From Candidatus Thiopontia autotrophica (GTDB lineage Bacteria > Pseudomonadota > Gammaproteobacteria > GCF-002020875): 64,000 nt of DNA. Positions within the stretch are counted from its first letter, which is position 1. The number at the start of each line of letters is the position of its first letter. Below are positions 1-64,000 of the stretch, piece after piece. The notes below the pieces were generated by a model, which saw nothing but the letters and a program-made list of their open reading frames with translations, was not told the DNA's origin and searched no databases. The translations under genes and the position numbers were made by a program. The stretch covers positions 17,018 to 81,017 of the forward strand of contig JACNFK010000024.1 of the NCBI GenBank assembly GCA_014384675.1. The letters are read 5' to 3'.

Positions 1-413
1 ACTGGACAGGGATTTCGCTGCGCTACATCCCCGCCAGTGAGCTTTAGCGGTAGCTGCTTTGCTCCATCACCTCTTTGTCTTTGATCATGAGTTGTGACAT
101 TTCAGCCATTCGGCCCTTGGGTGCTTCGTTGGTTGCGGGTCCATTCGATATGATCGCTTTCGGGCATCACCAGTTTCCAGGTCTTGCGACATACAGAGAG
201 ATTCTTGGTTCTTCGGATACGTCTTGCAGCTACCAAGCCAGTGGAGTCAACCGGGTGAGCCGGGTTCACGGGAGCTTCATTCACTCCTCGACTCCTTTTC
301 TCTTCACGCCCGGTGACTCACTTTCACGGTAGCCCCTGAAACCATGTCCGCTCTACTTGCATACTTCGTCGCTCTTTTCGTGTGCCATATAGCGTACCTA
401 TTTGCGCAGATAC

Positions 414-443
414 CATTCGGCATACTGGCATTCGGCATACTGG
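414..443 (+). repeat. Tandem direct repeat, 2 x 15 bp (cattcggcatactgg), in degenerate DNA upstream of the NirT remnant
   Basis: Two adjacent identical 15-mers are visible in the sequence. Confidence 0.8.
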
Positions 444-609
444 CACCGATTGCGCGTCGTAGTCCCGGCGCCGCCAGCTATATCGGGACGCTCATGGGCT
501 TTGGCGCAGCTTACGTCTCCGTGCCAGCATTGCTGTTGTTCTCATTGCCGTTCACCAAGACATGCCTTATCGCGCCTGCACTTGTTCGCCTCCTTTCTGA
601 TTTGTCGCG

Positions 610-1002
610 TTGGAGTCGATCGAGTGCCGCGTTTGCGGAGGCAGATCCAGCCACACAAAAGTAGTACGCAAGATCAAGGCATCCAATGAGCTCTACCACA
701 AGATGATGGGGACTATAGATACTCCAGAGAAATTTGAAGAGAAACGGATGGAGTTGGCACAAAATGTCTGGAAAACAATGAAAGATACTGACTCAAGGGA
801 GTGCAGAAACTGTCACGGCTTTGACTACATGGATTTTGATAAACAGGAAGAGCGTAGTGCAGACCGTCATGATGAGGCGATAGAGAACAGAGATCCGGAT
901 AATGAGGAGACTCATGGAGAGGGAGAGACCTGTATCGATTGTCACAAGGGAATCGCACATCGCCTGCCTGAGGGGTATGACCCTGCAGAGGATGACTCCT
1001 GA
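610..1002 (+). pseudogene. C-terminal fragment of a NapC/NirT-family tetraheme cytochrome (haem motifs 3 and 4 only), a probable gene remnant
   Basis: The 130 aa ORF aligns with the C-terminal half of the NirT domain at 8975 (KIKASNELYHKMMGTIDTPEKF, CRNCH, CIDCH). The TM helix and first two CXXCH motifs are missing. Upstream frames contain no cytochrome sequence. Confidence 0.55.
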
Positions 1003-1086
1003 GGGGTCACAGGATGAAATACTATTGAAATATTTCAGTGAAAGAATAGCTGGTAAGGAGGGATGTAACAGGTAAGGAGTTTTAAT

Positions 1087-1875
1087 GTGACAATGGGGAA
1101 ACGTCTGGGCCGTAGAGAGTTTATGGTCGAAAGTGGAAGAGTGGTCGGTGGAGTTTCCCTGCTGGGGGCAATTATAAGCCTCTTTGGCAAACAGGCTGCA
1201 TCAATGCCAGCTTATGCCATCAGGCCGCCAGGGGCAATTGCGGAAGAGAGCTTTCTTGGGGCCTGTACACGTTGTGGGATGTGTGTAAGTGATTGTCCTT
1301 ACGATATTCTTCACCTTGCCGAACTTCAGGAGGGGGTTGCTCTTGGCACTCCATATTTTGTTGCACGTGAAATACCATGCGAGATGTGTGATGACATTCC
1401 CTGTGTCCGTAACTGTCCGACTGGAGCATTGGACAGGGATATGGAGGATATTGAAAAAGCAGAGATGGGGATAGCAGTTCTTGTTGACCGCGAGACATGC
1501 CTGAATATTCTGGGGCTGCGTTGTGATATCTGCTACCGGGTCTGTCCGGTTATGGATGAGGCCATTAGTCTGGAGCGGATCCCCAATCTTCGTACGGGCA
1601 CCCATACTATTTTTGTTCCCACAGTTCACTCCGGCCGCTGTACTGGCTGCGGTCTCTGTGAGCATGCCTGCCCACTTCCTGTGGCAGCAATCAAAGTACT
1701 TCCTGAAACTATAGCTAAGGGGCAGATGGGAGAACACTATCGTCTGGGATGGAATGAAAAGGAGAAGGCAGGCAAGGCTCTGGTTACCCCAGATATTGAG
1801 CATAAATACAATCTCCCTGAGGGGTTCAGTTATGAGCTAATGGGCGAGGGTCTGATTGAGGTGCCGGACAGATGA
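1087..1875 (+). CDS. NapG/NosG/MauM-family periplasmic poly-ferredoxin (4x [4Fe-4S]) with a Tat signal
   Basis: RREFMV twin-arginine motif and several CxxCxxCxxxCP motifs. GGTAAGGAG SD lies 9 nt before a GTG/ATG start. Paired with a NapH-like gene. Confidence 0.8.
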   Translation: MTMGKRLGRREFMVESGRVVGGVSLLGAIISLFGKQAASMPAYAIRPPGAIAEESFLGACTRCGMCVSDCPYDILHLAELQEGVALGTPYFVAREIPCEMCDDIPCVRNCPTGALDRDMEDIEKAEMGIAVLVDRETCLNILGLRCDICYRVCPVMDEAISLERIPNLRTGTHTIFVPTVHSGRCTGCGLCEHACPLPVAAIKVLPETIAKGQMGEHYRLGWNEKEKAGKALVTPDIEHKYNLPEGFSYELMGEGLIEVPDR

Positions 1876-1893
1876 TCAAGGAGAGAGAGTAAA

Positions 1894-2787
1894 ATGGCAC
1901 GTAAGGAGATTGGCGCAGCAGCAATCGAAGAGAAGGGGTGGATCCGTTCCCACAAGTGGCTACTAATGAGGAGGATATCCCAGCTCTCCATTATAGGGCT
2001 GTTTCTGCTCGGTCCATTAGCCTCAATCTGGTTTTTGGGGAGGCTGGAAGAGGAGTTCTGGATCATCAAGGGCAACCTGGCATCCAGTGTAGTGCTGGAT
2101 ACAATTCCACTAACTGATCCCTTCATCTACCTGCAGACTCTGTTTGCAGGACAGGCCTTTGAGGCAACAGCCCTGGTTGGCGCTCTGATTGTGACAATCT
2201 TCTACCTGGTAGTGGGTGGACGAGTCTACTGCTCTTGGGTCTGTCCCATGAATATGGTGACCGATGCGGCGGGCTGGTTACGGCGCAGACTAGGGATAAA
2301 GAAAAAATGTGACTCCTCCCCCAATATTCGCTTCTGGATTCTTGGGATGGTGATGATCATAGCCATGTTCAGCGGTATTATGTTATGGGAACTGATAAAT
2401 CCAGTCACTCTGTTGCAGCGAAGTATCTTCTATGGTTTTGGAATGGGTTGGATTATTGTGGTTACTCTCTTTTTCTACGATCTACTCTGGAGTCGTAATG
2501 GGTGGTGCGGTCACCTATGCCCTATGGGTGCTTTTTACAGTCTGTTGGGAAAATTCAGCCTGCTACGGGTACGTGCAGCAGAGCGCGCTGCCTGTGACGA
2601 CTGTATGGACTGTTTTGCTGTCTGCCCGGAGCCTCAGGTTATAAGGCCGGCACTCAAGGGGGAGAGTGGAGAGAGCCCGGTCATTGATCACTCTCAGTGC
2701 ACCAACTGTGGCCGCTGTATCGATATATGTGGACCAGATGTGTTTAGTTTTGGGAGTAGATTTAACAACAGACAGTATGATTTATAA
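1894..2787 (+). CDS. NapH/NosH/MauN-family integral-membrane ferredoxin (quinol dehydrogenase membrane subunit)
   Basis: TM helices, CSWVCP and CGHLCP motifs, and two C-terminal 4Fe-4S motifs (CDDCMDCFAVCP, CTNCGRCIDIC). Confidence 0.8.
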   Translation: MARKEIGAAAIEEKGWIRSHKWLLMRRISQLSIIGLFLLGPLASIWFLGRLEEEFWIIKGNLASSVVLDTIPLTDPFIYLQTLFAGQAFEATALVGALIVTIFYLVVGGRVYCSWVCPMNMVTDAAGWLRRRLGIKKKCDSSPNIRFWILGMVMIIAMFSGIMLWELINPVTLLQRSIFYGFGMGWIIVVTLFFYDLLWSRNGWCGHLCPMGAFYSLLGKFSLLRVRAAERAACDDCMDCFAVCPEPQVIRPALKGESGESPVIDHSQCTNCGRCIDICGPDVFSFGSRFNNRQYDL

Positions 2788-2872
2788 GTAATATATTGCA
2801 TTAATATCTTCTTAAAACATTATGTTCCTGCTGCCATTCTAAGGGATGTTGCAGTTATTAGTTGAATCTAGG

Positions 2873-4099
2873 CTAAAGCCCGATCTGCCCGGCACGGTTG
2901 GTAAAGAAGATGCCGCTGGGGCTCTCCATTGGCAGGCTCTTCAGTAGCTCAAATGTCTCTGTGTCATAGATCTCTACCAAGTTTTTGTCACGCACTGAAA
3001 CCCATACCTCTTCACCTCTGGGGGTGAACTCCATATGCAGAACCCCTTTGCCTGGGTGCATCTGGTGGATTATATTCAGACTCTCTGCATCAATAATTTG
3101 CAGGGTGTCGTTGTGCGGGAATGCAAAATTTACCCAGATCTGACGGCCATCCGGACGGCTTATGGCAAATACGGGCTGGCTATGTACCTGAATTCGTCCG
3201 CTCTCTTGCCAGCTTCCGCTATCAACAACCAGTAGTTCGTGACGGCCCACAGCTGGCAGAAATGTTTTATCTCCAGCCTCTGCCCACCCCTCAAGATGAG
3301 GCATTTTGTATACCGGGAGTTTCTGTTCGCCACGTCCATAGTGGTCAAGAATACGTTTCACCCCATTTTCCGGGTGCCAGAGATCGAGCAGGGCGAGCCC
3401 ATCCTCGCCAAACAGCCCGGCAATGTAGATTCGGCCATCAGGAGTAATCAATCCATCATATGGTTGTCGGCCGATATCGGTGAATTTTTTGATGGATGAT
3501 GAGCCATCATCACTCATCTTGATAAGCCATATCTCGCCACTATCAAACAGACTGAATACAAAATGGTTTCCGGGGGCATCTACCAGACCAACCGTGCGAG
3601 ACCTCTTCTGCTCTGAGAGTGCAGTTGCCTCGATATCTGCTACCAGCTCAAGGGTTTTGCTGTCAAAAATGCGTACACCACCAGGCTCATAGTTTGATAC
3701 AGCAACCCATCTGCCGTCCTGAGAAATTGCCCCACCAATACTGTTGCCGCCCTGAATAATACGTTTTTCTATCTTTTTGCAGAGCAGGTCAATCTTGGTG
3801 AGGCCACCATCTCTACCGAAGATAAAGGCGTAGCGTGCATCGCGAGAGTAGACAGCGGAGGCGTGGGAGAGGTCACCAAGCTCCTCAACTCTTCCCAGTG
3901 ATATACGTTCTGTGGTATCGACTATCTGCACAGAGCCACTGGCACGTTCGATTATTATGCCAAGGTCGCCGGTTCCTCTGGTCTCACAGGCGAGCAGTGA
4001 GGTATGAATAGTTCCCAGCAGGATAATTATTGGTATCAACAGGTTATTTCTCATACCAGGTGCCTTGCAGTAGATGTGTAGCAATATAGTGGATCTCAT
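2873..4099 (-). CDS. nirF: NirF, a haem d1 biosynthesis protein with a cd1-like beta-propeller; probably a lipoprotein (likely start MRNN..LLAC)
   Basis: About 390 aa of propeller sequence similar to the NirS C-terminal domain, with no c-haem motif. Lipobox LLAC. Adjacent to nirC and nirE. Confidence 0.75.
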   Translation of the reverse strand: MRSTILLHIYCKAPGMRNNLLIPIIILLGTIHTSLLACETRGTGDLGIIIERASGSVQIVDTTERISLGRVEELGDLSHASAVYSRDARYAFIFGRDGGLTKIDLLCKKIEKRIIQGGNSIGGAISQDGRWVAVSNYEPGGVRIFDSKTLELVADIEATALSEQKRSRTVGLVDAPGNHFVFSLFDSGEIWLIKMSDDGSSSIKKFTDIGRQPYDGLITPDGRIYIAGLFGEDGLALLDLWHPENGVKRILDHYGRGEQKLPVYKMPHLEGWAEAGDKTFLPAVGRHELLVVDSGSWQESGRIQVHSQPVFAISRPDGRQIWVNFAFPHNDTLQIIDAESLNIIHQMHPGKGVLHMEFTPRGEEVWVSVRDKNLVEIYDTETFELLKSLPMESPSGIFFTNRAGQIGL

Positions 4100-4400
4100 T
4101 GCCGGTTAAAATAGGGGCCCATGGAGGCATTGGAGTGCCGGGACGGCCATGAGATATGGTTATCTCCAGAAAATTCTCAGGGTATAGGTTGAGCCGGACC
4201 GGATCCAGACTTGGGCCCAATCCTCCCTTTAGGGTCAGGCCATGGCATGAGCCACAATCCTGTTTGACCATATGGGCAATCTCGGCCTTCCTCTTTTCAG
4301 TCAGGCCATTATCTGAGCTGTTATCTCCAGCCCCAATAGATACGGGAGAGATTGTGATGAGGAGTGGAATCAGCAGGAGAGATAGATATTTCATCCACAA
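4044..4400 (-). CDS. nirC: Monohaem cytochrome c55X (NirC)
   Basis: Signal peptide, a single CGSCH motif and a ~100 aa mature protein, sitting between nirE and nirF. Confidence 0.75.
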   Translation of the reverse strand: MWMKYLSLLLIPLLITISPVSIGAGDNSSDNGLTEKRKAEIAHMVKQDCGSCHGLTLKGGLGPSLDPVRLNLYPENFLEITISHGRPGTPMPPWAPILTGNEIHYIATHLLQGTWYEK

Positions 4401-4409
4401 TACAGCCTG

Positions 4410-5216
4410 TTAGCCATGCAGGGAAGTGGTGGCAGATGGGTTCAACTCTTCATCAACCATCCCAAACCAGTCAAGCTCGTCACTGAGTTTTACAACCTTG
4501 CCTACAACAATCAGGGCAGGGGATTTTAACCCCTCTCTTTTGACCGCATCTTCAATGGTGTGGAGGGTTGCAATAGCCTTGCGTTGCTCCCTAGATGTGC
4601 CGTTCTCGATAACAGCGACAGGGGTGTCGGCAGAGAGTCCATGTCTGGTTAGATTGTCAGCAATCATGGATAGATTATGCAGCCCCATGTAGATCACAAG
4701 GGTTAATTCCGGGTTGGCCATTCCTCTCCAATCCAGCTCAACAGCCTCATCATTCTTGAAGTGCCCGGTAACGAATAGAACTCCCCTGGAGAGTGATCTA
4801 TGAGTGACCGGGATCCCGGCATATGCTGAGGCGGCAATTCCAGAGGTGATTCCCGGGACGATCTCAAATCGGATCTTCTCTCTCTTGAGAACAAGAGCCT
4901 CCTCACTGCCACGACCGAAGATAAATGGATCACCTCCCTTGAGTCTAACAACACTACGCCCATTTTTGGCAAGATTAACCAGGGTCTGATTTATCTCATC
5001 CTGGGTCATTGAGTGTTTGCCACAACTCTTGCCTGCATATATGCGTGGCACCCCCTGGGGTATAAGATCAAGAATTTCCTGGCTTACCAGACGGTCATGA
5101 ACTACTACCTCAGCCTGCTCAATACGTCGTAATGCCTTGATTGTAAGTAGGTCTGGGTCTCCAGGGCCGGCACCAATCAGGGAAACTACCGGTTCTCTAT
5201 TAATACTCTTGTTCAT
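4410..5216 (-). CDS. nirE: Uroporphyrinogen-III C-methyltransferase (SUMT) for the haem d1 pathway
   Basis: LIGAGPGDPDLLT SAM-methyltransferase motif and CobA/CysG-C-like sequence throughout. Context within the nir cluster. Confidence 0.85.
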   Translation of the reverse strand: MNKSINREPVVSLIGAGPGDPDLLTIKALRRIEQAEVVVHDRLVSQEILDLIPQGVPRIYAGKSCGKHSMTQDEINQTLVNLAKNGRSVVRLKGGDPFIFGRGSEEALVLKREKIRFEIVPGITSGIAASAYAGIPVTHRSLSRGVLFVTGHFKNDEAVELDWRGMANPELTLVIYMGLHNLSMIADNLTRHGLSADTPVAVIENGTSREQRKAIATLHTIEDAVKREGLKSPALIVVGKVVKLSDELDWFGMVDEELNPSATTSLHG

Positions 5217-5251
5217 ATAGGCAAATGTAGTAGATAACAGAGTCTCCGTAA

Positions 5252-5265
5252 TTGATTCATATCAA
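5252..5265. promoter_or_regulatory. Perfect FNR/Dnr box TTGAT-TCAT-ATCAA, centred 42 bp upstream of the nirE ATG
   Basis: Exact match to TTGAT-N4-ATCAA in the nirE/nirS divergent intergenic region. Confidence 0.7.
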
Positions 5266-5345
5266 TAACAATGCTCCATTATCTTCATAGAATGGATACC
5301 TGTAACCGCACTCGGAAGGGTTAATTTATATTAGTAATTTGTGGT

Positions 5346-5359
5346 TTGATCTAGATCAA
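5346..5359. promoter_or_regulatory. Perfect FNR/Dnr box TTGAT-CTAG-ATCAA, centred about 134 bp upstream of the nirS copy 1 ATG
   Basis: Exact consensus match. A Dnr-type regulator is encoded at 11058. Confidence 0.7.
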
Positions 5360-5486
5360 TGAACTGCAGGTGACTTTTGGTGGATCCTTAGTGGCGTGTG
5401 AAAAAACCTGACAACAGGAATGGGAATTATCTTTGTTCTCTACCTGCTGTTTTAACTTCTGTAAATTGTAAAGAGGGATATCCAAG

Positions 5487-7232
5487 ATGATTGATGGTAA
5501 GAAGAGGAGTTTCAAGAGGGGTGCAACCCTGGGTCTGGCAATAGCCATTACTCTGGGATTATCAGGGTGTGGTGACTCTGGTGATTCAGGCGCATCAAAA
5601 ACGGCAGCACCAGCACCGGCTCCAGCAGCAGCCCCAGCACCGGCTCCTGTCCCAGCAGCACCAGTCAAGGTGGCTGCGTCCGGGCCATCACTATCAGAGG
5701 CTGATTTTGAGCACTCCAAGAAGCTCTACTTCCAGCGCTGTGCAGGTTGTCACGGTGTACTGAGAAAAGGGGCGACAGGCAAGAGTCTGGAGCCAAAAGA
5801 TACTCGTGAGCTAGGTCAGGAGCGTCTGGAGAAGATTCTGACTTACGGAACAGACGGTGGAATGAACAACTTTGATGATATCTTCAGCAAGGAAGAGATC
5901 TCAATGATGGCCACCTACATTCAGTTGGAGCCACCAATTCCACCAGAGATGTCACTGGCGATGATGAAGGAGCGTACCGAGGTATTTATTGATCCCAAGG
6001 ACTATCCAACCAAGCCACTACATGGACGTAACTGGGAGAACTTCTTCGTAGTTATCGAGCGTGATGCTGGTAAGGCAGCAGTAATCGATGGTGATACCAA
6101 AGAGATTATCGACCATATTGACACTGGTTACGCAGTACACGTAATCAAGGCTACCGAGCACCATGAGACCGAGCATCCTGTTGGCGGTGTTGCCGGACGC
6201 TTCTGGTACACAATGGGTCGTGATGGCGTAATGAGCAAGATCGATCTGTGGCAGAACCCAGGAAGCATGCTGGTTGCCAAGACCCAGATTGCATATGATG
6301 CACGTGATGTTGCGATCTCTGGAGATGGTAAATATGTAATTGGTGGAGGCTACTGGCCACCACACTTCGTAATTGCCGATGCTGTTACCATGGAGCCACT
6401 GAAGGTAGTATCCACTCGTGGGGTAAATGTTGATGGTGAGTATGTAAATGAGTCACGTGTAGCTGCGGTCTACACCACTCCAAACGAGCCAACCTTCCTG
6501 GTTGCGGTCAAGGAGCTGGGGCAGATGTGGCAGGTTGACTACAGTGATATCGAGAATTTGGATATCACCAAAATCGACTCTGCGAAGTTCCTCCATGATG
6601 GATTCTTTGATCCAACCGGACGTTACTTCCAGATTGCGGCAAATGCATCCAACAAGATGGTTGTAGTAGATACCAAGACCCGCAAGCTTGAGGCGATGAT
6701 TGATACCACTGGCAAGAAGCCACACCCTGGCCCTGGTGCAAACTGGGATGATCCAAAACATGGTCCTGTAGGTGCTACGGTCCATCTGGGAACAGGTATG
6801 GTAACTGTATGGGGTAATGATCCAGCCGGTACACCAAGCAAGGCCTGGAAGATCGTACGTGAGATTGAGACTGATGGAGCAGGTGCATTTATCCGTACCC
6901 ATCCAAACTCCAAGTATGTATGGGCAGATCAGGTCAAGAACCCTGAGCCTGAGATACAGCAGTCTGTACAGGTTATCTCCAAGGAGACCGGCGAGATCGT
7001 CAAGACTATCCGGGTAACTGAAGAGCAGGGCAAGGCGGCACTCCATATTGAGTTTAACAAGGATGGAAGTGAGGCTTGGGTATCTGTCTGGAACCGTACA
7101 GATAACTCTAACCCAACTGGTGAGATCGTAGTCTACGATGCAGATACTCTTGAAGAGAAGGCTCGTATCAAGGGGCTGACCACACCAACCGGTAAGTTCA
7201 ACGTTTATAGTAGAACTAACCACGTAACTTGA
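5487..7232 (+). CDS. nirS: Cytochrome cd1 nitrite reductase NirS, copy 1, a lipoprotein form with an Ala/Pro-rich linker
   Basis: CAGCH c-haem domain plus a d1 propeller. The N-terminus has lipobox LSGC followed by GDSGDSG and (AP)n low-complexity sequence. Residues GPSLSEADF onward are identical to copy 2. Confidence 0.9.
   Translation: MIDGKKRSFKRGATLGLAIAITLGLSGCGDSGDSGASKTAAPAPAPAAAPAPAPVPAAPVKVAASGPSLSEADFEHSKKLYFQRCAGCHGVLRKGATGKSLEPKDTRELGQERLEKILTYGTDGGMNNFDDIFSKEEISMMATYIQLEPPIPPEMSLAMMKERTEVFIDPKDYPTKPLHGRNWENFFVVIERDAGKAAVIDGDTKEIIDHIDTGYAVHVIKATEHHETEHPVGGVAGRFWYTMGRDGVMSKIDLWQNPGSMLVAKTQIAYDARDVAISGDGKYVIGGGYWPPHFVIADAVTMEPLKVVSTRGVNVDGEYVNESRVAAVYTTPNEPTFLVAVKELGQMWQVDYSDIENLDITKIDSAKFLHDGFFDPTGRYFQIAANASNKMVVVDTKTRKLEAMIDTTGKKPHPGPGANWDDPKHGPVGATVHLGTGMVTVWGNDPAGTPSKAWKIVREIETDGAGAFIRTHPNSKYVWADQVKNPEPEIQQSVQVISKETGEIVKTIRVTEEQGKAALHIEFNKDGSEAWVSVWNRTDNSNPTGEIVVYDADTLEEKARIKGLTTPTGKFNVYSRTNHVT
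5682..7228 (+). repeat. Copy 1 of a 1547 bp perfect tandem direct repeat (nirS core); copy 2 lies 1712 bp downstream
   Basis: The 515 aa translations are identical and all off-frame and antisense ORFs are identical in both copies (e.g. 6018..6365 = 7730..8077). The boundaries are marked by mismatches at 5681/7393 and 7229/8941. Confidence 0.85.
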
Positions 7233-7240
7233 TGAGAGAG

Positions 7241-7276
7241 GCCCCTTTAACCTGACTGGTGAAAGGGGCTTTTTAC
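7241..7276 (+). terminator. Rho-independent terminator between nirS copy 1 and copy 2
   Basis: gcccctttaacc...ggtgaaaggggc hairpin followed by TTTTT. Confidence 0.6.
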
Positions 7277-8944
7277 AAGAGGAGGTTTTTTGTTTTGTTT
7301 AGGAGAACTATAAAGATGAAGAAATTATCATTGACTGCATTAAGTCTTGCAGTAGGTGTTGCAATGGGAGGGGTTGGCACTACAGTAAGTGCTGGGCCAT
7401 CACTATCAGAGGCTGATTTTGAGCACTCCAAGAAGCTCTACTTCCAGCGCTGTGCAGGTTGTCACGGTGTACTGAGAAAAGGGGCGACAGGCAAGAGTCT
7501 GGAGCCAAAAGATACTCGTGAGCTAGGTCAGGAGCGTCTGGAGAAGATTCTGACTTACGGAACAGACGGTGGAATGAACAACTTTGATGATATCTTCAGC
7601 AAGGAAGAGATCTCAATGATGGCCACCTACATTCAGTTGGAGCCACCAATTCCACCAGAGATGTCACTGGCGATGATGAAGGAGCGTACCGAGGTATTTA
7701 TTGATCCCAAGGACTATCCAACCAAGCCACTACATGGACGTAACTGGGAGAACTTCTTCGTAGTTATCGAGCGTGATGCTGGTAAGGCAGCAGTAATCGA
7801 TGGTGATACCAAAGAGATTATCGACCATATTGACACTGGTTACGCAGTACACGTAATCAAGGCTACCGAGCACCATGAGACCGAGCATCCTGTTGGCGGT
7901 GTTGCCGGACGCTTCTGGTACACAATGGGTCGTGATGGCGTAATGAGCAAGATCGATCTGTGGCAGAACCCAGGAAGCATGCTGGTTGCCAAGACCCAGA
8001 TTGCATATGATGCACGTGATGTTGCGATCTCTGGAGATGGTAAATATGTAATTGGTGGAGGCTACTGGCCACCACACTTCGTAATTGCCGATGCTGTTAC
8101 CATGGAGCCACTGAAGGTAGTATCCACTCGTGGGGTAAATGTTGATGGTGAGTATGTAAATGAGTCACGTGTAGCTGCGGTCTACACCACTCCAAACGAG
8201 CCAACCTTCCTGGTTGCGGTCAAGGAGCTGGGGCAGATGTGGCAGGTTGACTACAGTGATATCGAGAATTTGGATATCACCAAAATCGACTCTGCGAAGT
8301 TCCTCCATGATGGATTCTTTGATCCAACCGGACGTTACTTCCAGATTGCGGCAAATGCATCCAACAAGATGGTTGTAGTAGATACCAAGACCCGCAAGCT
8401 TGAGGCGATGATTGATACCACTGGCAAGAAGCCACACCCTGGCCCTGGTGCAAACTGGGATGATCCAAAACATGGTCCTGTAGGTGCTACGGTCCATCTG
8501 GGAACAGGTATGGTAACTGTATGGGGTAATGATCCAGCCGGTACACCAAGCAAGGCCTGGAAGATCGTACGTGAGATTGAGACTGATGGAGCAGGTGCAT
8601 TTATCCGTACCCATCCAAACTCCAAGTATGTATGGGCAGATCAGGTCAAGAACCCTGAGCCTGAGATACAGCAGTCTGTACAGGTTATCTCCAAGGAGAC
8701 CGGCGAGATCGTCAAGACTATCCGGGTAACTGAAGAGCAGGGCAAGGCGGCACTCCATATTGAGTTTAACAAGGATGGAAGTGAGGCTTGGGTATCTGTC
8801 TGGAACCGTACAGATAACTCTAACCCAACTGGTGAGATCGTAGTCTACGATGCAGATACTCTTGAAGAGAAGGCTCGTATCAAGGGGCTGACCACACCAA
8901 CCGGTAAGTTCAACGTTTATAGTAGAACTAACCACGTAACCTAA
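7259..8944 (+). CDS. nirS: Cytochrome cd1 nitrite reductase NirS, copy 2, a soluble periplasmic form (likely start ATG 7316, MKKLSLTALSLAVG)
   Basis: Sec signal peptide ending VSA-G; otherwise identical to copy 1. Confidence 0.9.
   Translation: MKGAFYKRRFFVLFRRTIKMKKLSLTALSLAVGVAMGGVGTTVSAGPSLSEADFEHSKKLYFQRCAGCHGVLRKGATGKSLEPKDTRELGQERLEKILTYGTDGGMNNFDDIFSKEEISMMATYIQLEPPIPPEMSLAMMKERTEVFIDPKDYPTKPLHGRNWENFFVVIERDAGKAAVIDGDTKEIIDHIDTGYAVHVIKATEHHETEHPVGGVAGRFWYTMGRDGVMSKIDLWQNPGSMLVAKTQIAYDARDVAISGDGKYVIGGGYWPPHFVIADAVTMEPLKVVSTRGVNVDGEYVNESRVAAVYTTPNEPTFLVAVKELGQMWQVDYSDIENLDITKIDSAKFLHDGFFDPTGRYFQIAANASNKMVVVDTKTRKLEAMIDTTGKKPHPGPGANWDDPKHGPVGATVHLGTGMVTVWGNDPAGTPSKAWKIVREIETDGAGAFIRTHPNSKYVWADQVKNPEPEIQQSVQVISKETGEIVKTIRVTEEQGKAALHIEFNKDGSEAWVSVWNRTDNSNPTGEIVVYDADTLEEKARIKGLTTPTGKFNVYSRTNHVT
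7394..8940 (+). repeat. Copy 2 of the 1547 bp perfect tandem repeat
   Basis: See copy 1. Confidence 0.85.
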
Positions 8945-8954
8945 GTAGAGTAGT

Positions 8955-8990
8955 GGCCGGCACCTGCATATCAGGTGCCGGTTTTTTTAT
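8955..8990 (+). terminator. Rho-independent terminator after nirS copy 2
   Basis: ccggcacctg / caggtgccgg stem followed by TTTTTTT. Confidence 0.6.
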
Positions 8991-10708
8991 ATAATTTATT
9001 TGTACTGCCTGAGGAGCCTTTAATGCCGATTCCTGAAAGACCAAGTTTCAAAGAGAGAATAAAGGTGCTGTTTTCGCGTCGTTTGATCCTCAATACGACA
9101 CTTGGAGGTGGTCTGGTGTTTGCCCTGTTTGGAATTATCTTTTGGGGTGGATTCAATACGGCAATGGAGGTAACAAATACCCTGGAGTTCTGTATCTCAT
9201 GTCATGAGATGGAGGACAATGTATACAAGGAGTACCAAAAGACTATCCACTATGCGAATCGTACTGGAGTACGGGCAACCTGTTCGGATTGTCATGTGCC
9301 TGATCCATGGATACATAAGGTAGCCAGAAAGATTGAGGCCAGTAACGAGGTGTTACACAAGATGTTGGGGACTATTGATACCCCTGAAAAGTTTGATGCA
9401 AAACGTCTGCAGTTGGCAAAAAATGTATGGCGTTCGATGAAGAGTACTGACTCCAGAGAGTGTCGGAACTGTCACAATTTTGAGGCGATGAATGGAGACA
9501 TGCAGAAGCCTCGTGCGATGAATCAACATACCAATGCGCTCAGGTCAGGACAGACCTGTATCGACTGCCATAAGGGTATTGCGCACAAAGGGGTTCATAA
9601 GCTGTTGAGTGATGAAGAGAAGGAGGCGATGGAGGCCCCTGATGAGTCACTGGCGAAACCTGAGGCAAAACTGTTCCAGCTGGCTGATCTGGATCCGGTA
9701 GCTGCGGCAGCAGCCAAGGCTGCAGCAGAGAAGGCAGCAGCAGAGGCAGCAGCAGAGGCAGCAGCCTCGGCCCAGGCAGGTAATTGGGAGACTATTGTGG
9801 GACGAGAGATTCACCTCATCTATCCTGGCCAGACATCCATAGAGTGGGTGCTGAATGGAACAGATCACGGTGGAGCAAATGCCTTTAAAAAGGGTGGAGA
9901 TCGATGCGTTACCTGTCATGACAAAGAGGCCAAGATTATGGGCGACCGTATAGTTGGTGGCACGCATGAGAAGGCGATGGAGCCAACTCCGATTGCTGGC
10001 AAGCGGGGTGGAGTTCCTGTCATGGTGAAGGCCGCTCATGATGGCGATAATCTATACATGCAGTTTACCTGGCATGATGTTGACCACCATACAGCGGGGC
10101 ATAAGTCGGTTGTTGAGGCTGAGCGGATGGATCCCGAGAACCCTGTCAAGCTGGCGATAATGTTTGCGACCGATCAAGTAGAGTTTGCAGACCGTTCAGG
10201 ATGTTGGGGAACTTGTCACCATGATGCCAATGGCATGCCCCATCAGCCAGAGGGTACAGATGTAACCAAGTACACCAAGGAGTCACGCACCAAGATTGAG
10301 GTCAAGGGGCGTCGTGGCAAGAAGCGTGGTGGCTGGGACAAGTTGAGAAAGCCTGAAGAGATTAAGGCTGCACTTGATCAGAAAAAGATCATGGATCTTG
10401 TGCGCTACAAGGCTGGCAGCAACCAGGCAGAAGATGGAATGATCCTGGCCAGCCGTGATATGAGTGGTAACAGTGATGACCTTGAGTTTGAGGGCAAGAG
10501 AGATGACCAGGGAAACTGGGTGGTAGAGATGAAGCGTAAGCTGAATTCCGGTGATGCAGATGATCTGTCACTGGCGCTGGACCAAGTCTATAATTTTGGT
10601 TTTGCTATCCATGATGACTACACCAATGGACGCTTCCACCATGTCTCATTTGGTTACAAGCTTGGGTTTGATGACCCAAAAGCGGAGATCAATGCTGTAA
10701 AATGGTGA
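8975..10708 (+). CDS. nirT: NirT/NapC-family membrane tetraheme quinol dehydrogenase fused to a ~330 aa C-terminal domain with extra haem motifs (likely start 9023, MPIPERP)
   Basis: TM helix then CISCH, CSDCH, CRNCH, CIDCH. An Ala-rich linker (AAAAAKAAAEKAAAEAAAEAAA) follows. The C-terminal domain carries CVTCH and CWGTCH (CX3CH). Confidence 0.8.
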   Translation: MPVFLYNLFVLPEEPLMPIPERPSFKERIKVLFSRRLILNTTLGGGLVFALFGIIFWGGFNTAMEVTNTLEFCISCHEMEDNVYKEYQKTIHYANRTGVRATCSDCHVPDPWIHKVARKIEASNEVLHKMLGTIDTPEKFDAKRLQLAKNVWRSMKSTDSRECRNCHNFEAMNGDMQKPRAMNQHTNALRSGQTCIDCHKGIAHKGVHKLLSDEEKEAMEAPDESLAKPEAKLFQLADLDPVAAAAAKAAAEKAAAEAAAEAAASAQAGNWETIVGREIHLIYPGQTSIEWVLNGTDHGGANAFKKGGDRCVTCHDKEAKIMGDRIVGGTHEKAMEPTPIAGKRGGVPVMVKAAHDGDNLYMQFTWHDVDHHTAGHKSVVEAERMDPENPVKLAIMFATDQVEFADRSGCWGTCHHDANGMPHQPEGTDVTKYTKESRTKIEVKGRRGKKRGGWDKLRKPEEIKAALDQKKIMDLVRYKAGSNQAEDGMILASRDMSGNSDDLEFEGKRDDQGNWVVEMKRKLNSGDADDLSLALDQVYNFGFAIHDDYTNGRFHHVSFGYKLGFDDPKAEINAVKW

Positions 10709-10709
10709 G

Positions 10710-11069
10710 ATGATAATTATTAATTACAGGCCTCTCATGCTTCTGCTGGGAGGCCTTTTTTTTGTTTCAGGATGTTCAAATGATCTGCCTGTGCCAAAGG
10801 TGGTTGAGATTGAGATCATTAATTATGGATACCAACCACAAACTGTGACCATTAATCCCGGTGATACAGTACGCTGGATTAACCGTGAGAAGAGACAGTA
10901 CCACTCGGTAAAACTTGATGGTGATGGTGGCGGTGGTTCGGTTAATTCAGAGTATCTCTTTCCTGGGGAGAGCTGGGAGCATACCTTCAGTCAAGAAGGG
11001 GTGTACAACTATATGTGTGGCCCACATTCGGAAATGGTTGGAGCTGTGAAGGTGAAATCACTCATCTAG
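10710..11069 (+). CDS. Type-1 (blue) copper cupredoxin lipoprotein (plastocyanin/pseudoazurin-like)
   Basis: Lipobox FVSGC. H..YMCGPHSEM(V) has the C-x-P-H-x-x-M copper-ligand spacing. Its start lies 2 bp after the nirT stop. Confidence 0.75.
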   Translation: MIIINYRPLMLLLGGLFFVSGCSNDLPVPKVVEIEIINYGYQPQTVTINPGDTVRWINREKRQYHSVKLDGDGGGGSVNSEYLFPGESWEHTFSQEGVYNYMCGPHSEMVGAVKVKSLI

Positions 11070-11744
11070 GGTTTCTCGCATCTTCTCGGCATTGAGGATG
11101 TGGACCTCGTAGCCATGAACCTCAATCATCTTGTTCTTTTTCAGTTTCCCAAGAATGCGAGAGAAGGTCTCTCTCTGAATCGAGAGTCTGGAGGCAATTA
11201 CACTTTTCTGGGTCGGTAACTGAAAGGTGCCTTCATTGTCCTCGGCAGGAATGAAGGTGAGCAGATAGCTTATCAATCTGTGGGTGGCATTATGCAGGCA
11301 TAGGCCATCTATCTCCTGTACATAACTCTGTAGTCGCATACTAAGGTCAGACATGATCGAGAAGGTAGTGTCCGGATCTGAGCGCAAGATATTTTTGTAT
11401 ATCTTACTGTTGAAAACAAAGATCTCTCCACTCTCCAGGAACTGGCTGTTGACAGGGTAGGTGCCACCATCCATAAACATCATCGCCTCAGCAAAGGATT
11501 GGCCAGCCTGGAGAATATTTACCGTCTTCTCACCGCCGTCGAGGGCTAGTAGATAAAGTCGAATGGTGCCGGTTCTTACGATAAAGAAATGGGTTGCTGC
11601 TTCATCTTTAAGGAACAGGGTCTCATTTGGTTTTTTTCTGATTAGTTCGGATGTCTCCAACATCTCTTGCATGGACTCTTTGGTGAGAGAGGCAAAAAGC
11701 GGAGAGCGGCGAAGTTCACGCTCAAAAACAGTGGATAGAGACAT
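11058..11744 (-). CDS. dnr: Crp/Fnr-family regulator of the Dnr/NnrR type (no N-terminal Cys cluster)
   Basis: cNMP-binding fold plus a C-terminal HTH with the E--SR recognition motif (RETFSRIL) expected for TTGAT half-sites. Confidence 0.75.
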   Translation of the reverse strand: MSLSTVFERELRRSPLFASLTKESMQEMLETSELIRKKPNETLFLKDEAATHFFIVRTGTIRLYLLALDGGEKTVNILQAGQSFAEAMMFMDGGTYPVNSQFLESGEIFVFNSKIYKNILRSDPDTTFSIMSDLSMRLQSYVQEIDGLCLHNATHRLISYLLTFIPAEDNEGTFQLPTQKSVIASRLSIQRETFSRILGKLKKNKMIEVHGYEVHILNAEKMRETLDE

Positions 11745-11814
11745 AGGTTATTTGGTAATTGTGTTTTATAATTTTCGCTATAGTGTATAGGTATTATCTG
11801 GGCTTGTTAAGGTT

Positions 11815-11828
11815 TTGATGTAAATCAA
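11815..11828. promoter_or_regulatory. Perfect FNR/Dnr box TTGAT-GTAA-ATCAA between dnr and the hemerythrin gene
   Basis: Exact consensus, 66 bp upstream of the hemerythrin ATG and 78 bp upstream of the dnr ATG. Confidence 0.7.
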
Positions 11829-11887
11829 ATCACAAAAAATGGTATCTTAGGTACACTATGGTTAGTTCTGTTTAACCCCTGAGAGGA

Positions 11888-12475
11888 ATGAGTTTTATGA
11901 AGAAAAGTTACTCTATGTTTGCGCTATTTTCATTAATCATTATAGCGCTGGTAGTTGTCTTTCTGGGGTTCGTGGTATTTGGCCCGGGTAATCCGGTTCC
12001 ATGGGTAATATTGGTTATTCTGGCATTGATCCCATACTTTCATGAACGCAGTGTGCGCAAGGAGTATATAGAGTGGAGTAGCCAGTACGAGGTTGGTGTC
12101 AAATTAATTGACCATGACCACCAGAAGTTGGTTGGGCTGTTAAACCAGGTTGTCAGTGCCTCTCACTATAATATGGGGAAGGGGTATGTGAAGGGTGTCA
12201 TTGAGGAGCTGATCGAATATACCAAATACCACTTCGAGCGCGAGGAGGGGTTGATGCGGGATAACAACTGGACTGATATTGATGCCCATATGAAACAGCA
12301 CAGGGATATGGTGGATAAAGTGGAGGCCTTTAGTAGTAAATATACAGGGGATCTGGATGGTCAGGAGGAGCTCAGTACAGAGATTCACCACTTCCTGAAG
12401 GATTGGTTGCTTGACCATATTGTACGTACCGATAAAGAGCTTGGTCAATTCCTGATATCCAGTGGAGTGAAGTAG
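11888..12475 (+). CDS. Membrane-anchored hemerythrin-like (bacteriohemerythrin) protein
   Basis: Two N-terminal TM helices followed by an HHE cation-binding domain (IDHDHQKL, HFEREE, DWLLDHI). Confidence 0.75.
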   Translation: MSFMKKSYSMFALFSLIIIALVVVFLGFVVFGPGNPVPWVILVILALIPYFHERSVRKEYIEWSSQYEVGVKLIDHDHQKLVGLLNQVVSASHYNMGKGYVKGVIEELIEYTKYHFEREEGLMRDNNWTDIDAHMKQHRDMVDKVEAFSSKYTGDLDGQEELSTEIHHFLKDWLLDHIVRTDKELGQFLISSGVK

Positions 12476-12481
12476 AGTTAG

Positions 12482-13168
12482 ATGAGATATCCAGGCAGGC
12501 TATTTGGGGTTGGTGCACTACTCCTCTCCTTTGCGATCTATGCTGATGCACCGCTGGATAATGAGCTTACTCTTGCAATGGCAGCCACCCCAAACGTGGA
12601 GTCGGGCAGAGAGGTTTTTAGACTCTGTGTTGTCTGTCACCAGATTAACTCATGGGGAACTATTGATGGCAGCTATCCACAACTGGCGGGACAGCATAGC
12701 AGTGTAATCATCAAGCAGATTGCCGATATCAGGGCAGGCAATCGGGATAATCCATCCATGCTGATAATAGCCCAGGAGAAGGTGATGGGTGGCCCCCAGG
12801 CAATTGCAGATGTAACTGCCTATATCCAGACGTTACCTATGACCCCGACCCCTGGCGTTGGCCCGGGACACAAACTGGGTAAGGCAGAACGTACATATTT
12901 CAGAAAATGTGCCGAGTGTCATGGTGGTGATGGTGGTGGAGATTCGGGTAGATATTTCCCCCGCCTTCAAGGGCAGCACTATGCCTATCTGTTGAGACAG
13001 TTACAGTGGATCCGTGATGACAAGAGACGCAATGCCAATAGCGAGATGATGCGCAGGGTTAGCAAGATGAAGGATGCCGAGCTTTCAATCCTGGCGGACT
13101 ATATCTCCAGAATCAGGCCGCCTGCAGAGGATATGGCACCAGAGGGTTGGAAGAACCCGGATTTTTAA
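12482..13168 (+). CDS. Dihaem cytochrome c4-family protein
   Basis: Signal peptide with CVVCH and CAECH motifs. Paralogous to the dihaem cytochrome at 31748 (shared QHYAY.LRQ..WIRD.KRRNAN). Confidence 0.8.
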   Translation: MRYPGRLFGVGALLLSFAIYADAPLDNELTLAMAATPNVESGREVFRLCVVCHQINSWGTIDGSYPQLAGQHSSVIIKQIADIRAGNRDNPSMLIIAQEKVMGGPQAIADVTAYIQTLPMTPTPGVGPGHKLGKAERTYFRKCAECHGGDGGGDSGRYFPRLQGQHYAYLLRQLQWIRDDKRRNANSEMMRRVSKMKDAELSILADYISRIRPPAEDMAPEGWKNPDF

Positions 13169-13172
13169 TCTG

Positions 13173-13463
13173 CTATCGGGGGCGACAGGTTGATCTGACG
13201 TTGAAAACTTCTTTACTGTTGTCGGCAGCTTTTTCAGGCATGGCTATGGTTATCAAAAAATCACCATCTGCTGTTGTCTCCGTCTTGGTAGTAAACCCAA
13301 GCTCATTAAGATGGCCGTAGAGTGGGTGTGGCTCAACAGAGATATGGAGCTGGAATGAGTCACCTGGCTGCAGTGTCATTGCCATTGATGTAGCCTGCTT
13401 GAAAGGTTCGGGACACTTTAGTCCGCGCACATCAATAACGGCTATAGGTTGATTGCTTCTCAT
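13173..13463 (-). CDS. TusA-family sulfurtransferase (SirA/YedF/YeeD-like)
   Basis: About 80 aa with the DVRGLKCPEP motif (CPxP). Confidence 0.7.
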   Translation of the reverse strand: MRSNQPIAVIDVRGLKCPEPFKQATSMAMTLQPGDSFQLHISVEPHPLYGHLNELGFTTKTETTADGDFLITIAMPEKAADNSKEVFNVRSTCRPR

Positions 13464-13565
13464 TGAGTGGCATTATCCTACGGTTTCTCCTCTATAGTAA
13501 ATAGCTATTAATAATTGCGATTACTGTCGCAAGGATCAGTCGTAAGGATCAATACTTGGGAATCT

Positions 13566-15023
13566 CTAAAAAAGTTTAATAGGATGGGGGTTTGGGGGAT
13601 TTGACAAAATCTCTCTGATCCGGGCAGCCATATCATTGGCTGATATGCCATGAGCCAGTTTTGTTATGAATTCACCATTGGGAGCCATCAGAAAGACCCC
13701 TGAGGAGTGGTCCATAATGTATTGCTCAGGATCTCTCGATTCGTCCACAACCTTCTCATACTTCACATTATATATCCGGGCGACTCGGTCAGTCATGGCC
13801 TGAGTGCCGGTTAGTCCTGTCAGGGCAGGGTGAAAATAGTTAACATAGGTGCTTAGTACATCAGGGGTGTCTCTGGCAGGATCAACCGTAATAAAGTATG
13901 GCTGAATCTGCTCTGCATCATCCCCTATCCTGTTTAGTGCTGAAGAGATGGTGAGTAGTGAGGTTGGGCAGACATCGGGGCAGAAGGTGTATCCAAAGTA
14001 GACCAGGTGAAATTTCCCCAACATATCCTGATCAGTAAAGAGTTTGCCGTGATGATCACGTAGCATGAATTTGCCGCCAATATAGCTGGACGGTGTAGTG
14101 TCTTGGGCGCTGTTTTTAGCCACCTCTTTTGCAGACTCCTCTACAATTGAGTCATCCACATACTTGAGGCACTGTTTGATGGTGACTGTATTATGCTCCA
14201 TCAACTTGAAGTAGTGGTCTTCTCCAGCCTCTATCCTTGATCCAAAACTGTCCAGTAGACCAATATTTAGAGTGGTTCCATCGGTAAGCAGAGATAGTGC
14301 ATCTGGATCAATCTGTTGTTCAGTCAACAGACAGCTGTAGTCACCGCTCTTGAGCCGGGCTCTGTTTTGCAGAAATGAGAGCCCTCTGACTGGTGTCATT
14401 GGGGACTCTGCAACTACCCCTCGAATTTTTAGTGCATATGCCTGTTCAAAGTACTGCAAGGTATCATAGTAGGCCATTCCAATGCCGCTCTTCAATCCAC
14501 GGTATCCATACTCCAGACGACGATCCAGTTCAGCCAGTCTTCTCAATAGATTGCGACGGTTGTTTTCATATAGTGACTTACGTTCTGGATCAAGCTTTGT
14601 CAGCGCCCTGGCAAGTTCATCGGTAATGATGAGAATATTGCGGCTATCAAGCCAGATGAATGGATCACGCCTCTCCTTGTTCCAGCGTGATGTAAGGACC
14701 TTGATCTCCTCATTGTCGAGCAGGGTAAAGAGGGTGGTGTTTGGGCCAAGCAGCTCTAGCTGATTAACCATAAACTGCTCCAGCTCGGGCCCTATCCATA
14801 CAACCATATCTGCATCTCTGAGAGCATGTTGTTTGGATTTTGAGAGAGTTGCCGTGTATGGCGACTGCTGGTTGTCTACAAGTAGCTCGGGTGGGCGTGT
14901 ATCTGCCAGTAGACCAGAGAGAATTGAGTGGATTGGTTTTATGGTAGTGACAACCTTGAGCGGCTCACCACTCCAGGTAGCTGAAGAGAAGATCAGTAGT
15001 GCAAAGATGGAGAGCAGTCTCAA
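13566..15023 (-). CDS. Fusion protein: ZnuA/TroA-like periplasmic metal-binding SBP domain plus a C-terminal SCO1/SenC copper-chaperone domain
   Basis: Signal peptide and ~300 aa of cluster-9 SBP fold (DPFIWLD where ZnuA has DPHxWLD). The C-terminal ~170 aa carry CPDVCP (CxxxC) and a conserved His (MDHSSGVFL) as in Sco proteins. Confidence 0.7.
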   Translation of the reverse strand: MRLLSIFALLIFSSATWSGEPLKVVTTIKPIHSILSGLLADTRPPELLVDNQQSPYTATLSKSKQHALRDADMVVWIGPELEQFMVNQLELLGPNTTLFTLLDNEEIKVLTSRWNKERRDPFIWLDSRNILIITDELARALTKLDPERKSLYENNRRNLLRRLAELDRRLEYGYRGLKSGIGMAYYDTLQYFEQAYALKIRGVVAESPMTPVRGLSFLQNRARLKSGDYSCLLTEQQIDPDALSLLTDGTTLNIGLLDSFGSRIEAGEDHYFKLMEHNTVTIKQCLKYVDDSIVEESAKEVAKNSAQDTTPSSYIGGKFMLRDHHGKLFTDQDMLGKFHLVYFGYTFCPDVCPTSLLTISSALNRIGDDAEQIQPYFITVDPARDTPDVLSTYVNYFHPALTGLTGTQAMTDRVARIYNVKYEKVVDESRDPEQYIMDHSSGVFLMAPNGEFITKLAHGISANDMAARIREILSNPPNPHPIKLF

Positions 15024-15367
15024 AACAGCTTCTCCTGATGGTTCAGAAATCCTGTTTCCAGCTGCTCAATACTGCTATCAACCTGCTGACTGAGCTCTTT
15101 TTCACTGGGACATTGGGTTCCTGATTTTATAATGGCGAGAAAGGATTTGTTGGTTGCCTCGTCAAAAGCTATCCCGATAACCCTGATCTTGGGGACCGTT
15201 GCAACCATGGACCGCTTCATTCTACGGGTCTCATCGATGTATCCACAATTAAGAGCAATACCGTTAAGCTCACCCAGCTGCTTCACTCTCTCAAGTTGTT
15301 GGTCACTGACGGCATAAGCTGGTGCAGTCAGCAGTGCAAGACAAGGTATAAGGTATCTTTTTTTCAT
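15020..15367 (-). CDS. Hypothetical small secreted protein (signal peptide, two Cys)
   Basis: ORF with a signal peptide ending AYA-VS. No recognisable family. Confidence 0.4.
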   Translation of the reverse strand: MKKRYLIPCLALLTAPAYAVSDQQLERVKQLGELNGIALNCGYIDETRRMKRSMVATVPKIRVIGIAFDEATNKSFLAIIKSGTQCPSEKELSQQVDSSIEQLETGFLNHQEKLF

Positions 15368-15439
15368 GGGGGTGAACTATCGGTTGTTGAGGAGTTGTTA
15401 CTTGCAGACAATCTTACCAAATGCGAGACTGATATCGTG

Positions 15440-15453
15440 TTGATCAAGATCAA
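15440..15453. promoter_or_regulatory. Perfect FNR/Dnr box TTGAT-CAAG-ATCAA between the small secreted-protein gene (-) and menA (+)
   Basis: Exact consensus. Centre is 20 bp before the menA ATG and 80 bp before the minus-strand gene start. Confidence 0.6.
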
Positions 15454-15465
15454 AAGTAGATATTC

Positions 15466-16341
15466 ATGAGCTCCCCATGGCTACAGGCTGTACGCCCCAA
15501 AACCCTCTCAATGGCGGTAATTCCCGTTCTTCTGGGGGCTGTGGTAGCCCATACAGAGAGCGCTCTATTTAAACCGCTACTACTCTCCCTTGTCCTTCTG
15601 GCTGCTCTTCTTATCCAGATTGGAACAAATCTATACAATGATGTTGGGGATGCAGAGCGTGGGGCAGATGGGCCAGACCGTCTGGGTCCAAAGCGGATGG
15701 TAGCGGCAGGGGTGTTGAGTGCGGGCAGTGTTCGAAAGGCTGCGATTCTCTCTTTTTTTGGTGCTTTTGTAATAGGTGTGGCCCTGGTTGTGGTTGGTGG
15801 GTTGCCAATCATCTTTATCGGGTTGTCATCAATTGCCGCAGGGATCGCCTATACCGGAGGCAGACTTCCCATTGCCTACACATTTATGGGGGAGCTGTTT
15901 GTCTTTCTCTTCTTTGGGGTTGTTGCAGTTATGGGTACTACCTATCTCATCACTCTGCAGTGGAGCTCTACAGCACTGTTGGTTGGGTCCGTCATAGGGT
16001 TGTTGGCGGCGGCAGTTCTGGTTGTAAATAACTATCGGGATATTGATACTGACCGTGCGGTGGGGAAGAATACCCTGGCAGTCACTCTTGGAGCAGCGCT
16101 CACCAGGGTTCTCTATCTCACGCTTTTATTGACCCCATTTCTGGTGTTGCTGGTGCTCTCTGAACAACTTCAGAAGCCGCTACTGATCTGGGTTATGATG
16201 CCGGCACTGCCGGTTTCACTCTATCTGGGGAGAAAGATATATCTTCTCCCTCACGGTCGAGGGTTAAACCAGCTGTTGGCGCAGACGGCTCAGCTGCAGC
16301 TTCTGTTCGGGATATTGATGATGTTTGGACTTTACCTATGA
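15466..16341 (+). CDS. menA: 1,4-dihydroxy-2-naphthoate octaprenyltransferase (UbiA family)
   Basis: N-terminal WLQAVRPKTL as in MenA, NDVGDAERGADGPDR motif, multiple TM helices. Confidence 0.8.
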   Translation: MSSPWLQAVRPKTLSMAVIPVLLGAVVAHTESALFKPLLLSLVLLAALLIQIGTNLYNDVGDAERGADGPDRLGPKRMVAAGVLSAGSVRKAAILSFFGAFVIGVALVVVGGLPIIFIGLSSIAAGIAYTGGRLPIAYTFMGELFVFLFFGVVAVMGTTYLITLQWSSTALLVGSVIGLLAAAVLVVNNYRDIDTDRAVGKNTLAVTLGAALTRVLYLTLLLTPFLVLLVLSEQLQKPLLIWVMMPALPVSLYLGRKIYLLPHGRGLNQLLAQTAQLQLLFGILMMFGLYL

Positions 16342-17180
16342 AAATAAAAAATATAGCCATTGTAGCCGCTCTTTTACTCTCACCCCTCTCTCTTGCCGAC
16401 ACCCACAGTCAGGAGCATGAGGCATCAGTTCTGCTCCCCCCAACATCCATTGCCCAGTGGTACAAGCCACAAAACAAGCGACAGGTATGGCTTCATACCA
16501 TGTTCCGTCTACGCCGCGCTATGCTGGCAATCCAGGAGTATACGGCTCTGCAGGATGAGAAGCTGCTGGACAAGTGGGGCTCACAATTTATCAAGGACTA
16601 CAGAAGTATCACCGAGATGGTTCCAGAGTGGGGTGACGAGATTGAGCCAGGGTGGATTAATCGACTTGAGCAGGTGATCAGAGATAGAGATTGGGAGGCT
16701 ATGGGTGGGGCACTCAGAAAGGTGGGGATGACCTGTAGCTCATGCCATGATGACTATCGTGCAGTTACTGCGGCACTATACAGAACCCCGGATTTTGAGA
16801 AGGTGATGGTTGAGGATAGTGAGACCATGGAGGATCTATCTTATAAAGAGACAATGAATAACCTTACAACTTCCATGAACCGTTTCAAGATAGCGGTTGA
16901 GGATGGTCGCAAAACTGCTGCAACGGAGTATCTTGAGATGTTCTCAATCAGGGTAATTGATCTGGGTGAGAGCTGTAGCGGATGCCACCGTGATGAACAA
17001 CCTCGTGAACGCATTCTTGGTGAGGAGACAGAGTTCCTGCTGGAGGAGCTATCGGTTCTGCTGGCCGAAAATCCCGAAGGGGTTGGGAGAAAACTGGGTG
17101 AGGTGGGGGTTGCTGTCTGTGCTCGCTGTCACGGTGTTCATCGTACCCTCGCAGATCTGAGAAGAGTGGTTGAGCCATGA
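16338..17180 (+). CDS. Secreted c-type cytochrome with three CXXCH motifs, translationally coupled between menA and ubiE
   Basis: Signal peptide. CSSCH, CSGCH and CARCH motifs. Start overlaps the menA stop (ATGA) and stop overlaps the ubiE start. Confidence 0.65.
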   Translation: MKIKNIAIVAALLLSPLSLADTHSQEHEASVLLPPTSIAQWYKPQNKRQVWLHTMFRLRRAMLAIQEYTALQDEKLLDKWGSQFIKDYRSITEMVPEWGDEIEPGWINRLEQVIRDRDWEAMGGALRKVGMTCSSCHDDYRAVTAALYRTPDFEKVMVEDSETMEDLSYKETMNNLTTSMNRFKIAVEDGRKTAATEYLEMFSIRVIDLGESCSGCHRDEQPRERILGEETEFLLEELSVLLAENPEGVGRKLGEVGVAVCARCHGVHRTLADLRRVVEP

Positions 17181-17905
17181 GTGACAAGGGAGAGCAGCTT
17201 TCGCAGACCTTCGGTTACTCCAGGGTTGATGAGCAGGAGCGTGAAAAGAAGATACGTGCCGTTTTTCAGGCGGTCGCCCCCCGTTATGATCTGATGAACG
17301 ATATGATGAGCTTTGGTATCCACCGCCTCTGGAAGCGTCGTTTGGTAAAGATGGTCAACCCACAGAGCGCTGAGCTGATAGTCGATCTGGCTGGTGGTAC
17401 CGGCGACATTGCCGAGAAGATGGCGGCAGAGGGGCGTACGGTTGTTGTAATAGACCCCAGTGAGGCGATGATGGCAGAGGGGAAGAGGCGAGGTATCAGG
17501 GGAGTCGAGTTCCGGGTGGGAACAGGGGAGTCCATACCCCTGCCTGACAGCTCGGTTGATCGTCTTACCATCTCCTTTGGTATCCGCAATATGACAAATA
17601 TGGGGCAAGCTCTGAGTGAGATCAATCGTGTGTTAAAGCCTGGTGGAAAAATGTACTGCCTTGAGTTCTCCAGACCCCACTGGTTGATCAAGCCTTTTTA
17701 TGATCTCCACTCCTTTTATCTGATCCCACGTCTGGGAGCATGGGTGGCCAAGGCGCCAATCGCCTACAATTATCTGGTGGAGTCAATTCGCCGCTTCCCC
17801 GATCAGGAGGAGATGAAGAGGATGATGGAGCAGGCAGGATTCACCAATGTCAGTTACAGAAACCTCACCTTTGGAATTGCCGCCATTCATACTGGTGAGA
17901 AATGA
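17177..17905 (+). CDS. ubiE: Demethylmenaquinone/ubiquinone C-methyltransferase
   Basis: UbiE/MenG signature (DLMNDMMSFG, VDLAGGTGD), 242 aa. Confidence 0.85.
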   Translation: MSDKGEQLSQTFGYSRVDEQEREKKIRAVFQAVAPRYDLMNDMMSFGIHRLWKRRLVKMVNPQSAELIVDLAGGTGDIAEKMAAEGRTVVVIDPSEAMMAEGKRRGIRGVEFRVGTGESIPLPDSSVDRLTISFGIRNMTNMGQALSEINRVLKPGGKMYCLEFSRPHWLIKPFYDLHSFYLIPRLGAWVAKAPIAYNYLVESIRRFPDQEEMKRMMEQAGFTNVSYRNLTFGIAAIHTGEK

Positions 17906-18888
17906 GTGTTGATGAAGTAGATATCACCCTGGAGACCAGTGGCACCGAGGGTGTTGCAAAACAAGTCAGCTTCTCTGTAGAGAGATTGCGAGCCAGTGCC
18001 CGCATGGGGCGAGCGTTGGAGGATCTTCAGTCTGGTGACTGCTGGCTTAACTGTCTGCCACTGAACCATGTTGGTGGTCTCTCTATCAAGTATCGCTGTG
18101 AAGAGGCAGGAGCCGCCATGCTGCTTCATGAGGGCTTTGACCCGGAAAAAATTTATGGTGATCTAAAGCGGCACTTTGTTACTCATATTTCACTGGTTCC
18201 GGTAATGCTCTCGAAATTGCTGGACTATTTTGGAGATAAGCCCGCCCCTACATATCTAAAGACGGTACTGATCGGTGGAGACCATCTGCCAAAGTCACTG
18301 GCCCAGCGTGCTGTAGAGAGGGGGTGGCCCATTGTGGTCTCCTATGGGCTGACAGAGACTGCATCAAGGATCACCATGTTGCGACTCTCTGGTGAAAATA
18401 TTGCGGCATGGGATGATAGTGATGTAGGTCCTCCTCTGCCTGGAGTCTCTGTAACCATAGGGGGGCAGGGTGAGATCAGGATAAGGAGTGATCAGCTGCT
18501 GGGTGATCATGAGGTTGTAACCGCTGACCATGGGGCAGTTGATGACAGCGGTCACCTTCATGTTTATGGAAGGCTGGACTGTCGGATTATCTCGGGAGGC
18601 GTGACTATTGATCCTGTAACCATAGAGCAGCTGATGATCTCTGCACCAGGGGTAAAAGATGTGGGTGTAGGCTCTGTTCCTGACAAGGAGTGGGGTGAGC
18701 GTATTGTTGCAGTTATAGCTGGTGATATGAATCAGGACATTGTGGCTGGCTGGATGAGAGAGAATATTCCATCTGGTCTGCGCCCACGAGAACTGCTGTT
18801 GGTCTCCGAGTTAAGACGCAATCGTCTGGGCAAGCTGGATCGAGAGTGGTTAAAAAATCAGGCAGAGAGTGCGTTTAGCATACCCTGA
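17902..18888 (+). CDS. menE: Short-form o-succinylbenzoate-CoA ligase (AMP-binding superfamily)
   Basis: TSGTEG P-loop-like motif, YGLTET, and a length and context typical of short MenE. Confidence 0.65.
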   Translation: MSVDEVDITLETSGTEGVAKQVSFSVERLRASARMGRALEDLQSGDCWLNCLPLNHVGGLSIKYRCEEAGAAMLLHEGFDPEKIYGDLKRHFVTHISLVPVMLSKLLDYFGDKPAPTYLKTVLIGGDHLPKSLAQRAVERGWPIVVSYGLTETASRITMLRLSGENIAAWDDSDVGPPLPGVSVTIGGQGEIRIRSDQLLGDHEVVTADHGAVDDSGHLHVYGRLDCRIISGGVTIDPVTIEQLMISAPGVKDVGVGSVPDKEWGERIVAVIAGDMNQDIVAGWMRENIPSGLRPRELLLVSELRRNRLGKLDREWLKNQAESAFSIP

Positions 18889-20228
18889 ATCTTTAGTCCG
18901 ATCTCTGCTATCTCGTCTTCAGCAACTGACCCCTTAACAATGCCGGCACCGGCGTAGAGAATAGCTTTTTCATCTTCAACCATTGCGCAGCGTAGTAGCA
19001 CATGGATCTCTCCATCTCCATCAGGATCAATCCAGCCGGCACCACCACAATACCCGCCACGGTAGCTGTTGTTGTGTTCAGTTAGCCACTGGAGAGCCGC
19101 TGTTCTTGGGGTTCCACAGATTGCAGGGCTCTGGTGAAGGGCCTCAATCAGCTCAAATATGGAGGTACTGTCTCTTCCGTCTTCTGTTTTCAGCCTCCCC
19201 TTGATCGCGGTCAGTAGATGTTGAATATTCTCAAGCTTGTGAATGGTTGGCGTGGCTGGTATATCTACGGTCTCACAGAGTGGTAGCAGTGCACTGCCGA
19301 CAGCATCAACCACCAGCTGGTGTTCATGACGTAGCTTGGGATTCTTGAGCAGGAGCTGTTCCTGCATACTCTCCTCTTCTTCACTGCTGCCCCGGGGAAG
19401 GGTGCCTGCCAGGGCGTCAGACTCCACGTCGGCTCCTCGCTTGGAGAAGAGGCGTTCAGGAGGTGCGGCAATAAAATGTCTCCCTTCTATGGAGAACGAG
19501 AACTGCGCGGTTGATGGGCTGCTCCGTTCCAGTTTTTTCAGGGTTCGCTCTGTGCCTATCGGATTGGAGAAGTGAAACCGTTGCTGCTCTCCTATTACCA
19601 GCTTCTCGATTGTGTTGGAGTAAATGGTCTCAATAGCATCCCTGAAAATCTGATCTGCCGAATCAAGGCTGTTGTCCGGAGTAATGGTTGATGGGGCGCC
19701 TGGAGGAGGGTGGTTATCTAGAATTTCTCTCAGCTGGTTGATATCCTCCTGCCAGTTTTCCAGGATCTCTTCCTCTGCTATCCCCTCTCTCTGGTGTGAA
19801 AAAATGACACTCTGTCTCCCGCTCTGGTTGATGAGCTGAACGCGTGGCAGCATAAGTAGGGTGTTGGGGAACCCGTGCCACTCATTCTGCATTGGATCAT
19901 CCTCATGGAATGCGTAATGAAACAGAGTTCTTGGTGAGGCTCCGGTCTCTTCCGGGTCAAAAACAGCCCATGAGTTTGTGAGTTGCAGAAACTGTTCCCT
20001 GGCCTCGGTAAAGCGTTCTCTCCCTCTCAGCTCTCTCTGCCATCCGCTCTGCAGTGCGAGCAGCCTTACCCCTTCACGTGGGCTCCTCCAGTAGATACCA
20101 TTTTTTAGGGGTGGTGGGGCAGTGAATGGGCGCTCATTGAATGGCAGAATGATGCTGATAACCTGATCAATTTGGCTGTCACTGTTATTATAAACTAGAT
20201 TAAGTTCATGTTTTAACTTATTGATCAT
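18858..20228 (-). CDS. menF: Isochorismate synthase (chorismate-binding family)
   Basis: C-terminal chorismate-utilising motifs (GGAGWIDPDGDGE, YAGAGIV). Context in the men cluster. Confidence 0.8.
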   Translation of the reverse strand: MINKLKHELNLVYNNSDSQIDQVISIILPFNERPFTAPPPLKNGIYWRSPREGVRLLALQSGWQRELRGRERFTEAREQFLQLTNSWAVFDPEETGASPRTLFHYAFHEDDPMQNEWHGFPNTLLMLPRVQLINQSGRQSVIFSHQREGIAEEEILENWQEDINQLREILDNHPPPGAPSTITPDNSLDSADQIFRDAIETIYSNTIEKLVIGEQQRFHFSNPIGTERTLKKLERSSPSTAQFSFSIEGRHFIAAPPERLFSKRGADVESDALAGTLPRGSSEEEESMQEQLLLKNPKLRHEHQLVVDAVGSALLPLCETVDIPATPTIHKLENIQHLLTAIKGRLKTEDGRDSTSIFELIEALHQSPAICGTPRTAALQWLTEHNNSYRGGYCGGAGWIDPDGDGEIHVLLRCAMVEDEKAILYAGAGIVKGSVAEDEIAEIGLKIQGMLNALSA

Positions 20229-20255
20229 TGGGTGTTGTCTAAGTAAAAACCTGGA

Positions 20256-21077
20256 CTAGGTTCTTCGCTTGTGCTTTGTGAAGTCTGGCGGACGTTTTTC
20301 ATTAAAGGCATTACGGCCTTCCTGTCCTTCGTCTGACATGTAAAAGAGGGCAGTGGCGTTACCTGCCAGCTCCTGAATTCCGGCAAGCCCATCGGTATCT
20401 GCATTAAATCCAGCCTTGAGAAGACGTAGTGCTGTTGGACTGTGCTGCAACATCTCCTGGCACCAACGGATGCTCTCCTCCTCCAGCTTGTCAGCGGGGA
20501 CAACACGGTTGACTAGCCCCATATCCAGTGCCTCCCCGGCACTGTATTGACGACAGAGAAACCAGATCTCTTTTGCCTTTTTCATCCCTACGGTGCGTGC
20601 CAACAGACCCGCTCCAAGACCTGCATCAAAACTTCCGACCTTGGGGCCGGTCTGTCCAAAGATGGCACTGTCGGATGCGATGGAGAGATCACAGATCAGA
20701 TGGAGGACATGGCCACCACCTATGGCGTATCCATTTACCATCGCCACTACCGGCTTTGGCAAGGTACGTATCTGACGCTGCAGGTCGAGTACATTGAGAT
20801 GCTCTCCACCACTCTCATCCTTGTAGCCGCTAGCGCCACGAATCTTCTGGTCACCACCTGAGCAGAATGCCTTCTCTCCTGCACCGGTCAGGATAATGGC
20901 TCCTATCTCACTGTCCATATGTGCGCGGTGAAATGCATCTATCATCTCCTCTACAGTCTCCGGGCGGAAGGCGTTATGTACCTGGGGACGGTTGATGGTG
21001 ATTTTGGCAATCCCCTCTGCACTATCGTAGAGGATATCCCGGTAGTTGGAATCGATATCTCTTATCCACTCAATCAA
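20256..21077 (-). CDS. menB: 1,4-dihydroxy-2-naphthoyl-CoA synthase (crotonase fold)
   Basis: Crotonase signatures ([26 protein letters not shown]), 273 aa. Confidence 0.9.
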
Positions 21078-22903
21078 TGTAGTGACTCCCAGTATTGGTG
21101 ATGGTTACGGTTGCTGATATTGCGATCAATGGTCAATTCTATCAGTTTGGGATGGGGCTGTTGGAGCACCTCATCCAGGTATAGTGCCAGGCCATCTCTA
21201 TCTGTTACCTCTCTGTAGGGGATATCATAGAGGGCGGCAACTCTCTTGAACTCTACCGTAGTTGGGGTTAGCCAAAGTGACTCAAATTCAGGTAGCTGGG
21301 CTGGGGGAAGATGGCTGAAGATGTTGCCGCCACCATTATTGATCACAATAATTGTCAGATCCATCTCCAGCTCTTTTGCCAGATAGAGGGCGTTCAGATT
21401 GTGAAAGAGGGTAAGGTCACCTAGTAGTGCAACAACAGGGGTGTCGGGGTCTGTAACTGCACGAATGCCACAGACGGTGGCAAGGTTGCCATCAATCCCG
21501 CTGGCCCCGCGATTTGCAAACAGTTTTAGAGGCTCCTCTCTTTGAGTCATCCAACCATCGATATCTCTGATCACCATGGAGTTTCCACTAAACAGAATGG
21601 TGCCGCCAGGCAGTTGTCGGTTTAGCGTCCTGATTACCTGATCTTCACTCAGGTCGTCAGGGTTGCTTCTCCATTCTGCCGCTAACCGCTCCTTCTCTTT
21701 TAGTGTATGAAGATGGCTATTACCAGCCTGTGGCTGTGGGCGTCCAGAGGGACACCCGCAAGGCGAAGCGGGGAGATTGTCTGTAGGGTTGGGGTCTGCA
21801 TACTGTAGTAACTGTTGGCAGAAGGTTGCAGGGGAGGTAGAGATTTTTGTATTGGATAGTGATAGTGGATCGCTCCAGACAGTTTTGTGGTGCACGGTGA
21901 TGTAGCGTTTTGGCAGGCTCTCTTGTAGCAGAGTAGCTACCGCTTTCGATAGCGGAAAACGACCAAACTGGATAACCCACTCTGGACGACATAACCTGCG
22001 GTTCTTCTCATTACGGAGGATTCCGTCGTAGTGGGTAAAGAACAGTTGATTGTCGTCATCTCCCCAGCGCAGGTTGGAGAGTGGGTCTGCAAAAACTGGA
22101 GCCCCAAGACTCTCGGCAAGCTGGTTCAGTACTGTATTGAAGCCCTTGGGATAATGTGACTCTCCACACAAGATAACCCCTGGTTTGCCACTGACCTCCT
22201 GGCATATCTCCTGGTAGTCAATAACAGGGATGGTGTTATCAGCATGGTCCCTGGCGGCATATTGCAGGCCACTATTGTGCCACTTGATCTGCTTGCTGTT
22301 GCGGGCAAGAAGTGGTTCTCTAAACGGGATATTCAGGTGGACGGGCCCCGGTGCCGGATTCTCCATTGACTCAATCATCTGTGGAACCAGCTCTGTCAGC
22401 TGAGTAACTGGATCATCTATCTCATCCGGGGGAGGGGTGGTGTATCTGGCACTAACCTGTTCCCCAAAGATATTGTTCTGGGCAATGGTCTGGTTGGCCC
22501 CACAGTTGTGAAGTTCTGGTGGGCGATCTGCAGAGAGTAGCAGAAGAGGGGTGGATGAGTGGTATGCCTCAATAACGGCAGGGAGCCAGTTTGCAACCGC
22601 AGTTCCAGAGGTGCAGATCAGAGCTGTTGGGACTTCTCTCTTTTTGCTCTGTCCAAGTGCCATGAAGGCTGCATCACGTTCATCTACGATGACCCAATAT
22701 TTTGTATCGGGGTGACGAGCTACAGCAAGAGCCAGAGGAGTTGATCTGGAACCGGGTGAGATAACAAAGTGGGTTATGCCGCCATCCACCAGAGCCTGTA
22801 TCAGGGTGGCAGACCACTGCAGGTTTATAGCACCTATATCACTCATATCTCTGCAAAATATCTCTGAGAGCATCAGGGAGGGGTATCTTCTCTCCACTAT
22901 CAA
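21074..22903 (-). CDS. menD: SEPHCHC synthase (ThDP-dependent); likely true start near 22846 ([11 protein letters not shown])
   Basis: N-terminus resembles MenD ([21 protein letters not shown]), ThDP fold. Overlaps the menB start. Confidence 0.85.
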
Positions 22904-23261
22904 TAGAGGTGGTTACATGGGTAGTTGTAACTGTGGCCTTGAGTTGTGGCTTGCCGCCATCATCAAAACCATGCGTCAGGGTTTTCAGGGTAAATGAGTG
23001 GTTGCCAATGGCTGTCACCTGAATAGTAAGGGTAAGGGTTTCACCAAGTTTTATCGGTTGGTGATAATCCGCATCGGCATGGACCAGAGGGATGGCCTCT
23101 CCTCTCTGTTGAATAATGTTGTGAAGAGGCAGGTTGTTGCTGAATAGCATCTCCTCATAGGCATTGTGGGTCAGCCTGAAGAGCTCTCCATAGAAGAGCA
23201 GGCCGGCGCCATCAATCTCGTGAAGTTGAACTCTATGGGGGTAGGAGAAAAAATTATTCAT
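22839..23261 (-). CDS. Hotdog-fold (4HBT/YbgC-like) acyl-CoA thioesterase, probably DHNA-CoA hydrolase
   Basis: 140 aa with the 4HBT-type N-terminal motif (YPHRVQLHEIDGAGLLFYG). Sits between menC and menD. Confidence 0.6.
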   Translation of the reverse strand: MNNFFSYPHRVQLHEIDGAGLLFYGELFRLTHNAYEEMLFSNNLPLHNIIQQRGEAIPLVHADADYHQPIKLGETLTLTIQVTAIGNHSFTLKTLTHGFDDGGKPQLKATVTTTHVTTSIDSGEKIPLPDALRDILQRYE

Positions 23262-24379
23262 GGCAGGGTCAGTATCCCGTTTTTTATCGGTAGAGCCAAC
23301 ATAAGATCTTCTGCTAGCAGTGATGAGGTTGCAAGCCCGTGAGCATGTCTCTGTTCCGGGTCAACAGCTCCAGCACAGTATGCTGCCGAGATTATGCCCA
23401 CGCTACTCTCCAGTGCTGAGGTGATGATGACATCAACCCCTCTCTCTTTAAACTGAGTGGCAATCTTGAAAGTTGTATATGGTCCTCCCATCAGAGCAGG
23501 CTTAAGGACAACACGCTGGAGCTGTTCATTTTTTAGTAATGTCTCAACCCCAAAGTCAGACACTGATTCATCCAGTGCCAGCGGGAAGGGTGTCTCTCTC
23601 TGTAGTTTATTAATAGTCTCAAGGGTGGGGTTTTTAAGTGGCTCTTCCAGAGACTCTATATTTATGGGCATGGGTAGCGCTTGAATGGCAGAGATAAATT
23701 GAGATGCTTCCGTTATGCTCCATGCCTGGTTTGCATCAAGCCTTATTTCAGTGTGCTGTGGCAGTGTTGCAGCTAAGCTGTACAGTTGTGCAACCTCTTC
23801 ATCAATAGATGACAGGCCAACCTTTACCTTTATAACTGATTCACCATCAACTGGTTCTGTTGCTTTGGCAAGAGTACCGGCAGGGTGGTTGACCCTGATT
23901 TTATTGGTGGCATTGGGGGATATCCAGCTGCCTGGGGTCAGGCCGCATCTTTTCGCCAGTATTGTAATCAGGGCAGACTCTACCCCACAACAGGCTGCAG
24001 GAGAGGTGTTGCGTAGATCTGGAAGTCTGGCCAGCAGGTCATCGACAGAGATGTTGTCTGCCTCTTCCTTTAATAGCTCCAGAGTTTTGCGGCACTGTTC
24101 CAGTGATTCGCTACCCATCTCTGGTAGAGGTGCCGCATCTCCCAGCCCTGCTACGCTATCCTGCTCACTTATCTCTACAAGAAAACCTGCACGATTGTTG
24201 ATGGTTCCATGGCTAGTTACCCATGGATGCCTGAGTGGCAAGTGATAGGGGAGGATGAAGAGTGAATTAATCATCATCCAGGATGGATAGATAGGCCAGC
24301 AGGTTGTGAATATCTTCCTCGCTATACTCGTTGAAGAGGGATTCATTTGTCTCCTCATTGTCATGAACCCTGTTGCCAT
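23258..24379 (-). CDS. menC: o-Succinylbenzoate synthase (enolase superfamily); likely start near 24277 (MMINSLFILPY)
   Basis: Enolase-superfamily catalytic residues (KVKVG, DANQAW, LEEP, ALDES..D). Context in the men cluster. Confidence 0.75.
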   Translation of the reverse strand: MATGFMTMRRQMNPSSTSIARKIFTTCWPIYPSWMMINSLFILPYHLPLRHPWVTSHGTINNRAGFLVEISEQDSVAGLGDAAPLPEMGSESLEQCRKTLELLKEEADNISVDDLLARLPDLRNTSPAACCGVESALITILAKRCGLTPGSWISPNATNKIRVNHPAGTLAKATEPVDGESVIKVKVGLSSIDEEVAQLYSLAATLPQHTEIRLDANQAWSITEASQFISAIQALPMPINIESLEEPLKNPTLETINKLQRETPFPLALDESVSDFGVETLLKNEQLQRVVLKPALMGGPYTTFKIATQFKERGVDVIITSALESSVGIISAAYCAGAVDPEQRHAHGLATSSLLAEDLMLALPIKNGILTLP

Positions 24380-24935
24380 CCCTGTAGGCGAAGATCTGTT
24401 TCAATAGATATGCACTATATTGTCCAGTTAGTAGAGGAATACTCTTTTTAGGTTTCCCCTCCCCATGACGGCCATGACAGCTTGCACACTCTTGGTTGTA
24501 GAGCTTTTCTCCTGCATTCACATCACCTTCGAGCCTGGGTATGGTGAGTAGCTTCTTACTTAGTAGCAGACGTTCATAGGCATCAAAGTTCTCTTCATCT
24601 ATTGGCGGAAGTTTTGAATAGAGTTGTATGGTCGGGAGGTATGCAGATACATCCAGCAGATCCTCCTCCGGCAGCTCTCGCTCCTTGGTGTATGGAATCA
24701 TGGGGTGGTTGAGACGTTCACGACTTTTGAAACGACGTAGCTCCTCTGCAATGTATTTTTCCGGCAGTCCTGCTAGACGGGGATACTCTCCCTCCTTGCC
24801 CCCTTCGGCATATTCACCATGACAGCCTGCACATACCTCGTTGATCTCCTCACCAATCTCAAGATTTGCAGCAGATGAGATACCTGATACAACCACAATG
24901 GCCATTGCTCTGAATGTCTGTTTGATTCCTTCCAT
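24267..24935 (-). CDS. Dihaem cytochrome c (c4-like), the last gene after nosY
   Basis: Signal peptide plus CAGCHGE and CASCHGRHG motifs. Confidence 0.75.
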   Translation of the reverse strand: MEGIKQTFRAMAIVVVSGISSAANLEIGEEINEVCAGCHGEYAEGGKEGEYPRLAGLPEKYIAEELRRFKSRERLNHPMIPYTKERELPEEDLLDVSAYLPTIQLYSKLPPIDEENFDAYERLLLSKKLLTIPRLEGDVNAGEKLYNQECASCHGRHGEGKPKKSIPLLTGQYSAYLLKQIFAYRDGNRVHDNEETNESLFNEYSEEDIHNLLAYLSILDDD

Positions 24936-24961
24936 GGCAGGTATTCAGGATGGTAGAGTTG

Positions 24962-25789
24962 CTAAAGTTGATCACCACGGCGGAACAGCATATATCCGAC
25001 AGAGGCAGCGACTGTACCTAGTACAAGAGGGTATGCCATAGCCCATACCAGATACCAGAACTCGCCAAAATGGTCGAGAATGAGATAGGCTGAGGGGCCG
25101 AGCAGAACAAGCTGAGGATCAAACAGCAGCATCGATGCGGTACGAAAAACCTGTAGTGGGTTGCTCAGTGCGATGGCAACAATAGTATCCGAGGGGATCT
25201 GTTGCTGAATCATTATGCCAAGCAGAATAAGATCCAGAAACAGTAGCAGGAAGAGCCAGATCATGAAGGCGCTACCCTGAGCCACATCTGGTGACCTGGC
25301 AATGGTGGAGATTAGCATCCCAATACCAAGGAAGCACCACGATAGAGAGAAGAGCATGGCTGTGTAGAAGAGGAAGATGGACCATGGAATCTCCATATCC
25401 TGAATAACTCCCCATGCAATTGCCCCTGCCATGGCAAGGAAAACAGGAAGGAAGACTACGGTAAAGCGACCAAACATCTTTCCCCAGAACCATGAGGAGA
25501 GAGATATGGGTAGTGAGAGCAGGTACTCAAAGATTCCTGCATCACGATCACCGGCGACAGAGCGTACTGTGGTTATCAGAATAAATATCGGGAGAATAGC
25601 CATTGATAGCTGAATGTATGTAATCAGGAGGCGGGAGAGTCCGACAAACCCCATTATTCTGGATTCAGTCAATCCAAAGGCAAATAGCAGGGCAATAATT
25701 CCCCCAAAGACAATTGAATATATAAGGAACCACTTGCTACGCAGTGACTCGGAGATATCTGCCTTTGCTGTCATCAAGGTGTGCTTCAT
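24962..25789 (-). CDS. nosY: ABC-2 type permease NosY
   Basis: Six TM helices, ~275 aa, overlaps the nosL stop by 4 bp. Context with nosD and nosF. Confidence 0.7.
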   Translation of the reverse strand: MKHTLMTAKADISESLRSKWFLIYSIVFGGIIALLFAFGLTESRIMGFVGLSRLLITYIQLSMAILPIFILITTVRSVAGDRDAGIFEYLLSLPISLSSWFWGKMFGRFTVVFLPVFLAMAGAIAWGVIQDMEIPWSIFLFYTAMLFSLSWCFLGIGMLISTIARSPDVAQGSAFMIWLFLLLFLDLILLGIMIQQQIPSDTIVAIALSNPLQVFRTASMLLFDPQLVLLGPSAYLILDHFGEFWYLVWAMAYPLVLGTVAASVGYMLFRRGDQL

Positions 25790-26415
25790 GGTTTGCTACC
25801 ATCCTGTGGCTGTTTGGGGCGATTGGCCTCTTCGGCACGGTGGGCAAGACGAGCCTTTAGTGAGGCATAGTAGCTCTCCTCCTGACTGAAGACAGAACTT
25901 CTCATCTCCAGGAAGCCGACTGAATCCTGAGTGGCTTTGGGTTGCGCACTAAAGCCATAATTCATCGGGGTATGGGTAACTTTTACATATTGTGCCTCTC
26001 TGGCGTTTAGCCACCCTCCATCTTGATAGTTGTTTACCCATATCTCGGTTTTTGGGTCATCTCTCCATGGCTGCTCTTCGAGCCAGAGTAGAGCACAGCC
26101 TATATCATCAAAAGTATATGGCTTATGGTGTTTGCCACCACGAATCTGGGCAGAGTGGTTGCGATCACTAAGTGCCATCATGCAACGATCACAATTGTCG
26201 CGATCCCAGGTGACATCAACCGGGCCTGTTGCGGGATCACCGCTACAACCAGCAAGAGAGAGCAATAGGGCCAGAGATGCCATCTTCAGTGAGTTTATGG
26301 TTGCCCATCTCACTGTCTGCTCTCCTCGATATTGACTGTTGCCAGCAAGGCGGCATAGCGTGAAAGTACTCCCAGAAAACGGAGGCGATCTGGTCCTGGA
26401 ATAGTTCCAGTCCAC
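25786..26415 (-). CDS. nosL: Copper-binding lipoprotein NosL (likely start MASLALLLSLAGCSG near 26285)
   Basis: Lipobox LAGC. CDRCMM..DRNHSAQI resembles the NosL CxxCxM copper motif. Confidence 0.65.
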   Translation of the reverse strand: MDWNYSRTRSPPFSGSTFTLCRLAGNSQYRGEQTVRWATINSLKMASLALLLSLAGCSGDPATGPVDVTWDRDNCDRCMMALSDRNHSAQIRGGKHHKPYTFDDIGCALLWLEEQPWRDDPKTEIWVNNYQDGGWLNAREAQYVKVTHTPMNYGFSAQPKATQDSVGFLEMRSSVFSQEESYYASLKARLAHRAEEANRPKQPQDGSKP

Positions 26416-27299
26416 TCTGTTTCAGAGTCCTGGTTGCTGAATCCCCATGAGCTGATGGCGGCAGAAAATGCTGGTTCGATACGAGTGGTCTTGATGGTGC
26501 AGTTGAGCAGGCTGGATAGCTCAACACTATCATCAACTCGATCATCCAGAATTACCTTGCCTCGATCCAGCTCAATCACCCGGTTTACCAGTGATGCAAC
26601 CTCATCAAGTCGATGGCTGGAGATCAGCATTGCGGTCTCTTTTCTCTTCTTCTCAAGCATGGAGAAGAGGATATGTCTGGCCTCAGGATCAAGGTTGGCA
26701 GCCGGCTCATCCATTATGAGTAGATTGGTAGGGCGCCCAAGCGCTATGGCAATCAGCAGTTTCTGTTTCTGCCCGCCAGAGAGTTTTACAAATGGCCTTT
26801 TTTTGATGGTATCCAGTCCGAGCCCCAACTGTTCAGCTACTGATGCCATCTCTTCTGTGGAGCACCCACAGACACTGGCAGAGAAATCGAGAAGTTGTTG
26901 AACCGGCATCTTTAGTGGTGGAGGGAGTTGGGGTACAAATCCTATCCGTGAGAGAACCTCTTTTCTCTCCTTGCGAGGGCTCTTGCCATCAAGGGTGATC
27001 TCTCCATCGCAGCTGTATTCACCGAGCAGACAGCGGATCAGAGTTGTCTTGCCGGCACCATTGGAGCCGATAAGGGCAACCCTGTCACCAGTCTTGATCT
27101 CCAGATCAAGCTCCTGCAGAACTGTGGTGCGTCTGAAGCTCTTTGATACCCCCTGCAAGATGATCATTTTTTCTTGCTCAGCCCTTTGAAGTGGTAGCTT
27201 AGAGAGTCTGTTGGACAGACATCTACACACATGCCGCACCTGGTGCAGTCGGGACCTATGCCCACATTCACATCTGGTGCACGTCCCTTGATTGTCCAC
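26310..27299 (-). CDS. nosF: ABC ATPase NosF (likely start MIILQGV near 27167)
   Basis: Walker A GSNGAGKTT, ABC signature LSGGQKQK, Walker B LLIMDEP. Confidence 0.8.
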   Translation of the reverse strand: MDNQGTCTRCECGHRSRLHQVRHVCRCLSNRLSKLPLQRAEQEKMIILQGVSKSFRRTTVLQELDLEIKTGDRVALIGSNGAGKTTLIRCLLGEYSCDGEITLDGKSPRKERKEVLSRIGFVPQLPPPLKMPVQQLLDFSASVCGCSTEEMASVAEQLGLGLDTIKKRPFVKLSGGQKQKLLIAIALGRPTNLLIMDEPAANLDPEARHILFSMLEKKRKETAMLISSHRLDEVASLVNRVIELDRGKVILDDRVDDSVELSSLLNCTIKTTRIEPAFSAAISSWGFSNQDSETEWTGTIPGPDRLRFLGVLSRYAALLATVNIEESRQ

Positions 27300-28156
27300 T
27301 CCAGCACATGTGGAACCAGACAGACCTTGCGGCAGTCTCCTTCATGGTGGCAGGCGTCAACATTGTAGTTGATCTTCAATGGGGAGAAGATACCAACAAA
27401 GCCATAGGTAAGGCCGATAGGGCAGGCATAGCGACACCAGGCTCTGCGCGAGTAGAGGATCTCTACAGTAAGCAGAAACAGTACCCAGAGCAGCGCAACT
27501 GTAGGGCCATAAATCAGTGCTCGACTCAGAATTCCCGTGGGGGAGATCGCCTCAAAAATCGTGTAACCGGTACCAAGTGCCAGGGCAATAAAGATGATAT
27601 ATAGGTAGAGGCGTGCCTTACGGTTAAAGAGATGGTTTTTGATTATCTTCTTTTCAACCAGTTTAATATGGATCATCTCGGCAAATTCCGAGAGCAGATG
27701 GTATGGGCAGACCCAGGAGCAGAAGGTGCGTCCGCCCAATAATAGCCAGAGGATAAGGATAGTGACAGTTCCAATAAGCAGGTTGATTACAACTGTCTTG
27801 AAGGCGAGCATCACCTGCAGAGCTGAGTTTAGGTCAGCCATATGGAATCCAAGAAAACGGGATGCAGTTAGTGCGCCCTCCAATACCTGGATATCCAGCG
27901 TATAGGAGACGACAAAAAGGAGGTTAATCAGGATTAGAGTGGTCCAGCGTCTTTTGCGCCACTTTTTGTTGTGAGTTTCACGATATATCTGGTGCTCTTC
28001 ACGTGCCTTTACCTTATCTATATCGCCATTTTTTCTCTTGCGCTCATGGAGCTCTTGCGCCGCGGCAGAAATTTTTTCAGGAGGAGTTTTGGCGGGGCTT
28101 TTCCCCATCATTATGTTGACGCAATACTTGCCGATCTTCATGCGACATCCTCCCAC
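27164..28156 (-). CDS. nosH: NosH, a NapH-like membrane ferredoxin
   Basis: CSWVCP and CPIGL motifs, two C-terminal 4Fe-4S motifs, paralogous to the ORF at 1894. Inside the nos cluster. Confidence 0.75.
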   Translation of the reverse strand: MGGCRMKIGKYCVNIMMGKSPAKTPPEKISAAAQELHERKRKNGDIDKVKAREEHQIYRETHNKKWRKRRWTTLILINLLFVVSYTLDIQVLEGALTASRFLGFHMADLNSALQVMLAFKTVVINLLIGTVTILILWLLLGGRTFCSWVCPYHLLSEFAEMIHIKLVEKKIIKNHLFNRKARLYLYIIFIALALGTGYTIFEAISPTGILSRALIYGPTVALLWVLFLLTVEILYSRRAWCRYACPIGLTYGFVGIFSPLKINYNVDACHHEGDCRKVCLVPHVLEWTIKGRAPDVNVGIGPDCTRCGMCVDVCPTDSLSYHFKGLSKKK

Positions 28157-28962
28157 ACTTTTCTCTCATCTATGACAATTGATGGAGCAGCAGTTGGGCA
28201 GACCATCTCGCAGACTCCGCATCCTACACATCCCTCCAGCACGGTAGGGCGGTAACGCAGGCCACCATCTGGCTTCTTCTCTACGGAAAGCATGATTGCC
28301 CGGTGTGGAGGACACTGATTCTTGTCTCCGGACGGTGGTTTACCTGCATCACACTGGTTGGCCCGTATCTCTATTGGACAGAGGCGAACGCAAAGATCAC
28401 AGAGTGGCAGATCAAAATGTTGTTCATTAAGTTGTTGTGGCTCCCAGCGGTCAATCTCGTCAAAGCGAAGCTTGCCGTTGTACTCGGGCCCACGGGTAAT
28501 CCCCCTGAACCCCTCTTTTTTCATCGCAAGACATTCATCTGGCAGTTCAAGGCGCGCGATCCCCATCCTGGTTTCATGGGAGTAGTTGATCTCATGGGTC
28601 AGTGCACCGGTTGGGCATGCCAGAACACACTGCAAGCCATCACAGGAGAAGTCACAAGCCTGGTCACGGGCATCAATATAGGCTGCCCCCTGACCCTGGC
28701 CATCAAAAATATCTGCCAACTCAATGGCCTCTACCGGACATACCTGAACACACTGCCCGCACTTGATGCAGGAGGCCAGGTACTCCTTCTCATCGAGGGC
28801 GCCGGGGGGGCGTAATCTAGGGGCAGTATTGCTTACTGTGGGTAGCAGGGTAAGTAATGAGAATCCTGTAACCCCAACAACCATGGCTGAGGTTCTCATG
28901 AACTCTCGACGCTCCCTCTCTTTTCTTGATAGACGCTTAGGTCTCTTCTCTGATTCGCTCAT
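28138..28962 (-). CDS. nosG: NosG, a NapG-like periplasmic poly-ferredoxin with a Tat signal
   Basis: RREFMR twin-arginine motif and four 4Fe-4S cysteine motifs. Overlaps the nosD stop. Confidence 0.75.
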   Translation of the reverse strand: MSESEKRPKRLSRKERERREFMRTSAMVVGVTGFSLLTLLPTVSNTAPRLRPPGALDEKEYLASCIKCGQCVQVCPVEAIELADIFDGQGQGAAYIDARDQACDFSCDGLQCVLACPTGALTHEINYSHETRMGIARLELPDECLAMKKEGFRGITRGPEYNGKLRFDEIDRWEPQQLNEQHFDLPLCDLCVRLCPIEIRANQCDAGKPPSGDKNQCPPHRAIMLSVEKKPDGGLRYRPTVLEGCVGCGVCEMVCPTAAPSIVIDERKVWEDVA

Positions 28963-30380
28963 TGCAGGCTATTCTCAAGTAGTCTTAGTGATGATGACCA
29001 ATCCTTTTTGGCCTGTTTTTCATCTTCAATTGTAGCTTCCTCTATTAAATCGTTCAGCTCTGCTGTTGTCTCGGCAACACGATTTTCACTGTTTAGTATA
29101 CGGCTATCCAGGGATGCCAATAGTGGTTTTTCATCCCTCAACAGTAGTGTTGGTTCAGAGAATGGGGCAAGCTGCTCAAGAAAATCAAGTGATGCAAGAA
29201 GTGGTGTTCCCATAAAGAAGCGGGCATCAGGGCGGTCCATCCAGAGTCGATCAGCATAGGCGTAGAGCTCGTAGGGCGTATCTCCAGTGCCGTCACTATT
29301 CTGATCAAATCCCTCATAGTCATCCCAGTGATTTCCTTCCCACACATTTTTGGTGGCACCGCCGTTTCCATCGACAGCCACCTGCGTGATGTTGTCCTTG
29401 AAGCTATTATTGCGCGCAACATTTCCCCACCACGGGGTATGGAAGAGCATACCGATGCCATTAAAGGCAATCAGGTTGTCCTCCATCAGGTTGATGGTAT
29501 CTGGTTGGTATGGGGATACATCACTATAGATGCCGGTGGCACAGTATAGAATCTTGTTGCCGGTGATTTTAACGTCACTGGTCTCCTTGAGCCCTATCCC
29601 CATCCCTGTTGTCCCCTGAGAGTGGGCTATATAGTTGTTTTTGATTACTGCACTATCACTGTACATCAGGAATATACCTACAGAGTTGTCTGTATACTCA
29701 TTCTCCTCAATCAGATTTCCCTGTGAGTACATAAAGTGGAGAGCATAGCGTCCACCGGATGATCTGTTGCGAGCAATGGTGTTGTCTTTCGAGTACCAGA
29801 CAACCATATCTCGAGAGTTGGTAATAATGTTATCGGTGACCTGGTTATCAAAGCTATACCAGAGTCGGACCGAGTCCCCCTGAAGACCAAGAGCCCGATC
29901 ACTTTTAGAGCTGATTTTGTTGCGACGAATAATGTTGTTCTTTGATTGGCTCAGGTCGATCCCGAACAGACACTCTTCTATGGAGTTGTCCTTCACTACA
30001 TTAAAGTCTCCCTTAACCTGAACCCCGGAATCTACATCATTATGAGAACCGCCAGAATTGATTAGGCGGAGATTCTGTAGAGTTGCTCCATCAGTATCCA
30101 GGTAAATTACACTTCCTTTTCCACCTGCATCAATGGTAACCCCATTCTTTCCATCAATGGTGATAGGGGTCTCAATGGTGACGGGACCAGCATATATTCC
30201 TGCTGGTGGTGTCAACAGACCACCCTTTGGGGTGGCATCTACAAGATCCTGAAAGGAGGGAAGATCTGTAGCCTTAGACTGAGGCATGATCACAGAAAGA
30301 GTTACAGTTAATGCTGTTAACAGTAACCAGCGTGTAGTGAGATGAGGTCGGTTCCAGCTCTCCACCATCACTTGTTTCAC
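28959..30380 (-). CDS. nosD: NosD, a periplasmic right-handed beta-helix protein for CuZ assembly
   Basis: Signal peptide and repeated PbH1-like units (NNxI..N, multiple N/D-rich turns), ~470 aa. Confidence 0.8.
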   Translation of the reverse strand: MKQVMVESWNRPHLTTRWLLLTALTVTLSVIMPQSKATDLPSFQDLVDATPKGGLLTPPAGIYAGPVTIETPITIDGKNGVTIDAGGKGSVIYLDTDGATLQNLRLINSGGSHNDVDSGVQVKGDFNVVKDNSIEECLFGIDLSQSKNNIIRRNKISSKSDRALGLQGDSVRLWYSFDNQVTDNIITNSRDMVVWYSKDNTIARNRSSGGRYALHFMYSQGNLIEENEYTDNSVGIFLMYSDSAVIKNNYIAHSQGTTGMGIGLKETSDVKITGNKILYCATGIYSDVSPYQPDTINLMEDNLIAFNGIGMLFHTPWWGNVARNNSFKDNITQVAVDGNGGATKNVWEGNHWDDYEGFDQNSDGTGDTPYELYAYADRLWMDRPDARFFMGTPLLASLDFLEQLAPFSEPTLLLRDEKPLLASLDSRILNSENRVAETTAELNDLIEEATIEDEKQAKKDWSSSLRLLENSLQ

Positions 30381-30410
30381 GTTTACGGACTTCGACTAAA
30401 TCGATCGGTT

Positions 30411-31622
30411 TTAATTGTGCGATGATTTCAGGCGAATCAGTGCAACTGCAGCCAGAACTACAGAGTTGAGCATGATTAGTCCAAAACCATAATTTGGGTA
30501 TGAGTAGGTGGCAAACTGGGCAACCTTGCCAACCCCAAATACGGTTGGCATAAATGGTTTTACAGTAAATGCACCCATCTCACTCAGATTGTGACCAAAC
30601 CACCAGAGCCATCCGGCGTAATCCATAATAAAGAATATTGGCAGTGCCATGGGAACAAGAATCAGTATCCAGGTAAAGATTTTCTCCATCTTCCAGAGGC
30701 CAATTATAATCAGTGCCATGGCAGCCAGCAGTCCGCCAAAGACAATATTGGTAATGGTCATAATTAGCTCGGTACGCTCAATATCAGTCATTCCTACCTT
30801 GTCTGCCATAATCCCGCAACGAGACATAAATTCACTCTGTTGCTGTTCGGTAGTCATGGATGAGTCACTCTGAATCATCTTGTACATTTCATGGAAGGTG
30901 GACATGACGGCAGGGGTCGCACCAGCGTTGACCAGGAGATCATTCAGATCTTCAAAAGGACGCTCCTGAGTTGCATATAGGTCAACATAGGTCATCTTTT
31001 CTGCATAACTGTCACAATCCACCCCAATGGTTGGGAAGTAGCGTGCCAGGGCCTCTTCATAACTCGCCTCGATAGCCTGGGTTCCGCTCCAGCTCTCTAT
31101 CTCTTCAGGATTTAGTTGCATGGTGCTCATCAAGTCGTCACGATAGGGAGAAGACTGCATATTCAATCCACCTTCGGTGTAAAGGGTGGTGTATGCCCAG
31201 CCAGCTATTACAATGGAACCAGCCCCCATCAGCATGATACGTTGTCGATTATTGGGTATGGCAAAGGCGATAATCATCAGCCCAAGCAAAACAAATACAA
31301 ATGGAGATACCGCACGCTCTACCGGGGCACCGGCAGCAATTGGATACATTCCCACATAGTGGTTGATGGCGTCCATCTCATGTTTGCAGTTGAGAGCCTC
31401 CTCCTCAAATTTCTCTTCGGTCTCGACTTTCTCGCAACCATTAAAGACACCATTGACGTGGAAGTGGATGCGAATCCCCTGAGGGAATGCAGCTTCTGGA
31501 TACTGCGGCGCCTTTAGTGATACCCACCAAACCGGGCTATAGAAGATGGAGATCAGCAGACCGATGGCAACCATGGAGAGGGTGCCGATAATAAAGTGCT
31601 GTTTTGTGCTGGTAGTGCTCAT
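30411..31622 (-). CDS. nosB: NosB-like polytopic membrane protein, a hallmark of clade II nos clusters
   Basis: 403 aa membrane protein between the nos cytochromes and nosD. Called from position and membrane topology. Confidence 0.55.
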   Translation of the reverse strand: MSTTSTKQHFIIGTLSMVAIGLLISIFYSPVWWVSLKAPQYPEAAFPQGIRIHFHVNGVFNGCEKVETEEKFEEEALNCKHEMDAINHYVGMYPIAAGAPVERAVSPFVFVLLGLMIIAFAIPNNRQRIMLMGAGSIVIAGWAYTTLYTEGGLNMQSSPYRDDLMSTMQLNPEEIESWSGTQAIEASYEEALARYFPTIGVDCDSYAEKMTYVDLYATQERPFEDLNDLLVNAGATPAVMSTFHEMYKMIQSDSSMTTEQQQSEFMSRCGIMADKVGMTDIERTELIMTITNIVFGGLLAAMALIIIGLWKMEKIFTWILILVPMALPIFFIMDYAGWLWWFGHNLSEMGAFTVKPFMPTVFGVGKVAQFATYSYPNYGFGLIMLNSVVLAAVALIRLKSSHN

Positions 31623-31747
31623 GTTGTAAAAACCCTTATATCTTTTGTTGTCTGGTTTTATTGCCCTGTCTTGTTCTATACGTCGTTACTCACTCCTCCA
31701 TGAGAAAATCTGGATTCACCCTCCTGTAGGGGAGGGTGAATCAAACA

Positions 31748-32476
31748 TTAGTCGTAGTCGGGGTTGATCCAGCCAACAGCCCCCAGATCCTCTGCAGGTA
31801 CAGGGATACGGGATGTATAGTCTATAACCGCCTTCATATCTGCATCACTGAATTCGGCAATCTGCTTGACCATGTCAGGGTTGGCATTACGGCGCTTGCC
31901 ATCACGAATCCACTCGAACTGACGCAACATATAGGCATAGTGCTGCCCATGGATCTTGGGATAGAACTTCTCCTGGTTGCCCTCACCATTGTCACCATGA
32001 CACTGTGTGCAGTTTTTCTTGTAGAGCTCTTCGCCTCGGGCAAGATCTGTTCCGTCACCCTTGCCATTGTCCGGGTTCATTGGCAGTTTGGCGATGTAGT
32101 CGGTTACATCTGCAATTGCCTGCTCGTCACCAATCGACTCAGGAAGGGCAAAAGGGTACATTGTTGGGTTATCACGATTCAGGGCACGAATATCTGCCAA
32201 CTGTTTGATCAGTACATTTTTGTGCTGTCCTGCCAGTTGGGGGAATGTTCCGTTCTGCATCCCCCACCCCTCCAGAAGGTGACATGCAGAGCAGACCTCG
32301 TATACCTCGATTCCATTCTCACGGTCAGGAGTAAGTGTCATTGCAACACTCTGCTCACCTTCACCGGTATTCCAGTCCTTTACATCGGTAACCTGTCCAC
32401 CGGCTGATACCGAGGCGTTAACTCCTATTCCAATAAATGCGACCCCAGCCACAATTGCCGTAATTTTCTTCATCAA
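31748..32476 (-). CDS. Dihaem cytochrome c (NosC2-like, c4 family)
   Basis: Signal peptide plus CSACH and CTQCHG motifs. Paralog of the ORF at 12482. Confidence 0.75.
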   Translation of the reverse strand: MMKKITAIVAGVAFIGIGVNASVSAGGQVTDVKDWNTGEGEQSVAMTLTPDRENGIEVYEVCSACHLLEGWGMQNGTFPQLAGQHKNVLIKQLADIRALNRDNPTMYPFALPESIGDEQAIADVTDYIAKLPMNPDNGKGDGTDLARGEELYKKNCTQCHGDNGEGNQEKFYPKIHGQHYAYMLRQFEWIRDGKRRNANPDMVKQIAEFSDADMKAVIDYTSRIPVPAEDLGAVGWINPDYD

Positions 32477-32566
32477 TATCTCTCCACTATGTTCTGTTTA
32501 TTCAGGCGTTCTATAGATTATGTGATAGAGCCATTTTTTGCTTTGATCTGTGTCAATGCTCTCTTT

Positions 32567-32887
32567 TTACTTCAGGGTTGATAGCCACTCGGCAATCTCT
32601 GCCATCTCTGTCTCATTAACCAGCCCCATTACACCTTGCATGGCGGCAGCACCGCCGTTATTACGAACTCCGGACTTGATATCCTTCATCTGATTAAGAG
32701 CATACTCTTTGCTCTGGCCAGCCAGTTTTGGGTATGTAGGAAGTACAGGGGTCTGTGCATCCTTTCCATGACATGCCCAGCATGTCTTGCTCTCATAGAG
32801 TGCTGCACCATCTGCCGATGCTGTTGTAGCCATTGTAGATAACATGGCTATTGATGTTGCTACCAGGAGAGTTTTACTAATATTCAT
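32567..32887 (-). CDS. Monohaem cytochrome c (NosC1-like, c551/c552 family)
   Basis: Signal peptide and a single CWACHG motif, 106 aa. Confidence 0.75.
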   Translation of the reverse strand: MNISKTLLVATSIAMLSTMATTASADGAALYESKTCWACHGKDAQTPVLPTYPKLAGQSKEYALNQMKDIKSGVRNNGGAAAMQGVMGLVNETEMAEIAEWLSTLK

Positions 32888-32983
32888 TATCTATTCCTCT
32901 GTTCAATTATTGTCAAACTGCATTAGATCCTATTCAAACTTTATTTCCAAACTATTTCAGAACAGTTTTTCAAGGAATTTTTA

Positions 32984-33018
32984 TTAAAAAAGGGGAGAGC
33001 AATAAATGCTCTCCCCTT
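32984..33018 (-). terminator. Rho-independent terminator directly after nosZ (minus strand)
   Basis: On the minus strand, ggggagagcatttattgctctcccc followed by TTTTTT. Confidence 0.6.
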
Positions 33019-33045
33019 AAGGACTAACAGTGTGTTAGTTGCGCA

Positions 33046-35415
33046 TTATTTAGCTTGCACAACCGCACCGTGTTGTTCCAGGTAGGTTTTGGCGCGCAGA
33101 CCAATGTCCGCAGCCTTCACCTGGTACTGCCACCACTGACCAGCCTGCAGAGTTGCATTCTGGAAGTCGTTGGCAGCTGCAGATTCCTCTGCCTTTTTCT
33201 GCCATGCTGCAGCAAAGCCCAACTGATCAACGGCATCCTCAACCAGTGCAGTTACTGGTGCGAAGTCCTTGAAGTTGGTGCTGGTGATATAACCTACAAC
33301 ACTGTCGATAATGGCTTGCGTATCCAGATTGGTCTGGTACTGCTTGTCATAGTCTGCCTTGTTATAGGTTGTACCATCAACAATCTCACCCTCTACAGCC
33401 TTGTAGCCTTTGGGTTTGACCAGCAGATAGCCTTCCATCTCAAGGTGGAGTGCTGAACAGAACTCAGTACAGTAGTAGGGGAATACGCCCTCTGTGTCTG
33501 CCATGAATGTTGCAGATACAGTCTTTCCTGGTTCCAGTGAGAGGTTTACATTGGTGCCGTTGATTGCGAAACCGTGGGTCTCATCCTCAGCACGCTCCAG
33601 GTTGGTAAGGTGAATAATTACCTTGTCACCAACCTCGGCCTCAATGGTCTCTGGAGTGATATGTGAACGGATCACAGTACCAAATACCTCAACAGTACAG
33701 TTGTCACCATCACAGGTGCGAGATGTCTTCTCACGACCAGCACGGGTCTTGTAAGGAGAGCGCTTGTCGGAGCGGCTATCCCAACCAGACTTGTAGCGGA
33801 TAGCTGGCTTAAGCTTGTCTGCCTTAATCGCAACCGCGTAGTGCGGTTCGCCCAGTGGTATAGGCATATCATAGAGCAGCTCCATCTTGTCGCCACTGAT
33901 ATCGATCAGCTGGTGGTTCTGTGGATGGAGTGGGCCGACAGGATTGAATCGGTCAATCGCCAGCTTGTCCAGTGCTACCAGATACTTGCCGTCTGGAGAT
34001 GCAGAGTCACCCTCCATAGTCATCAGATGGCCAATATTGTAGTGAATGGAGAGCTTGTCCAGAATCTCACCAGTACAGTAGTTCCACTTGGTGACCTGAG
34101 AGTCTACGTAGATAGAGGTGTAGACAGTACAGTCTTTGGAGTCATACTGCGTATGCAGTGGCCCAAGACCAACCTGTACCTGTCTTTCCAAAGCATCTTC
34201 CAGAGAGACAATGGGGATACCATAGTCATCACGAGCCTCATATTTACCGGCACTGTGTGCAGCCATCATCTTCGCGAAGCTGTATACATATGCGTGGCTA
34301 TCCAGCTTGCCGGATACGATCATGAACTTGCCGTCAGGAGAGACGTCAACACCATGAGGACTCTTTGGTTCAGGAACCAGGAATAGAGCATTGTTCTCAA
34401 CCATGGTCTCCATGGAGAGCACATCCATGCCATTCACTGATTTACCCTTGCCGGCCTTGTAGAGCTCTACTGCCTTCTTCCAGTTAACTGCATGGAGGAA
34501 GTCAGTATCCTTCTGCGAACAGCCTGCCTCATAAGGAGGACGCCCCTTCTCGATACCGCCTACGTAGCGCTCGGAACAGAATGAGTTGGTGAAGGACCAG
34601 CCATCACTACCAAACTTGCCGAAGTCGGAGAGGTCCTGACTGTATGGAGGCATCTCAACTGTAAATGATTGAGATGGATCAAGGCGACCTATCTCACGGT
34701 TGAATTTCCAGTAGGTAACACCGCCACGATAGCGGTCATTGAACTGCTCCAGAGGTACATACTCATCCTCAAATGGTGCAGGGTACTGGGCTGCCTCAAT
34801 TACATAGTCAGTATTTGGAGTTACAAATGCACCACCATGCTCATTATTAAAGTGTGGGTTGACTACAATCTGTTTGGTTTCGAAATCATGTAGATCAACT
34901 ACCGCCAGACGAGGGTTGTTCTTGTCATTAATGAATAGATACTGTCCATCATACTCAGCGTTGGTTTCGGAGATCGCTGGATGGTGGGTATCACCAAAGT
35001 TGATATCCTTACCGTTGATTCTTCCTTGAGCCAGGACTGCCTTGGACTCATCATCAAAGCCGTAACCCTGCCACGGCTCTGGGGTGAATACCGCAACGTA
35101 TTTGAGAATACGCATTGAGGGAATTCCGTAGACAATTAACTGACCACTTTGACCACCAGAACTGAAGGCGAGATACTCATCACGACCTCCAGAAGGGGTG
35201 TAGGTTTTTGCTGCCGCCAATAGATCCTTTTGTGTAAGGCCACGGGCCTCCATCACATCGTCCAGCGCGGATGACCACGCTGCACTTCCGGTTCCGAGCG
35301 ACATTCCGATGGCCATTGCCATTGTGAGTGTCTTTTTAAACATAAGTTGTTGACTCCTGATTGTTTTTTTATCGCCTCGATCTCCTGGGAGAGAAATCTG
35401 GGCGCATGATTTCAA
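33046..35415 (-). CDS. nosZ: Nitrous-oxide reductase NosZ, clade-II-like with a Sec signal (likely start MFKKTL near 35343) and a ~120 aa haem-free C-terminal extension
   Basis: Seven-bladed propeller region. CuA site HGF..CTEFCSALHLEMEG. Signal peptide without RR. Accessory genes nosB/G/H/C are present. Confidence 0.9.
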   Translation of the reverse strand: MKSCAQISLPGDRGDKKTIRSQQLMFKKTLTMAMAIGMSLGTGSAAWSSALDDVMEARGLTQKDLLAAAKTYTPSGGRDEYLAFSSGGQSGQLIVYGIPSMRILKYVAVFTPEPWQGYGFDDESKAVLAQGRINGKDINFGDTHHPAISETNAEYDGQYLFINDKNNPRLAVVDLHDFETKQIVVNPHFNNEHGGAFVTPNTDYVIEAAQYPAPFEDEYVPLEQFNDRYRGGVTYWKFNREIGRLDPSQSFTVEMPPYSQDLSDFGKFGSDGWSFTNSFCSERYVGGIEKGRPPYEAGCSQKDTDFLHAVNWKKAVELYKAGKGKSVNGMDVLSMETMVENNALFLVPEPKSPHGVDVSPDGKFMIVSGKLDSHAYVYSFAKMMAAHSAGKYEARDDYGIPIVSLEDALERQVQVGLGPLHTQYDSKDCTVYTSIYVDSQVTKWNYCTGEILDKLSIHYNIGHLMTMEGDSASPDGKYLVALDKLAIDRFNPVGPLHPQNHQLIDISGDKMELLYDMPIPLGEPHYAVAIKADKLKPAIRYKSGWDSRSDKRSPYKTRAGREKTSRTCDGDNCTVEVFGTVIRSHITPETIEAEVGDKVIIHLTNLERAEDETHGFAINGTNVNLSLEPGKTVSATFMADTEGVFPYYCTEFCSALHLEMEGYLLVKPKGYKAVEGEIVDGTTYNKADYDKQYQTNLDTQAIIDSVVGYITSTNFKDFAPVTALVEDAVDQLGFAAAWQKKAEESAAANDFQNATLQAGQWWQYQVKAADIGLRAKTYLEQHGAVVQAK

Positions 35416-35468
35416 AACTAAGTTGAACTTAGTACCCGTGAGAGTAATACATTAGAGCACCAACTCAC

Positions 35469-35482
35469 TTTGACCTAGATCA
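35469..35482. promoter_or_regulatory. FNR/Dnr-like box TTGAC-CTAG-ATCAA upstream of nosZ
   Basis: 13 of 14 positions match the consensus. Centre is 60 bp before the annotated nosZ ATG and 132 bp before the internal Met. Confidence 0.55.
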
Positions 35483-35613
35483 ATTTGGTTGTTTAATATA
35501 GCCTGAACACAGCATTACACCATTCTGTTACGGAGTGTTTATGTTGCAGGATTCAACCGTTCAGTTATAGTTGGTCGCTACAGCTTTAAAAACCACCGAC
35601 GGAGAGAACAATA

Positions 35614-36006
35614 ATGAAAAAAGTGATTGGAGCAATTTTGTTGGCAGGCAGCTTTGGTGCCTATGCTGATACCCAGTTGAGTTGTGATCTGGACGAGATT
35701 GATAGCTATTCAGGCGAGGTGACTCATAATGCTGATGTCAAGGTCTCGGTACCTGACAACCATTTCCGTGACAAGCGTGTCAGTGAACATGATGAGGATT
35801 ATGTCATTTATGAGGAGTGGGTAATCAACCCGCAGGCCTCGATCTACCGTCTCAGAGGCAAACTGGATGGTGAATTGGTCACTCTGGAGAAAAGCATGAT
35901 TGAGGCAGGTACAGGGATTGTGCGCGGAGAGATTCGCCACAAGGAGCTGGGTAGTCGTCCAAGAAAGAACACTACCTATGAGGGACGTTGTTATCTGGAT
36001 GAGTAG
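35614..36006 (+). CDS. Hypothetical secreted protein
   Basis: Signal peptide ending AYA-DT, 130 aa, no recognisable motifs. Confidence 0.4.
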   Translation: MKKVIGAILLAGSFGAYADTQLSCDLDEIDSYSGEVTHNADVKVSVPDNHFRDKRVSEHDEDYVIYEEWVINPQASIYRLRGKLDGELVTLEKSMIEAGTGIVRGEIRHKELGSRPRKNTTYEGRCYLDE

Positions 36007-36028
36007 TGTTTAGGAAATATATTGACCC

Positions 36029-36060
36029 AAAAAAGCCGTTACGTGTAACGGCTTTTTTTA
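36029..36060. terminator. Bidirectional rho-independent terminator between the 35614 ORF and purT
   Basis: AAAAA-gccgttac..gtaacggc-TTTTTTT. Confidence 0.65.
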
Positions 36061-36075
36061 TGTGTCTGGTTGTTA

Positions 36076-37260
36076 TTACTGGGTTTTTATAACAATGGAA
36101 GAGGCTGCACGGTTGGCCTTTTCCCGTGCCTGGTCTGTGGATTTGTCACGTGATAGCACAACCCCCATTCTGCGTCGCCCACTTACCTCAGGCTTGCCAA
36201 ACAGTCTGAGTTGAGTGTCAGATTCAGCCATGGAAGATTCAATGCACTGGTAGCAGATCTCGTCTGATTCACCCTCTACAAGCAGGACGCTTGATGCAGA
36301 TGGTCCATGTTGATGAATGTTCGGTATGGGAAGCCCAAGGATCGCACGGGCATGGAGAGCAAACTCGGAGAGGTCTTGTGAGATAAGGGTAACCAGACCG
36401 GTATCGTGGGGGCGGGGAGAGACCTCACTGAATATTACCTGGCCCCCCTTTATGAATAGCTCAACCCCAAACAGGCCACGTCCACCCAGTGCATCAGTAA
36501 CCTTTTTTGCCATCTCTTCGGCAGCTGCCAGGGCATCAGGGGTCATTTGTTGTGGCTGCCATGACTCTCTATAATCTCCATCTTCCTGGCGGTGACCTAT
36601 TGGTTGGCAATATGAGGTGCCATCATTGTGACGAATAGTCAGCATGGTTATCTCGTAATCAAAATCGACAAATCCCTCAATTATGATTCGCCCAGCACCA
36701 GTACGACCTCCCTCTTGAGAGTAGTTCCAGGATGACTCTATATCATCCTCACACCTAACTGTGCTCTGCCCCTTGCCGGATGATGACATGATTGGTTTGA
36801 CAACGCAGGGTATTCCGATATCTCTGATTGCCTCCAGATACTCCTCTCTGCTCTCTGCAAAACGGTATGGGGATGTCTCTATTCCTAGCTCTTCGGCGGC
36901 TAGACGACGAATTCCCTCCCGGTTCATGGTCAGTTGTGCGGCCCGGGCAGTTGGTATTACGGTAAAGCCCTCATGTTCAAGCTCAACCAGGGTATCAGTT
37001 GCTATTGCCTCGATCTCGGGGACAATAAGATCTGGTTTCTCCTGCTCAACAACCTCTCGTAGAGCTGAGCCATCTAGCATGGAGATAACATGGGAGCGGT
37101 GGGCGACCTGCATTGCCGGTGCGTTTGGATAGCGGTCAACAGCGATAACCTCAACCCCAAGGCGTTGCAGCTCTATGGCTACCTCCTTGCCAAGTTCGCC
37201 ACTTCCACAAAGCAGGACACGGGTTGATGTAGATGAGAGCGGGGTTCCAATAGTAGTCAT
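36076..37260 (-). CDS. purT: Formate-dependent phosphoribosylglycinamide formyltransferase (ATP-grasp)
   Basis: N-terminal [14 protein letters not shown] and ATP-grasp motifs, 394 aa. Confidence 0.85.
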
Positions 37261-37305
37261 GATTGCAATAATACCATCTACCCAAACCTCGGTTCAGAGG
37301 ATAGA

Positions 37306-38094
37306 ATGCTCCGCATTCAATTTTTATGGAGAAGAGATATGTTTAGAACGGTAGCAGCATCAATTTTGGTTCTGGCAATGGCTGGGTGTTCCGACAGTGG
37401 TAATGCTGTAGAAGAGATTGCAGTCTCCCCAGGGTTTGAGATGACGACGCTAAAGGATGGTAGCGGAGCAGGCGCCAAGCCTGGTGATATTGTCTCTGTT
37501 CACTATACAGGAACCCTGACTGACGGCACCAAATTTGACTCCAGTCATGATCGTAACGAGCCTTTCAGCTTTACTCTGGGTGCTGGAAATGTGATCAAAG
37601 GGTGGGATCATGGTGTCAAGGGGATGAAGCGCGGAGAGCAGCGCAAGCTGGTGATTCCGCCAGAGATGGGGTATGGCAGCCGTTCAATGGGGCCAATTCC
37701 TGCGAGTTCTACCCTGCTGTTTGATGTGGAGCTGATAGATATCCTGAGCTATACAGATATCAACAATGAAGAGTTACAGACGTTGTTGAAAGAGGACGAT
37801 ATTGTGCTGGTAGATATCCGCCGACCAGAGGAGTGGAAAAAGACAGGTATTGTCGAGGAGTCAGAAATGATTACAGCCTTTACCAAACGCGGCAGTCTCC
37901 ATCCTGAGTTTAACGAGAAATTCCTGAAACGCTTCAAGGCAGATGATCGAGTCATCATTATCTGCCGTACCGGAAACAGGACAGCTCGTCTGGCTCAGGC
38001 TTTGGTAGGGGAGATGGGTTGGAAGAATGTATATAATGTAAAGAGAGGTATTACTGACTGGATCAAGAAGGGGTATCCAGTAGTAAAACCATAG
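37306..38094 (+). CDS. Lipoprotein fusion of an FKBP-type peptidyl-prolyl isomerase with a rhodanese domain
   Basis: Lipobox [12 protein letters not shown] motifs ([26 protein letters not shown]). The C-terminal rhodanese has active-site CRTGNR. Confidence 0.8.
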
Positions 38095-38135
38095 AGTGTT
38101 ATAGCCTGTAGAAACAATAATTAAGGAGAGTAATT

Positions 38136-38705
38136 ATGAAGAGAACAATTTCAGCAACACTGGTTGCAGGCATGCTTACTATGCCGTTGGCCGCATCAGC
38201 AGACAGAACCGATCAGTATGTAAATGAGAGTCGTGCTGCCGTTAAGTCACTATTCAAGACTCTGAAGGGTAATCTTGTCGGAGCGATGAAAGCTGGTGGA
38301 CCAATCAAGGCTATTGAGGCCTGTAACCTCAGTGCCCAGCCATTGACTGTGGCGGAGGCAGGGCGCCTCGGTTACGATATTGGCAGAACCAGTCTGCGTC
38401 TGCGTAACCCTGTTAATGAGGCGGATGCGTGGGAGATCAAGGTGCTGCAGCAATTTGAGGCTCGCAAGTCTGCTGGTGAAGACCTCAAGAAGATGGATTA
38501 CTACGAGGTTGTTGATAGTGGTGGTGGCAAGACATTCCGTTACATGAAGGCTATTCCCGCGGGTAAGCCATGCATGGTATGTCATGGCGATATGGTTGCA
38601 CCGAAGGTTCTGGAGAAGATTCGTAGCCACTATCCACTTGATCAGGCAACCGGCTTTAAACCAGGAGACCTGAGAGGGGCGTTTACTATCTCAAGAAAGA
38701 TGTAA
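38136..38705 (+). CDS. Periplasmic monohaem c-type cytochrome (DUF3365/Tll0287-like)
   Basis: Signal peptide and a single CMVCHG near the C-terminus. Confidence 0.55.
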   Translation: MKRTISATLVAGMLTMPLAASADRTDQYVNESRAAVKSLFKTLKGNLVGAMKAGGPIKAIEACNLSAQPLTVAEAGRLGYDIGRTSLRLRNPVNEADAWEIKVLQQFEARKSAGEDLKKMDYYEVVDSGGGKTFRYMKAIPAGKPCMVCHGDMVAPKVLEKIRSHYPLDQATGFKPGDLRGAFTISRKM

Positions 38706-38766
38706 TTCAGGAGAGAGAAAAACAGTGTATTTTTTGGTCTGAGCGTATAAAATGCGCCACACTTTT

Positions 38767-38851
<85 letters not shown>

Positions 38852-38861
38852 TATATAAAAA

Positions 38862-38895
38862 AGGGGCAACCACTGTTGGTTGCCCCTTTTTATTT
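38862..38895 (+). terminator. Rho-independent terminator after tRNA-Leu
   Basis: ggggcaacca..tggttgcccc followed by TTTTTATTT. Confidence 0.65.
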
Positions 38896-38924
38896 CTACC
38901 GGCTGTGAGCCTGTCAGGTTGTAG

Positions 38925-39464
38925 TTACTCTGTTGTAGCGTCACCTGTTGTTGCTGTCTCGGCAGAACTATCAGCCTCCTCACCCTTCGGCCTTCTTGGG
39001 TAGCGATCAGTCAGATCCGCTGCAGGTGGTTGCTGAGGAGCACTCCAGCCCTGTTGCGGACCATACCCATAAGGTTGTTGCTGACCCCATCCTCTGTTGC
39101 CTCCCCAGGGCATGCCGCCCCAGCCTCCATTGTTTCCACCACCCCAGGGCATTCCACCCCAGCCGCCACGGTCACCGCCTCCCCAAGGCATGCCACCACC
39201 ACGGCCACCCCACGGGCTGCCCCCGCCCCAGCCAGGCTGTGATCCCCAGGGGGTCTGCCATCCGCTTGGACCCCACTGCTTCATATCTTGCCCCCAATAC
39301 TCTTTTTTCCATTCGCGAGCCTCAGGCGGGCCATCCCACTTGTCCCATCCGCCCCATTTGTCCATCTTCCAGTCCTCGGGATCGACAAAGGCATTTGCGC
39401 TGGTGGTAAAACTGGCAACTGCTGCAAGCAGAAGTGCGGTTGTGAGTTTGTTGGTTTTTTTCAT
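38925..39464 (-). CDS. Secreted Gly/Trp/Pro-rich low-complexity repeat protein (GGMPWGG repeats); a possible sulfur-globule-type structural protein
   Basis: Signal peptide ending ANA-FV. Repeats GGMPWGGG(N/D)xGGWGGMPWGG. An acidic Thr-rich C-terminus. Confidence 0.55.
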   Translation of the reverse strand: MKKTNKLTTALLLAAVASFTTSANAFVDPEDWKMDKWGGWDKWDGPPEAREWKKEYWGQDMKQWGPSGWQTPWGSQPGWGGGSPWGGRGGGMPWGGGDRGGWGGMPWGGGNNGGWGGMPWGGNRGWGQQQPYGYGPQQGWSAPQQPPAADLTDRYPRRPKGEEADSSAETATTGDATTE

Positions 39465-39533
39465 GGCAGGCTCCTCAGTTTATTGTTCTGTTATTTGACA
39501 GAAGCTACCACCATGCGGGGTTTAATACAAATT

Positions 39534-39620
39534 TGGTACCGAGGGGGGGACTTGAACCCCCAAGACATTGCTGCCGGCGGATTTTGAATCCGCTGCGTCT
39601 ACCAATTCCGCCACCTCGGC
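39534..39620 (-). tRNA. tRNA-Leu (anticodon CAA)
   Basis: The reverse complement folds as a type II tRNA. Anticodon loop gcgga-TTCAAAA-tccgc. CCA end present. Confidence 0.85.
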
Positions 39621-39715
39621 ATTGAGGGTGCGGATTATAGGCGCAGTGTGTTGATGATACAACGGGATTATTGACAATGAATGGTTGCACTGTACAATGC
39701 CCATTCGACTTTACA

Positions 39716-39791
39716 GGCGCGTAACTCAGTTGGTTAGAGTGTCACCTTGACATGGTGGAAGTCGGTGGTTCGAATCCACTCGCGCCTACCA
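39716..39791 (+). tRNA. tRNA-Val (anticodon GAC)
   Basis: 76 nt. GGCGCGT acceptor stem, anticodon loop TTGACAT, T-loop GGTTCGAAT, CCA end. Confidence 0.85.
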
Positions 39792-39832
39792 AATTTTTTA
39801 AGATTTTTTATTATTAACATGCGGCCTTTGGT

Positions 39833-41770
39833 GTGGGTCGCCACTGGAGATTGATAATGCCTTTGATTACCCTGCCCGACGGCTCCCAACGTAGTTTTGA
39901 CCAAGCAGTTACTGTTTTTGATGTTGCCTCTGATATTGGCCCGGGCCTTGCAAAAGCCGCCCTGGCCGGAAAGATTGGGGATCAATTGGTCGATACCTCT
40001 TATCTTATTGAAGAGGATGTCTCTCTCTCCCTGATTACCAGTAGAGATGAGGAGGGGGTGGAGATTATTCGTCACTCCACAGCACATCTTCTGGCGCAGG
40101 CAGTTAAAGAGATTTTTCCAGAGACCCAGATCACTATTGGTCCAGTGGTAGAGAACGGCTTCTACTACGATTTTGCTCGTGATGAGAAGTTTACCCCGGA
40201 TGATTTCAAGATCATCGAGAAGAAGATGGCTGAGCTGGCGAAGCAGAATATAAAGATAGAGCGTTCCGAGATGGGGCGTGATGAGGCGGTAGCTTTTTTT
40301 GAGGAGCAGGGGGAGGCCTACAAGGCTGAGATCATTCGGGATATCCCGGCTGATCAGACCCTCTCGCTCTACCGTCAGGGGGATTTTATCGACCTCTGTC
40401 GTGGTCCCCATGCCCCCTCTACTGGACATCTCAAGGGCGGCTTCAAGTTGATGAAGCTGGCCGGCGCCTACTGGCGTGGTGACTCCAGCAATGAGATGTT
40501 GCAGCGCATCTACGGTACCGCCTTTCCAGACAAGAAGCAGCTCAAGCAGTATCTGCATCGGCTGGAGGAGGCAGAGAAGCGTGATCACCGCAAGATTGGC
40601 AAGAAGCTCGATCTATTCCATAGCCAGGAGGAGGCGCCAGGGATGGTCTTCTGGCACAGCAAGGGGTGGTCGATCTATCGTGAGGTGGAGGAGTATGTGC
40701 GTGAGAAGCTGCGCCACCACGGGTATCAGGAGGTCCATACCCCGCAGGTGATTGATCGGGTGTTGTGGGAGAAGTCGGGCCACTGGGACAAGTTTGGTGA
40801 CATGATCTTCACTACCCACTCCGAGAATCGTGACTATGCAATCAAGCCGATGAACTGTCCTGGCCATGTGCAGATCTACAATCAGGGGCTACGCAGTTAT
40901 CGTGACCTGCCGTTGCGAATGGCAGAGTTTGGCTCCTGTCATCGCAATGAGCCATCAGGCACCCTGCATGGGTTGATGCGAGTTCGCAACTTTACCCAGG
41001 ATGATGCCCATATCTTCTGTACAGAAGATCAGATTCAGTCTGAGGTGGCGGCCTTTATGGATCTGCTGTTTGAGGTCTATGAGGACTTTGGCTTCAAGGA
41101 GGTATTGATCAAGCTCTCCACCCGCCCAGAGAAGAGGGTTGGTAGTGATAAGGTGTGGGATCAGGCCGAGCAGGCACTAGAGACTGCGCTCAATACCAAG
41201 GGGCTGGATTGGGAACTGCAGCCAGGTGAGGGGGCATTCTACGGCCCAAAGATCGAATTTTCGCTCAAGGATTGTATTGGTAGGGTCTGGCAGTGCGGCA
41301 CCATTCAGGTTGATTTCTCAATGCCTGGCCGACTGGATGCCACCTATATTGATGAGCATGGTGAGAAGAAGAGTCCGGTCATGTTGCACCGTGCAATCCT
41401 CGGTTCGCTCGAGCGTTTTGTTGGAATTTTGATTGAGGAGTACGCAGGCTCGATGCCGGTATGGTTATCCCCACTGCAGGCTGTTGTGGTCAATATTACG
41501 GATCATCAGCGCGAAACTGCGGAAAATGTGGCAAAACAGTTGAATAATGCAGGGTTTAGGGTCGAATCGGACTTGAGAAACGAGAAGATAGGACTTAAAA
41601 TTCGCGAGCATTCCATGCAACGTCTCCCCTATATCTTGGTGATTGGGGATCGTGAGATGAAAGAGGGTGCTGTCGCAGTCCGTGCCAGAGGTGGTGAAGA
41701 CCTCGGTACACTATCTATTGAGGCGTTTATTGAGCGTCTGAGAGAGGATGTGGAGAGACGCAAACAGTAG
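39833..41770 (+). CDS. thrS: Threonyl-tRNA synthetase (likely start 39857, MPLITLPDG)
   Basis: TGS and editing domains, class II core and anticodon-binding domain. Conserved thrS-infC-rpmI-rplT order. Confidence 0.95.
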
Positions 41771-41854
41771 TTTTGTGTGCACAGCCCCATGGTTTTTATT
41801 TTTTGAACAGGAGAACTTGAGATCGCACTTCAGCCAAGAGGCCCTAGAGGCCGG

Positions 41855-42385
41855 ATGCCAGAGAAGGTAAGAGAGCATCGAATCAACGAGGAGATTACAA
41901 CATCCCAGTTGCGTGTATTTGGGGCAGACCAATCAGAGTCGGTTGTGGTTTCACGAAGTGAGGCGCTGGAGATGGCAGATGAGGCCGGACTGGATCTGGT
42001 TGAGATCTCACCAAAAGCGGAGCCGCCAGTCTGTCGAGTGATGGATTACGGCAAGTTCCTGTTTGAAGAGAGCAAGAAGAAGAACGCGGCCAAGAAGAAG
42101 CAGAAGAAGGTTCAGGTCAAGGAGATCAAGTTTCGCCCCGGTACTGGTGAAGGGGACTATCAGATTAAACTGAAAAATCTGATGAAGTTTCTAGGTCAGG
42201 GAAACAAGACAAAGATAACCATCCGTTATCGTGGTCGTGAGATGGCTCACCGTGAGCTTGGGATGGAGATGCTCAAGAGGATCGAAAAAGATCTGGAAGA
42301 GTATGGGAAGGTTGAGCAGTTTCCCAAGATGGAGGGGCGGCAGATGGTTATGGTGGTCGGCCCAATCTCCAAAAAGAAGAAGTAG
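41855..42385 (+). CDS. infC: Translation initiation factor IF-3 (true start probably a non-ATG codon upstream)
   Basis: IF-3 N- and C-domain sequence. Position after thrS. Confidence 0.9.
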
Positions 42386-42479
42386 ATACAGTTTATTTGG
42401 TCTCAGTCTGGTCAATGGCACACCGGCTGAGAATTTGAAACGAGAGCCTGGCTCTCACTATTAAGCAAGAGGTGAAAAG

Positions 42480-42677
42480 ATGCCAAAGATGAAGTCTAAG
42501 AGAGGCGCTTCCAAGCGCTTCAAGCGTACCGCGTCCGGCGGTTTCAAGCGTGGACAGGGTTTCCGTAGTCATATCCTGACAAAGAAATCGACCAAGCGTA
42601 AGCGTCAGCTACGTAGTCCATTAAGTGTTCATGAAAGCAATGCAGGTGCGGTAAAACGTATGCTGCCTTATAGCTAA
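42480..42677 (+). CDS. rpmI: 50S ribosomal protein L35
   Basis: [15 protein letters not shown]. Confidence 0.95.
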
Positions 42678-42692
42678 GCCGGGAGCAGAATT

Positions 42693-43046
42693 ATGCCAAG
42701 AGTAAAGAGAGGCGTTCAGGCACGTGCACGCCATAAGAAGGTTCTAAAGGAAGCGCGCGGTTATTATGGTGCCCGTAGTAGGGTCTACCGCGTTGCTAAG
42801 CAGGCGGTTACCAAGGCTGGGCAGTATGCCTACCGTGACCGTCGTCAGAAGAAGCGTCAGTTTCGTTCACTATGGATTGTTCGTATCAATGCGGAGGCTC
42901 GTAATAACGGGATCTCTTACAGTAATATGATCAATGGTCTCAGCAAGGCAGGGATCGAGGTCGACCGTAAGGTTTTGGCTGACCTGGCTGTTCATGACAA
43001 GGCAGCATTTGCGGCAATTGCGGAACAGGCAAAAGCTGCACTTTAA
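42693..43046 (+). CDS. rplT: 50S ribosomal protein L20
   Basis: [16 protein letters not shown]. Confidence 0.95.
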
Positions 43047-43121
43047 AAAACGGTGTTGAACACCATAAAAAGGGGTGACAGTCTTTTGCAGAAAAGATTG
43101 CCGCCCCTTTTTTATTTCTGA

Positions 43122-44153
<1,032 letters not shown>

Positions 44154-44181
44154 AAACATATAACAACATATTGTATAAATT

Positions 44182-46566
44182 ATGAAATTTAGTGAATCAT
44201 GGTTGCGTGAATGGGTTAATCCAGAGGTCTCTACCGAGACTTTGCTGGAGCAGTTGACGATGGCTGGACTTGAGGTTGATTCAGTCGAACCGGCAGCCCC
44301 TGCCTTTGAAAATGTTGTGATTGGCGAGATTATGGAGGTGGAGCCACACCCTGATGCAGACCGTCTGCGTATCACCAGGGTTGAGGCAGGCGAGAGTGAG
44401 CTGCTGACAATAGTTACCAATGTAGCTGATATTGCTGTGGGCGAGAAGATTGCTGTTGCCAAGGTTGGGTGCGTTCTTCCTGATGGCATGAAGATCAAGC
44501 GAGCAAAGTTGCGTGGCGTAGAATCATTCGGCATGTTCTGCTCCATGGGGACCTTGGGTCTTTTGGAGGAGAGTGATGCTCTTGAGCGTTTCTCTGCAGA
44601 TACTGTTCCAGGCATTAATATTCGTGATCTTCTGGGGCTGGATGACCAGGTTATAGAGGTTGATCTGACCCCTAATCGTGGTGACTGTCTGAGTCTCTCC
44701 GGAGTTGCTCGCGAGGTGGGGGTTATTAACAAGAGTGGTGTAAAAGCGGTTGAGTTTGATTTGGCGGCTGTCGGTTCAGACAAGACCTTCCCCGTTGTTG
44801 TTGAAGACAGTAATGGGTGTCCCCGTTATCTGGGGCGGGTTGTTGATGGAGTTAATCCGGCAGCAGAGACACCGCTCTGGATGCAGGAGCGCCTGCGTCG
44901 CGGAGGTTTGCGTTCTCTGGGTCCTCTGGTTGATATTACCAATTATGTGATGCTGGAGATGGGGCAGCCTATGCATGCATTTGATCTCTCCAGGTTGAGT
45001 GGTGGAGTGGTTGTGCGCAGTGCCAGATCTGGCGAAACTATGACTCTGCTCGATGGCAAAGAGATTAAGCTGAATGAGGATACCCTGCTGATTGCAGATG
45101 ATAATGGACCGCTTGCGCTTGCAGGAATCATGGGTGGGGAACAGAGCGGGGTTGCTGATGAGACCACCGATATCTTCCTGGAGTGCGCCTTCTTTGCGCC
45201 GCTTGCCATTGCCGGCAAGGCGAGAAGTTATGGGCTGCATACTGACTCGTCTCACCGTTTTGAGCGGGGGGTCGATTCACAGCTGCAACAACGTGCCATG
45301 GAGCGTGCAACCCAGCTTATAGTTGATATTGCCGGAGGTGTGGCAGGGGCTGTTCAGGAGGTGGTAGACAGTGCTGCTCTTCCTCAGACTGAGACAATTA
45401 TTTTACGCAAGGATAGATTGCAACGCACCTTGGGGCTGACTTTGTCGACTGATGAGGTTACCGAGACTTTGACCGGTTTAGGGCTTGCGGTTGAGCTTCA
45501 GGAGGGTGGATGGAAAGTGGCCTCTCCTTCGTGGCGTTTTGATTTGTCTATTGAGGCAGATCTGATTGAAGAGGTGGGTAGAATTTATGGGTATGATCGG
45601 TTGCCTAGTACTCATCCAGAGCTTAGTGCAGAGATCAGAAAGAATCCTGAGTCAAAAATTGCACTACGAAATATCAGGGAGACCCTGGTTGATCATGGTT
45701 ACCATGAGGTTATTACCTATAGTTTTGTGGATCCGGAGATGCAGAAGGTGCTTGATCCGGAGGTTGAGGCATTGGCACTGGCCAACCCAATATCAAATGA
45801 TTTGTCTGTTATGCGAACTACCCTCTGGCCAGGACTGTTGCAGAGCCTTGGGTTTAATGCCAAGCGTCAACAGAGCCAGGTGCGTCTGTTTGAGACGGGG
45901 TTGAGTTTCGTCCCTTCTGAGGACGGTCTTCGGCAGAAGCGCAAGATTGCAGGGCTAATTTATGGTGAGTCATCCCCCGAGCAGTGGGGCACAAGCGGCG
46001 AGGCGGTTGACTTTTTTGACATGAAGGGAGATCTATCTCCGCTGCTCGATCCTCTTGACAGTGCAGAGCATCCATTGAGGTTCGTTGCTGCTGAGCACCC
46101 TGTTCTTCATCCTGGCAAGAGTGCCAGAGTAATGGTTGGTGATCGGGCTATTGGGTGGATGGGGGCTATTCATCCGGGGGTGGCTGTCAGGCTTTCATTA
46201 TCAAAGGGTATTTTCCTGTTTGAGTTTGATCTGGACTCCTTGCAGGAGGGGAGTATTCCTGGTTTTGAACAGCTATCCAAATTCCCGATGATCAGGAGGG
46301 ATATAGCACTACTGGTTGATCAGGATCTGTCGGCACAATCCTTGATGGATACGGTGGTGGAGTCTGTGTCCAGGGATCTGTTGAGTGAGCTGCGTCTCTT
46401 TGATCTGTATCAGGGCGATAATCTGGCGGCTGGTCAGAAGAGCCTGGCTATAGGAATTTTCCTTCAACACAGGGAGAAGACATTAACCGATGAGGATGTG
46501 GAGGAGGTTGTAGGCCTGGTTGTGGAGAGGCTGAAACTTGTCCACGGAGCAAAATTGAGGGATTAA
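44182..46566 (+). CDS. pheT: Phenylalanyl-tRNA synthetase beta subunit
   Basis: 794 aa with B3/4, B5 and FDX-ACB domains. Confidence 0.95.
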   Translation: MKFSESWLREWVNPEVSTETLLEQLTMAGLEVDSVEPAAPAFENVVIGEIMEVEPHPDADRLRITRVEAGESELLTIVTNVADIAVGEKIAVAKVGCVLPDGMKIKRAKLRGVESFGMFCSMGTLGLLEESDALERFSADTVPGINIRDLLGLDDQVIEVDLTPNRGDCLSLSGVAREVGVINKSGVKAVEFDLAAVGSDKTFPVVVEDSNGCPRYLGRVVDGVNPAAETPLWMQERLRRGGLRSLGPLVDITNYVMLEMGQPMHAFDLSRLSGGVVVRSARSGETMTLLDGKEIKLNEDTLLIADDNGPLALAGIMGGEQSGVADETTDIFLECAFFAPLAIAGKARSYGLHTDSSHRFERGVDSQLQQRAMERATQLIVDIAGGVAGAVQEVVDSAALPQTETIILRKDRLQRTLGLTLSTDEVTETLTGLGLAVELQEGGWKVASPSWRFDLSIEADLIEEVGRIYGYDRLPSTHPELSAEIRKNPESKIALRNIRETLVDHGYHEVITYSFVDPEMQKVLDPEVEALALANPISNDLSVMRTTLWPGLLQSLGFNAKRQQSQVRLFETGLSFVPSEDGLRQKRKIAGLIYGESSPEQWGTSGEAVDFFDMKGDLSPLLDPLDSAEHPLRFVAAEHPVLHPGKSARVMVGDRAIGWMGAIHPGVAVRLSLSKGIFLFEFDLDSLQEGSIPGFEQLSKFPMIRRDIALLVDQDLSAQSLMDTVVESVSRDLLSELRLFDLYQGDNLAAGQKSLAIGIFLQHREKTLTDEDVEEVVGLVVERLKLVHGAKLRD

Positions 46567-46568
46567 CT

Positions 46569-46692
46569 AAGAAACCTCTGAAAAAGCTTAATGGGATGTT
46601 GTAACATACTGAACCATAACCTCTCCCCCATAGGATAACTTGTGAGGGAGCTCTGATTTGGTCACGAGGTGACTTAATCAGAGGTTTCTTAA
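46569..46692 (+). repeat. MITE-like intergenic repeat, copy A (~124 bp), with 12 bp perfect terminal inverted repeats AAGAAACCTCTG/CAGAGGTTTCTT and an internal palindrome
   Basis: The TIRs are visible. The core ccataggataacttgtgagggagctctgatt..gtcac-gag-gtgacttaatcag is shared with copies at 47898, 57189 and 61665. Confidence 0.75.
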
Positions 46693-46710
46693 CCGAATTC
46701 TGCATAATTT

Positions 46711-47088
46711 TTGTTGCCGAAAGGTTTTAAATTTTATATTGTTACGGCAATTAGTAGAACCAGATTAACCGAGGGAACTGACACAATGACTCTAACAAAA
46801 GCATCTCTTTGCGAGGCACTTAATAATGATCTTGGGCTGAACAATCGTGAATCCAAGGAGATGATTGAGCAGTTCTACGAGGAGATACGCTCTTCTTTGG
46901 AGGATGGAGAGAATGTTAAGTTGTCTGGTTTTGGGAATTTCGATCTGCGCGACAAGTCTCCCCGTCCTGGACGCAACCCCAAAACGGGTGAGGAGATTCC
47001 CATAACTGCGCGGCGTGTGGTGACATTCAAGGCGGGGCTAAAGTTGAAAGAGAGTGTTGCTGGATACAGCAGTTCAGTTCTCTCCTGA
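46711..47088 (+). CDS. ihfA: Integration host factor alpha subunit (likely start 46786, MTLTKA)
   Basis: [37 protein letters not shown]. Confidence 0.9.
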
Positions 47089-47109
47089 CTAAACTCTTCT
47101 CTATAGATA

Positions 47110-47472
47110 ATGAGCCACGATCCGGAGTCAACAGAGGTAAAGGTTAGCGAGCTTCCTCCGATACCGTCAAAGCGTTACTTTACGATTGGAGAGGTTTCGA
47201 CTCTCTGTGTGGTAAAACCTCATGTGCTGCGTTATTGGGAACAGGAGTTTGCCCAGCTTAAGCCGGTTACCAGAAGGGGTAATCGTCGCTACTATCAGCA
47301 ACATGATATAAAGTTGATTCGAAAAATTCGTGGTCTTCTCTATGAGGAAGGGTTCACAATAAGCGGCGCACGCCACAGACTTGGAAAGAAAGGGCAGGGC
47401 GTAAGTGCCAAGGCAGATATCTCTGAGGTCCGTAGAGAACTTGAGACTCTTCTCAAAGCGATATCAAAATAA
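47110..47472 (+). CDS. MerR-family transcriptional regulator (conserved ihfA-downstream gene)
   Basis: N-terminal MerR HTH (YFTIGEVSTLCVVKPHVLRYWEQEF). Confidence 0.7.
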   Translation: MSHDPESTEVKVSELPPIPSKRYFTIGEVSTLCVVKPHVLRYWEQEFAQLKPVTRRGNRRYYQQHDIKLIRKIRGLLYEEGFTISGARHRLGKKGQGVSAKADISEVRRELETLLKAISK

Positions 47473-47474
47473 CC

Positions 47475-47885
47475 TTACTGTTCAGTAAGTTCTATACTAT
47501 TTTTAATTAAGTTTATAGTTTTTTCCAGCTTCTTTATAGAGTATGGGATGGCAGGGCTGTGTCCCCATACAGGCCCCGGCCATGCAGGATCACCACTCTC
47601 TCTTGCAATATGGTGAAGATGTAGCTGGGGAACAATGTTGCCCAGTGCCCCCAGATTCAGTTTGTCTGGATGGAACAGATCAACTATCAACTGCTGTATC
47701 AGACAGGATTCATTCATTAACAGAACGCTTTGCTCTTCTGTCAGCTGGTAGATCTCCTCTGCATCATCCACATCGGGTACCAGAATAATCCATGGATAGC
47801 GGGAATCATTCATCAGCAGGCAGTGGCTGAGTTCGAGTTTTCCCAGGTATTTTGTATCTTCTATTAGTTTGGGGTGAATGTTCAT
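47475..47885 (-). CDS. HIT-family (histidine triad) hydrolase
   Basis: HLHLHHIARE histidine-triad motif, 136 aa. Confidence 0.75.
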   Translation of the reverse strand: MNIHPKLIEDTKYLGKLELSHCLLMNDSRYPWIILVPDVDDAEEIYQLTEEQSVLLMNESCLIQQLIVDLFHPDKLNLGALGNIVPQLHLHHIARESGDPAWPGPVWGHSPAIPYSIKKLEKTINLIKNSIELTEQ

Positions 47886-47897
47886 GAGGGGTATACT

Positions 47898-48052
47898 AGG
47901 GAAACTCTGAAAAAGCGTAATGGGATGGGGGTTTGGGGGAAGGGCTCAACAGTTGTTATTGTAACATGCTGAACTATAATCCTTCCTCCATAGGATAACT
48001 TGAGAGGGAGCTCTGATTGAGTCACGAAGTGACTTAATCGGAGCTTCCCTAA
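47898..48052 (+). repeat. MITE-like repeat copy B (~155 bp), the same family as 46569 with a ~30 bp internal insertion (ggggtttgggggaagggctcaacagttgttatt) and imperfect TIRs
   Basis: Aligns with copy A across both arms. Palindrome ctgattgagtcac-gaa-gtgacttaatcg. Confidence 0.7.
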
Positions 48053-48093
48053 CGAAAAACCGGGATAACAGTTACATAAGCTAGGGGGAGAGA

Positions 48094-49395
48094 TTGGAAC
48101 AGCTACAACTATTGGCATTTGATGAGCTTCTTGTTCGTCTGCAACCCACACTGTTAATTAGTGAACTGGTGATATTGATGCTGGCGGTAGCGACAGCATT
48201 CTGGACCCAGAAGAATATTACCAATTACCTGCAACTGGTTGCCGATGGTAACTACCAATCTTTAAGACGTTTCACCCGCCACTCCCTGAAGAGGATCATC
48301 TTTCCACTCAGTATGATGTTTGTGGTACTGGTTGGCAGAGTGATTGTGGAGCGTATCTTCACATCTGCAATACTCCTAAATGTGGCGGTTCCACTGCTGT
48401 TTTCTCTGGCTCTTATCAGACTTATGGTCTACCTGTTGAGAAGGGCATTCAAGCCCGGGCCACTGGTCAAGGCATGGGAACACCTGATTAGTACATCTAT
48501 CTGGATAATTGTTGCGCTACATCTATTGGGGTGGCTACCAGAAGTGGTGCGTGCGATGGATGTAGTCGGTGTCAGTGTTGGGGATGTCCGTATTTCTCTC
48601 AGAACTGTGGTCAAGCTGTTTGTGGTGGTTGGAGCCCTGCTGGCATTGGCAGCATGGATCTCACGGATGATAGAGAACACTCTGCGCCACTCAAGACATC
48701 TGACTGCAGCAGCCAAGGTAGGGATTGGCAAGAGCAGCAAGTTTGCGCTTTATATACTTGCAGTATTGATTGCGCTCAACTCGGTTGGTATTGATCTGAC
48801 AGCGCTTGCAGTCTTTGGTGGTGCGCTCGGTGTTGGGCTTGGATTTGGTCTGCAGCGTATTGCCAGCAATTTTATCTCTGGTTTTATCCTTATTTTTGAT
48901 CGCTCAATTCGACCTGGTGATGTAATCAGTATCAATGATAAATTTGGATGGGTTCAGGAGTTGCGAGCCCGTTATGTGGTGGTGCGTGATCGTGACGGGG
49001 TGGAAACACTGGTGCCAAATGAGAACCTGATTACTACAGAGGTGATTAACTGGAGTTACAGCGATCACCAGGTTCGTCTTAAACTACCTGTACAGATTAG
49101 TTACAAGGATGACCCAGAGCAAGCAATGAAGATTCTTGTTAATGCGGCAAAGGCGTGTAAGAGGGCGCTTGATGACCCTGCTCCTGTGGCACGTCTTATG
49201 GAGTTTGGAGATAACGGTATTGAGCTGGAGTTGCGGGTCTGGATTATGGATCCCAATAATGGGGTTGGTAGTGTACGCTCCGATATTAACCTGGTTATCT
49301 GGAGAGAGTTTAAGAAGGCCGGCATTACCATCCCTTATCCACAGAGAGATATTCGTCTTGTTGATGGAGCTTCCCTAGAAGCTGTAGATGGGTAA
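48094..49395 (+). CDS. MscS-family mechanosensitive channel
   Basis: N-terminal TM helices plus a conserved MscS beta-domain (PGDVISIND..G.V.EL..RYVVVRDRDG). Confidence 0.75.
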   Translation: MEQLQLLAFDELLVRLQPTLLISELVILMLAVATAFWTQKNITNYLQLVADGNYQSLRRFTRHSLKRIIFPLSMMFVVLVGRVIVERIFTSAILLNVAVPLLFSLALIRLMVYLLRRAFKPGPLVKAWEHLISTSIWIIVALHLLGWLPEVVRAMDVVGVSVGDVRISLRTVVKLFVVVGALLALAAWISRMIENTLRHSRHLTAAAKVGIGKSSKFALYILAVLIALNSVGIDLTALAVFGGALGVGLGFGLQRIASNFISGFILIFDRSIRPGDVISINDKFGWVQELRARYVVVRDRDGVETLVPNENLITTEVINWSYSDHQVRLKLPVQISYKDDPEQAMKILVNAAKACKRALDDPAPVARLMEFGDNGIELELRVWIMDPNNGVGSVRSDINLVIWREFKKAGITIPYPQRDIRLVDGASLEAVDG

Positions 49396-51205
49396 GTTAA
49401 CCCCATACCTGTGGGTGCTGTTTCTGAATGCGTTTGTTGATCTTGGCCACAAGATCACAATTCAGAACAGTGTCTTCAAGGTTTATGATGGGGAGATGCA
49501 GATTGTCCTTACTGCACTGGTTAATGCACTTATTCTGATTCCGTTCATCCTGCTGGTAACTCCTGCCGGCATTATCTCTGACCGACTTCCCAAGGTGGAG
49601 GTTATGAGAAGATCTGCTGGAGTGGCCGTGATTATCGCGTTGCTCATCACCCTTAGCTACTATCAGGGATGGTTTGAGGCAGCATTTTTCATGACCCTGT
49701 TGCTTGCTATCCAGAGTGCATTTTTCTCACCAGCAAAATATGGGTACATCAGGGAGCATGTTGGCATGAGAGGATTAACCAGTGCCAATGGTGTGGTACA
49801 GGCAGTTACCATCATTGCGATTCTCCTCGGAATGTTCTTCTTCTCTTTTCTGTTCGAGTTGATGTTGACCAACTCTTCACCGGATGGCGGTTCTGCCTAC
49901 CTACAGACCATTGCACCACTTGGTTGGTTATTGGTTGCGCTCTCTCTGGTCGAGTGGCGCATTGCACGTTATCTGCCTGAGGGGGAGTATAAGGTGGTGC
50001 CAGAGATTCACGGCGGCCATACTTTAGGGTTGATTCGAGAGCACTCTGTTATCTGGTACTCCATTCTGGGGCTCTCTCTATTTTGGGGAATATCACAGGT
50101 TTCTATTGCAGCTTTTCCTGCTTTTGCAAAAGAGACACTTCAGGTGACAAATACCCTGGTGATTCAGGGAGTGTTGGCCTCTGCAGGTGGAGGTATTCTG
50201 CTGGGCTCTTTGATGGTTACATGGTTATCCAGAGGGTATATAGAGACAGGACTGATTCCTGTTGGTGCTGTAGGAGTTGCTATTGCCTTGAGTGCAGTTC
50301 CTGGTGCCGAGTCGCTTCACTCATTAACTCTTCTATTTTTTCTTATGGGAGTCTCTGGAGGGTTGTTGATTGTGCCTCTTAATGCACTGATTCAGTTTTA
50401 CGCCAAGAGCTCCCGTCTGGGGAGGATTCTGGCGGGAAACAACTGGGTGCAAAATATAGTCATGCTACTGTTTCTTGGGGTGACAATGGGTGTGGCACTG
50501 CTAAGTTTTGAGACTACAGTTAATCCTGCAACCCTTTTCTGGGGTATTGCCATGGTTGCATGGGCAGCAATTGGGGTGGCTTTTATCAGAAGACCCCGTG
50601 AGACGATCACCTCTCTGATTCGTATGTTGGTAAGGGTGCTGTTCAGATGCAGGTACAGAATTGATGCTGTAGGGGTAACCAACATTCCCTCTCAGAAAGG
50701 AGCTCTACTGCTGGGGAATCACATCAGCTGGCTGGATTGGGCTATGTTACAGGCTGTTTCGCCACGTCCGATCCGTTTTGTAATGGAGTATTCCATTTAT
50801 CAGAAGCCATCACTAAAGTGGTTTCTTGATCTTTTTGAGGTGATACCGATATCGGCAGAGAGGAGCAGGCAACCACTGGAAGAGGCTAAACGGTGCCTGC
50901 AGTCTGGTGATCTGGTCTGTCTATTCCCGGAAGGGGCAATTAGCCATGATGGTTGTCTCGGGAAGTTTAGGCGTGGTTTTGAGATGATTGTCGATGATAG
51001 TGGCGCAGTTATTGTTCCATTCTATATAGAGGGGTTGTGGGGGAGCAGATTTTCCCGTGCGGATATGGATGAGCGCTCTCTTTATGCAACTGGATGGCGG
51101 CGTAGAGAAGTTCAGGTGCTCTTTGGAGAGCCGGTTTCCAGTACCGTAAAAGCGGATGAATTAAGGCTGTTGGTGGCTGCTCTCTCATCCCGGGATTGCG
51201 ACTAA
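49388..51205 (+). CDS. Fusion of an MFS transporter (LplT-like) with a C-terminal PlsC-type lysophospholipid acyltransferase domain
   Basis: Twelve TM helices, then the HxxxxD acyltransferase motif (NHISWLD) and FPEG. Confidence 0.65.
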   Translation: MGKLTPYLWVLFLNAFVDLGHKITIQNSVFKVYDGEMQIVLTALVNALILIPFILLVTPAGIISDRLPKVEVMRRSAGVAVIIALLITLSYYQGWFEAAFFMTLLLAIQSAFFSPAKYGYIREHVGMRGLTSANGVVQAVTIIAILLGMFFFSFLFELMLTNSSPDGGSAYLQTIAPLGWLLVALSLVEWRIARYLPEGEYKVVPEIHGGHTLGLIREHSVIWYSILGLSLFWGISQVSIAAFPAFAKETLQVTNTLVIQGVLASAGGGILLGSLMVTWLSRGYIETGLIPVGAVGVAIALSAVPGAESLHSLTLLFFLMGVSGGLLIVPLNALIQFYAKSSRLGRILAGNNWVQNIVMLLFLGVTMGVALLSFETTVNPATLFWGIAMVAWAAIGVAFIRRPRETITSLIRMLVRVLFRCRYRIDAVGVTNIPSQKGALLLGNHISWLDWAMLQAVSPRPIRFVMEYSIYQKPSLKWFLDLFEVIPISAERSRQPLEEAKRCLQSGDLVCLFPEGAISHDGCLGKFRRGFEMIVDDSGAVIVPFYIEGLWGSRFSRADMDERSLYATGWRRREVQVLFGEPVSSTVKADELRLLVAALSSRDCD

Positions 51206-51281
51206 AAAGATTGTTGCAGACAGCCCTATTGGTGCTATCCTATGGCCTCTTTTAACGGCTAACCATGATAAGGGAGAAGGT

Positions 51282-51557
51282 ATGAATAAAGGGGAATTGG
51301 TTACACTGCTATCAGCTAAAACCGGAGTTTCCAAAAGTGGTTCCAAGGATGTTCTGGATGCATTGGTAGAGATTATTGGTGACAGTCTACAAAGTGGAAA
51401 CAATGTACAGATTGCAGGGTTTGGTACGTTTAAGGTAACTGACCGAGCTGCCAGAATGGGCAGAAATCCAAAGACTGGAGAGGCGCTACAGATAAAGGCA
51501 TCTCGCTCTCCATCCTTTAAGGCAGGAAAGGGTCTTAAGGAGAAGGTAAACGGATAG
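51282..51557 (+). CDS. hupB: Nucleoid protein HU (beta-like)
   Basis: MNKGELV...[34 protein letters not shown]. Confidence 0.85.
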   Translation: MNKGELVTLLSAKTGVSKSGSKDVLDALVEIIGDSLQSGNNVQIAGFGTFKVTDRAARMGRNPKTGEALQIKASRSPSFKAGKGLKEKVNG

Positions 51558-51589
51558 CAACCCAGTAGAAACTGATAGTTGTACACACT

Positions 51590-51621
51590 AAAAGCGGCAC
51601 CATTATGGTGCCGCTTTTTTT
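51590..51621. terminator. Bidirectional rho-independent terminator (hupB / proS)
   Basis: AAAA-gcggcacc-atta-tggtgccgc-TTTTTTT. Confidence 0.7.
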
Positions 51622-53354
51622 ATGATCCAGGAGACTACATCATCCAGAGGGATCTCCTGGCTATCCTGATCACTACGTCCCTTGTACTCAATAACCCCCT
51701 TATCCAGACTACGATCACCCAGTACCAGACGGTGAGGGATACCGATAAGTTCCATATCGGCAAACATTATTCCAGCCCGCTCCTTGCGATCATCAAGCAA
51801 TACATCGATTCCTGCGTCGAGTAGATCCTGATATATCTTTTCAACAGCCTCGCGCAGACGATGTGATTTGTGCATGTTCATCGGCAACAGGGCAACAGAG
51901 AATGGAGCTATTGCCTCTGGCCAGATAATTCCACGATCATCGTGGTTCTGCTCAATTGCTGCAGCAACCACACGGGTTACCCCGATACCATAACATCCCA
52001 TGGTCATGGTACGAGCCTTGCCACCTTCGTCCAGCACATTGGCTTTCATCGCCTCACTGTATTTGGTTCCAAGCTGGAAGATGTGCCCAACCTCGATCCC
52101 GCGCGCAATACGAATGGTCCCAGAGCCATCAGGGCTAGGGTCTCCATCAGTTACATTTCTAAGATCTGCGATGTTGGATGGATCCGGAAGATCACGTCCC
52201 CAGTTGACTCCGGTGAGGTGGTAGCCATCCTCATTTGCACCACAGACAAAATCAGCAACCTGGGCGGCCGATCTATCTACAATCAGCTTGAGCTCCAGAC
52301 CAACAGGTCCCAGAGATCCGGCGTCAGCCCCTGCAGCCGAGCGGATATCTTCATGCTCAATAAGTTGTAGTGGTGACTCCACGCCATCAAGTTTTTCTGC
52401 TTTTAACTCATTTAGCTCATGATCTCCTCGCAGTAGCAGTGCAACGACAGACTCATTTGTGCCACGAACCAAAAGAGTTTTAACTGTCTGTTGGGGATCA
52501 ACTTCAAGAGTATTGCAAACCTCCTCGATGGTCTTGCTGTTTGGAGTTGCCACTTTTTCCATTATGGCGGTTGCTTCACTGCGTTCGGTAGTCGGGGCAA
52601 CTGCCTCTGCCAGTTCAACATTGGCAGCAAACTCACTCTGATCCGAGAAGGCGATGGCATCCTCACCTGAGTCAGCCAGTACATGGAACTCATGTGAGGT
52701 GCTGCCGCCAATTGATCCGGTGTCGGCATCAACAGGACGGAAGTGAAGACCCATGCGCTCAAATATTCTTGAGTAGGTGGCATACATTACCTGGTAGGTC
52801 TCCTGCAGTGAGTCCTGATCCATATGAAAGGAGTAGGCATCTTTCATGATGAATTCACGTGAACGCATTATCCCGAAGCGAGGGCGGATCTCATCACGGA
52901 ACTTGGTCTGAATCTGGTAGAGATTAAGTGGCAGCTGCTTGTAGCTGCGGATCTCCCTGCGGGCAATCTCGGTAATTACCTCCTCATGGGTTGGTCCAAG
53001 CAGAAAATCTCTCTGGTGACGATCCTGAATCCGTAACAGTTCAGGGCCATACTGTTCCCAGCGTCCAGACTCCTCCCACAGTTCTGCTGGTTGTACTACT
53101 GGCATCAAGAGCTCTTGTGCACCGGACCTGTTCATCTCTTCACGAATAATGTTTTCGACCTTTCTGAGAGTTCTGAGTCCTGTTGGTAGCCAGGAGTATA
53201 ATCCAGAGGCTAGCTTGCGAACCATGCCGGAACGAATCATTAGCTGGTGGCTGATAATCTCTGCTTCAGCTGGGGTCTCCTTGATGGTGGAGAGGAGAAA
53301 TTGAGATGTGCGCATGGGTAAATTCCTTAAAAAGTTCCACCATTCCAGCCCCAC
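51603..53354 (-). CDS. proS: Prolyl-tRNA synthetase (bacterial type with INS editing domain)
   Basis: 583 aa with class II motifs and an editing-domain insertion. Confidence 0.95.
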
Positions 53355-53671
53355 ATATGTCTTGCGGGCGCAGAAAATTCAATATATATACGGTTACTGT
53401 GAATACCTGTTCTGGCACCAAGCAGTTTTGTTATAGCATCTGAAAAAAACTGGGTAGATGATTCTGGCAACCCAAGGCTCTTGAATTCAAGATAGGCGCA
53501 TGGGTCTGTAGTTCCACCAAACATCAGATTGGCATCGGTACGGATAGATATCATTACATATCCCTCTGGTTTTTGGAGCAGGTCGGCAAGCAGTTTTGAG
53601 CTGTCCGCCATCAGTCGCTCTTTTTCATCATGGTCGAGCGACACATTGGTCTCGATATTAAGGTATGGCAT
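53327..53671 (-). CDS. MIF/tautomerase-superfamily protein (N-terminal Pro after Met)
   Basis: Begins MPYLNIETN, 114 aa, typical of MIF-like tautomerases. Confidence 0.5.
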
Positions 53672-53857
53672 TTAAATAACCTGATGTTATGTATGGCAAA
53701 TATATTTTTAAATTGATAAAAAAACGTCTTTTTGATCTTGTTTCAGTTTATTGAAACAGGCAATATAAGCAGTTCGTGAATTTGAATTATAACTTATGAG
53801 CGAGACTGCAGATCAAAGCAGTGTAGATCATACGTAAAGCAGATAGATTATTGTAGA

Positions 53858-55561
53858 TTGAGAGGCAAAAAAGTGGAGTTATCGGGCGCAGAGGTCATTA
53901 CACATTTTCTCAGGGATGAGGGCGTAGAGTATATCTTTGGCTACCCTGGTGGTGCTGTACTTCATATCTACGATGCAATCTATCGACAGGATGATGTAAA
54001 GCATGTTTTGACCCGTCATGAGCAGGGTGCGGTACATGCAGCAGATGGTTATGCTCGATCCAGCGGCAAGCCTGGAGTGGTGCTGGTTACCTCCGGCCCA
54101 GGCGCAACCAATGCAGTTACTGGTATTGCCACAGCATATATGGACTCCATTCCGCTGGTAGTTATTACCGGACAGGTTCCAACCCCACTGATTGGAAATG
54201 ATGCCTTTCAGGAGGTGGATACAGTTGGCATTACTCGCTCCTGTGTTAAACATAATTTCCTGGTTACCAATGTTGATGATCTGGCCATTACACTGAAGAA
54301 GGCGTTTACCATTGCAACTACCGGGCGCCCCGGTCCTGTAGTTATTGATGTACCCAAGGATGTATCTGGTTTCAAGACAGAGTACAGCTATCCTGAAAGT
54401 GTAGAGATTCGCTCATACCAGACATCCATTGATCTACCAGATGAAAAGATCAAACAGGCTGTAGAGATGATGGTTGAGGCTGAGAAGCCTGTGCTCTATA
54501 CCGGTGGAGGAGTGATTCTTGGTAATGCATCAGATGAGCTTAAAGAGGTTGCGCAGCGTCTGCGGGCTCCAGTGACTAATACCACAATGGGGCTTGGTGG
54601 TTACCCGGCAACCGACCCACAATTTATCGGTATGTTGGGGATGCATGGAAACTATGAAGCCAATATGGCTATGCACAATACCGATCTTTTGATTGCTGTT
54701 GGTGCCCGTTTTGATGATCGCGTAACCGGCAATATAGAGAAGTTCTGCCCTCAGGCAAAAATTATCCATATCGATGTTGACCCGTCATCTATCTCCAAAA
54801 ATGTACAGGTTGATATGCCTATTGTAGGAGATGTAAAGAAGGTGCTCAGTGAGATAGTGACAATTCTGCAGCAGCAGCCTGAGAAGAAACTGGCTTCATG
54901 GTGGGGTGAGATCAATGAGTGGCGCAAGGAGGATTGTCTTGCCTTTGACAACTCTGGTGGAGTAATCCATCCACAGTTTGTGTTGCAAACCCTCTATGAG
55001 GTGACTCATGGGGATGCCTACGTGGTATCGGATGTTGGTCAGCACCAGATGTTTGCTGCACAGTACTACAAGTTTGACAAACCGCGTCACTGGATCAACT
55101 CTGGTGGCCTTGGAACAATGGGTTTCGGTCTTCCGGCAGCCATGGGAGCCCAGTTTGCCCACCCTGATGCTACTGTATGCACGGTAACTGGTGATGGCAG
55201 TATCCAGATGAATATTCAGGAGCTGGCAACCTGTCAGGAATTCTCGTTGCCACTAAAGATTATCAATCTCAATAACGGTTATCTGGGTATGGTGCGTCAG
55301 TGGCAGGAGTTTTTCTATGAGAGGCGCTACTCCGAGGTCACGCTGGAACGTAACCATCAGCCTGACTTTGTAAAGCTGGCAGAGAGTTATGGTCATGTTG
55401 GAATGCAGATCAGGAATCCTGATGATGTGCGTGGTGCACTCGAAGAGGCTTTGGCAATGAGGGACCGTCTGGTCTTTATGGATTTCATAACCAACCCTGA
55501 AGAGAATGTATATCCGATGGTGCCGGCTGGGGCAGGTCTTAACGAGATGATCCTGATATAG
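53858..55561 (+). CDS. ilvB: Acetolactate synthase large subunit (true start possibly GTG 53873 after a GAGAGG SD)
   Basis: ThDP-binding motif GDG(X)nNN plus an FAD domain. Followed by the small subunit. Confidence 0.9.
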   Translation: MRGKKVELSGAEVITHFLRDEGVEYIFGYPGGAVLHIYDAIYRQDDVKHVLTRHEQGAVHAADGYARSSGKPGVVLVTSGPGATNAVTGIATAYMDSIPLVVITGQVPTPLIGNDAFQEVDTVGITRSCVKHNFLVTNVDDLAITLKKAFTIATTGRPGPVVIDVPKDVSGFKTEYSYPESVEIRSYQTSIDLPDEKIKQAVEMMVEAEKPVLYTGGGVILGNASDELKEVAQRLRAPVTNTTMGLGGYPATDPQFIGMLGMHGNYEANMAMHNTDLLIAVGARFDDRVTGNIEKFCPQAKIIHIDVDPSSISKNVQVDMPIVGDVKKVLSEIVTILQQQPEKKLASWWGEINEWRKEDCLAFDNSGGVIHPQFVLQTLYEVTHGDAYVVSDVGQHQMFAAQYYKFDKPRHWINSGGLGTMGFGLPAAMGAQFAHPDATVCTVTGDGSIQMNIQELATCQEFSLPLKIINLNNGYLGMVRQWQEFFYERRYSEVTLERNHQPDFVKLAESYGHVGMQIRNPDDVRGALEEALAMRDRLVFMDFITNPEENVYPMVPAGAGLNEMILI

Positions 55562-55574
55562 AGAACGTATTACG

Positions 55575-56069
55575 ATGAGAAGACACATTATTTCACTGCT
55601 GATGGAGAATGAGGCCGGCGCACTGTCACGGGTTGCAGGACTCTTCTCTGCTCGTGGTTACAACATCGAGACCCTGACAGTTGCTCCCACCAATGATCCA
55701 ACCCTCTCCAGAATGACTATTGTTACATCTGGAACCGAAGCGGTTATTGAGCAGATCAACAAGCAACTGAACAAACTTATTGATGTGGTTACCCTTGTCG
55801 ACCTGACGGAGGGAGTACACATTGAGAGGGAGTTGGTCATGGTCAAGGTGATGGCGTCTGAGGCTGATTGTAATACTGTTCGTCAGGTGGTTGCAGAGCA
55901 TCATGCCGATGTTGTTGACGAGACTGACCATGCATGTGTTATCGAGTTGCTTGGAAATAGCGAGAAGATCAATGCATTTATATCTGCGCTGGAGCCATTC
56001 TCGATACTGGAGGTTGTTCGTTCCGGGGTCTCCGGAATTGCCCGTGGTGAGGATGCCCTCAGAATCTGA
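55575..56069 (+). CDS. ilvN: Acetolactate synthase small (regulatory) subunit
   Basis: ACT domain (HIISLLMENEAGALSRV), 164 aa. Confidence 0.9.
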   Translation: MRRHIISLLMENEAGALSRVAGLFSARGYNIETLTVAPTNDPTLSRMTIVTSGTEAVIEQINKQLNKLIDVVTLVDLTEGVHIERELVMVKVMASEADCNTVRQVVAEHHADVVDETDHACVIELLGNSEKINAFISALEPFSILEVVRSGVSGIARGEDALRI

Positions 56070-56148
56070 TTGATTGTCCGCAGTCGCTTTTTAGTGGATA
56101 ATTCGCCGCTCTGTTTTGTAACACCATTATATTTAAAAATTTTTGTAA

Positions 56149-57188
<1,040 letters not shown>

Positions 57189-57189
<1 letters not shown>

Positions 57190-57250
57190 GAAAGTTCTGA
57201 TTAAGTCACTTCGTGACCTAATCAGATCTCCCTCACAAGGATTCATATAA
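57189..57250 (-). repeat. MITE-like repeat half-copy C, in inverted orientation relative to copy A
   Basis: ctgattaagtcac-ttc-gtgacctaatcag palindrome plus ctccctcacaag, matching the reverse complement of copy A's right arm. Confidence 0.65.
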
Positions 57251-57252
57251 GA

Positions 57253-57293
57253 AACGCCTGTACTGAATAAAAATCGGTACAGGCGTTTTTTTA
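57253..57293 (+). terminator. Rho-independent terminator after ilvC
   Basis: aacgcctgtac..gtacaggcgtt followed by TTTTTTT. Confidence 0.7.
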
Positions 57294-57304
57294 TTTGTGA
57301 CAGT

Positions 57305-58147
57305 GTGCCTCTATCAGCGATAATAGGAGGAATGAATACAACTGTAGAAAAACAGCGCAGAAGAGGGATCTATCTACTCCCAAATCTGTTTACCACCGCA
57401 GCCCTGTTTGCTGGTTTTTTTGCCATTATCTCGGCAATAAAAGGGAGCTATGAGGCGGCCGCTATCGCCATTTTTATTGCCATGGTTCTGGATGGACTGG
57501 ATGGACGTGTTGCTCGCATGACCAACACCCAGACTGAATTTGGCGCCGAGTATGACAGCCTCTCTGATATGGTTTCGTTTGGAGTGGCACCCGCGCTGGT
57601 GGTATATCTTTGGGGGTTGTCAGCCATGGGTAAATTGGGGTGGCTGGCTGCATTTATATATACTGCAGGCGCAGCACTTCGTCTGGCCCGTTTTAATACT
57701 CAGGTAAGCAGTGCAGACAAAAGGTATTTTCAGGGGTTGCCAAGTCCTGCATCAGCGGCGGTGGTGGCAGGCATGGTCTGGGTTGCAGTTGATTACGGTT
57801 TTTACGGTGAGGGTGTTCCGCTAGAGCTGAGTTATATCGCGGCTCTGATTACGGCCTTGTCCGGATTGTTGATGGTCAGCAATATACGCTATCACAGTTT
57901 CAAGGAGCTTAATCTCAAAGATCGTATCCCTTTTGTTGCCATGATTCTGATGGTGGCGTTGATAGTATTGATATCGGCAGATCCACCACAGGTTCTGTTT
58001 GGAGGGTTCTTGATTTATGCGATTTGGGGGCCAGTCTCCAACTTGCTGGAGCTTAGAAAGAAGCGTGCGGAGCGTGCAGCTTCGGGTTCCGTGGTAGAAC
58101 AATCCACAGATAAATTTTCAACTGACAAGGCAGATAGTGATGAGTAA
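57305..58147 (+). CDS. pssA: CDP-diacylglycerol--serine O-phosphatidyltransferase (CDP-alcohol phosphatidyltransferase family)
   Basis: DG(x)2AR...G...D...D motif (DGLDGRVAR...GAEYDSLSD) and membrane helices. Confidence 0.8.
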
Positions 58148-59678
58148 GGATCAGTTAATAATATTTGATACCACTCTGCGTGATGGTGAGCAGAGTCCTG
58201 GTGCATCCATGAATATGGATGAGAAGTTAAGAATTGCACGTGCCCTGGAGAAGATGAGAGTTGATGTTATTGAGGCAGGTTTTCCGATCGCAAGCCCGGG
58301 AGACTTCGAGTCGGTTAGAGCAGTTGCTGGAGCGATCAGTGAGAGTACGGTCTGTGGTCTGGCGCGTGCTCTGAAGAAGGATATCGAGACAGCCGGTCGA
58401 GCTCTGGAACCTGCGGCCAAGGGAAGAATCCATACCTTTATTGCAACCTCACCAATTCATATGGAGAAAAAACTTAGAATGTCTCCAGATCAGGTGGTGG
58501 AGCAGGCGGTGCAAGCCGTCAAGTGGGCACGAGAATATACCGATGATGTTGAGTTCTCTCCTGAGGATGCAGGGCGTTCAGAGCCTGATTTTCTCTGCAG
58601 AATTCTGGAGGCAGTTATCGATGCAGGGGCAACCACTCTTAATATTCCAGATACGGTTGGTTATAATCTGCCGCACCAGTTTGGTGGGTTGATCAGCGAC
58701 CTTATTGAACGTGTTCCAAATTCGGACAAGGCTATTTTCTCGGTTCACTGCCATAATGATCTTGGGCTGGCGGTTGGCAACTCACTCTCGGCTGTTCTTA
58801 ATGGGGCTCGTCAGGTTGAGTGTACGATCAATGGTCTTGGTGAGCGCGCAGGTAATGCATCACTGGAAGAGGTGGTTATGGCCGTGCGAACCAGGCAGGA
58901 TCTGTTTAGCTGTGATACTCGTCTTGATACCACACAAATTGTTCCATGTTCTAAAATGGTTTCCGGTATCACCGGATTCCCGGTGCAGCCCAACAAGGCA
59001 GTGGTGGGGGCCAACGCATTTGCTCATGAGTCTGGAATTCACCAGGACGGTGTACTAAAACAGCGTGAAACTTACGAGATCATGCGTGCTGAGGATGTCG
59101 GTTGGTCGGCAAACCGTATGGTACTGGGTAAACACTCCGGACGTAATGCATTCAAGACCAGGCTGAGTGATCTTGGAGTTGAGTTTGGTTCTCAGGAAGA
59201 GCTGAACGAGGCCTTCGCCCGCTTCAAGGATCTGGCCGACAAGAAGCATGAGATTTATGATGAAGATCTACAGGCGCTGGCGACAGACTCAGTGCAGTGG
59301 TGTGCTGACGAGTGTTACCGATTGATCTCGCTTCATGTCTGCTCCGAGACAGGTGAAATCCCCAATGCTGAGGTTACTGTACTTGTTGATGGAGAGGAGA
59401 AGACGGCCAAGGCAACGGGTGCGGGTCCGGTTGATGCCGTGTTTGGTGCTATTGAGTCTCTGGTGGAGAGTCATGCAAAGCTTGACCTCTACTCGGTCAA
59501 CAGCATAACCGAGGGTACCGATGCTCAGGGTGAGGTTACTGTACGGCTCGAAAAGAATGGCGGTTTCATCAATGGCCAGGGGGCAGATACCGACATTGTA
59601 ATCGCTTCTGCCAAAGCCTATATCCACGCACTGAACCGTGTTGCAGAACCAAAAGGACGTGAACATCCTCAATTATGA
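58137..59678 (+). CDS. leuA: 2-Isopropylmalate synthase
   Basis: [18 protein letters not shown] and a C-terminal LeuA dimerisation/regulatory domain. Confidence 0.95.
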
Positions 59679-59730
59679 TTTTTGCTGCGTTTGAATTGTT
59701 GCTGATTTTTGCGCTGGTTGGCTGGGTGGT

Positions 59731-60210
59731 ATGGATGATAAGAAAGTAAATATGCAGTCACCATATTTGAATATAATGGGTATTCAGCAGTGGGTACGCA
59801 GAGATAGTACTGAAAACAGTACCACCAATAGCGACGACAATGAATTTTCCAGATATGTTGAAGAGAGCAAAGTAGCAACATCACCGCTACTTGTCATAAC
59901 CACCTCGCTTGACGGAGAGGAGAGAATCCTTCTCGACAACATGCTGCAGGCTATAGAAATTAGTGGTGCAGAGGTTCAGCAGATAACTATCCTCAAACCG
60001 GAGCTGCTCTCTCAACAGGAGTTCCAGCAATATCTTGTGGGGCGTATCAGAGAATCATCGGCGCAAGCGGTAATCCAGTTGGGTGGTGACGTCATCAACC
60101 ATACCCTGGTTGAGTACACCTTTCACCCATCCCACCTGATGCAGCATAAAAGTGACAAGCGGCACGCATGGGAGGCCTTGAAGCGAGTAAAGAAGAGGAT
60201 TGATGGCTGA
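59731..60210 (+). CDS. holD: DNA polymerase III psi subunit
   Basis: LNIMGIQQWVRR resembles the HolD N-terminus (LQQLGITQWSLRR). Immediately upstream of rimI, as in E. coli. Confidence 0.6.
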   Translation: MDDKKVNMQSPYLNIMGIQQWVRRDSTENSTTNSDDNEFSRYVEESKVATSPLLVITTSLDGEERILLDNMLQAIEISGAEVQQITILKPELLSQQEFQQYLVGRIRESSAQAVIQLGGDVINHTLVEYTFHPSHLMQHKSDKRHAWEALKRVKKRIDG

Positions 60211-60661
60211 CCTCAATATTCGTCAGATGGGGGAGGCAGATCTTGAGGGTGTGTTGGAGATCGAACAACAGGTCTACCCATTTCCATGGTCCAGACAGAT
60301 ATTCATCGACTCAATCGAGGCTGGATCACTTCTGGTAGTGATGGAACAGCGCAACAAGATTGTTGGATATGGTGTGCTTTCCAGTGGTGGTGGAGAGTCT
60401 CAGCTGCTCAATATCGCCATTGATCCGGAGTCACAGAAAAAAGGGATGGGAGAGATTCTGTTGAGCTGGCTGATAGAGCGGGCGCGAAGCAAAGGTTCTG
60501 AGATGCTTTTTCTGGAGGTGAGACTATCCAATATCTCTGCTCAGAACCTATATCTCAAGCTTGGATTTAACGAGATTGGTGTACGTGATAACTACTATCG
60601 CGTGGCTGGCGGAAAGCGCGAGGATGCGTTGATATATGCGCTACAGTTTTTACCAAAATAA
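60200..60661 (+). CDS. rimI: Ribosomal-protein-alanine N-acetyltransferase (GNAT)
   Basis: GNAT motifs (Q..G.G..LL) and holD-rimI synteny. Confidence 0.8.
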   Translation: MMADLNIRQMGEADLEGVLEIEQQVYPFPWSRQIFIDSIEAGSLLVVMEQRNKIVGYGVLSSGGGESQLLNIAIDPESQKKGMGEILLSWLIERARSKGSEMLFLEVRLSNISAQNLYLKLGFNEIGVRDNYYRVAGGKREDALIYALQFLPK

Positions 60662-60777
60662 TCACAGCCTCACCCATGCAACACGCTCAAGCACATCCCT
60701 GTGTCGCTCGCCTGTGGTCGTCCAGGCCACAGACGGTTACCCGTGTGAGGCTGCGATCACTTTCGCAAGGATTTATA

Positions 60778-61575
60778 CTATCGTTTCAGATTGTTAGGTA
60801 GTAGCGGGGCAATCGTCTTTTGGATGGCACCATGCACCTCCAGCCCACCAGCAATAACATTTCCTGTCTTCAGAAAATCGGCGCCACCGGAAAAATCACT
60901 ACACACACCACCAGCCTCGGAGACCAGTAGCGCACCGGCAGCTATATCCCATGGGTTGAGCCCAATCTCCCAAAAGCCATCCAGCCTGCCAGCGGCCACA
61001 TAGGCTAGATCAATCGCGGCCGATCCGGCACGACGTATTCCTGCACTGTCAGGAAATAGTGCCTTGAAAGTCTCCATATATACCTCAAGATGCTGCTGGT
61101 CCTTGAATGGAAACCCTGTGCCCAGCAGAGACCCGCTAATCCCTTTTCGGTTGGTGGTGCGAATACGACGATTGTTGAGCATGGCGCCATCGCCCTTGGA
61201 GGCAGTAAAAAGCTCATCCCTCAACGGATCATAGACAACGGCGTGAAGGAGGTTGTCACCAAATGCCAGGGCGATAGAGACTGAGAAAACCGGAAATCCA
61301 TGCAGGTAATTCGTGGTGCCATCCAGAGGATCAATAATCCATTTGTACTCATTGCCCTCAAAGGAGCCATTCTCTTCGGCCAGAATAGAGTGGTCTGGAT
61401 AGGCTTGGTGAAGGATTTTTATTATTTCAGCCTCTGCCTTGCGATCAACCTCGGAGACAAAGTCATTCTTTCCCTTGGATTCAATGTTAAGTGCATCCAG
61501 TCTGTCAATGGAGCGCAGAATTACAGAGCCTGCACGACGCGCTGCCTTGACGGCTGTATTGAGCATTGGGTTCAT
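60778..61575 (-). CDS. suhB: Inositol monophosphatase family protein
   Basis: WIIDPLDGTTN and other IMPase motifs. Divergent from trmJ, as in enterics. Confidence 0.9.
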   Translation of the reverse strand: MNPMLNTAVKAARRAGSVILRSIDRLDALNIESKGKNDFVSEVDRKAEAEIIKILHQAYPDHSILAEENGSFEGNEYKWIIDPLDGTTNYLHGFPVFSVSIALAFGDNLLHAVVYDPLRDELFTASKGDGAMLNNRRIRTTNRKGISGSLLGTGFPFKDQQHLEVYMETFKALFPDSAGIRRAGSAAIDLAYVAAGRLDGFWEIGLNPWDIAAGALLVSEAGGVCSDFSGGADFLKTGNVIAGGLEVHGAIQKTIAPLLPNNLKR

Positions 61576-61664
61576 AACAAGATCCTGAGAAGTGATATAG
61601 GGAGAAGGATTTTACTCTACTGGTATACTATCGGCCACTCAAAACAGTAAAGTATGGTTAGGGA

Positions 61665-61733
61665 ACCACCATAAGATAACTTGTGGGGGAGATCTGATAG
61701 AGTTACGAAGTGACTTAATCAGAGCGTTCTTGG
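61665..61733 (+). repeat. MITE-like repeat partial copy D (right arm with palindrome)
   Basis: ccataagataacttgtgggggagatctgatagagttac-gaa-gtgacttaatcagagcgttctt matches copy A's right half. Confidence 0.65.
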
Positions 61734-61755
61734 CATTGATAATGGATATTCTGAT

Positions 61756-62499
61756 ATGAATCACCTGAGGGTAAGGTTTGTGCTGGTAGAGACTTCCCAT
61801 CCGGGAAATATTGGAGGCGCTGCGCGTGCCATGAAGAATATGTCTCTTGACCAGCTGGTGTTGGTTAATCCAAAACAGTTTCCATGTGCTGAGGCGACCT
61901 CGCGGGCATCAGGGGCAGATGATATTTTGATGAACGCCTCTGTTGTCAAAACGGTAGATGAGGCGCTGAATGGGTGCTCTCTGGTTATCGGAACTACCGC
62001 ACGTCCCAGAAACCTGTATCTGCCTGAGCTTGATCCAAGGGAGTGTGCCGAGAGAGTTATGGATGAGTCTCTCAAGGGGGAGGTTGCGGTACTGTTTGGT
62101 CGAGAAGATTCCGGGCTTAGTAATGAGGAGCTGGATCGCTGTAATCTGTTGATGAGGATCCCAACCAGTCAGGATTACTCTTCACTGAATCTTGGGGCTG
62201 CAGTGCAGGTTCTTGCTTATGAGTTGATGATGCAGAGAGGTACACAATTAAAGCGACCTGTTGGAGAGGTTGTGCGTCAATATCCATTGGCAACAGCGGA
62301 TGAGATGGAGGGCCTTTTTGGGCATATTGAGAAGGTAATTATCGAGACCGGTTTTCTTGATCCAGAAAACCCCAGACAGGTAATGCGTCGTCTGCGTAGA
62401 CTGTTTAACAGGGCAGAGGTGGATCACAATGAGATTAATATTCTTAGGGGTATTCTTACCTCTATCAATTCCAATATGGGCCGTTCCAGAAATGTATAA
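61756..62499 (+). CDS. trmJ: tRNA (cytidine/uridine-2'-O)-methyltransferase (SPOUT class)
   Basis: N-terminal VRFVLVETSHPGNIGGAARAMKNM. Confidence 0.85.
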   Translation: MNHLRVRFVLVETSHPGNIGGAARAMKNMSLDQLVLVNPKQFPCAEATSRASGADDILMNASVVKTVDEALNGCSLVIGTTARPRNLYLPELDPRECAERVMDESLKGEVAVLFGREDSGLSNEELDRCNLLMRIPTSQDYSSLNLGAAVQVLAYELMMQRGTQLKRPVGEVVRQYPLATADEMEGLFGHIEKVIIETGFLDPENPRQVMRRLRRLFNRAEVDHNEINILRGILTSINSNMGRSRNV

Positions 62500-62544
62500 T
62501 CTTGCAATAATAATTTGATTGGGATTTTGGAAAGTTGACGAGCA

Positions 62545-63378
62545 ATGTTTAAGCGTATAAAAGAAGATATTCAGTGCGTATTCGAAAGAGACCCCTCGGC
62601 AAGAAATTCTGTTGAGGTTTTGATCTCATACCCAGGTGTGTTTGCGGTATTGATGCACCGTTTTAACCACAAGATATGGAATGTTGGATTGCGAGGGGTT
62701 GCACGCTGGTTGTCCACCATTGTTCGCTGGATAACCGGAATCGAGATTCACCCTGCCGCAACCATTGGCCGACGTTTTTTCATTGATCACGGTATGGGGG
62801 TGGTGATTGGTGAGACTACGATGATTGGCGATGATTGTACTCTATATCATGGCGTTACTCTGGGTGGAACCAGTTGGGACAAGGGTAAACGTCACCCTAC
62901 ACTTGAGAATAATGTGGTGGTTGGAGCAGGGGCAAAGATTCTTGGTCCAATCGTGCTTGGTGAGGGTGCACGGGTAGGATCCAATTCTGTTGTGGTCAAG
63001 GATGTACCCAATGGGGCCACGGTTGTTGGTATTCCTGCACGTATTATTCAGCGCAAGAAACCAATTAATCCTCATGTTGAGGAGTTTGCCAAGAAGATTG
63101 GTTTCGATGCCTATGGCGCCTCCAGCGAAATGCCGGATCCCGTTGCTAATGCCATAAACTGTATTCTGGACCATGTGCACGCTATGGATTCACAGATGGA
63201 GCAGATGTGCGATGCCATCAAGCAGATTGGTGGTGAGGTTGAGGGGGTTGATCTTCCCGCAATAAACGTATCCTGTTCAATCCGCAAGCAGTCCTGTGAT
63301 GTTGATTGTGATAGTGACGCATGTTCTGTAACAGTTGATAGTAGTGGTCTAACAGGCAGTTCAGAAGCCGCAAAATAA
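62545..63378 (+). CDS. cysE: Serine O-acetyltransferase with an unusual Cys/Asp-rich C-terminal tail
   Basis: SAT N-terminal domain plus hexapeptide repeats. A C-terminal ~60 aa tail carries [18 protein letters not shown]. Confidence 0.8.
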
Positions 63379-63457
63379 ACTTGACCTTTTTAGTCAGTTA
63401 AAGCAATATAACCACAGTAATTTTCTGGGTTATTATTATTTAAGCTGAGGAGACCTT

Positions 63458-63916
63458 ATGCGTCTGACAACAAAAGGAAGGTATGCGGTTACTGCCATGC
63501 TGGATCTGGCAATTAACGAAGGCTGTGGGCCAATTACACTCTCTGAAATTTCTGGACGACAGGGGATATCACTCTCCTATCTCGAACAACTTTTTGCCAA
63601 GTTGAGGAAAAAGGGGTTGGTCAAAAGCTCACGTGGACCTGGGGGTGGTTACCGCTTGGCGCAGAGAGCCAATGATATTGCTATCTCGGAGATTATTCTT
63701 GCAGTGGATGAGGCTATTGATGTTAGAAAGTGCAAGGGTGATGGAAATTGTCAGGGGGACCACAGTTGTCTGACTCATGATCTGTGGACTGATCTTAGTG
63801 ACCAGATTCAGGATTTTCTCTCTTCTATCTCATTGGGTGCACTTACAAAGAACAAGAGCATCCATGAGTTGAATCGTTGCCATGGTAACGCATTGCAAGA
63901 AGAGGCAGCAGCCTGA
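63458..63916 (+). CDS. iscR: Rrf2-family Fe-S cluster regulator IscR
   Basis: MRLTTKGRYAVTAMLDLA, HTH, and three clustered Cys (C92, C98, C104). Confidence 0.85.
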   Translation: MRLTTKGRYAVTAMLDLAINEGCGPITLSEISGRQGISLSYLEQLFAKLRKKGLVKSSRGPGGGYRLAQRANDIAISEIILAVDEAIDVRKCKGDGNCQGDHSCLTHDLWTDLSDQIQDFLSSISLGALTKNKSIHELNRCHGNALQEEAAA

Positions 63917-64000
63917 CAGTTACTTTTTGTAATGTACCGATGGCTCTCTATCTTGACTGCAATGCAACGACACCACTTGCCTCAAAGGTTTTTGAGGCAA

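Follow-up and report, generated by a model that had tools for sequence, protein, structure and literature searches.

The window, the 64-kb stretch of DNA analysed here, comes from Candidatus Thiopontia autotrophica, a member of the BS-GSO2 clade from the Black Sea for which sulfur oxidation by rDsr and complete denitrification have been described (PMC8359478). Its housekeeping genes (thrS-infC-pheST, proS, ilv/leu) are gammaproteobacterial, as an earlier note made from the letters alone had said. Profile searches of the window with NCBIfam and Pfam placed eight genes of the classical menaquinone (MK) pathway within 8.8 kb (15466-24274), three of them on the plus strand (menA, ubiE, menE) and five on the minus strand (menF, menB, menD, a thioesterase gene, menC). 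The men block and the cytochrome c gene within it comprise:

15466-16341, plus strand: menA, DHNA polyprenyltransferase (NF004751, 278 bits against a cut-off of 264; Pfam UbiA; exact match to MBC8519513)
16338-17180, plus strand: secreted three-haem cytochrome c, cytochrome c'-like fold family (PF01322; CXXCH at residues 133, 213 and 261)
17177-17905, plus strand: ubiE/menG, demethylmenaquinone C-methyltransferase (TIGR01934, 260 bits against 158; PF01209)
17902-18888, plus strand: menE, short o-succinylbenzoate-CoA ligase of 328 aa (TIGR01923, 199.5 bits against 330)
18858-20228, minus strand: menF, isochorismate synthase (TIGR00543, 266 bits against 225)
20256-21077, minus strand: menB, DHNA-CoA synthase (NF005637, 480 bits against 380)
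21074-22873, minus strand: menD, SEPHCHC synthase (TIGR00173, 423 bits against 244), 599 aa by the gene call and 590 aa in the NCBI version
22839-23261, minus strand: DHNA-CoA thioesterase, hotdog fold, Slr0204 type (PF13279/PF03061)
23258-24274, minus strand: menC, o-succinylbenzoate synthase of 338 aa (TIGR01927, 173 bits against 130; gene call)

Eight of the nine pathway steps thus received a family assignment. Seven of the proteins cleared the curated cut-offs, and MenE scored below its own because its N-terminus (TIGR01923 positions 1-110) is missing. The best PDB match of the thioesterase is the Synechocystis DHNA-CoA hydrolase Slr0204 (4K00, E=3e-18, full length), and this type is kept within the men clusters of loci L003, L004, L008, L020, L084-L086 and L089. 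At each end the three-haem cytochrome c gene overlaps its neighbour, menA or ubiE, by 4 nt. Homologues of its product, about 280 aa long, occur widely among gammaproteobacterial sulfur oxidisers; one adjoins menA in L088 and L087, and another lies next to ubiE-menE-cytochrome c behind nosY in L099. Chance cannot account for eight pathway genes lying within 8.8 kb, and GenBank already carries names for these enzymes. The earlier note had read the same eight genes, strands and positions from the letters, which the profiles and the 4K00 match confirm. Its block end at 24379 is better replaced by 24274, the more likely start of menC by gene call and sequence, and its gene list passed over the three-CXXCH cytochrome c and the short N-terminus of MenE.

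The men block lies inside a clade II nos cluster, with nosY and a cytochrome c gene on one side and orf115 and a ZnuA-SCO1 fusion gene on the other. These and the other denitrification genes of the window are:

1087-1875, plus strand: napG-like gene (Fer4_7/Fer4_5 domains found in the pair)
1894-2787, plus strand: napH-like gene (second gene of that pair)
8975-10708, plus strand: fusion of a NapC/NirT-type tetrahaem quinol dehydrogenase with an EB_dh haem domain (TIGR02161, 263 bits; PF03264 and PF09459; five CXXCH)
13566-15023, minus strand: nos-associated ZnuA-SCO1/SenC fusion (Pfam ZnuA and SCO1-SenC; NCBIfam ZnuA)
15020-15367, minus strand: nos-associated orf115
24267-24935, minus strand: dihaem cytochrome c, flanked by nosY and menC (two PF00034 matches; CXXCH at residues 35 and 150)
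about 24962-25789, minus strand: nosY, ABC-2 permease
about 25786-26313, minus strand: nosL (position, and a weak Pfam NosL match of the L002 and L086 homologues)
about 26310-27167, minus strand: nosF, ABC ATPase
about 27164-28156, minus strand: nosH (NapH/MauN family TIGR02163, 242 bits)
about 28138-28962, minus strand: nosG (NapG NF007012), with an N-terminal twin-arginine motif, RREFMR
about 28959-30380, minus strand: nosD (TIGR04247, 378 bits)
30411-31622, minus strand: conserved, hydrophobic membrane protein, nosB-like in its position between nosD and the cytochrome genes
31748-32476, minus strand: dihaem cytochrome c downstream of nosZ (translation, CXXCH motifs)
32567-32887, minus strand: monohaem cytochrome c downstream of nosZ (translation, CXXCH motifs)
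33046-35415, probable start 35343, minus strand: nosZ, clade II, Sec-dependent (TIGR04246, 862 bits against 625)

NosZ has a Sec-type signal and no CXXCH, hence no haem c domain. The nosB-like protein had no match in Pfam or NCBIfam, and it occupies the same position in L002, L084, L085, L087 and the majority of metagenomic nos loci; the monohaem and dihaem cytochrome pair (31748-32887) is also present in L084, L085 and L087. Homologues of the dihaem cytochrome beside menC (47-66% identity) flank nosY or men in many loci. Of the 53 metagenomic nos loci that could be evaluated, 12 have orf115 and ZnuA-SCO1 directly behind nosY, whether or not the cytochrome c gene is present; in the window the men block separates them from nosY. 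Two nirS copies lie upstream of the NirT-EB_dh gene. G/H ferredoxin pairs occur twice in the window, as nosGH (27164-28962) and as the napGH-like pair (1087-2787), and the two share 31% identity between the G and 29% between the H proteins. The MK cluster had been described as next to modules of these two types; both are present, but the cluster is embedded among nos genes and not merely adjacent.

The minus-strand genes are tightly packed. The ATG of menC overlaps the stop of the upstream, nos-side cytochrome c gene (ATGATGATTAA), menC and the thioesterase gene overlap by 4 nt, as do menD and menB, and the thioesterase gene and menD overlap by about 35 nt. The last gene of the array, menF, converges on menE with an end overlap of 31 nt. 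No strong terminator was found between 31700 and 18858, while strong hairpins occur 3' of nosZ, where a hairpin and then a T-run lie just past the stop (33018-32990), and 3' of the dihaem cytochrome gene. The five genes from menC to menF are probably read through from nos as one transcript, which would run from the nosB-like gene through nosY and the cytochrome c gene to menF. The genes of the plus-strand half (menA, cytochrome c, ubiE, menE) run in the opposite direction to nos, which counts against a role tied to nos. In the 98-bp spacer between orf115 and menA lies a perfect FNR/DNR-type palindrome (TTGATCAAGATCAA, 15440-15453). The pattern search returned 12 matches where 3.5 were expected; all four perfect ones fall in denitrification intergenic regions (5252, 5346, 11815 and 15440), and a site with one mismatch lies upstream of nosZ (35470). 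With its centre 79.5 nt from the orf115 ATG and 19.5 nt from that of menA, the predicted box at 15440, the only one near the plus-strand men genes, is placed to suit orf115, and badly for activation of menA.

The linkage of men and nos genes recurs in other organisms. In Sulfuricella denitrificans and Thiohalomonas denitrificans, as in several MAGs, men genes lie directly behind nosY. The same holds for 11 of the 53 evaluable metagenomic NosY loci, which are phylogenetically non-independent and, like all compared loci, were annotated by tblastn with the window proteins only; the expectation for unlinked genes is well under 1%, assuming genomes of 3-4 Mb. MenD homologues flanked by nos genes were found in Sulfuricella denitrificans skB26, a Sulfuricella MAG, Thiohalomonas denitrificans, MAG BP7.bin16, a 510-kb contig labelled Ca. 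Sulfotelmatobacter, and L084, L085 and L086. The ubiE copies behind nosY in other loci encode proteins with 57-73% identity to that of the window. The linkage recurs in other beta- and gammaproteobacterial loci as well. At least six men-nos gene orders occur, in which the genes abutting nosY vary (menC-side, ubiE-menE, menA or menF), and the GC content of the loci ranges from 41 to 65%. Together, the orders and the GC range favour a maintained linkage over one recent transfer. The other 42 of the 53 nos loci have no adjacent men genes, and no nos genes lie within 10 kb of the men clusters of Sedimenticola, Thiohalobacter and a Rhodocyclaceae MAG. This means that the linkage is frequent, not obligatory. 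In rough neighbour-joining trees, the Men proteins of carriers from the Beta- and Gammaproteobacteria fall into a single clade in which the two classes are intermixed. Our literature search found no paper on men-nos linkage, and this comparative observation is the new part of the present work.

The pathway is near-complete, and as the earlier note had stated it lacks only menH: a search with an HMM of 25 MenH sequences from Bacillaceae identified no MenH-like ORF in the 64-kb window. As menH is also missing from every men cluster of the same proteobacterial clade, its absence is a feature of the clade and not a recent loss; the 4-nt overlap of menD and menB leaves no room for it there. SEPHCHC sheds pyruvate spontaneously, and MenH merely accelerates this step. 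The second peculiarity is MenE, which begins 10 residues ahead of the P-loop (TSGTEGVAK). It covers only positions 111-442 of TIGR01923 and aligns with residues 142-479 of Bacillus subtilis MenE (5X8F), so that the equivalent of residues 1-141 is missing. No N-terminal remnant lies upstream, and a stop codon stands just 5' of the gene. One might read the missing MenH and the low-scoring, truncated MenE as signs of a decaying cluster that makes MK no longer, and the two gaps do weigh against the predicted flux. We regard such decay as very improbable. None of the nine ORFs is disrupted, and identical proteins are found in many assemblies (for menA, 38 blocks of the collection). The short MenE retains the P-loop lysine together with motifs A8 and A10, and its open frame is conserved in L088 (326 aa, 59% identity) and P0241 (330 aa, 53% identity), which means that it is no pseudogene; further MenE relatives of about 330-370 aa exist. 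The clade-wide absence of menH and the spontaneous loss of pyruvate likewise speak against decay.

On balance, we favour the reading that a working, O2-independent classical MK pathway forms part of the clade II nos cluster and supplies the quinol dehydrogenases of denitrification, most likely NosGH, NirT and NapGH. By homology, MenF would convert chorismate to isochorismate and MenD would convert this to SEPHCHC, from which SHCHC would arise by spontaneous pyruvate elimination or through an unlinked hydrolase. MenC would then form OSB, the short MenE OSB-CoA, MenB DHNA-CoA, the Slr0204-type thioesterase DHNA, MenA demethyl-MK and UbiE/MenG MK. The resulting MK would donate electrons to the membrane-bound quinol dehydrogenases that serve periplasmic denitrification: NosGH would oxidise menaquinol and pass electrons to the c-type cytochromes of the cluster and on to NosZ, and NirT-EB_dh (towards NirS) and the NapGH-like pair probably draw on MK too. 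NosGH is regarded as a quinol-oxidising, NapGH-like module (PMC3475470, PMC11539149), and PMC3475470, citing work on Wolinella, presents NapH there as a menaquinol-specific oxidase, with NosGH as the analogous module. The modules had been called MK-dependent in the earlier note; here a menaquinol specificity of NosGH is what the proposed route would imply. Escherichia coli NapGH is assigned to ubiquinol oxidation, so G/H modules are not intrinsically MK-specific. The proposal that the cluster serves the neighbouring NosGH and NapGH is strengthened by its embedding in nos and by the recurrent linkage in varied orders.

The same linkage could arise if MK were the general, perhaps the only, quinone at a sulfidic redoxcline, which we consider possible though clearly less probable. 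The rDsr/DsrMKJOP, SQR and Apr-Qmo systems would need MK as much as denitrification does, the reason being that MK synthesis is O2-free and the MK potential matches low-potential sulfur couples; proximity to nos would then reflect shared anaerobic FNR/DNR regulation and not a specific need of NosGH. The sulfur-oxidising, denitrifying lifestyle of the host (PMC8359478) fits this explanation, as do Gammaproteobacteria with Men and without UbiB (PMC11707229), dsrC and narHJI adjoining menF in the closest relative (L084), FNR-type boxes across the entire nir-men-nos region, and the nos-free men clusters mentioned above. However, the recurrent neighbour of men in independent orders is nos, usually nosY, and not dsr, sqr or nar, and the overlap of the menC start with the stop of the nos-side cytochrome gene points beyond loose co-regulation. 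It is unlikely, in our view, that men and nos were joined once on a transferable segment and stayed together without functional coupling. Horizontal transfer of Men as single loci is known (PMC11707229), the single clade with intermixed classes agrees with it, L055 carries a nos-men block on a contig labelled as an acidobacterium, and an IS110 transposase gene adjoins menA in L087. Against this stand the many orders with differing men genes at nosY, and a GC range that points to old, ameliorated arrangements in which linkage was kept or regained through rearrangement. In the window, moreover, the block is not bounded by an integrase, a transposase or a tRNA, and its GC content (0.48-0.52) is in line with that of the rest. 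Under the favoured reading, the pairing in unrelated denitrifiers suggests that clade II N2O reductase may be fed by its own low-potential quinone.

Compared with E. coli, the chemistry assigned by homology to MenF, D, C, E, B, A and UbiE is the same. Unlike menFDHBCE, the window cluster has no menH, and it includes menA and ubiE, which in E. coli are unlinked, as is menI/ydiI. Its thioesterase is a hotdog protein of the cyanobacterial Slr0204 type and not YdiI, its MenE is about 120-140 residues shorter, and equivalog models specific to E. coli give scores well short of their cut-offs (for MenF NF011588, 113 against 488 bits). Scattered, horizontally acquired single-locus Men clusters in Pseudomonadota, with Men clades I-III, are already published (ISME J 2024, PMC11707229). 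The Men pathway occurs in about 20% of Pseudomonadota species (PMC11707229), so that calling Gammaproteobacteria mostly ubiquinone-dependent, as the earlier note did, is oversimplified. The window cluster is consistent with this repeated acquisition and linkage: it is a single men locus in a proteobacterium that belongs to none of the enteric, Vibrio and Pasteurella groups, and its Men proteins group with scattered beta- and gammaproteobacteria, apart from Firmicutes, Chloroflexota and others. It differs in being interleaved with a respiratory cluster and in including a cytochrome c gene, the Slr0204-type thioesterase and the short MenE; the published work says nothing of nos, N2O, Sulfuricella or Thiohalomonas.

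The nos cluster resembles the clade II type of Wolinella succinogenes in its Sec-dependent NosZ (TIGR04246), its several c-type cytochrome genes and its order, with a membrane protein at the nosB position followed by nosD, nosG, nosH, nosF, nosL and nosY. In contrast to Wolinella, NosZ lacks a haem c domain at its C-terminus, the cytochrome genes are placed after nosZ and before the nosB-like gene and not between nosG and nosH, and orf115 and the ZnuA-SCO1 fusion are extra recurrent members. Wolinella has MK only, made by the futalosine route from genes unlinked to nos. The host of the window, by contrast, comes from a class whose ancestral quinone is ubiquinone, and its nos cluster itself carries the quinone pathway.

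Candidatus Thiopontia autotrophica represents the BS-GSO2 clade of the Black Sea redoxcline and has been described as a sulfur oxidiser of the rDsr/CBB type that encodes the whole of denitrification (PMC8359478). An earlier note on this DNA, made from the sequence alone, had described a near-complete menaquinone (MK) cluster here, and all the men genes it named are present according to our ORF listing and family scans. They form two converging groups:

15466-16341, plus strand: menA prenyltransferase (NF004751, 278 bits; cut-off 264)
17177-17905, plus strand: ubiE/menG methyltransferase (TIGR01934, 260 bits; cut-off 158)
17902-18888, plus strand: menE OSB-CoA ligase, short (TIGR01923, 199.5 bits; cut-off 330)
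18858-20228, minus strand: menF isochorismate synthase (TIGR00543, 266 bits; cut-off 225)
20256-21077, minus strand: menB DHNA-CoA synthase (NF005637, 480 bits; cut-off 380; TIGR01929, 432 bits)
21074-22873, minus strand: menD SEPHCHC synthase (TIGR00173, 423 bits; cut-off 244)
22839-23261, minus strand: DHNA-CoA thioesterase, hotdog (4HBT_2 domain; best PDB match 4K00)
23258-24274, minus strand: menC OSB synthase (TIGR01927, 173 bits; cut-off 130; MenC_N and MR_MLE_C domains)

In family scans of the window ORFs, seven of the eight named men genes passed curated NCBIfam cut-offs, the exception being MenE. The assignment of the thioesterase is backed by comparison with solved structures, where the DHNA-CoA hydrolase Slr0204 of Synechocystis comes top (4K00, E=3e-18 over the whole length), and the place of this gene inside men clusters is conserved in related loci. 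The inventory had overlooked the length of MenE (328 aa) and a secreted 280-aa cytochrome c with three CXXCH motifs (16338-17180), which lies between menA and ubiE and overlaps each by 4 nt. This family of three-haem cytochromes (about 280 aa, with a weak cytochrome c' Pfam match) is common in gammaproteobacterial sulfur oxidisers and symbionts, and it is a repeated neighbour of menA or ubiE-menE in the loci that we compared with the window (L087 10001-10837, L088 10001-10852, L099 at about 14227). GenBank entries MBC8519513-19 from Candidatus Thiopontia autotrophica are identical to the Men proteins and already bear the names of these enzymes; many assemblies contain this same contig. The men cluster alone is ordinary and already annotated; the interest lies in its embedding among nos genes and in the recurrence of men-nos linkage across lineages.

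MenE starts ten residues ahead of its P-loop (TSGTEGVAK) and covers only positions 111-442 of TIGR01923, aligning to residues 142-479 of B. subtilis MenE, for which the structure is solved. The P-loop, A8 and A10 motifs are all present. A frameshifted or split gene was rejected, as a stop codon lies immediately 5', ubiE occupies the upstream space and the other frames hold no MenE-like remnant. The MenE of the related locus L088 (326 aa, 59% identical) has the same start point in the same menA-cytochrome-ubiE-menE operon, and a 64-aa ORF ahead of that menE shows no similarity to MenE N-termini. An exhaustive representative search with MenE gave a best match of 330 aa at 53% identity and further proteins of 331-371 aa. 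Because both the L088 counterpart and these relatives of 330-371 aa were found, we treat the MenE of the window as a conserved short variant with putative ligase activity and not as a one-off lesion.

The earlier note had also held that only menH is absent, and this agrees with our searches. An HMM of MenH, trained on 25 Bacillaceae proteins from the menD-menB gap of loci in the MenD scan and liable to miss a distant MenH, matched no window ORF of at least 80 aa; the window's menD and menB overlap by 4 nt. No alpha/beta hydrolase occurred among the approximately 60 window proteins put through family scans. In 21 related loci the HMM likewise gave no match, save one alpha/beta hydrolase in L022. 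The MenH gene may be located outside the window.

The men cluster had been described as lying next to NosGH and NapGH modules, the G/H ferredoxin-type quinol dehydrogenases. The proximity holds, and the actual arrangement is that the men block sits inside a clade II nos cluster:

33046-35415, minus strand: nosZ (Sec-dependent clade II model TIGR04246, 862 bits; cut-off 625)
After nosZ, minus strand: monohaem and dihaem cytochromes c (dihaem from 31748), before the gene in the nosB position
nosB position, minus strand: conserved 403-aa hydrophobic membrane protein, no match to any family model
After the nosB-position gene, minus strand: nosD-nosG-nosH-nosF-nosL-nosY, in that order
24267-24935, minus strand: dihaem cytochrome c, last gene ahead of menC
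13566-15367, minus strand: orf115 and a ZnuA-SCO1/SenC fusion, beyond the men block as seen from nosY

Against the TAT-type model TIGR04244, NosZ scores only 367 bits, and its signal peptide has no twin arginine. A haem c domain on NosZ is ruled out, as the protein contains no CXXCH. NosH is a membrane protein of the NapH/MauN type (TIGR02163, 242 bits; cut-off 213), and the polyferredoxin NosG matches NF007012/TIGR00397 in its N-terminal half and carries an RREFMR twin-arginine motif. The last of the three c-type cytochrome genes in the nos cluster (24267-24935) has a stop codon that overlaps the start of menC (ATGATGATTAA), and the minus-strand men genes beyond menC overlap or are separated by gaps of at most 28 nt. 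A simple terminator scan placed strong hairpins behind two genes only, nosZ and the dihaem cytochrome at 31748, with none from the latter gene to the end of menF. As orf115 and ZnuA-SCO1 elsewhere directly follow nosY (right after it at 12 of the 53 metagenomic nos loci that could be evaluated), the men block of about 8.9 kb splits a string of nos accessory genes here. Downstream of nosY, many clade II nos loci (L094-L138) have both ZnuA-SCO1/SenC and orf115, the latter encoding a small secreted protein with no family match. Both resemble nos accessory genes that have so far gone unrecognised, and they may have a role in copper delivery.

Beyond orf115/ZnuA-SCO1 lie two copies of nirS and a NirT-EB_dh fusion, together with genes for a cupredoxin, a Crp/Fnr regulator, a hemerythrin and a dihaem cytochrome. 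Another G/H pair, this one NapGH-like, is located at the window start. The FNR/DNR-type palindrome TTGAT-N4-ATCAA has 12 matches where 3.5 are expected, a number that none of 100 shuffles reached. All four perfect copies are intergenic within the denitrification region: two upstream of nirS (5252-5265, 5346-5359), one between the regulator and the hemerythrin (11815-11828) and one in the 98-bp orf115-menA spacer (15440-15453). A site with one mismatch (35470-35483) precedes the annotated start of nosZ by 61 nt and a further palindrome of this type is found at 32543-32556. These predicted sites cluster in the spacers of nir, regulator/hemerythrin, orf115-menA and nos, which suggests a single regulon. 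The box at 15440-15453 was rejected as an activator site for menA, since its centre is 19.5 nt from the menA ATG, the wrong geometry; this predicted site is assigned to orf115, for which its geometry is well suited.

The tandem nirS genes (5487-8944) share a 1547-nt stretch of 100% identical DNA and differ only at their 5' ends, and the proteins are 99.6% identical over 518 aa; a very recent event (duplication or gene conversion) or else an artefact of assembly would account for this. The L088 locus likewise has two nirS copies. The NirT-EB_dh protein (8975-10708; 577 aa, five CXXCH) joins a NapC/NirT tetrahaem quinol dehydrogenase to an ethylbenzene-dehydrogenase-like haem domain. This fusion is kept in the loci L001 and L088, and Sulfuricella (L002) has two separate adjacent genes. 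The first 600 bases of the window hold no long ORF, and the coding stretch at 610-1002, directly upstream of the napGH-like pair, apparently encodes no more than the two-haem C-terminal half of a cytochrome of the NapC/NirT type and may be a gene remnant. Beside the men block there is no integrase, transposase, tRNA or GC break that would mark the boundary of a mobile element. Rfam found three tRNAs and nothing else in the window, the remainder of which consists of ordinary proteobacterial housekeeping genes; no ubi genes of the ubiquinone (UQ) pathway occur in these 64 kb.

The linkage of men to nos recurs in other genomes. Scanning metagenomes with an alignment of NosY yielded 80 loci (66-81% identity), of which 53 were evaluable, with at least 1.5 kb downstream of nosY.

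Genes found downstream of nosY in the 53 evaluable loci
men genes: 11
orf115 / ZnuA-SCO1, no men: 12
cytochrome c only: 6
nirF / nirS: 7
other or unrecognised: 17

If men and nos were unlinked, men genes would be expected after nosY in well under 1% of loci, for an assumed genome size of 3-4 Mb; the linked cases are not independent events. Because the men-nos loci show at least six gene orders and a locus GC content ranging from 41% to 65%, they argue for a linkage that has been maintained or repeatedly re-formed, and not for one recent transfer.

A similar picture emerges from the relatives of MenD. A scan of the genome collection gave no relatives with the single protein and at least 600 matches with a 21-sequence alignment. 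Among the matches listed, MenD homologues at 38-78% identity came from uncultured relatives and from Sulfuricella, Thiohalomonas, Sedimenticola, Thiohalobacter and Thiohalocapsa, with more in Rhodocyclaceae, Dechloromonas and Azonexus; the next nearest of those listed were from Bacillaceae and Chloroflexota, at about 35% identity.

Loci with linked men and nos genes
Sulfuricella denitrificans skB26 and a Sulfuricella MAG (L002, L006): nosD-G-H-F-L-Y-ubiE-menE-menF-menD, then napGH/napD and nirS
Thiohalomonas denitrificans and a 1.75-Mb contig (L003, L086): nosH-F-L-Y-orf-ubiE-menE, converging on cytc-menF-D-B-A-C-crp-thioesterase
Metagenomic contigs with MenD 78% and 53% identical (L084, L085): the Thiopontia order, nosY-cytc-menC-thioesterase-menD-menB-menF
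MAG BP7.bin16 (L032): nosY-menA, ubiE on the opposite strand, then menF-D-B-C
510-kb contig labelled Ca. Sulfotelmatobacter (L055): nosZ-cytc-nosDGHFLY-menF-D-B-A-C; menE and ubiE on the opposite strand
Ca. Sedimenticola symbiont genome (L087): menA and a three-haem cytochrome 3 kb from clade II nosZ

Within 10 kb of their men clusters, two other Sedimenticola genomes, Thiohalobacter and a Rhodocyclaceae MAG contained no nos genes. In the closest relative (L084, 13949-17990; MenD 78%), menF is followed by dsrC and narI-narJ-narH and not by menE-ubiE-cytochrome-menA, so the plus-strand half of the men block must lie elsewhere in that genome. The Dechloromonas and Azonexus MAGs (L010 and L027, 10001-11626) encode a MenD of 37-38% identity with no other recognisable men gene within 10 kb on either side, even at relaxed thresholds, and in this they are unlike all other proteobacterial loci. 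The contig L055 (DATLJS010000020.1) was binned as an acidobacterium, and its NosZ, NosY, MenB and UbiE are 60-70% identical to those of the window; either its complete nos-men block was passed between phyla in one piece or the contig has been misbinned. In rough neighbour-joining trees of MenD, MenB and MenF, built without bootstrap from non-enterobacterial sequences, all the proteobacterial carriers and L055 appeared to form one clade in which beta- and gammaproteobacteria were intermixed.

A major part in the removal of the greenhouse gas N2O is credited to organisms with clade II NosZ, and outside Campylobacterota electrons may reach this enzyme either by NosGH or by the bc1 complex. By homology, the Men cluster would make MK from chorismate without O2, with the MenH step missing or supplied from elsewhere. 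Menaquinol would be the donor to NosGH, from which electrons would pass via the cytochromes c of the cluster to NosZ, and it would probably also serve the NirT-EB_dh fusion and the NapGH-like pair. We infer this donor role from the embedding in nos with its start/stop overlap, from the recurrent linkage and from the analogy with Wolinella. Wolinella NapH is reported to be specific for menaquinol, and NosGH to be analogous to NapGH (NapGH work cited in PMC3475470); NosGH has been likened to a NapGH-type quinol-oxidising module (PMC11539149). The earlier suggestion of an MK pool that serves anaerobic respiration thus gains support, with caveats, from the position of the men block inside the nos cluster and from the recurrence of this linkage.

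The main rival explanation is that MK is the anaerobic quinone of the organism in general, shared with the sulfur-oxidation complexes and co-regulated with denitrification. This agrees with the way Men is known to correlate with life at low O2 (PMC11707229) and with the men clusters that are unlinked to nos, but it accounts less well for nos, specifically, being the recurrent neighbour of men. If co-regulation is all that links them, what is left is the ordinary, annotated MK cluster of an uncultured Black Sea sulfur oxidiser. Hitch-hiking of men with nos and decay of the men pathway are less likely readings. Returning to menaquinol as the donor to NosGH, a wider generalisation is conceivable, and we advance it tentatively, with rather more doubt than confidence: the NosGH-type clade II nos clusters of otherwise UQ-using beta- and gammaproteobacteria may be self-sufficient modules of N2O respiration, with quinone synthesis of their own either built in or strictly co-occurring, the reason being a NosGH that only menaquinol can drive. 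If true, N2O consumption would have a hidden dependence on MK synthesis, genetically linked to it, in a large group of environmental sinks (Thiopontia/BS-GSO2, Sulfuricella, Sedimenticola, Thiohalomonas and relatives of Dechloromonas and Accumulibacter), and the nos-quinone module could also transfer between lineages as a unit.

The recurrent link between men and NosGH-type nos genes in an ancestrally UQ-using class leads to a concrete prediction, namely that carriers make MK when denitrifying or respiring N2O and need it for NosGH-dependent N2O reduction. As there are cultured carriers (Sulfuricella denitrificans skB26, Thiohalomonas denitrificans and Sedimenticola), this prediction is directly testable. 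The linkage also suggests that men genes could serve as a metagenomic marker of the electron-transport type of a nos cluster. Scattered single-locus Men pathways gained by horizontal transfer in Pseudomonadota have been published, in a 2024 quinone paper that mentions neither nos nor Sulfuricella or Thiohalomonas (PMC11707229), and a role in N2O reduction would supply a functional reason for some of these acquisitions. In the searchable literature we found no description of men genes inside or beside nos clusters; many subscription papers fall outside that scope, and a prior description is possible. As far as this literature goes, a quinone pathway inside a clade II nos cluster would be an undescribed form of a familiar kind of cluster. 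Dechloromonas aromatica and Ca. Accumulibacter both have clade II nosZ. In an older survey, these two were the only betaproteobacteria with both MK and UbiC (PMC3914697).

Follow-up and report, generated by a model that had tools for sequence, protein, structure and literature searches.

Gene content of the nos-men region

The window, that is, the whole stretch of 64,000 nucleotides analysed here, belongs to Candidatus Thiopontia autotrophica (assembly GCA_014384675.1, contig JACNFK010000024.1, positions 17,018-81,017 of the forward strand). NCBIfam and Pfam searches, together with independent gene calls on the source contig, confirmed the gene content and order that an initial annotation had proposed for the minus strand, namely nosZ, nosC1, nosC2, a NosB-like gene, nosD, nosG, nosH, nosF, nosL, nosY, a dihaem cytochrome c gene, menC, a thioesterase gene, menD, menB and menF (Table 1). 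The proposed extent (18858-35415) was correct at the menF end but not at the nosZ end, where the gene starts at the ATG at 35343 rather than at 35415. The feature also reaches past these limits, since menA, a trihaem cytochrome gene, menG and menE (15466-18888) are found on the plus strand, convergent on menF, and the ends of menE and menF overlap by 31 bp. A ZnuA-Sco copper-chaperone fusion and a Crp/Fnr-family regulator also adjoin the nos-men unit, with nir and nap genes farther out. The GC content was flat (0.46-0.52) over the whole window, with no composition shift at any island boundary; base composition therefore gave no signal as an island marker and was dropped for that use.

Table 1. 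Position and supporting evidence of the features described in the text (window coordinates)
Feature	Position	Strand	Evidence
napG, napH, nirF/N-like, nirE, two tandem nirS, NirT-EB_dh fusion (neighbouring denitrification genes)	1087..10708		annotation
two perfect FNR boxes in nir/nap region	5252 and 5346		box scan
Crp/Fnr-family regulator	11058-11744	-	family models
hemerythrin and NosC2 paralogue (50% identical to NosC2)	within 11058..13168	+	family models
perfect FNR box	11815-11828		box scan
orf115 and ZnuA-SCO1/SenC fusion (CPDVC motif), putative copper-delivery pair	13566..15367	-	Pfam
perfect FNR/Dnr-type palindrome TTGATCAAGATCAA, divergent region orf115/menA	15440..15453		box scan
menA, DHNA polyprenyltransferase	15466..16341	+	NF004751 278 bits; TIGR00751 cutoff also passed
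secreted trihaem cytochrome c, cytochrome c'-like motif, inside menA-menG operon	16338..17180	+	haem motifs
menG/ubiE-type demethylmenaquinone methyltransferase	17177..17905	+	TIGR01934 260 bits
menE, o-succinylbenzoate-CoA ligase, short N-terminus, 328 aa	17902..18888	+	TIGR01923 best match
menF, isochorismate synthase	18858..20228	-	TIGR00543 266 bits
menB, DHNA-CoA synthase	20256..21077	-	NF005637 480 bits; TIGR01929 cutoff also passed
menD, SEPHCHC synthase	21074..22846	-	TIGR00173 423 bits
hotdog 4HBT_2 thioesterase, likely DHNA-CoA thioesterase	22839..23261	-	family models
menC, o-succinylbenzoate synthase	23258..24274	-	TIGR01927 173 bits (cutoff 130.55), gene call
dihaem cytochrome c between nos and men genes	24267..24935	-	family models, gene call
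nosY, ABC-2 permease	24962..25789	-	Pfam, relatives
nosL, lipoprotein, lipobox LAGC	25786..26313	-	weak Pfam NosL match
nosF, ABC ATPase	26310..27167	-	family models, gene call
nosH, NapH-like membrane iron-sulfur protein, putative quinol dehydrogenase subunit	27164..28141	-	TIGR02163 242 bits
nosG, NapG-like poly-ferredoxin, twin-arginine leader RREFMRTS	28138..28962	-	NapG family match
nosD, start ambiguous (30368 or 30287)	28959..30368	-	TIGR04247 378 bits, gene calls
NosB-like polytopic membrane protein, 403 aa, about 5-6 hydrophobic segments	30411..31622	-	hydropathy, position between nosC2 and nosD
second strong hairpin, 3' of nosC2, weak U tract	31713..31742	-	-22.3 kcal/mol
nosC2, dihaem cytochrome c	31748..32473	-	family models
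putative FNR-like box, one mismatch, upstream of nosC2	32543-32556		box scan
nosC1, monohaem cytochrome c with signal peptide	32567..32887	-	family models
intrinsic-terminator-like hairpin directly 3' of nosZ, 12-bp stem and U run	32990..33018	-	-22.9 kcal/mol, z = -6.7
nosZ, clade II Sec-dependent nitrous-oxide reductase, 765 aa	33046..35343	-	TIGR04246, start codon, signal peptide, gene call
putative FNR/Dnr-type box TTGATCTAGGTCAA (gene strand), 133 bp upstream of nosZ ATG	35470..35483		box scan

The NosZ protein scored 861.6 bits against the model for Sec-dependent NosZ (TIGR04246, cutoff 625) vs 366.5 bits against the Tat-type model (TIGR04244), under its cutoff of 625. A Sec-type signal peptide without twin arginine (MFKKTLTMAMAIGMSLGTGSAAWS) is predicted from the ATG at 35343, which has an AGGAG Shine-Dalgarno sequence upstream and is also the start given by the gene call. 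The protein contains the CuA motif YYCTEFCSALHLEM, and no haem motifs occur in its C-terminal extension of about 110 aa. The assignment to the clade II, non-Tat type was thus upheld, and the model scores speak against a grouping with the clade I, Tat-dependent enzymes. NosZ proteins of the same type are encoded, at 68-89% identity, in hundreds of gamma-, alpha- and betaproteobacterial loci, so the presence of this type in a gamma-type chromosome is not the oddity it had been taken for; judged by these matches, it is not exotic among Gammaproteobacteria.

The expected NosGH and NosC components were also recovered, as matches to the NapG and NapH families and as mono- and dihaem cytochromes c. 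NosH is 29% identical to the NapH encoded at 1894-2787 of the same window. Neither NosR nor NosX was found among the window proteins scanned, the sole NosR signal being a weak partial match inside NosH. The 403-aa NosB-like protein had no Pfam or NCBIfam family match; its homologue occupies the same position at most related loci, and the name rests on position and membrane topology. The bridging dihaem cytochrome c, encoded between nosY and menC, is kept at the same position in several relatives (L002, L009, L165-L169).

Regarding the men genes, MenF, MenD, MenC, MenB, MenA and MenG of the classical o-succinylbenzoate pathway passed the curated cutoffs. MenE is a short protein that begins 11 residues ahead of the P-loop, and its 199.5 bits against TIGR01923 fall under the cutoff of 330 for reasons of length. 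A stop codon immediately 5' of menE leaves no hidden N-terminus, and the short length (328, 322 aa) is kept in relatives at 57-60% MenD identity (L166, L167), which indicates that this form is conserved and not decaying and rules out a pseudogene; all ORFs of the nos-men locus are intact. No alpha/beta-hydrolase gene that could correspond to MenH (SHCHC synthase) was present in the window cluster or in the related clusters examined, and MenH may be encoded elsewhere in the genome. The ORF at 16338-17180, considered as a MenH candidate, was ruled out as it encodes the secreted trihaem cytochrome c, which is kept in L166 and L167 and adjoins ZnuA-Sco in L017 and L031. The 4HBT_2 thioesterase accompanies menC in several arrangements among relatives.

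Gene junctions and putative regulatory sites

Measurement of the junctions corrected several details of the initial annotation. The largest gap is the 158 bp between nosZ and nosC1, beyond the 125 bp given as the maximum, and 4-bp overlaps, attributed to most junctions, occur in 7 out of 15 (nosD/G, G/H, H/F, F/L, L/Y, menC/thioesterase and menD/menB). Such an overlap had also been assigned to both sides of the bridging cytochrome c gene, where we found a 26-bp gap after nosY and an 8-bp overlap with menC; the 4-bp overlap of nosY with the cytochrome c gene does exist in the relatives L168 and L169.

From nosB to menF, every junction measures 42 bp or less, many of them overlapping, and a hairpin and folding scan of the intergenic gaps in this segment revealed no terminator-like hairpin, including those between the nos and men blocks. 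The co-directional genes and tight junctions argue for co-transcription from nosB to menF. The strong hairpins that follow nosZ and nosC2 indicate that the string is probably not one simple transcript. Of the super-operon proposed initially, the physical joining of nos to men without an intervening terminator-like hairpin is retained, and a single 16.5-kb operon from nosZ to menF is, on these folding predictions, unlikely. A scan for sigma-70 promoters was uninformative, with no more sites than in shuffled sequence.

Boxes of the TTGAT-N4-ATCAA type were over-represented in the window (12 found vs 3.5 expected), and all four perfect FNR boxes are intergenic and inside the island. Of 75 related loci, 50 had a similar box in front of nosZ, compared with 6.5% of background windows. 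At the sequence level, the region has the features of an FNR/Dnr-type regulon: putative boxes lie in promoter regions, and a Crp/Fnr-family regulator is encoded close by. In 15 of 80 related loci, the orf115/ZnuA-Sco pair is the direct upstream neighbour of nosZ.

Linkage of nos and men genes in related genomes

The synteny comparison proposed with the initial annotation revealed that the pairing recurs. Of 80 related loci, 16 had men genes no more than 10 kb from nosZ (21 if loci with menG only are counted), and about 59 had no men gene within that distance. The men-linked loci belong to seven or more NosZ subclades, and the arrangement differs from one subclade to the next. Starting from MenD instead, we compared 12 contexts of its clade (the window and 11 look-ups, from 100% down to 40% identity); 11 were linked to nos, among them those of the cultured Sulfuricella denitrificans and Thiohalomonas denitrificans, and the exact arrangement of the window was kept down to 47% MenD identity. 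Even at generous chance rates, the binomial probability of such linkage is <1e-9 per locus and less than about 1e-6 per lineage; by this calculation on the sampled loci, the linkage is not due to chance.

The arrangements differ in how the two gene sets are joined. In the Sulfuricella-type loci (L171, L174 and L175), nosY is followed by co-directional menG-menE-menF-menD, and in L059 and L060 menB-menA-menC-thioesterase precede nosZ, so that the nos cluster is nested inside men genes. A 609-aa ORF upstream of menB in L060 was ruled out as MenD, as it matched no family, and the ORFs upstream in the Sedimenticola locus L075, considered as menF/menD, are molybdoenzyme subunits. Locus L174 also has UbiU and UbiV encoded nearby, so menaquinone (MK) is an extra quinone there.

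Close men clusters without nos linkage were found as well (L085, L086, L090 and L170). In a reciprocal metagenome scan with MenB, the nearest loci shared the order menF-D-B-A-C, and among the long ones only L089 shows nosZ; L085 and L086 contain instead a dihaem cytochrome c, DsbA and PCuAC near the men genes. The nos-men linkage is therefore frequent, not universal. Altogether, its conservation and recurrence in relatives argue for a functional link.

A proposed menaquinone supply for N2O reduction

The clade II cluster of Wolinella succinogenes has the order nosZ-B-D-G-C1-C2-H-F-Y-L (Simon et al. 2004, Hein et al. 2017, as cited in PMC6195509). The window resembles it in the Sec-type NosZ, the NosB-like protein, the NapGH-like NosG and NosH, NosC1/C2, NosDFYL and the lack of NosR/NosX among the proteins scanned; it differs in that C1 and C2 precede nosB, nosL precedes nosY, the C-terminal extension of NosZ has no haem motifs where that of Wolinella is a cytochrome c domain, and an additional dihaem cytochrome c and the men pathway are fused downstream. 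The genes involved can also be set beside other men systems. The locus of S. denitrificans skB26 (chromosome AP013066.1, 370904-392601) shares the clade II-type nosD-G-H-F-L-Y followed by co-directional men genes, with adjoining nap and nir, and its MenD is 42% identical to that of the window. In that strain, menG-menE-menF-menD come directly after nosY, in contrast to the cytochrome c-menC-thioesterase-menD-menB-menF of the window, MenE is full length, and NirT and EB_dh are separate genes. In Wolinella, MK synthesis is constitutive and follows the futalosine route, and linked men genes would not be needed there. Compared with menFDHBCE of E. coli, the window contains homologues of MenF, D, C, E, B, A and G; it lacks MenH, has the 4HBT_2 thioesterase in place of YdiI and an N-terminally short MenE, and its men genes form two convergent units that have cytochrome c genes among them and are linked to nos.

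The Men pathway entered the ancestrally ubiquinone-using Pseudomonadota repeatedly by horizontal transfer, giving clusters with a patchy distribution and architectures conserved within clades (PMC11707229, ISME J 2024). The compact men genes of the window resemble these acquired clusters and differ from them in being physically joined to a terminal-reductase system; that study makes no mention of nos and leaves open whether other genes came with MK acquisition. The encoding of dedicated cofactor synthesis beside the enzyme that needs it has a parallel in nirS and the haem d1 genes nirE and nirF/N, and the window itself has nirE and a nirF/N-like gene beside nirS; unlike haem d1, an enzyme-bound prosthetic group, the product here would be a quinone that diffuses in the membrane and takes eight genes to make. 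Full-text searches of the open-access literature turned up no description of nos-men linkage and no discussion of the skB26 locus. To that extent, the suggestion that the arrangement is undescribed stands, but it was already present, unremarked, in public genomes, including those of cultured strains.

We read the region as a denitrification island of an uncultured sulfur-type gammaproteobacterium related to Thiotrichales, with a clade II nos cluster fused to the classical MK pathway, and we lean, with modest confidence, towards an FNR-type regulated module that would supply MK to a NosGH-type electron route. Upon anoxia or N-oxide stress, the Crp/Fnr-family regulator would act on the boxes seen in the sequence, with putative targets upstream of nirS, the regulator/hemerythrin pair, the divergent orf115/ZnuA-Sco and menA genes, and nosZ. 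Transcription of nosZ would be strong and end mostly at its own hairpin, and nosB-D-G-H-F-L-Y, the cytochrome c gene, menC, the thioesterase gene, menD, menB and menF would be read through and translationally coupled across the short or overlapping junctions observed. Chorismate would be converted to MK by the Men enzymes, of which MenF, D, C, E, B, the thioesterase, MenA and MenG are encoded here and MenH is not. Electrons from menaquinol, a low-potential quinol, would then pass through the NapGH-like NosGH, NosC1/C2 and the extra cytochromes c to NosZ. Another possibility is that NosGH keeps the copper centres of NosZ reduced. As the host lineage is presumably ubiquinone-based, the MK pathway would travel and be expressed with the machinery that needs it. 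We counted against the MK-for-Nos reading the roughly 59 of 80 nos loci without men genes, the non-linked men clusters, the hairpins after nosZ and nosC2, the absent MenH and the short MenE, as well as the NapGH and NirT-type quinol dehydrogenase of the island, which could be the true MK users. The initial annotation had named MK as the quinone that NosGH-type dehydrogenases use; the joining of the two gene sets stands, but in E. coli, NapGH reportedly favours ubiquinol, and whether NapGH acts as a quinol dehydrogenase is itself disputed (PMC6195509).

The men genes might instead serve anaerobic respiration generally, with NapGH/NapC, Nar, the NirT-type dehydrogenase or further enzymes as the users of MK, and nos would be adjacent through a shared anaerobic island that is FNR-regulated and horizontally mobile. 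The window island does hold napGH, the NirT-EB_dh fusion and nirS, all with putative FNR boxes, narHJI follow menF in L165, nap and nir follow menD in Sulfuricella and L175, and NapC/NirT-type enzymes are classically menaquinol-linked (PMC6195509). Nevertheless, men always directly adjoins nos in the seven or more arrangements, often overlapping or nested, whereas nap, nir and nar vary or are absent, and in types B, D and E men lies beside nosZ with no nir or nap between; we regard this explanation as rather unlikely. Improbable in our judgement is a pathway that yields no pool quinone but a naphthoquinone-derived bound cofactor or intermediate (DHNA or demethylmenaquinone-like) for NosB, NosH or a copper-centre maturation factor. 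It would fit the lack of MenH, the conserved and unusually short MenE, the maturation-type genes interleaved with men (ZnuA-Sco, a TlpA-like gene in L060, cytochromes c) and a NosB without assigned function as candidate recipient, but the prenyltransferase MenA and the methyltransferase MenG are present and conserved, as for complete membrane MK, and in other bacteria MenH frequently escapes recognition or can be dispensed with. As for an accident of one transfer or rearrangement, without functional coupling and perhaps with decaying men genes, the short MenE, the missing MenH and the absence of a composition shift at an island boundary could be adduced; the intact ORFs, the MenE length shared with L166 and L167 (57-60% MenD identity) and a recurrence far above chance in many independent arrangements and lineages make it highly improbable, and on these comparisons it is already disfavoured.

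How electrons reach clade II NosZ, and what NosGH and NosB do, is still debated in the field. The recurrence of the nos-men pairing in many related bacteria suggests that the clade II-type N2O reductase depends on MK, and its conserved fusion to the MK pathway in bacteria expected to be ubiquinone-based provides a concrete hypothesis, that this machinery needs a low-potential quinone. We tentatively extend this to the possibility, which we consider less likely than not and draw from gene neighbourhoods, that MK is an obligatory partner of NosGH/NosB-type (clade II) N2O reduction, as electron donor or copper-centre reductant, and that one horizontal re-acquisition of Men in the ubiquinone-based Pseudomonadota was driven by, and travelled with, nos. 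The nos-men case would offer a direct example for the question raised in PMC11707229 of what accompanied MK re-acquisition in this phylum. The linkage in the cultured S. denitrificans and T. denitrificans makes the hypothesis directly testable. Organisms with clade II NosZ are considered important sinks of the greenhouse gas N2O and, if MK is indeed an obligatory partner, many marine and freshwater sulfur oxidisers would need a dedicated and co-regulated supply of quinone to consume N2O.

Gene content and transcription signals of the nos-men string

The ORF listing and profile searches bore out the minus-strand string of nos and men genes proposed in the initial annotation, as well as its assignment of NosZ to the Sec-type enzymes of clade II, the protein scoring 862 bits against TIGR04246 (Sec-dependent) and 366 bits against the Tat-type model. 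Translation starts at ATG 35343, preceded by an AGGAG Shine-Dalgarno sequence, and the leader, MFKKTLTMAMAIGMSLGTGSAAWS, contains no twin arginine. Profile searches placed nosC1 (monohaem cytochrome c) and nosC2 (dihaem cytochrome c) 3′ of nosZ, followed at the nosB position by a polytopic membrane protein of 403 aa that matched no family, and then by nosD, nosG (NapG-like), nosH (NapH-like), nosF (ABC ATPase), nosL (a lipoprotein weakly matching NosL) and nosY (ABC-2 permease). The tail of the string consists of a second dihaem cytochrome c gene, menC, a 4HBT_2 thioesterase gene, menD, menB and menF. This string agrees with independent gene calls on a public metagenome contig with an identical NosZ (91.7 kb, 653x coverage), and the identical NosZ was present on 17 contigs read. 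The C-terminal extension of NosZ, which is not the cytochrome c domain found in cNosZ of Epsilonproteobacteria, is kept across 80 related loci, where alignments to the 789-codon query ORF reach residues 782-789, i.e. the C-terminus. Divergent from nosZ in the window is the gene for a small secreted protein; among the relatives, only the closest two (loci L001 and L002) have this gene next to nosZ.

The junctions matched the earlier description only in part. Four-bp overlaps are present at seven junctions, but not at nosY/cytochrome c, where a gap of 26 bp is found, nor at cytochrome c/menC, which overlaps by 8 bp, as does thioesterase/menD; the widest gap is 158 bp (nosZ/nosC1), exceeding the 125 bp previously given as maximum. 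Analysis of the coding strand revealed a strong hairpin directly 3′ of nosZ (-22.9 kcal/mol, followed by UUUUUUAAUAAAAA) and a second one 3′ of nosC2 (-22.3 kcal/mol), whose U tract is weaker. No terminator-like hairpins were found in the gaps from nosB to menF, and the 26-nt spacer between nosY and the cytochrome gene is unstructured. Because of this distribution of hairpins, one simple operon of 16.5 kb is unlikely; a two-part picture, with an abundant nosZ message subject to read-through and an extended, translationally coupled unit that begins at nosB or nosD and runs to menF, is likely from these signals.

A search for FNR/Dnr-type boxes (TTGAT-N4-ATCAA, one mismatch allowed) revealed 12 palindromes where 3.5 were expected. 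Four copies are perfect, and each of these is intergenic within the denitrification island: two are located between nirE and nirS, another between the Crp/Fnr and hemerythrin genes, and the last between orf115 and menA. One-mismatch boxes were located 133 bp 5′ of the nosZ ATG and also 5′ of nosC2. FNR-like boxes were present 5′ of nosZ in 50 out of 75 related loci, as compared with 6.5% of random windows.

Menaquinone genes within the denitrification island

The feature extends past the limits originally assigned to it, since four plus-strand genes (menA, a secreted trihaem cytochrome c gene, menG/ubiE and menE) converge on menF. With them, all steps of the classical menaquinone (MK) pathway except MenH, which is not encoded there, are encoded within 15466-24274. 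The window MenE is devoid of roughly 110-150 N-terminal residues as compared with canonical o-succinylbenzoate-CoA ligases. Short forms also occur in two related loci, L166 (328 aa) and L167 (322 aa), and related clusters encode MenE proteins of intermediate length (398-478 aa). Since the short form is kept in relatives, we rejected the possibility of a pseudogene and consider it a conserved variant. Homologues of the trihaem cytochrome c occupy the corresponding position in L166 and L167 and, in Sedimenticola (L017, L031), lie beside ZnuA-Sco.

Coordinates of selected features in the window
Feature	Position	Strand	Remarks
Two tandem nirS (cytochrome cd1 nitrite reductase)	5487-7232 and 7259-8944		
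NapC/NirT-type tetrahaem domain fused to EB_dh domain	8975-10708		Fifth CXXCH present
Crp/Fnr regulator, hemerythrin and NosC2 paralogue	11058-13168		Regulator divergent from the other two; perfect FNR-type box between
orf115 (small secreted ORF) and ZnuA-SCO1/SenC fusion	13566-15367	minus	CPDVC motif
Secreted trihaem cytochrome c	16338-17180	plus	Between menA and menG; cytochrome c'-like C-terminal motif
MenE, 328 aa	17902-18888	plus	Begins 11 residues before P-loop; stop codon immediately 5′
NosZ C-terminal extension	33046-33380	minus	Residues ~655-765; ~110 aa past CuA domain; no CXXCH motif
Small secreted protein, 130 aa	35614-36006	plus	Divergent from nosZ; no family match

To the left of the men genes lie nir, nap and regulator genes, and to the right of nosZ the housekeeping genes purT, thrS, infC, pheST, proS, ilv and leuA; the men genes are therefore embedded in a denitrification island. 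In the window, orf115 precedes a gene in which a ZnuA-type metal-binding domain is fused to a SCO1/SenC copper chaperone. This pair is found directly 5′ of nosZ in 15 of the 80 related loci (Thiodiazotropha, Sedimenticola, tubeworm symbionts), a position that suggests a role in copper delivery to nos. The Crp/Fnr regulator, the hemerythrin and the NosC2 paralogue (50% identical to NosC2) may constitute an O2/NO-sensing regulatory unit within this island. The NirT and EB_dh (ethylbenzene-dehydrogenase-like haem) domains, fused in the window, are encoded by separate adjacent genes in Sulfuricella (L171) and in L175. Over the mature protein the nirS copies share 516 of 518 aligned residues, their divergence being confined to the first 45-65 N-terminal residues. 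The island also contains nirE, a nirF/N-like gene and napGH.

Recurrence of the nos-men linkage

A scan with one genome per species revealed at least 598 stretches related to this NosZ. The best matches came from MAGs of an uncultured Piscirickettsiaceae (89%) and of a Thiotrichales bacterium from Saanich Inlet (85%), and related proteins (68-77%) are carried by many gamma-, alpha- and betaproteobacterial sulfur oxidisers, including Sedimenticola, Candidatus Thiodiazotropha, tubeworm symbionts, Thiocapsa, Magnetovibrio, Terasakiella and Rhodobium. In NCBI, the MenD of the window is assigned to a Gammaproteobacteria MAG. Given so many carriers, a clade II nos cluster is not by itself unusual in a gammaproteobacterium, contrary to what had been proposed. 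In two Thiotrichaceae-like MAGs (L052, L068), tblastn showed two nosZ segments and, after them, an unbroken run of about ten NosC1-like segments, which suggests that nosZ is followed by either a tandem array or a very long cytochrome c with multiple domains.

Window proteins were mapped by tblastn onto the best 80 of these NosZ loci, and men genes were searched for within 10 kb. Men-specific genes were found at this distance from nosZ in 16 of the 80 loci; 5 others had only a menG-type gene. The string nosY-cytochrome c-menC of the window (type A) recurs in L002 and L009. In type B (L003, L004, L008, and L089 from a metagenome scan), menF-D-B-A-C is divergent from nosZ; in type C (L059, L060), menB-menA-(TlpA-like)-menC-thioesterase is followed by nosZ...nosY and then by menG-menE. 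Type D, menE with divergent thioesterase-menC 5′ of nosZ, corresponds to four Sedimenticola MAGs; type E, menG-menA followed by nosZ, to Rhodobium-type alphaproteobacteria; and type F, nosY followed by menG, to L021 and L030. A lone menA is the neighbour in L022, L024 and L049. These types sit in separate NosZ subclades of a neighbour-joining tree. Under a chance model in which every genome is assumed to have men clusters and a 3% overlap chance is allowed, the probability of 16/80 loci is ~2e-9, and that of 7/20 lineages ~1e-6. The TlpA/ResA-like thiol:disulfide oxidoreductase gene of L060 (7688-8368), between menA and menC and just 5′ of nosZ, is a further gene of copper-centre-maturation type interleaved with men.

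The linkage was also approached from the men genes, placing the nearest MenD homologues in their genomic context. All five relatives at 78, 60, 57, 53 and 47% identity show the exact string of the window (nosC1-C2-B-D-G-H-F-L-Y, cytochrome c, menC, thioesterase, menD, menB, menF), and in two of them the convergent menE(short)-menG-cytochrome-menA genes and the divergent orf-ZnuA/Sco pair are retained as well. Of the six relatives at 40-43% identity, five are nos-linked. A co-directional nosD...nosY-menG-menE-menF-menD string with adjoining nap and nir genes is carried by two MAGs and by Sulfuricella denitrificans skB26 (AP013066.1), and in Thiohalomonas denitrificans and the L030 genome cytochrome c-menF-D-B-A-C-crp-thioesterase converges on nos...Y-menG-menE. 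On the other hand, L170 contains menC-thioesterase-menD-menB-menF without nos, and a MenB-based metagenome scan yielded more unlinked clusters (L085, L086, L090) and one linked cluster (L089). With both kinds found, the linkage is frequent and evolutionarily persistent, but not universal. Crp/Fnr-family genes were observed inside Thiohalomonas-type men clusters, between menC and thioesterase genes and after the latter (L172, 14607-16637; L173, 12345-13064), a position consistent with anaerobic control of MK synthesis. In L174 (19422-21354), 7.7 kb from the nos-men string, UbiU and UbiV, proteins of O2-independent ubiquinone synthesis, scored above curated cutoffs and are followed by an SCP2 gene (UbiT-like); judging from these genes, MK is an additional quinone in an organism that makes both.

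Possible role of menaquinone and significance

Beyond the directly observed gene content, tight junctions, hairpins, FNR-type boxes and conserved linkage, we propose that an FNR/Dnr-type regulator would jointly induce nir, nos, copper-chaperone and men genes, those 3′ of nosY being presumably co-transcribed with the nos accessory genes. MK would then pass low-potential reducing equivalents to NosGH and, through cytochromes c, to NosZ; alternatively, it may hold NosZ in its active reduced state. This involvement of MK is the weakest step. E. coli NapGH prefers ubiquinol, according to evidence summarised in PMC6195509, and the function of NapGH as quinol dehydrogenase in Epsilonproteobacteria has been questioned (PMC6195509). 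The main alternative, in which MK would be used by periplasmic denitrification as a whole (NapGH, NirT, Nar) rather than specifically by Nos, appears less likely to us, since across the arrangements nos is the constant neighbour of men, while the presence of nap, nir and nar varies.

Every component of the locus belongs to a known family; what appears to be new is that a quinone biosynthesis pathway is physically coupled to the gene cluster of a terminal reductase, and that this coupling recurs and is conserved. Full-text searches of the open-access literature returned no description of this linkage. Repeated horizontal acquisition of the Men pathway has been described in Pseudomonadota (PMC11707229), in a study that explicitly asks whether other genes came along with MK acquisition and does not mention nos. 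Since cultured strains with public genomes already carry the arrangement, it is a feature that went unremarked and not new sequence. The coupling of nos and men makes the electron route in clade II accessible to simple experiments.

Follow-up and report, generated by a model that had tools for sequence, protein, structure and literature searches.

The roles of periplasmic rhodaneses are poorly defined, and PspE of E. coli is known mainly by its in vitro activity and by an artificial disulfide rescue. The Sud protein of Wolinella is a periplasmic polysulfide-sulfur transferase. PspE is an active single-domain rhodanese of the periplasm (PMC2593051) and, together with DsbC, it partly replaces DsbA/DsbB according to the account of Chng et al. 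2012 that is given in PMC5403849. Furthermore, rhodaneses limit the disulfide stress driven by sulfane sulfur during sulfide oxidation (PMC9163753), and the structure 8w14 is that of an encapsulin-associated rhodanese of Acinetobacter baumannii with the active-site loop CRSGNR (PMC10925157). The presence of a peptidyl-prolyl isomerase (PPIase) and a rhodanese domain in one protein is known from the parvulin–rhodanese proteins of plants (PMC9797600). When the literature was searched for an FKBP–rhodanese fusion protein, none was found.

A fusion of this kind is encoded in the 64,000-nucleotide stretch of DNA analysed here (the window), where a single open frame without internal stop spans 37306..38094 on the plus strand and codes for 262 aa, as seen in both the ORF list and the sequence. 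The ATG at 37339 (M12) is the start position common to all homologs in a 22-sequence alignment, and GGAG is located 7 nt 5' of it. Because the homologs begin at M12 and GGAG stands at this spacing, the real start is probably ATG 37339, as against the longest-ORF start at 37306, and the product would then be of 251 aa; residue numbers given here follow the 262-aa frame. The initial annotation had described an FKBP prolyl isomerase and a rhodanese in one lipobox-bearing protein, and this was borne out by the Pfam matches to both domains and by the signal sequence with its lipobox-like motif. The ORF runs uninterrupted through the two domains, with no frameshift between them. A frameshift or mis-assembly artefact was rejected because the fused frame is kept in dozens of independent contigs.

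The N-terminus from M12 contains a short positive n-region and a hydrophobic core followed by a lipobox-like M-A-G-C, and the sequence CSDSGNA starts at Cys28. By sequence and alignment, the signal peptide (M12–G27) together with the lipobox M25-A26-G27-C28 was mapped at 37339..37389 (+), with the Cys28 codon at 37387-37389. The lipobox has Met at −3, where the pattern used for comparison is [LVI][ASTVI][GAS]C, and the orthologs have L-A-G-C, L-A-S-C, L-I-S-C or L-V-S-C followed by the conserved SDSGNA. Ser29 occupies the +2 and Asp30 the +3 position, in agreement with the Asp at +3 of the AGCSD lipobox reported previously (M25-A26-G27-C28-S29-D30). The companion statement, that retention in the inner membrane is not predicted, relies on the +2 rule of E. 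coli, and the host may not follow this rule. Cys28 is followed by a flexible tether leading to the FKBP domain (aa 29–43; 37390..37434, +), as judged from a pLDDT below 50 at residues 27-37 and from the deletion of this segment in the non-lipoprotein homologs. Of the 22 aligned homologs, 9 share the conserved motif L-[AIV]-[GS]-C-S-[DS]-[SE]-G-[ND]-A, and the other 13 are without the lipobox Cys segment and have an ordinary signal peptide instead. Distant members of the fusion family carry signal peptides or N-terminal membrane anchors, and a hydrophobic N-terminal signal or anchor was found in all 18 representatives scanned, bar one N-terminally truncated fragment. As the distant members appear to be exported and the lipobox Cys occurs only in 9/22, extracytoplasmic location would thus be a trait of the family and lipidation a trait of a sub-clade. 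The window protein itself is secreted and probably lipid-anchored.

The FKBP_C domain (PF00254; aa 57–144; 37474..37737, +) was matched with 125.8 bits against a curated cut-off of 21.1 (E 8.4e-37). When its pocket was compared with that of human FKBP12, 11 of 14 pocket residues were found to be kept (Y26, F36, D37, R42, F46, V55, I56, W59, Y82, I91 and F99), and the remaining three differ (N for E54, P for I90 and a deletion of H87). The earlier claim of an intact substrate pocket is upheld to this extent, and the pocket residues are invariant or nearly so in the 22-sequence alignment. The domain match and the pocket and catalytic residues predict an FKBP-type peptidyl-prolyl isomerase activity. 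The Mip-like FKBP of Burkholderia pseudomallei (BPSS1823, PDB 2y78 / 4dz3), which has been solved with bound inhibitors, is 61% identical to the FKBP half and superimposes on that half of the structure model with an rmsd of about 0.8 Å. The dimerisation/chaperone domain FKBP_N (PF01346) gave no Pfam match in the fusion, in which the stretch from Cys28 to the FKBP domain is disordered and only about 15 residues long.

The rhodanese part is a single domain (PF00581; aa 154–254; 37765..38067, +) that matched with 62 bits against a curated cut-off of 22.2 (E 7.7e-17). It is connected to the FKBP domain by a short, ordered linker delineated from the alignment (aa 145–153, ILSYTDINN; 37738..37764, +), and the pLDDT across this junction is 92-94. 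The active-site loop C220-R-T-G-N-R225 is encoded at 37963..37980 (+), with the C220 codon TGC at 37963-37965, which confirms the single-domain rhodanese with catalytic CRTGNR that had been proposed. All 22 aligned sequences have C220, R221, T222, G223 and R225. An inactivation of the Cys-to-Ser type is therefore excluded for the window protein, where Cys220 is present and invariant among the 22 homologs; the inactive-homolog candidate was rejected because the loop is intact. By its match and its C-R-x-G-x-[RT] loop, the domain is classed as a single-domain sulfurtransferase-type rhodanese for which persulfide chemistry is predicted. Its nearest solved relatives by sequence, all of them distant (E 1e-9 to 1e-12), are 6mxv, 8w14 and Wolinella Sud (1qxn), the homology with Sud being found at E 1.8e-9. 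No psr, psp or encapsulin gene is among the listed neighbours of the fusion gene, and no molybdopterin-oxidoreductase annotation occurs among these neighbours or the scanned window ORFs.

The AlphaFold2 model of the fusion, built on the 22-sequence alignment, has a mean pLDDT of 85.6 and a pTM of 0.65, with both domains and their junction above 90. Residues 1-9 and 27-37 are disordered in it, the latter lying just past the lipobox Cys. The model is compatible with a lipid-anchored protein whose flexible tether of about 15 residues leads to two globular domains lying close together, and the relative orientation of the FKBP and rhodanese domains is predicted with moderate confidence, as the pTM indicates. 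A Foldseek search of the model against the PDB returned matches to the FKBP half only, the best being the B. pseudomallei Mip-like FKBP, and no two-domain relative, with TMq at most 0.40.

The spread of the PF00254 + PF00581 architecture was surveyed in several collections. Among the best 120 matches in a collection of 5.8 billion proteins, it was represented by about 30 clusters at 90% identity, which are 48-90% identical to the query. A junction profile that starts with the last FKBP strand and continues through linker and rhodanese domain was searched against 1.84 billion representatives clustered at 50% identity and recovered 10,484 rhodanese-like proteins at E ≤ 1e-3. Within the best 150 of these 10,484, 16 full-length proteins and 1 fragment matched the profile from its position 1 onwards and hence across the junction, and the fusion family thus amounts to at least 17 clusters at 50% identity. 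Pfam recognised both domains in 18/18 proteins scanned (these 17 and the window protein). In addition, a profile search of genome contigs with full-length alignment gave at least 5 full-length fusions among the matches listed, most matches being ordinary FKBP genes, and 13 further fusions were present in metagenome loci. The full-length fusions in Alphaproteobacteria show 38-47% identity and include those of Rhodobacterales HTCC2255 and Hongsoonwoonella zoysiae (Stappiaceae). The hosts are uncultured marine Gammaproteobacteria and Alphaproteobacteria; members are named in databases only as 'peptidylprolyl isomerase' or 'rhodanese-related sulfurtransferase', and their source MAGs are labelled 'Gammaproteobacteria bacterium' or 'Thiotrichales bacterium'. 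Two alphaproteobacterial members carry an extra C-terminal C-W-L-C motif. The survey of domain architectures thus finds the fusion recurring in dozens of sequences. Its description as uncommon is right insofar as it is rare among rhodaneses, but it is no singular event, as the 90% and 50% clusters that share it attest; it is a real, moderately diverse and conserved family. The FKBP_C–Rhodanese architecture is visible in databases, yet uncharacterised. NCBIfam gave only sub-threshold matches for the fusion (FkpA/Mip-like FKBPs and assorted rhodaneses), and it therefore belongs to no curated equivalog.

Both domains appear to be under comparable constraint. The mean pairwise identity in the close clade is 80% for the FKBP and 77% for the rhodanese domain, with the linker lower than either, and this similar conservation is consistent with purifying selection on both. 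The C-R-[TS]-G-x-R loop is strictly conserved in the window clade and most other members, and the catalytic Cys is lost in four distant fusions, where it is replaced by Ser (L004), Asp (L005), Gln (P0238) and Asn (P0338). Because these four members have lost the Cys and yet stay fused, persulfide chemistry is not the universal glue of the fusion, and the loss shows that the predicted rhodanese chemistry is dispensable in some lineages.

The genomic context was examined on contigs with homologs 67-80% identical to the window protein, supplemented with tblastn and clustering of the neighbours. Upstream of the fusion gene in the window, a nos cluster of clade-II type is located on the minus strand and ends 1.9 kb before it, in the order nosZ (33046..35415), cytochrome c, a protein in the nosB position, nosD, nosG-like, nosH-like, nosF, nosL and nosY; the 402-aa protein in the nosB position gave no Pfam match. 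Farther upstream are nirS, a NirT/EB_dh cytochrome, a Crp-family regulator, a hemerythrin, a ZnuA–SCO1 fusion and menaquinone genes, and downstream of the fusion region are thrS, infC, pheST and other housekeeping genes. The space between nosZ and the fusion gene is occupied by purT (minus strand) and a gene named hyp130 (35614..36006, +), which codes for a secreted 130-aa protein and is the partner of the fusion gene in the close clade. The hyp130 family comprises 21 clusters, is clade-restricted and has a signal peptide and two invariant Cys; it gave no Pfam match and its AlphaFold2 model was unusable (pLDDT 44). It occurs upstream of the fusion gene on the same strand in 5/5 informative lineages, directly adjacent in L082 and L094 and with purT inserted in the window, L085 and L092. 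The fusion gene is followed by that of a Tll0287-like protein, by a tRNA-Leu and, on the minus strand, by the gene of a Gly/Trp-rich low-complexity secreted protein, which also follows the fusion in L090, L085, L094 and L100.

The Tll0287-like gene (38136..38705, +; Pfam PF11845, E 5e-24) is separated from the fusion gene by a 41-nt gap that contains AAGGAG and no terminator-like site, and it is probably co-transcribed with it. Scanning for promoters and terminators gave results no better than chance, from which one can conclude no more than that this gene is not preceded by an obvious terminator. Its product has the haem-c motif CMVCH and one further conserved Cys, and is a candidate His/Cys-ligated haem protein by these features. 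The gene is in the same position in L094, with 66% identity, where the fusion protein is 68% identical to that of the window. This close-clade synteny also takes in PPDK and other unrelated genes. No neighbour common to all fusion-bearing loci was found outside sub-clades, and the five alphaproteobacterial loci have no neighbour in common apart from the fusion gene. Homologs of NosZ, hyp130, PurT, the Tll0287-like and the Gly/Trp-rich protein were absent near the metagenomic fusion loci, although the contigs of several of these are short.

In view of its architecture and export signal, of the retained catalytic residues and of the similar conservation of both domains, the function that we favour is that of a general envelope proteostasis factor, in which a tethered periplasmic prolyl isomerase and a sulfurtransferase act on client proteins; the chances of this being right are about evenly balanced. 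Here, an N-terminal lipid on Cys28 and the linker of about 15 residues would tether the protein to a membrane of the host. The FKBP module would act on envelope proteins that are unfolded or newly exported, catalysing the cis/trans isomerisation of their Xaa-Pro bonds, and Cys220 would carry sulfane sulfur as a persulfide, or else form a sulfenate or a mixed disulfide like PspE of E. coli. The two predicted activities would be coupled on shared clients, with the FKBP domain binding them and the rhodanese adding, removing or exchanging sulfane sulfur or disulfide equivalents on their cysteines, and in the Cys-less relatives the rhodanese domain might serve as a client-binding module only. Outside sub-clades the contexts of the fusion gene are variable and include housekeeping genes, as do those of the stand-alone rhodanese relatives, and a general factor suits this better than a pathway-specific one. 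This reading is also favoured by precedents, namely the activity of PspE, its rescue with DsbC, the role of rhodaneses against disulfide stress and the plant parvulin–rhodanese proteins. As counter-evidence, the neighbours in the close clade (hyp130, the Gly/Trp-rich protein, the Tll0287-like protein and often nosZ) could hint at a dedicated role; the loss of the Cys in four distant fusions and the moderate confidence of the domain orientation also count against it.

One such role, which we consider doubtful, is that of a dedicated periplasmic sulfur-trafficking part of a sulfur oxidiser, which would shuttle persulfide to or from globules or oxidising enzymes while the FKBP domain docks or folds the partners. 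The homology of the rhodanese domain with Sud, the Gly/Trp-rich secreted neighbour in five loci including the window and the Tll0287-like protein with CxxCH and a second conserved Cys in the window and L094 argue for it, as do the name 'Thiotrichales bacterium' that the close clade bears in NCBI and its presence in Saanich Inlet metagenomes. But neither the window nor any of the related loci that were examined has a linked sox, dsr, sqr or fcc gene, and the window is a denitrification island with housekeeping genes and no sulfur-oxidation locus. The synteny lies inside one clade in which PPDK and unrelated genes are syntenic too, the alphaproteobacterial fusions share no neighbours and four members are without the catalytic Cys. 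The two companions suggested in the initial annotation fared differently. The TusA-like ORF (13173..13463) lies 24 kb from the fusion gene, is not linked to it and shows no signal peptide in its translated N-terminus. The possible sulfur-globule protein encoded at 38925, that is, the Gly/Trp-rich protein, is a conserved neighbour in the close clade, but it matches no Pfam family and is only a putative globule protein. The suggested fit to a sulfur-oxidiser lifestyle has only partial support, given the lack of sox, dsr and sqr among the scanned window ORFs, the unrelated contexts of other fusions and the fourfold loss of the Cys.

Inactive rhodanese domains serve as interaction modules in other protein families. 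The rhodanese domain of the fusion could similarly be a mainly non-catalytic chaperone or recognition module that replaces the N-terminal domain of Mip/FkpA, making the protein a periplasmic PPIase-chaperone, which we judge to be unlikely. The persistence of the fusion with Ser, Asp, Gln or Asn in place of the Cys and the absence of FKBP_N are in line with it; the strict retention of C-R-[TS]-G-x-R in the window clade and most members is hard to explain without catalysis.

The proximity of nosZ raises another possibility, in which the fusion together with hyp130 would be an accessory factor of NosZ that provides sulfane sulfur for the [4Cu:2S] CuZ site and/or isomerises prolines of the exported NosZ propeller. 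Assembly of CuZ is described as 'scarcely understood', with the sulfur supply attributed only indirectly to NosDFY, and nosRZDFYLX alone sufficed for the production of functional N2OR in E. coli (PMC8179356), the former leaving room for such a factor and the latter speaking against its need. In the window the nos cluster ends close to the fusion gene. There, as in L082-84 (Saanich Inlet contigs) and in L092-93, nosZ abuts hyp130, so that nosZ linkage is seen in 3/5 informative close lineages. However, L085/86 and L094 carry hyp130 and the fusion with no nos genes within 8-10 kb, and nos genes were likewise absent near 18 distant fusion loci (5 alphaproteobacterial and 13 metagenomic), though the contigs of several are too short to be telling. 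In the window, the fusion is on the strand opposite to nosZ with purT in between. A literature search for nosZ in connection with rhodanese found nothing specific. The linkage with nosZ across these loci is thus not the consistent one expected of a Nos accessory protein, and we regard this role as very unlikely. Its more specific form, in which the fusion and hyp130 of a SUP05-like denitrifying lineage would be a maturation module of clade-II NosZ, with sulfur from Cys220 going to the CuZ bridges and the FKBP domain holding or isomerising the propeller of apo-NosZ, is a still fainter prospect. If it did hold, the recurrent place beside nosZ would give a testable candidate for the sulfur donor of CuZ, on evidence that is weak.

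The least probable of the readings considered is that the fusion acts on the Tll0287-like haem protein, whose Cys haem ligand it might, for instance, persulfidate or maintain in a redox or sulfide sensor. In its favour, the downstream gene is closely spaced, has a Shine-Dalgarno sequence of its own and is not separated from the fusion gene by a terminator-like site, and this arrangement recurs in L094. Against it, no such haem gene follows the fusion in L082, L085, L090, L092 and L100.

Returning to the general envelope factor, a natural and conserved fusion of this kind suggests that protein cysteines, rather than small molecules, may be the substrates of its rhodanese lineage. If this is true, the family would be a convenient system for studying protein persulfidation, or its removal, in the envelope of bacteria at sulfide/nitrate interfaces.

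Compared with the described systems, the fusion combines features of several. It shares the pocket residues of the Mip/FkpA- and BpML1-type FKBPs (PF00254), whereas the Mip/FkpA type has FKBP_N and the fusion has instead a lipobox signal peptide and a C-terminal rhodanese; as FKBP_N is absent, its domain content places the fusion outside the Mip/FkpA subfamily. Like PspE and GlpE of E. coli, Sud and 8w14, it has only one rhodanese fold, whose one catalytic Cys sits in a loop of six residues, and like PspE and Sud it is predicted to be periplasmic, but among these single-domain sulfurtransferases only the fusion is joined covalently to a PPIase. Its stand-alone rhodanese relatives (130–157 aa, for example P0121 and P0149), 46–58% identical over the whole rhodanese domain, are without the FKBP domain and stand in unrelated housekeeping contexts. 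The Arabidopsis AtPin3 and wheat TaPar32 have an isomerase followed by a C-terminal rhodanese-like domain, in the same order as the fusion (PMC9797600). Their isomerase is a eukaryotic parvulin (PpiC) of an unrelated family, which makes them analogous and not homologous to the fusion, and by this analogy the pairing of a PPIase with a rhodanese appears to have arisen independently in plants.

Among the relatives of the FKBP–rhodanese fusion protein, four (those of loci L004, at 5974–6696, and L005, at 1844–2611, together with the homologous proteins P0238 and P0338) carry Ser, Asp, Gln or Asn in place of the catalytic cysteine of the rhodanese domain and keep the two-domain architecture. Two alphaproteobacterial fusions (L001, 6025–6834, and L003, 5935–6693) carry an additional C-terminal C-W-L-C motif past the rhodanese domain, and this dithiol may act on the rhodanese cysteine in a resolving or redox-relay role. 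In the homologous 315-aa protein P0109 (L089, 10001–10948), a segment running from the C-terminal strand of the FKBP domain through the linker into the start of the rhodanese domain is duplicated internally, and this may represent either a genuine tandem duplication or an assembly artefact. In the copy on metagenomic contig L120 (8790–9450), the FKBP part (8790–9074) and the rhodanese part (9082–9450) were matched in different reading frames, and thus a frameshift or a sequencing error is indicated for that copy only.

The secreted 130-aa protein hyp130 is encoded at 35614–36006 (+) of the window, and its gene was always found just 5′ of the FKBP–rhodanese gene in the examined loci that contain it. 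The hyp130 family comprises 21 clusters restricted to one clade, has two invariant cysteines (C24 and C126) and showed no match in Pfam; its AlphaFold model was poor (pLDDT 44).

The window contains a complete, clade-II-type nos cluster at 24962–35415 (−) in the order nosZ, cytochrome c, a 402-aa protein, nosD, nosG-like, nosH-like, nosF, nosL and nosY. The NosZ contains nos_propeller and cupredoxin domains, the nosG-like and nosH-like products are Fe-S proteins, and the 402-aa protein at the nosB position gave no match in a Pfam search. This NosZ shares 85% identity with that of Saanich Inlet contigs, whereas the fusion protein of the same contigs is only 67% identical to that of the window. 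The nir gene group at 5487–10708 (+) comprises nirS, encoding cytochrome cd1, a 561-aa ORF (7259–8944, +) and a 577-aa fusion protein that combines a NapC/NirT tetrahaem cytochrome with an ethylbenzene-dehydrogenase-like (EB_dh) domain. In the interval separating the nir group from the nos group, a 485-aa protein (13566–15023, −) joins a ZnuA-type periplasmic metal-binding domain to a SCO1/SenC copper-chaperone domain, and this fusion may deliver copper to the denitrification enzymes.

A Gly/Trp/Pro-rich secreted protein with GGMPWGG-type repeats (38925–39464, −) had no match in Pfam and is a putative, unproven sulfur-globule protein. In L090 (61% identity to the window protein), L085, L094 and L100, its homologs or N-terminally similar proteins are encoded beside the fusion gene. 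The gene is flanked by tRNA-Leu(tag) (38767–38851, +), tRNA-Leu(caa) (39534–39620, −) and tRNA-Val(gac) (39715–39791, +).

The Tll0287-like gene (PF11845; 38136–38705, +) probably shares a transcript with the fusion gene; in L094, a 66% identical copy occupies the same position relative to the fusion gene. The product of the window gene has a haem-c motif, CMVCH, as well as another conserved cysteine, within AIEAC, and, going by Tll0287, its haem may be ligated by His and Cys.
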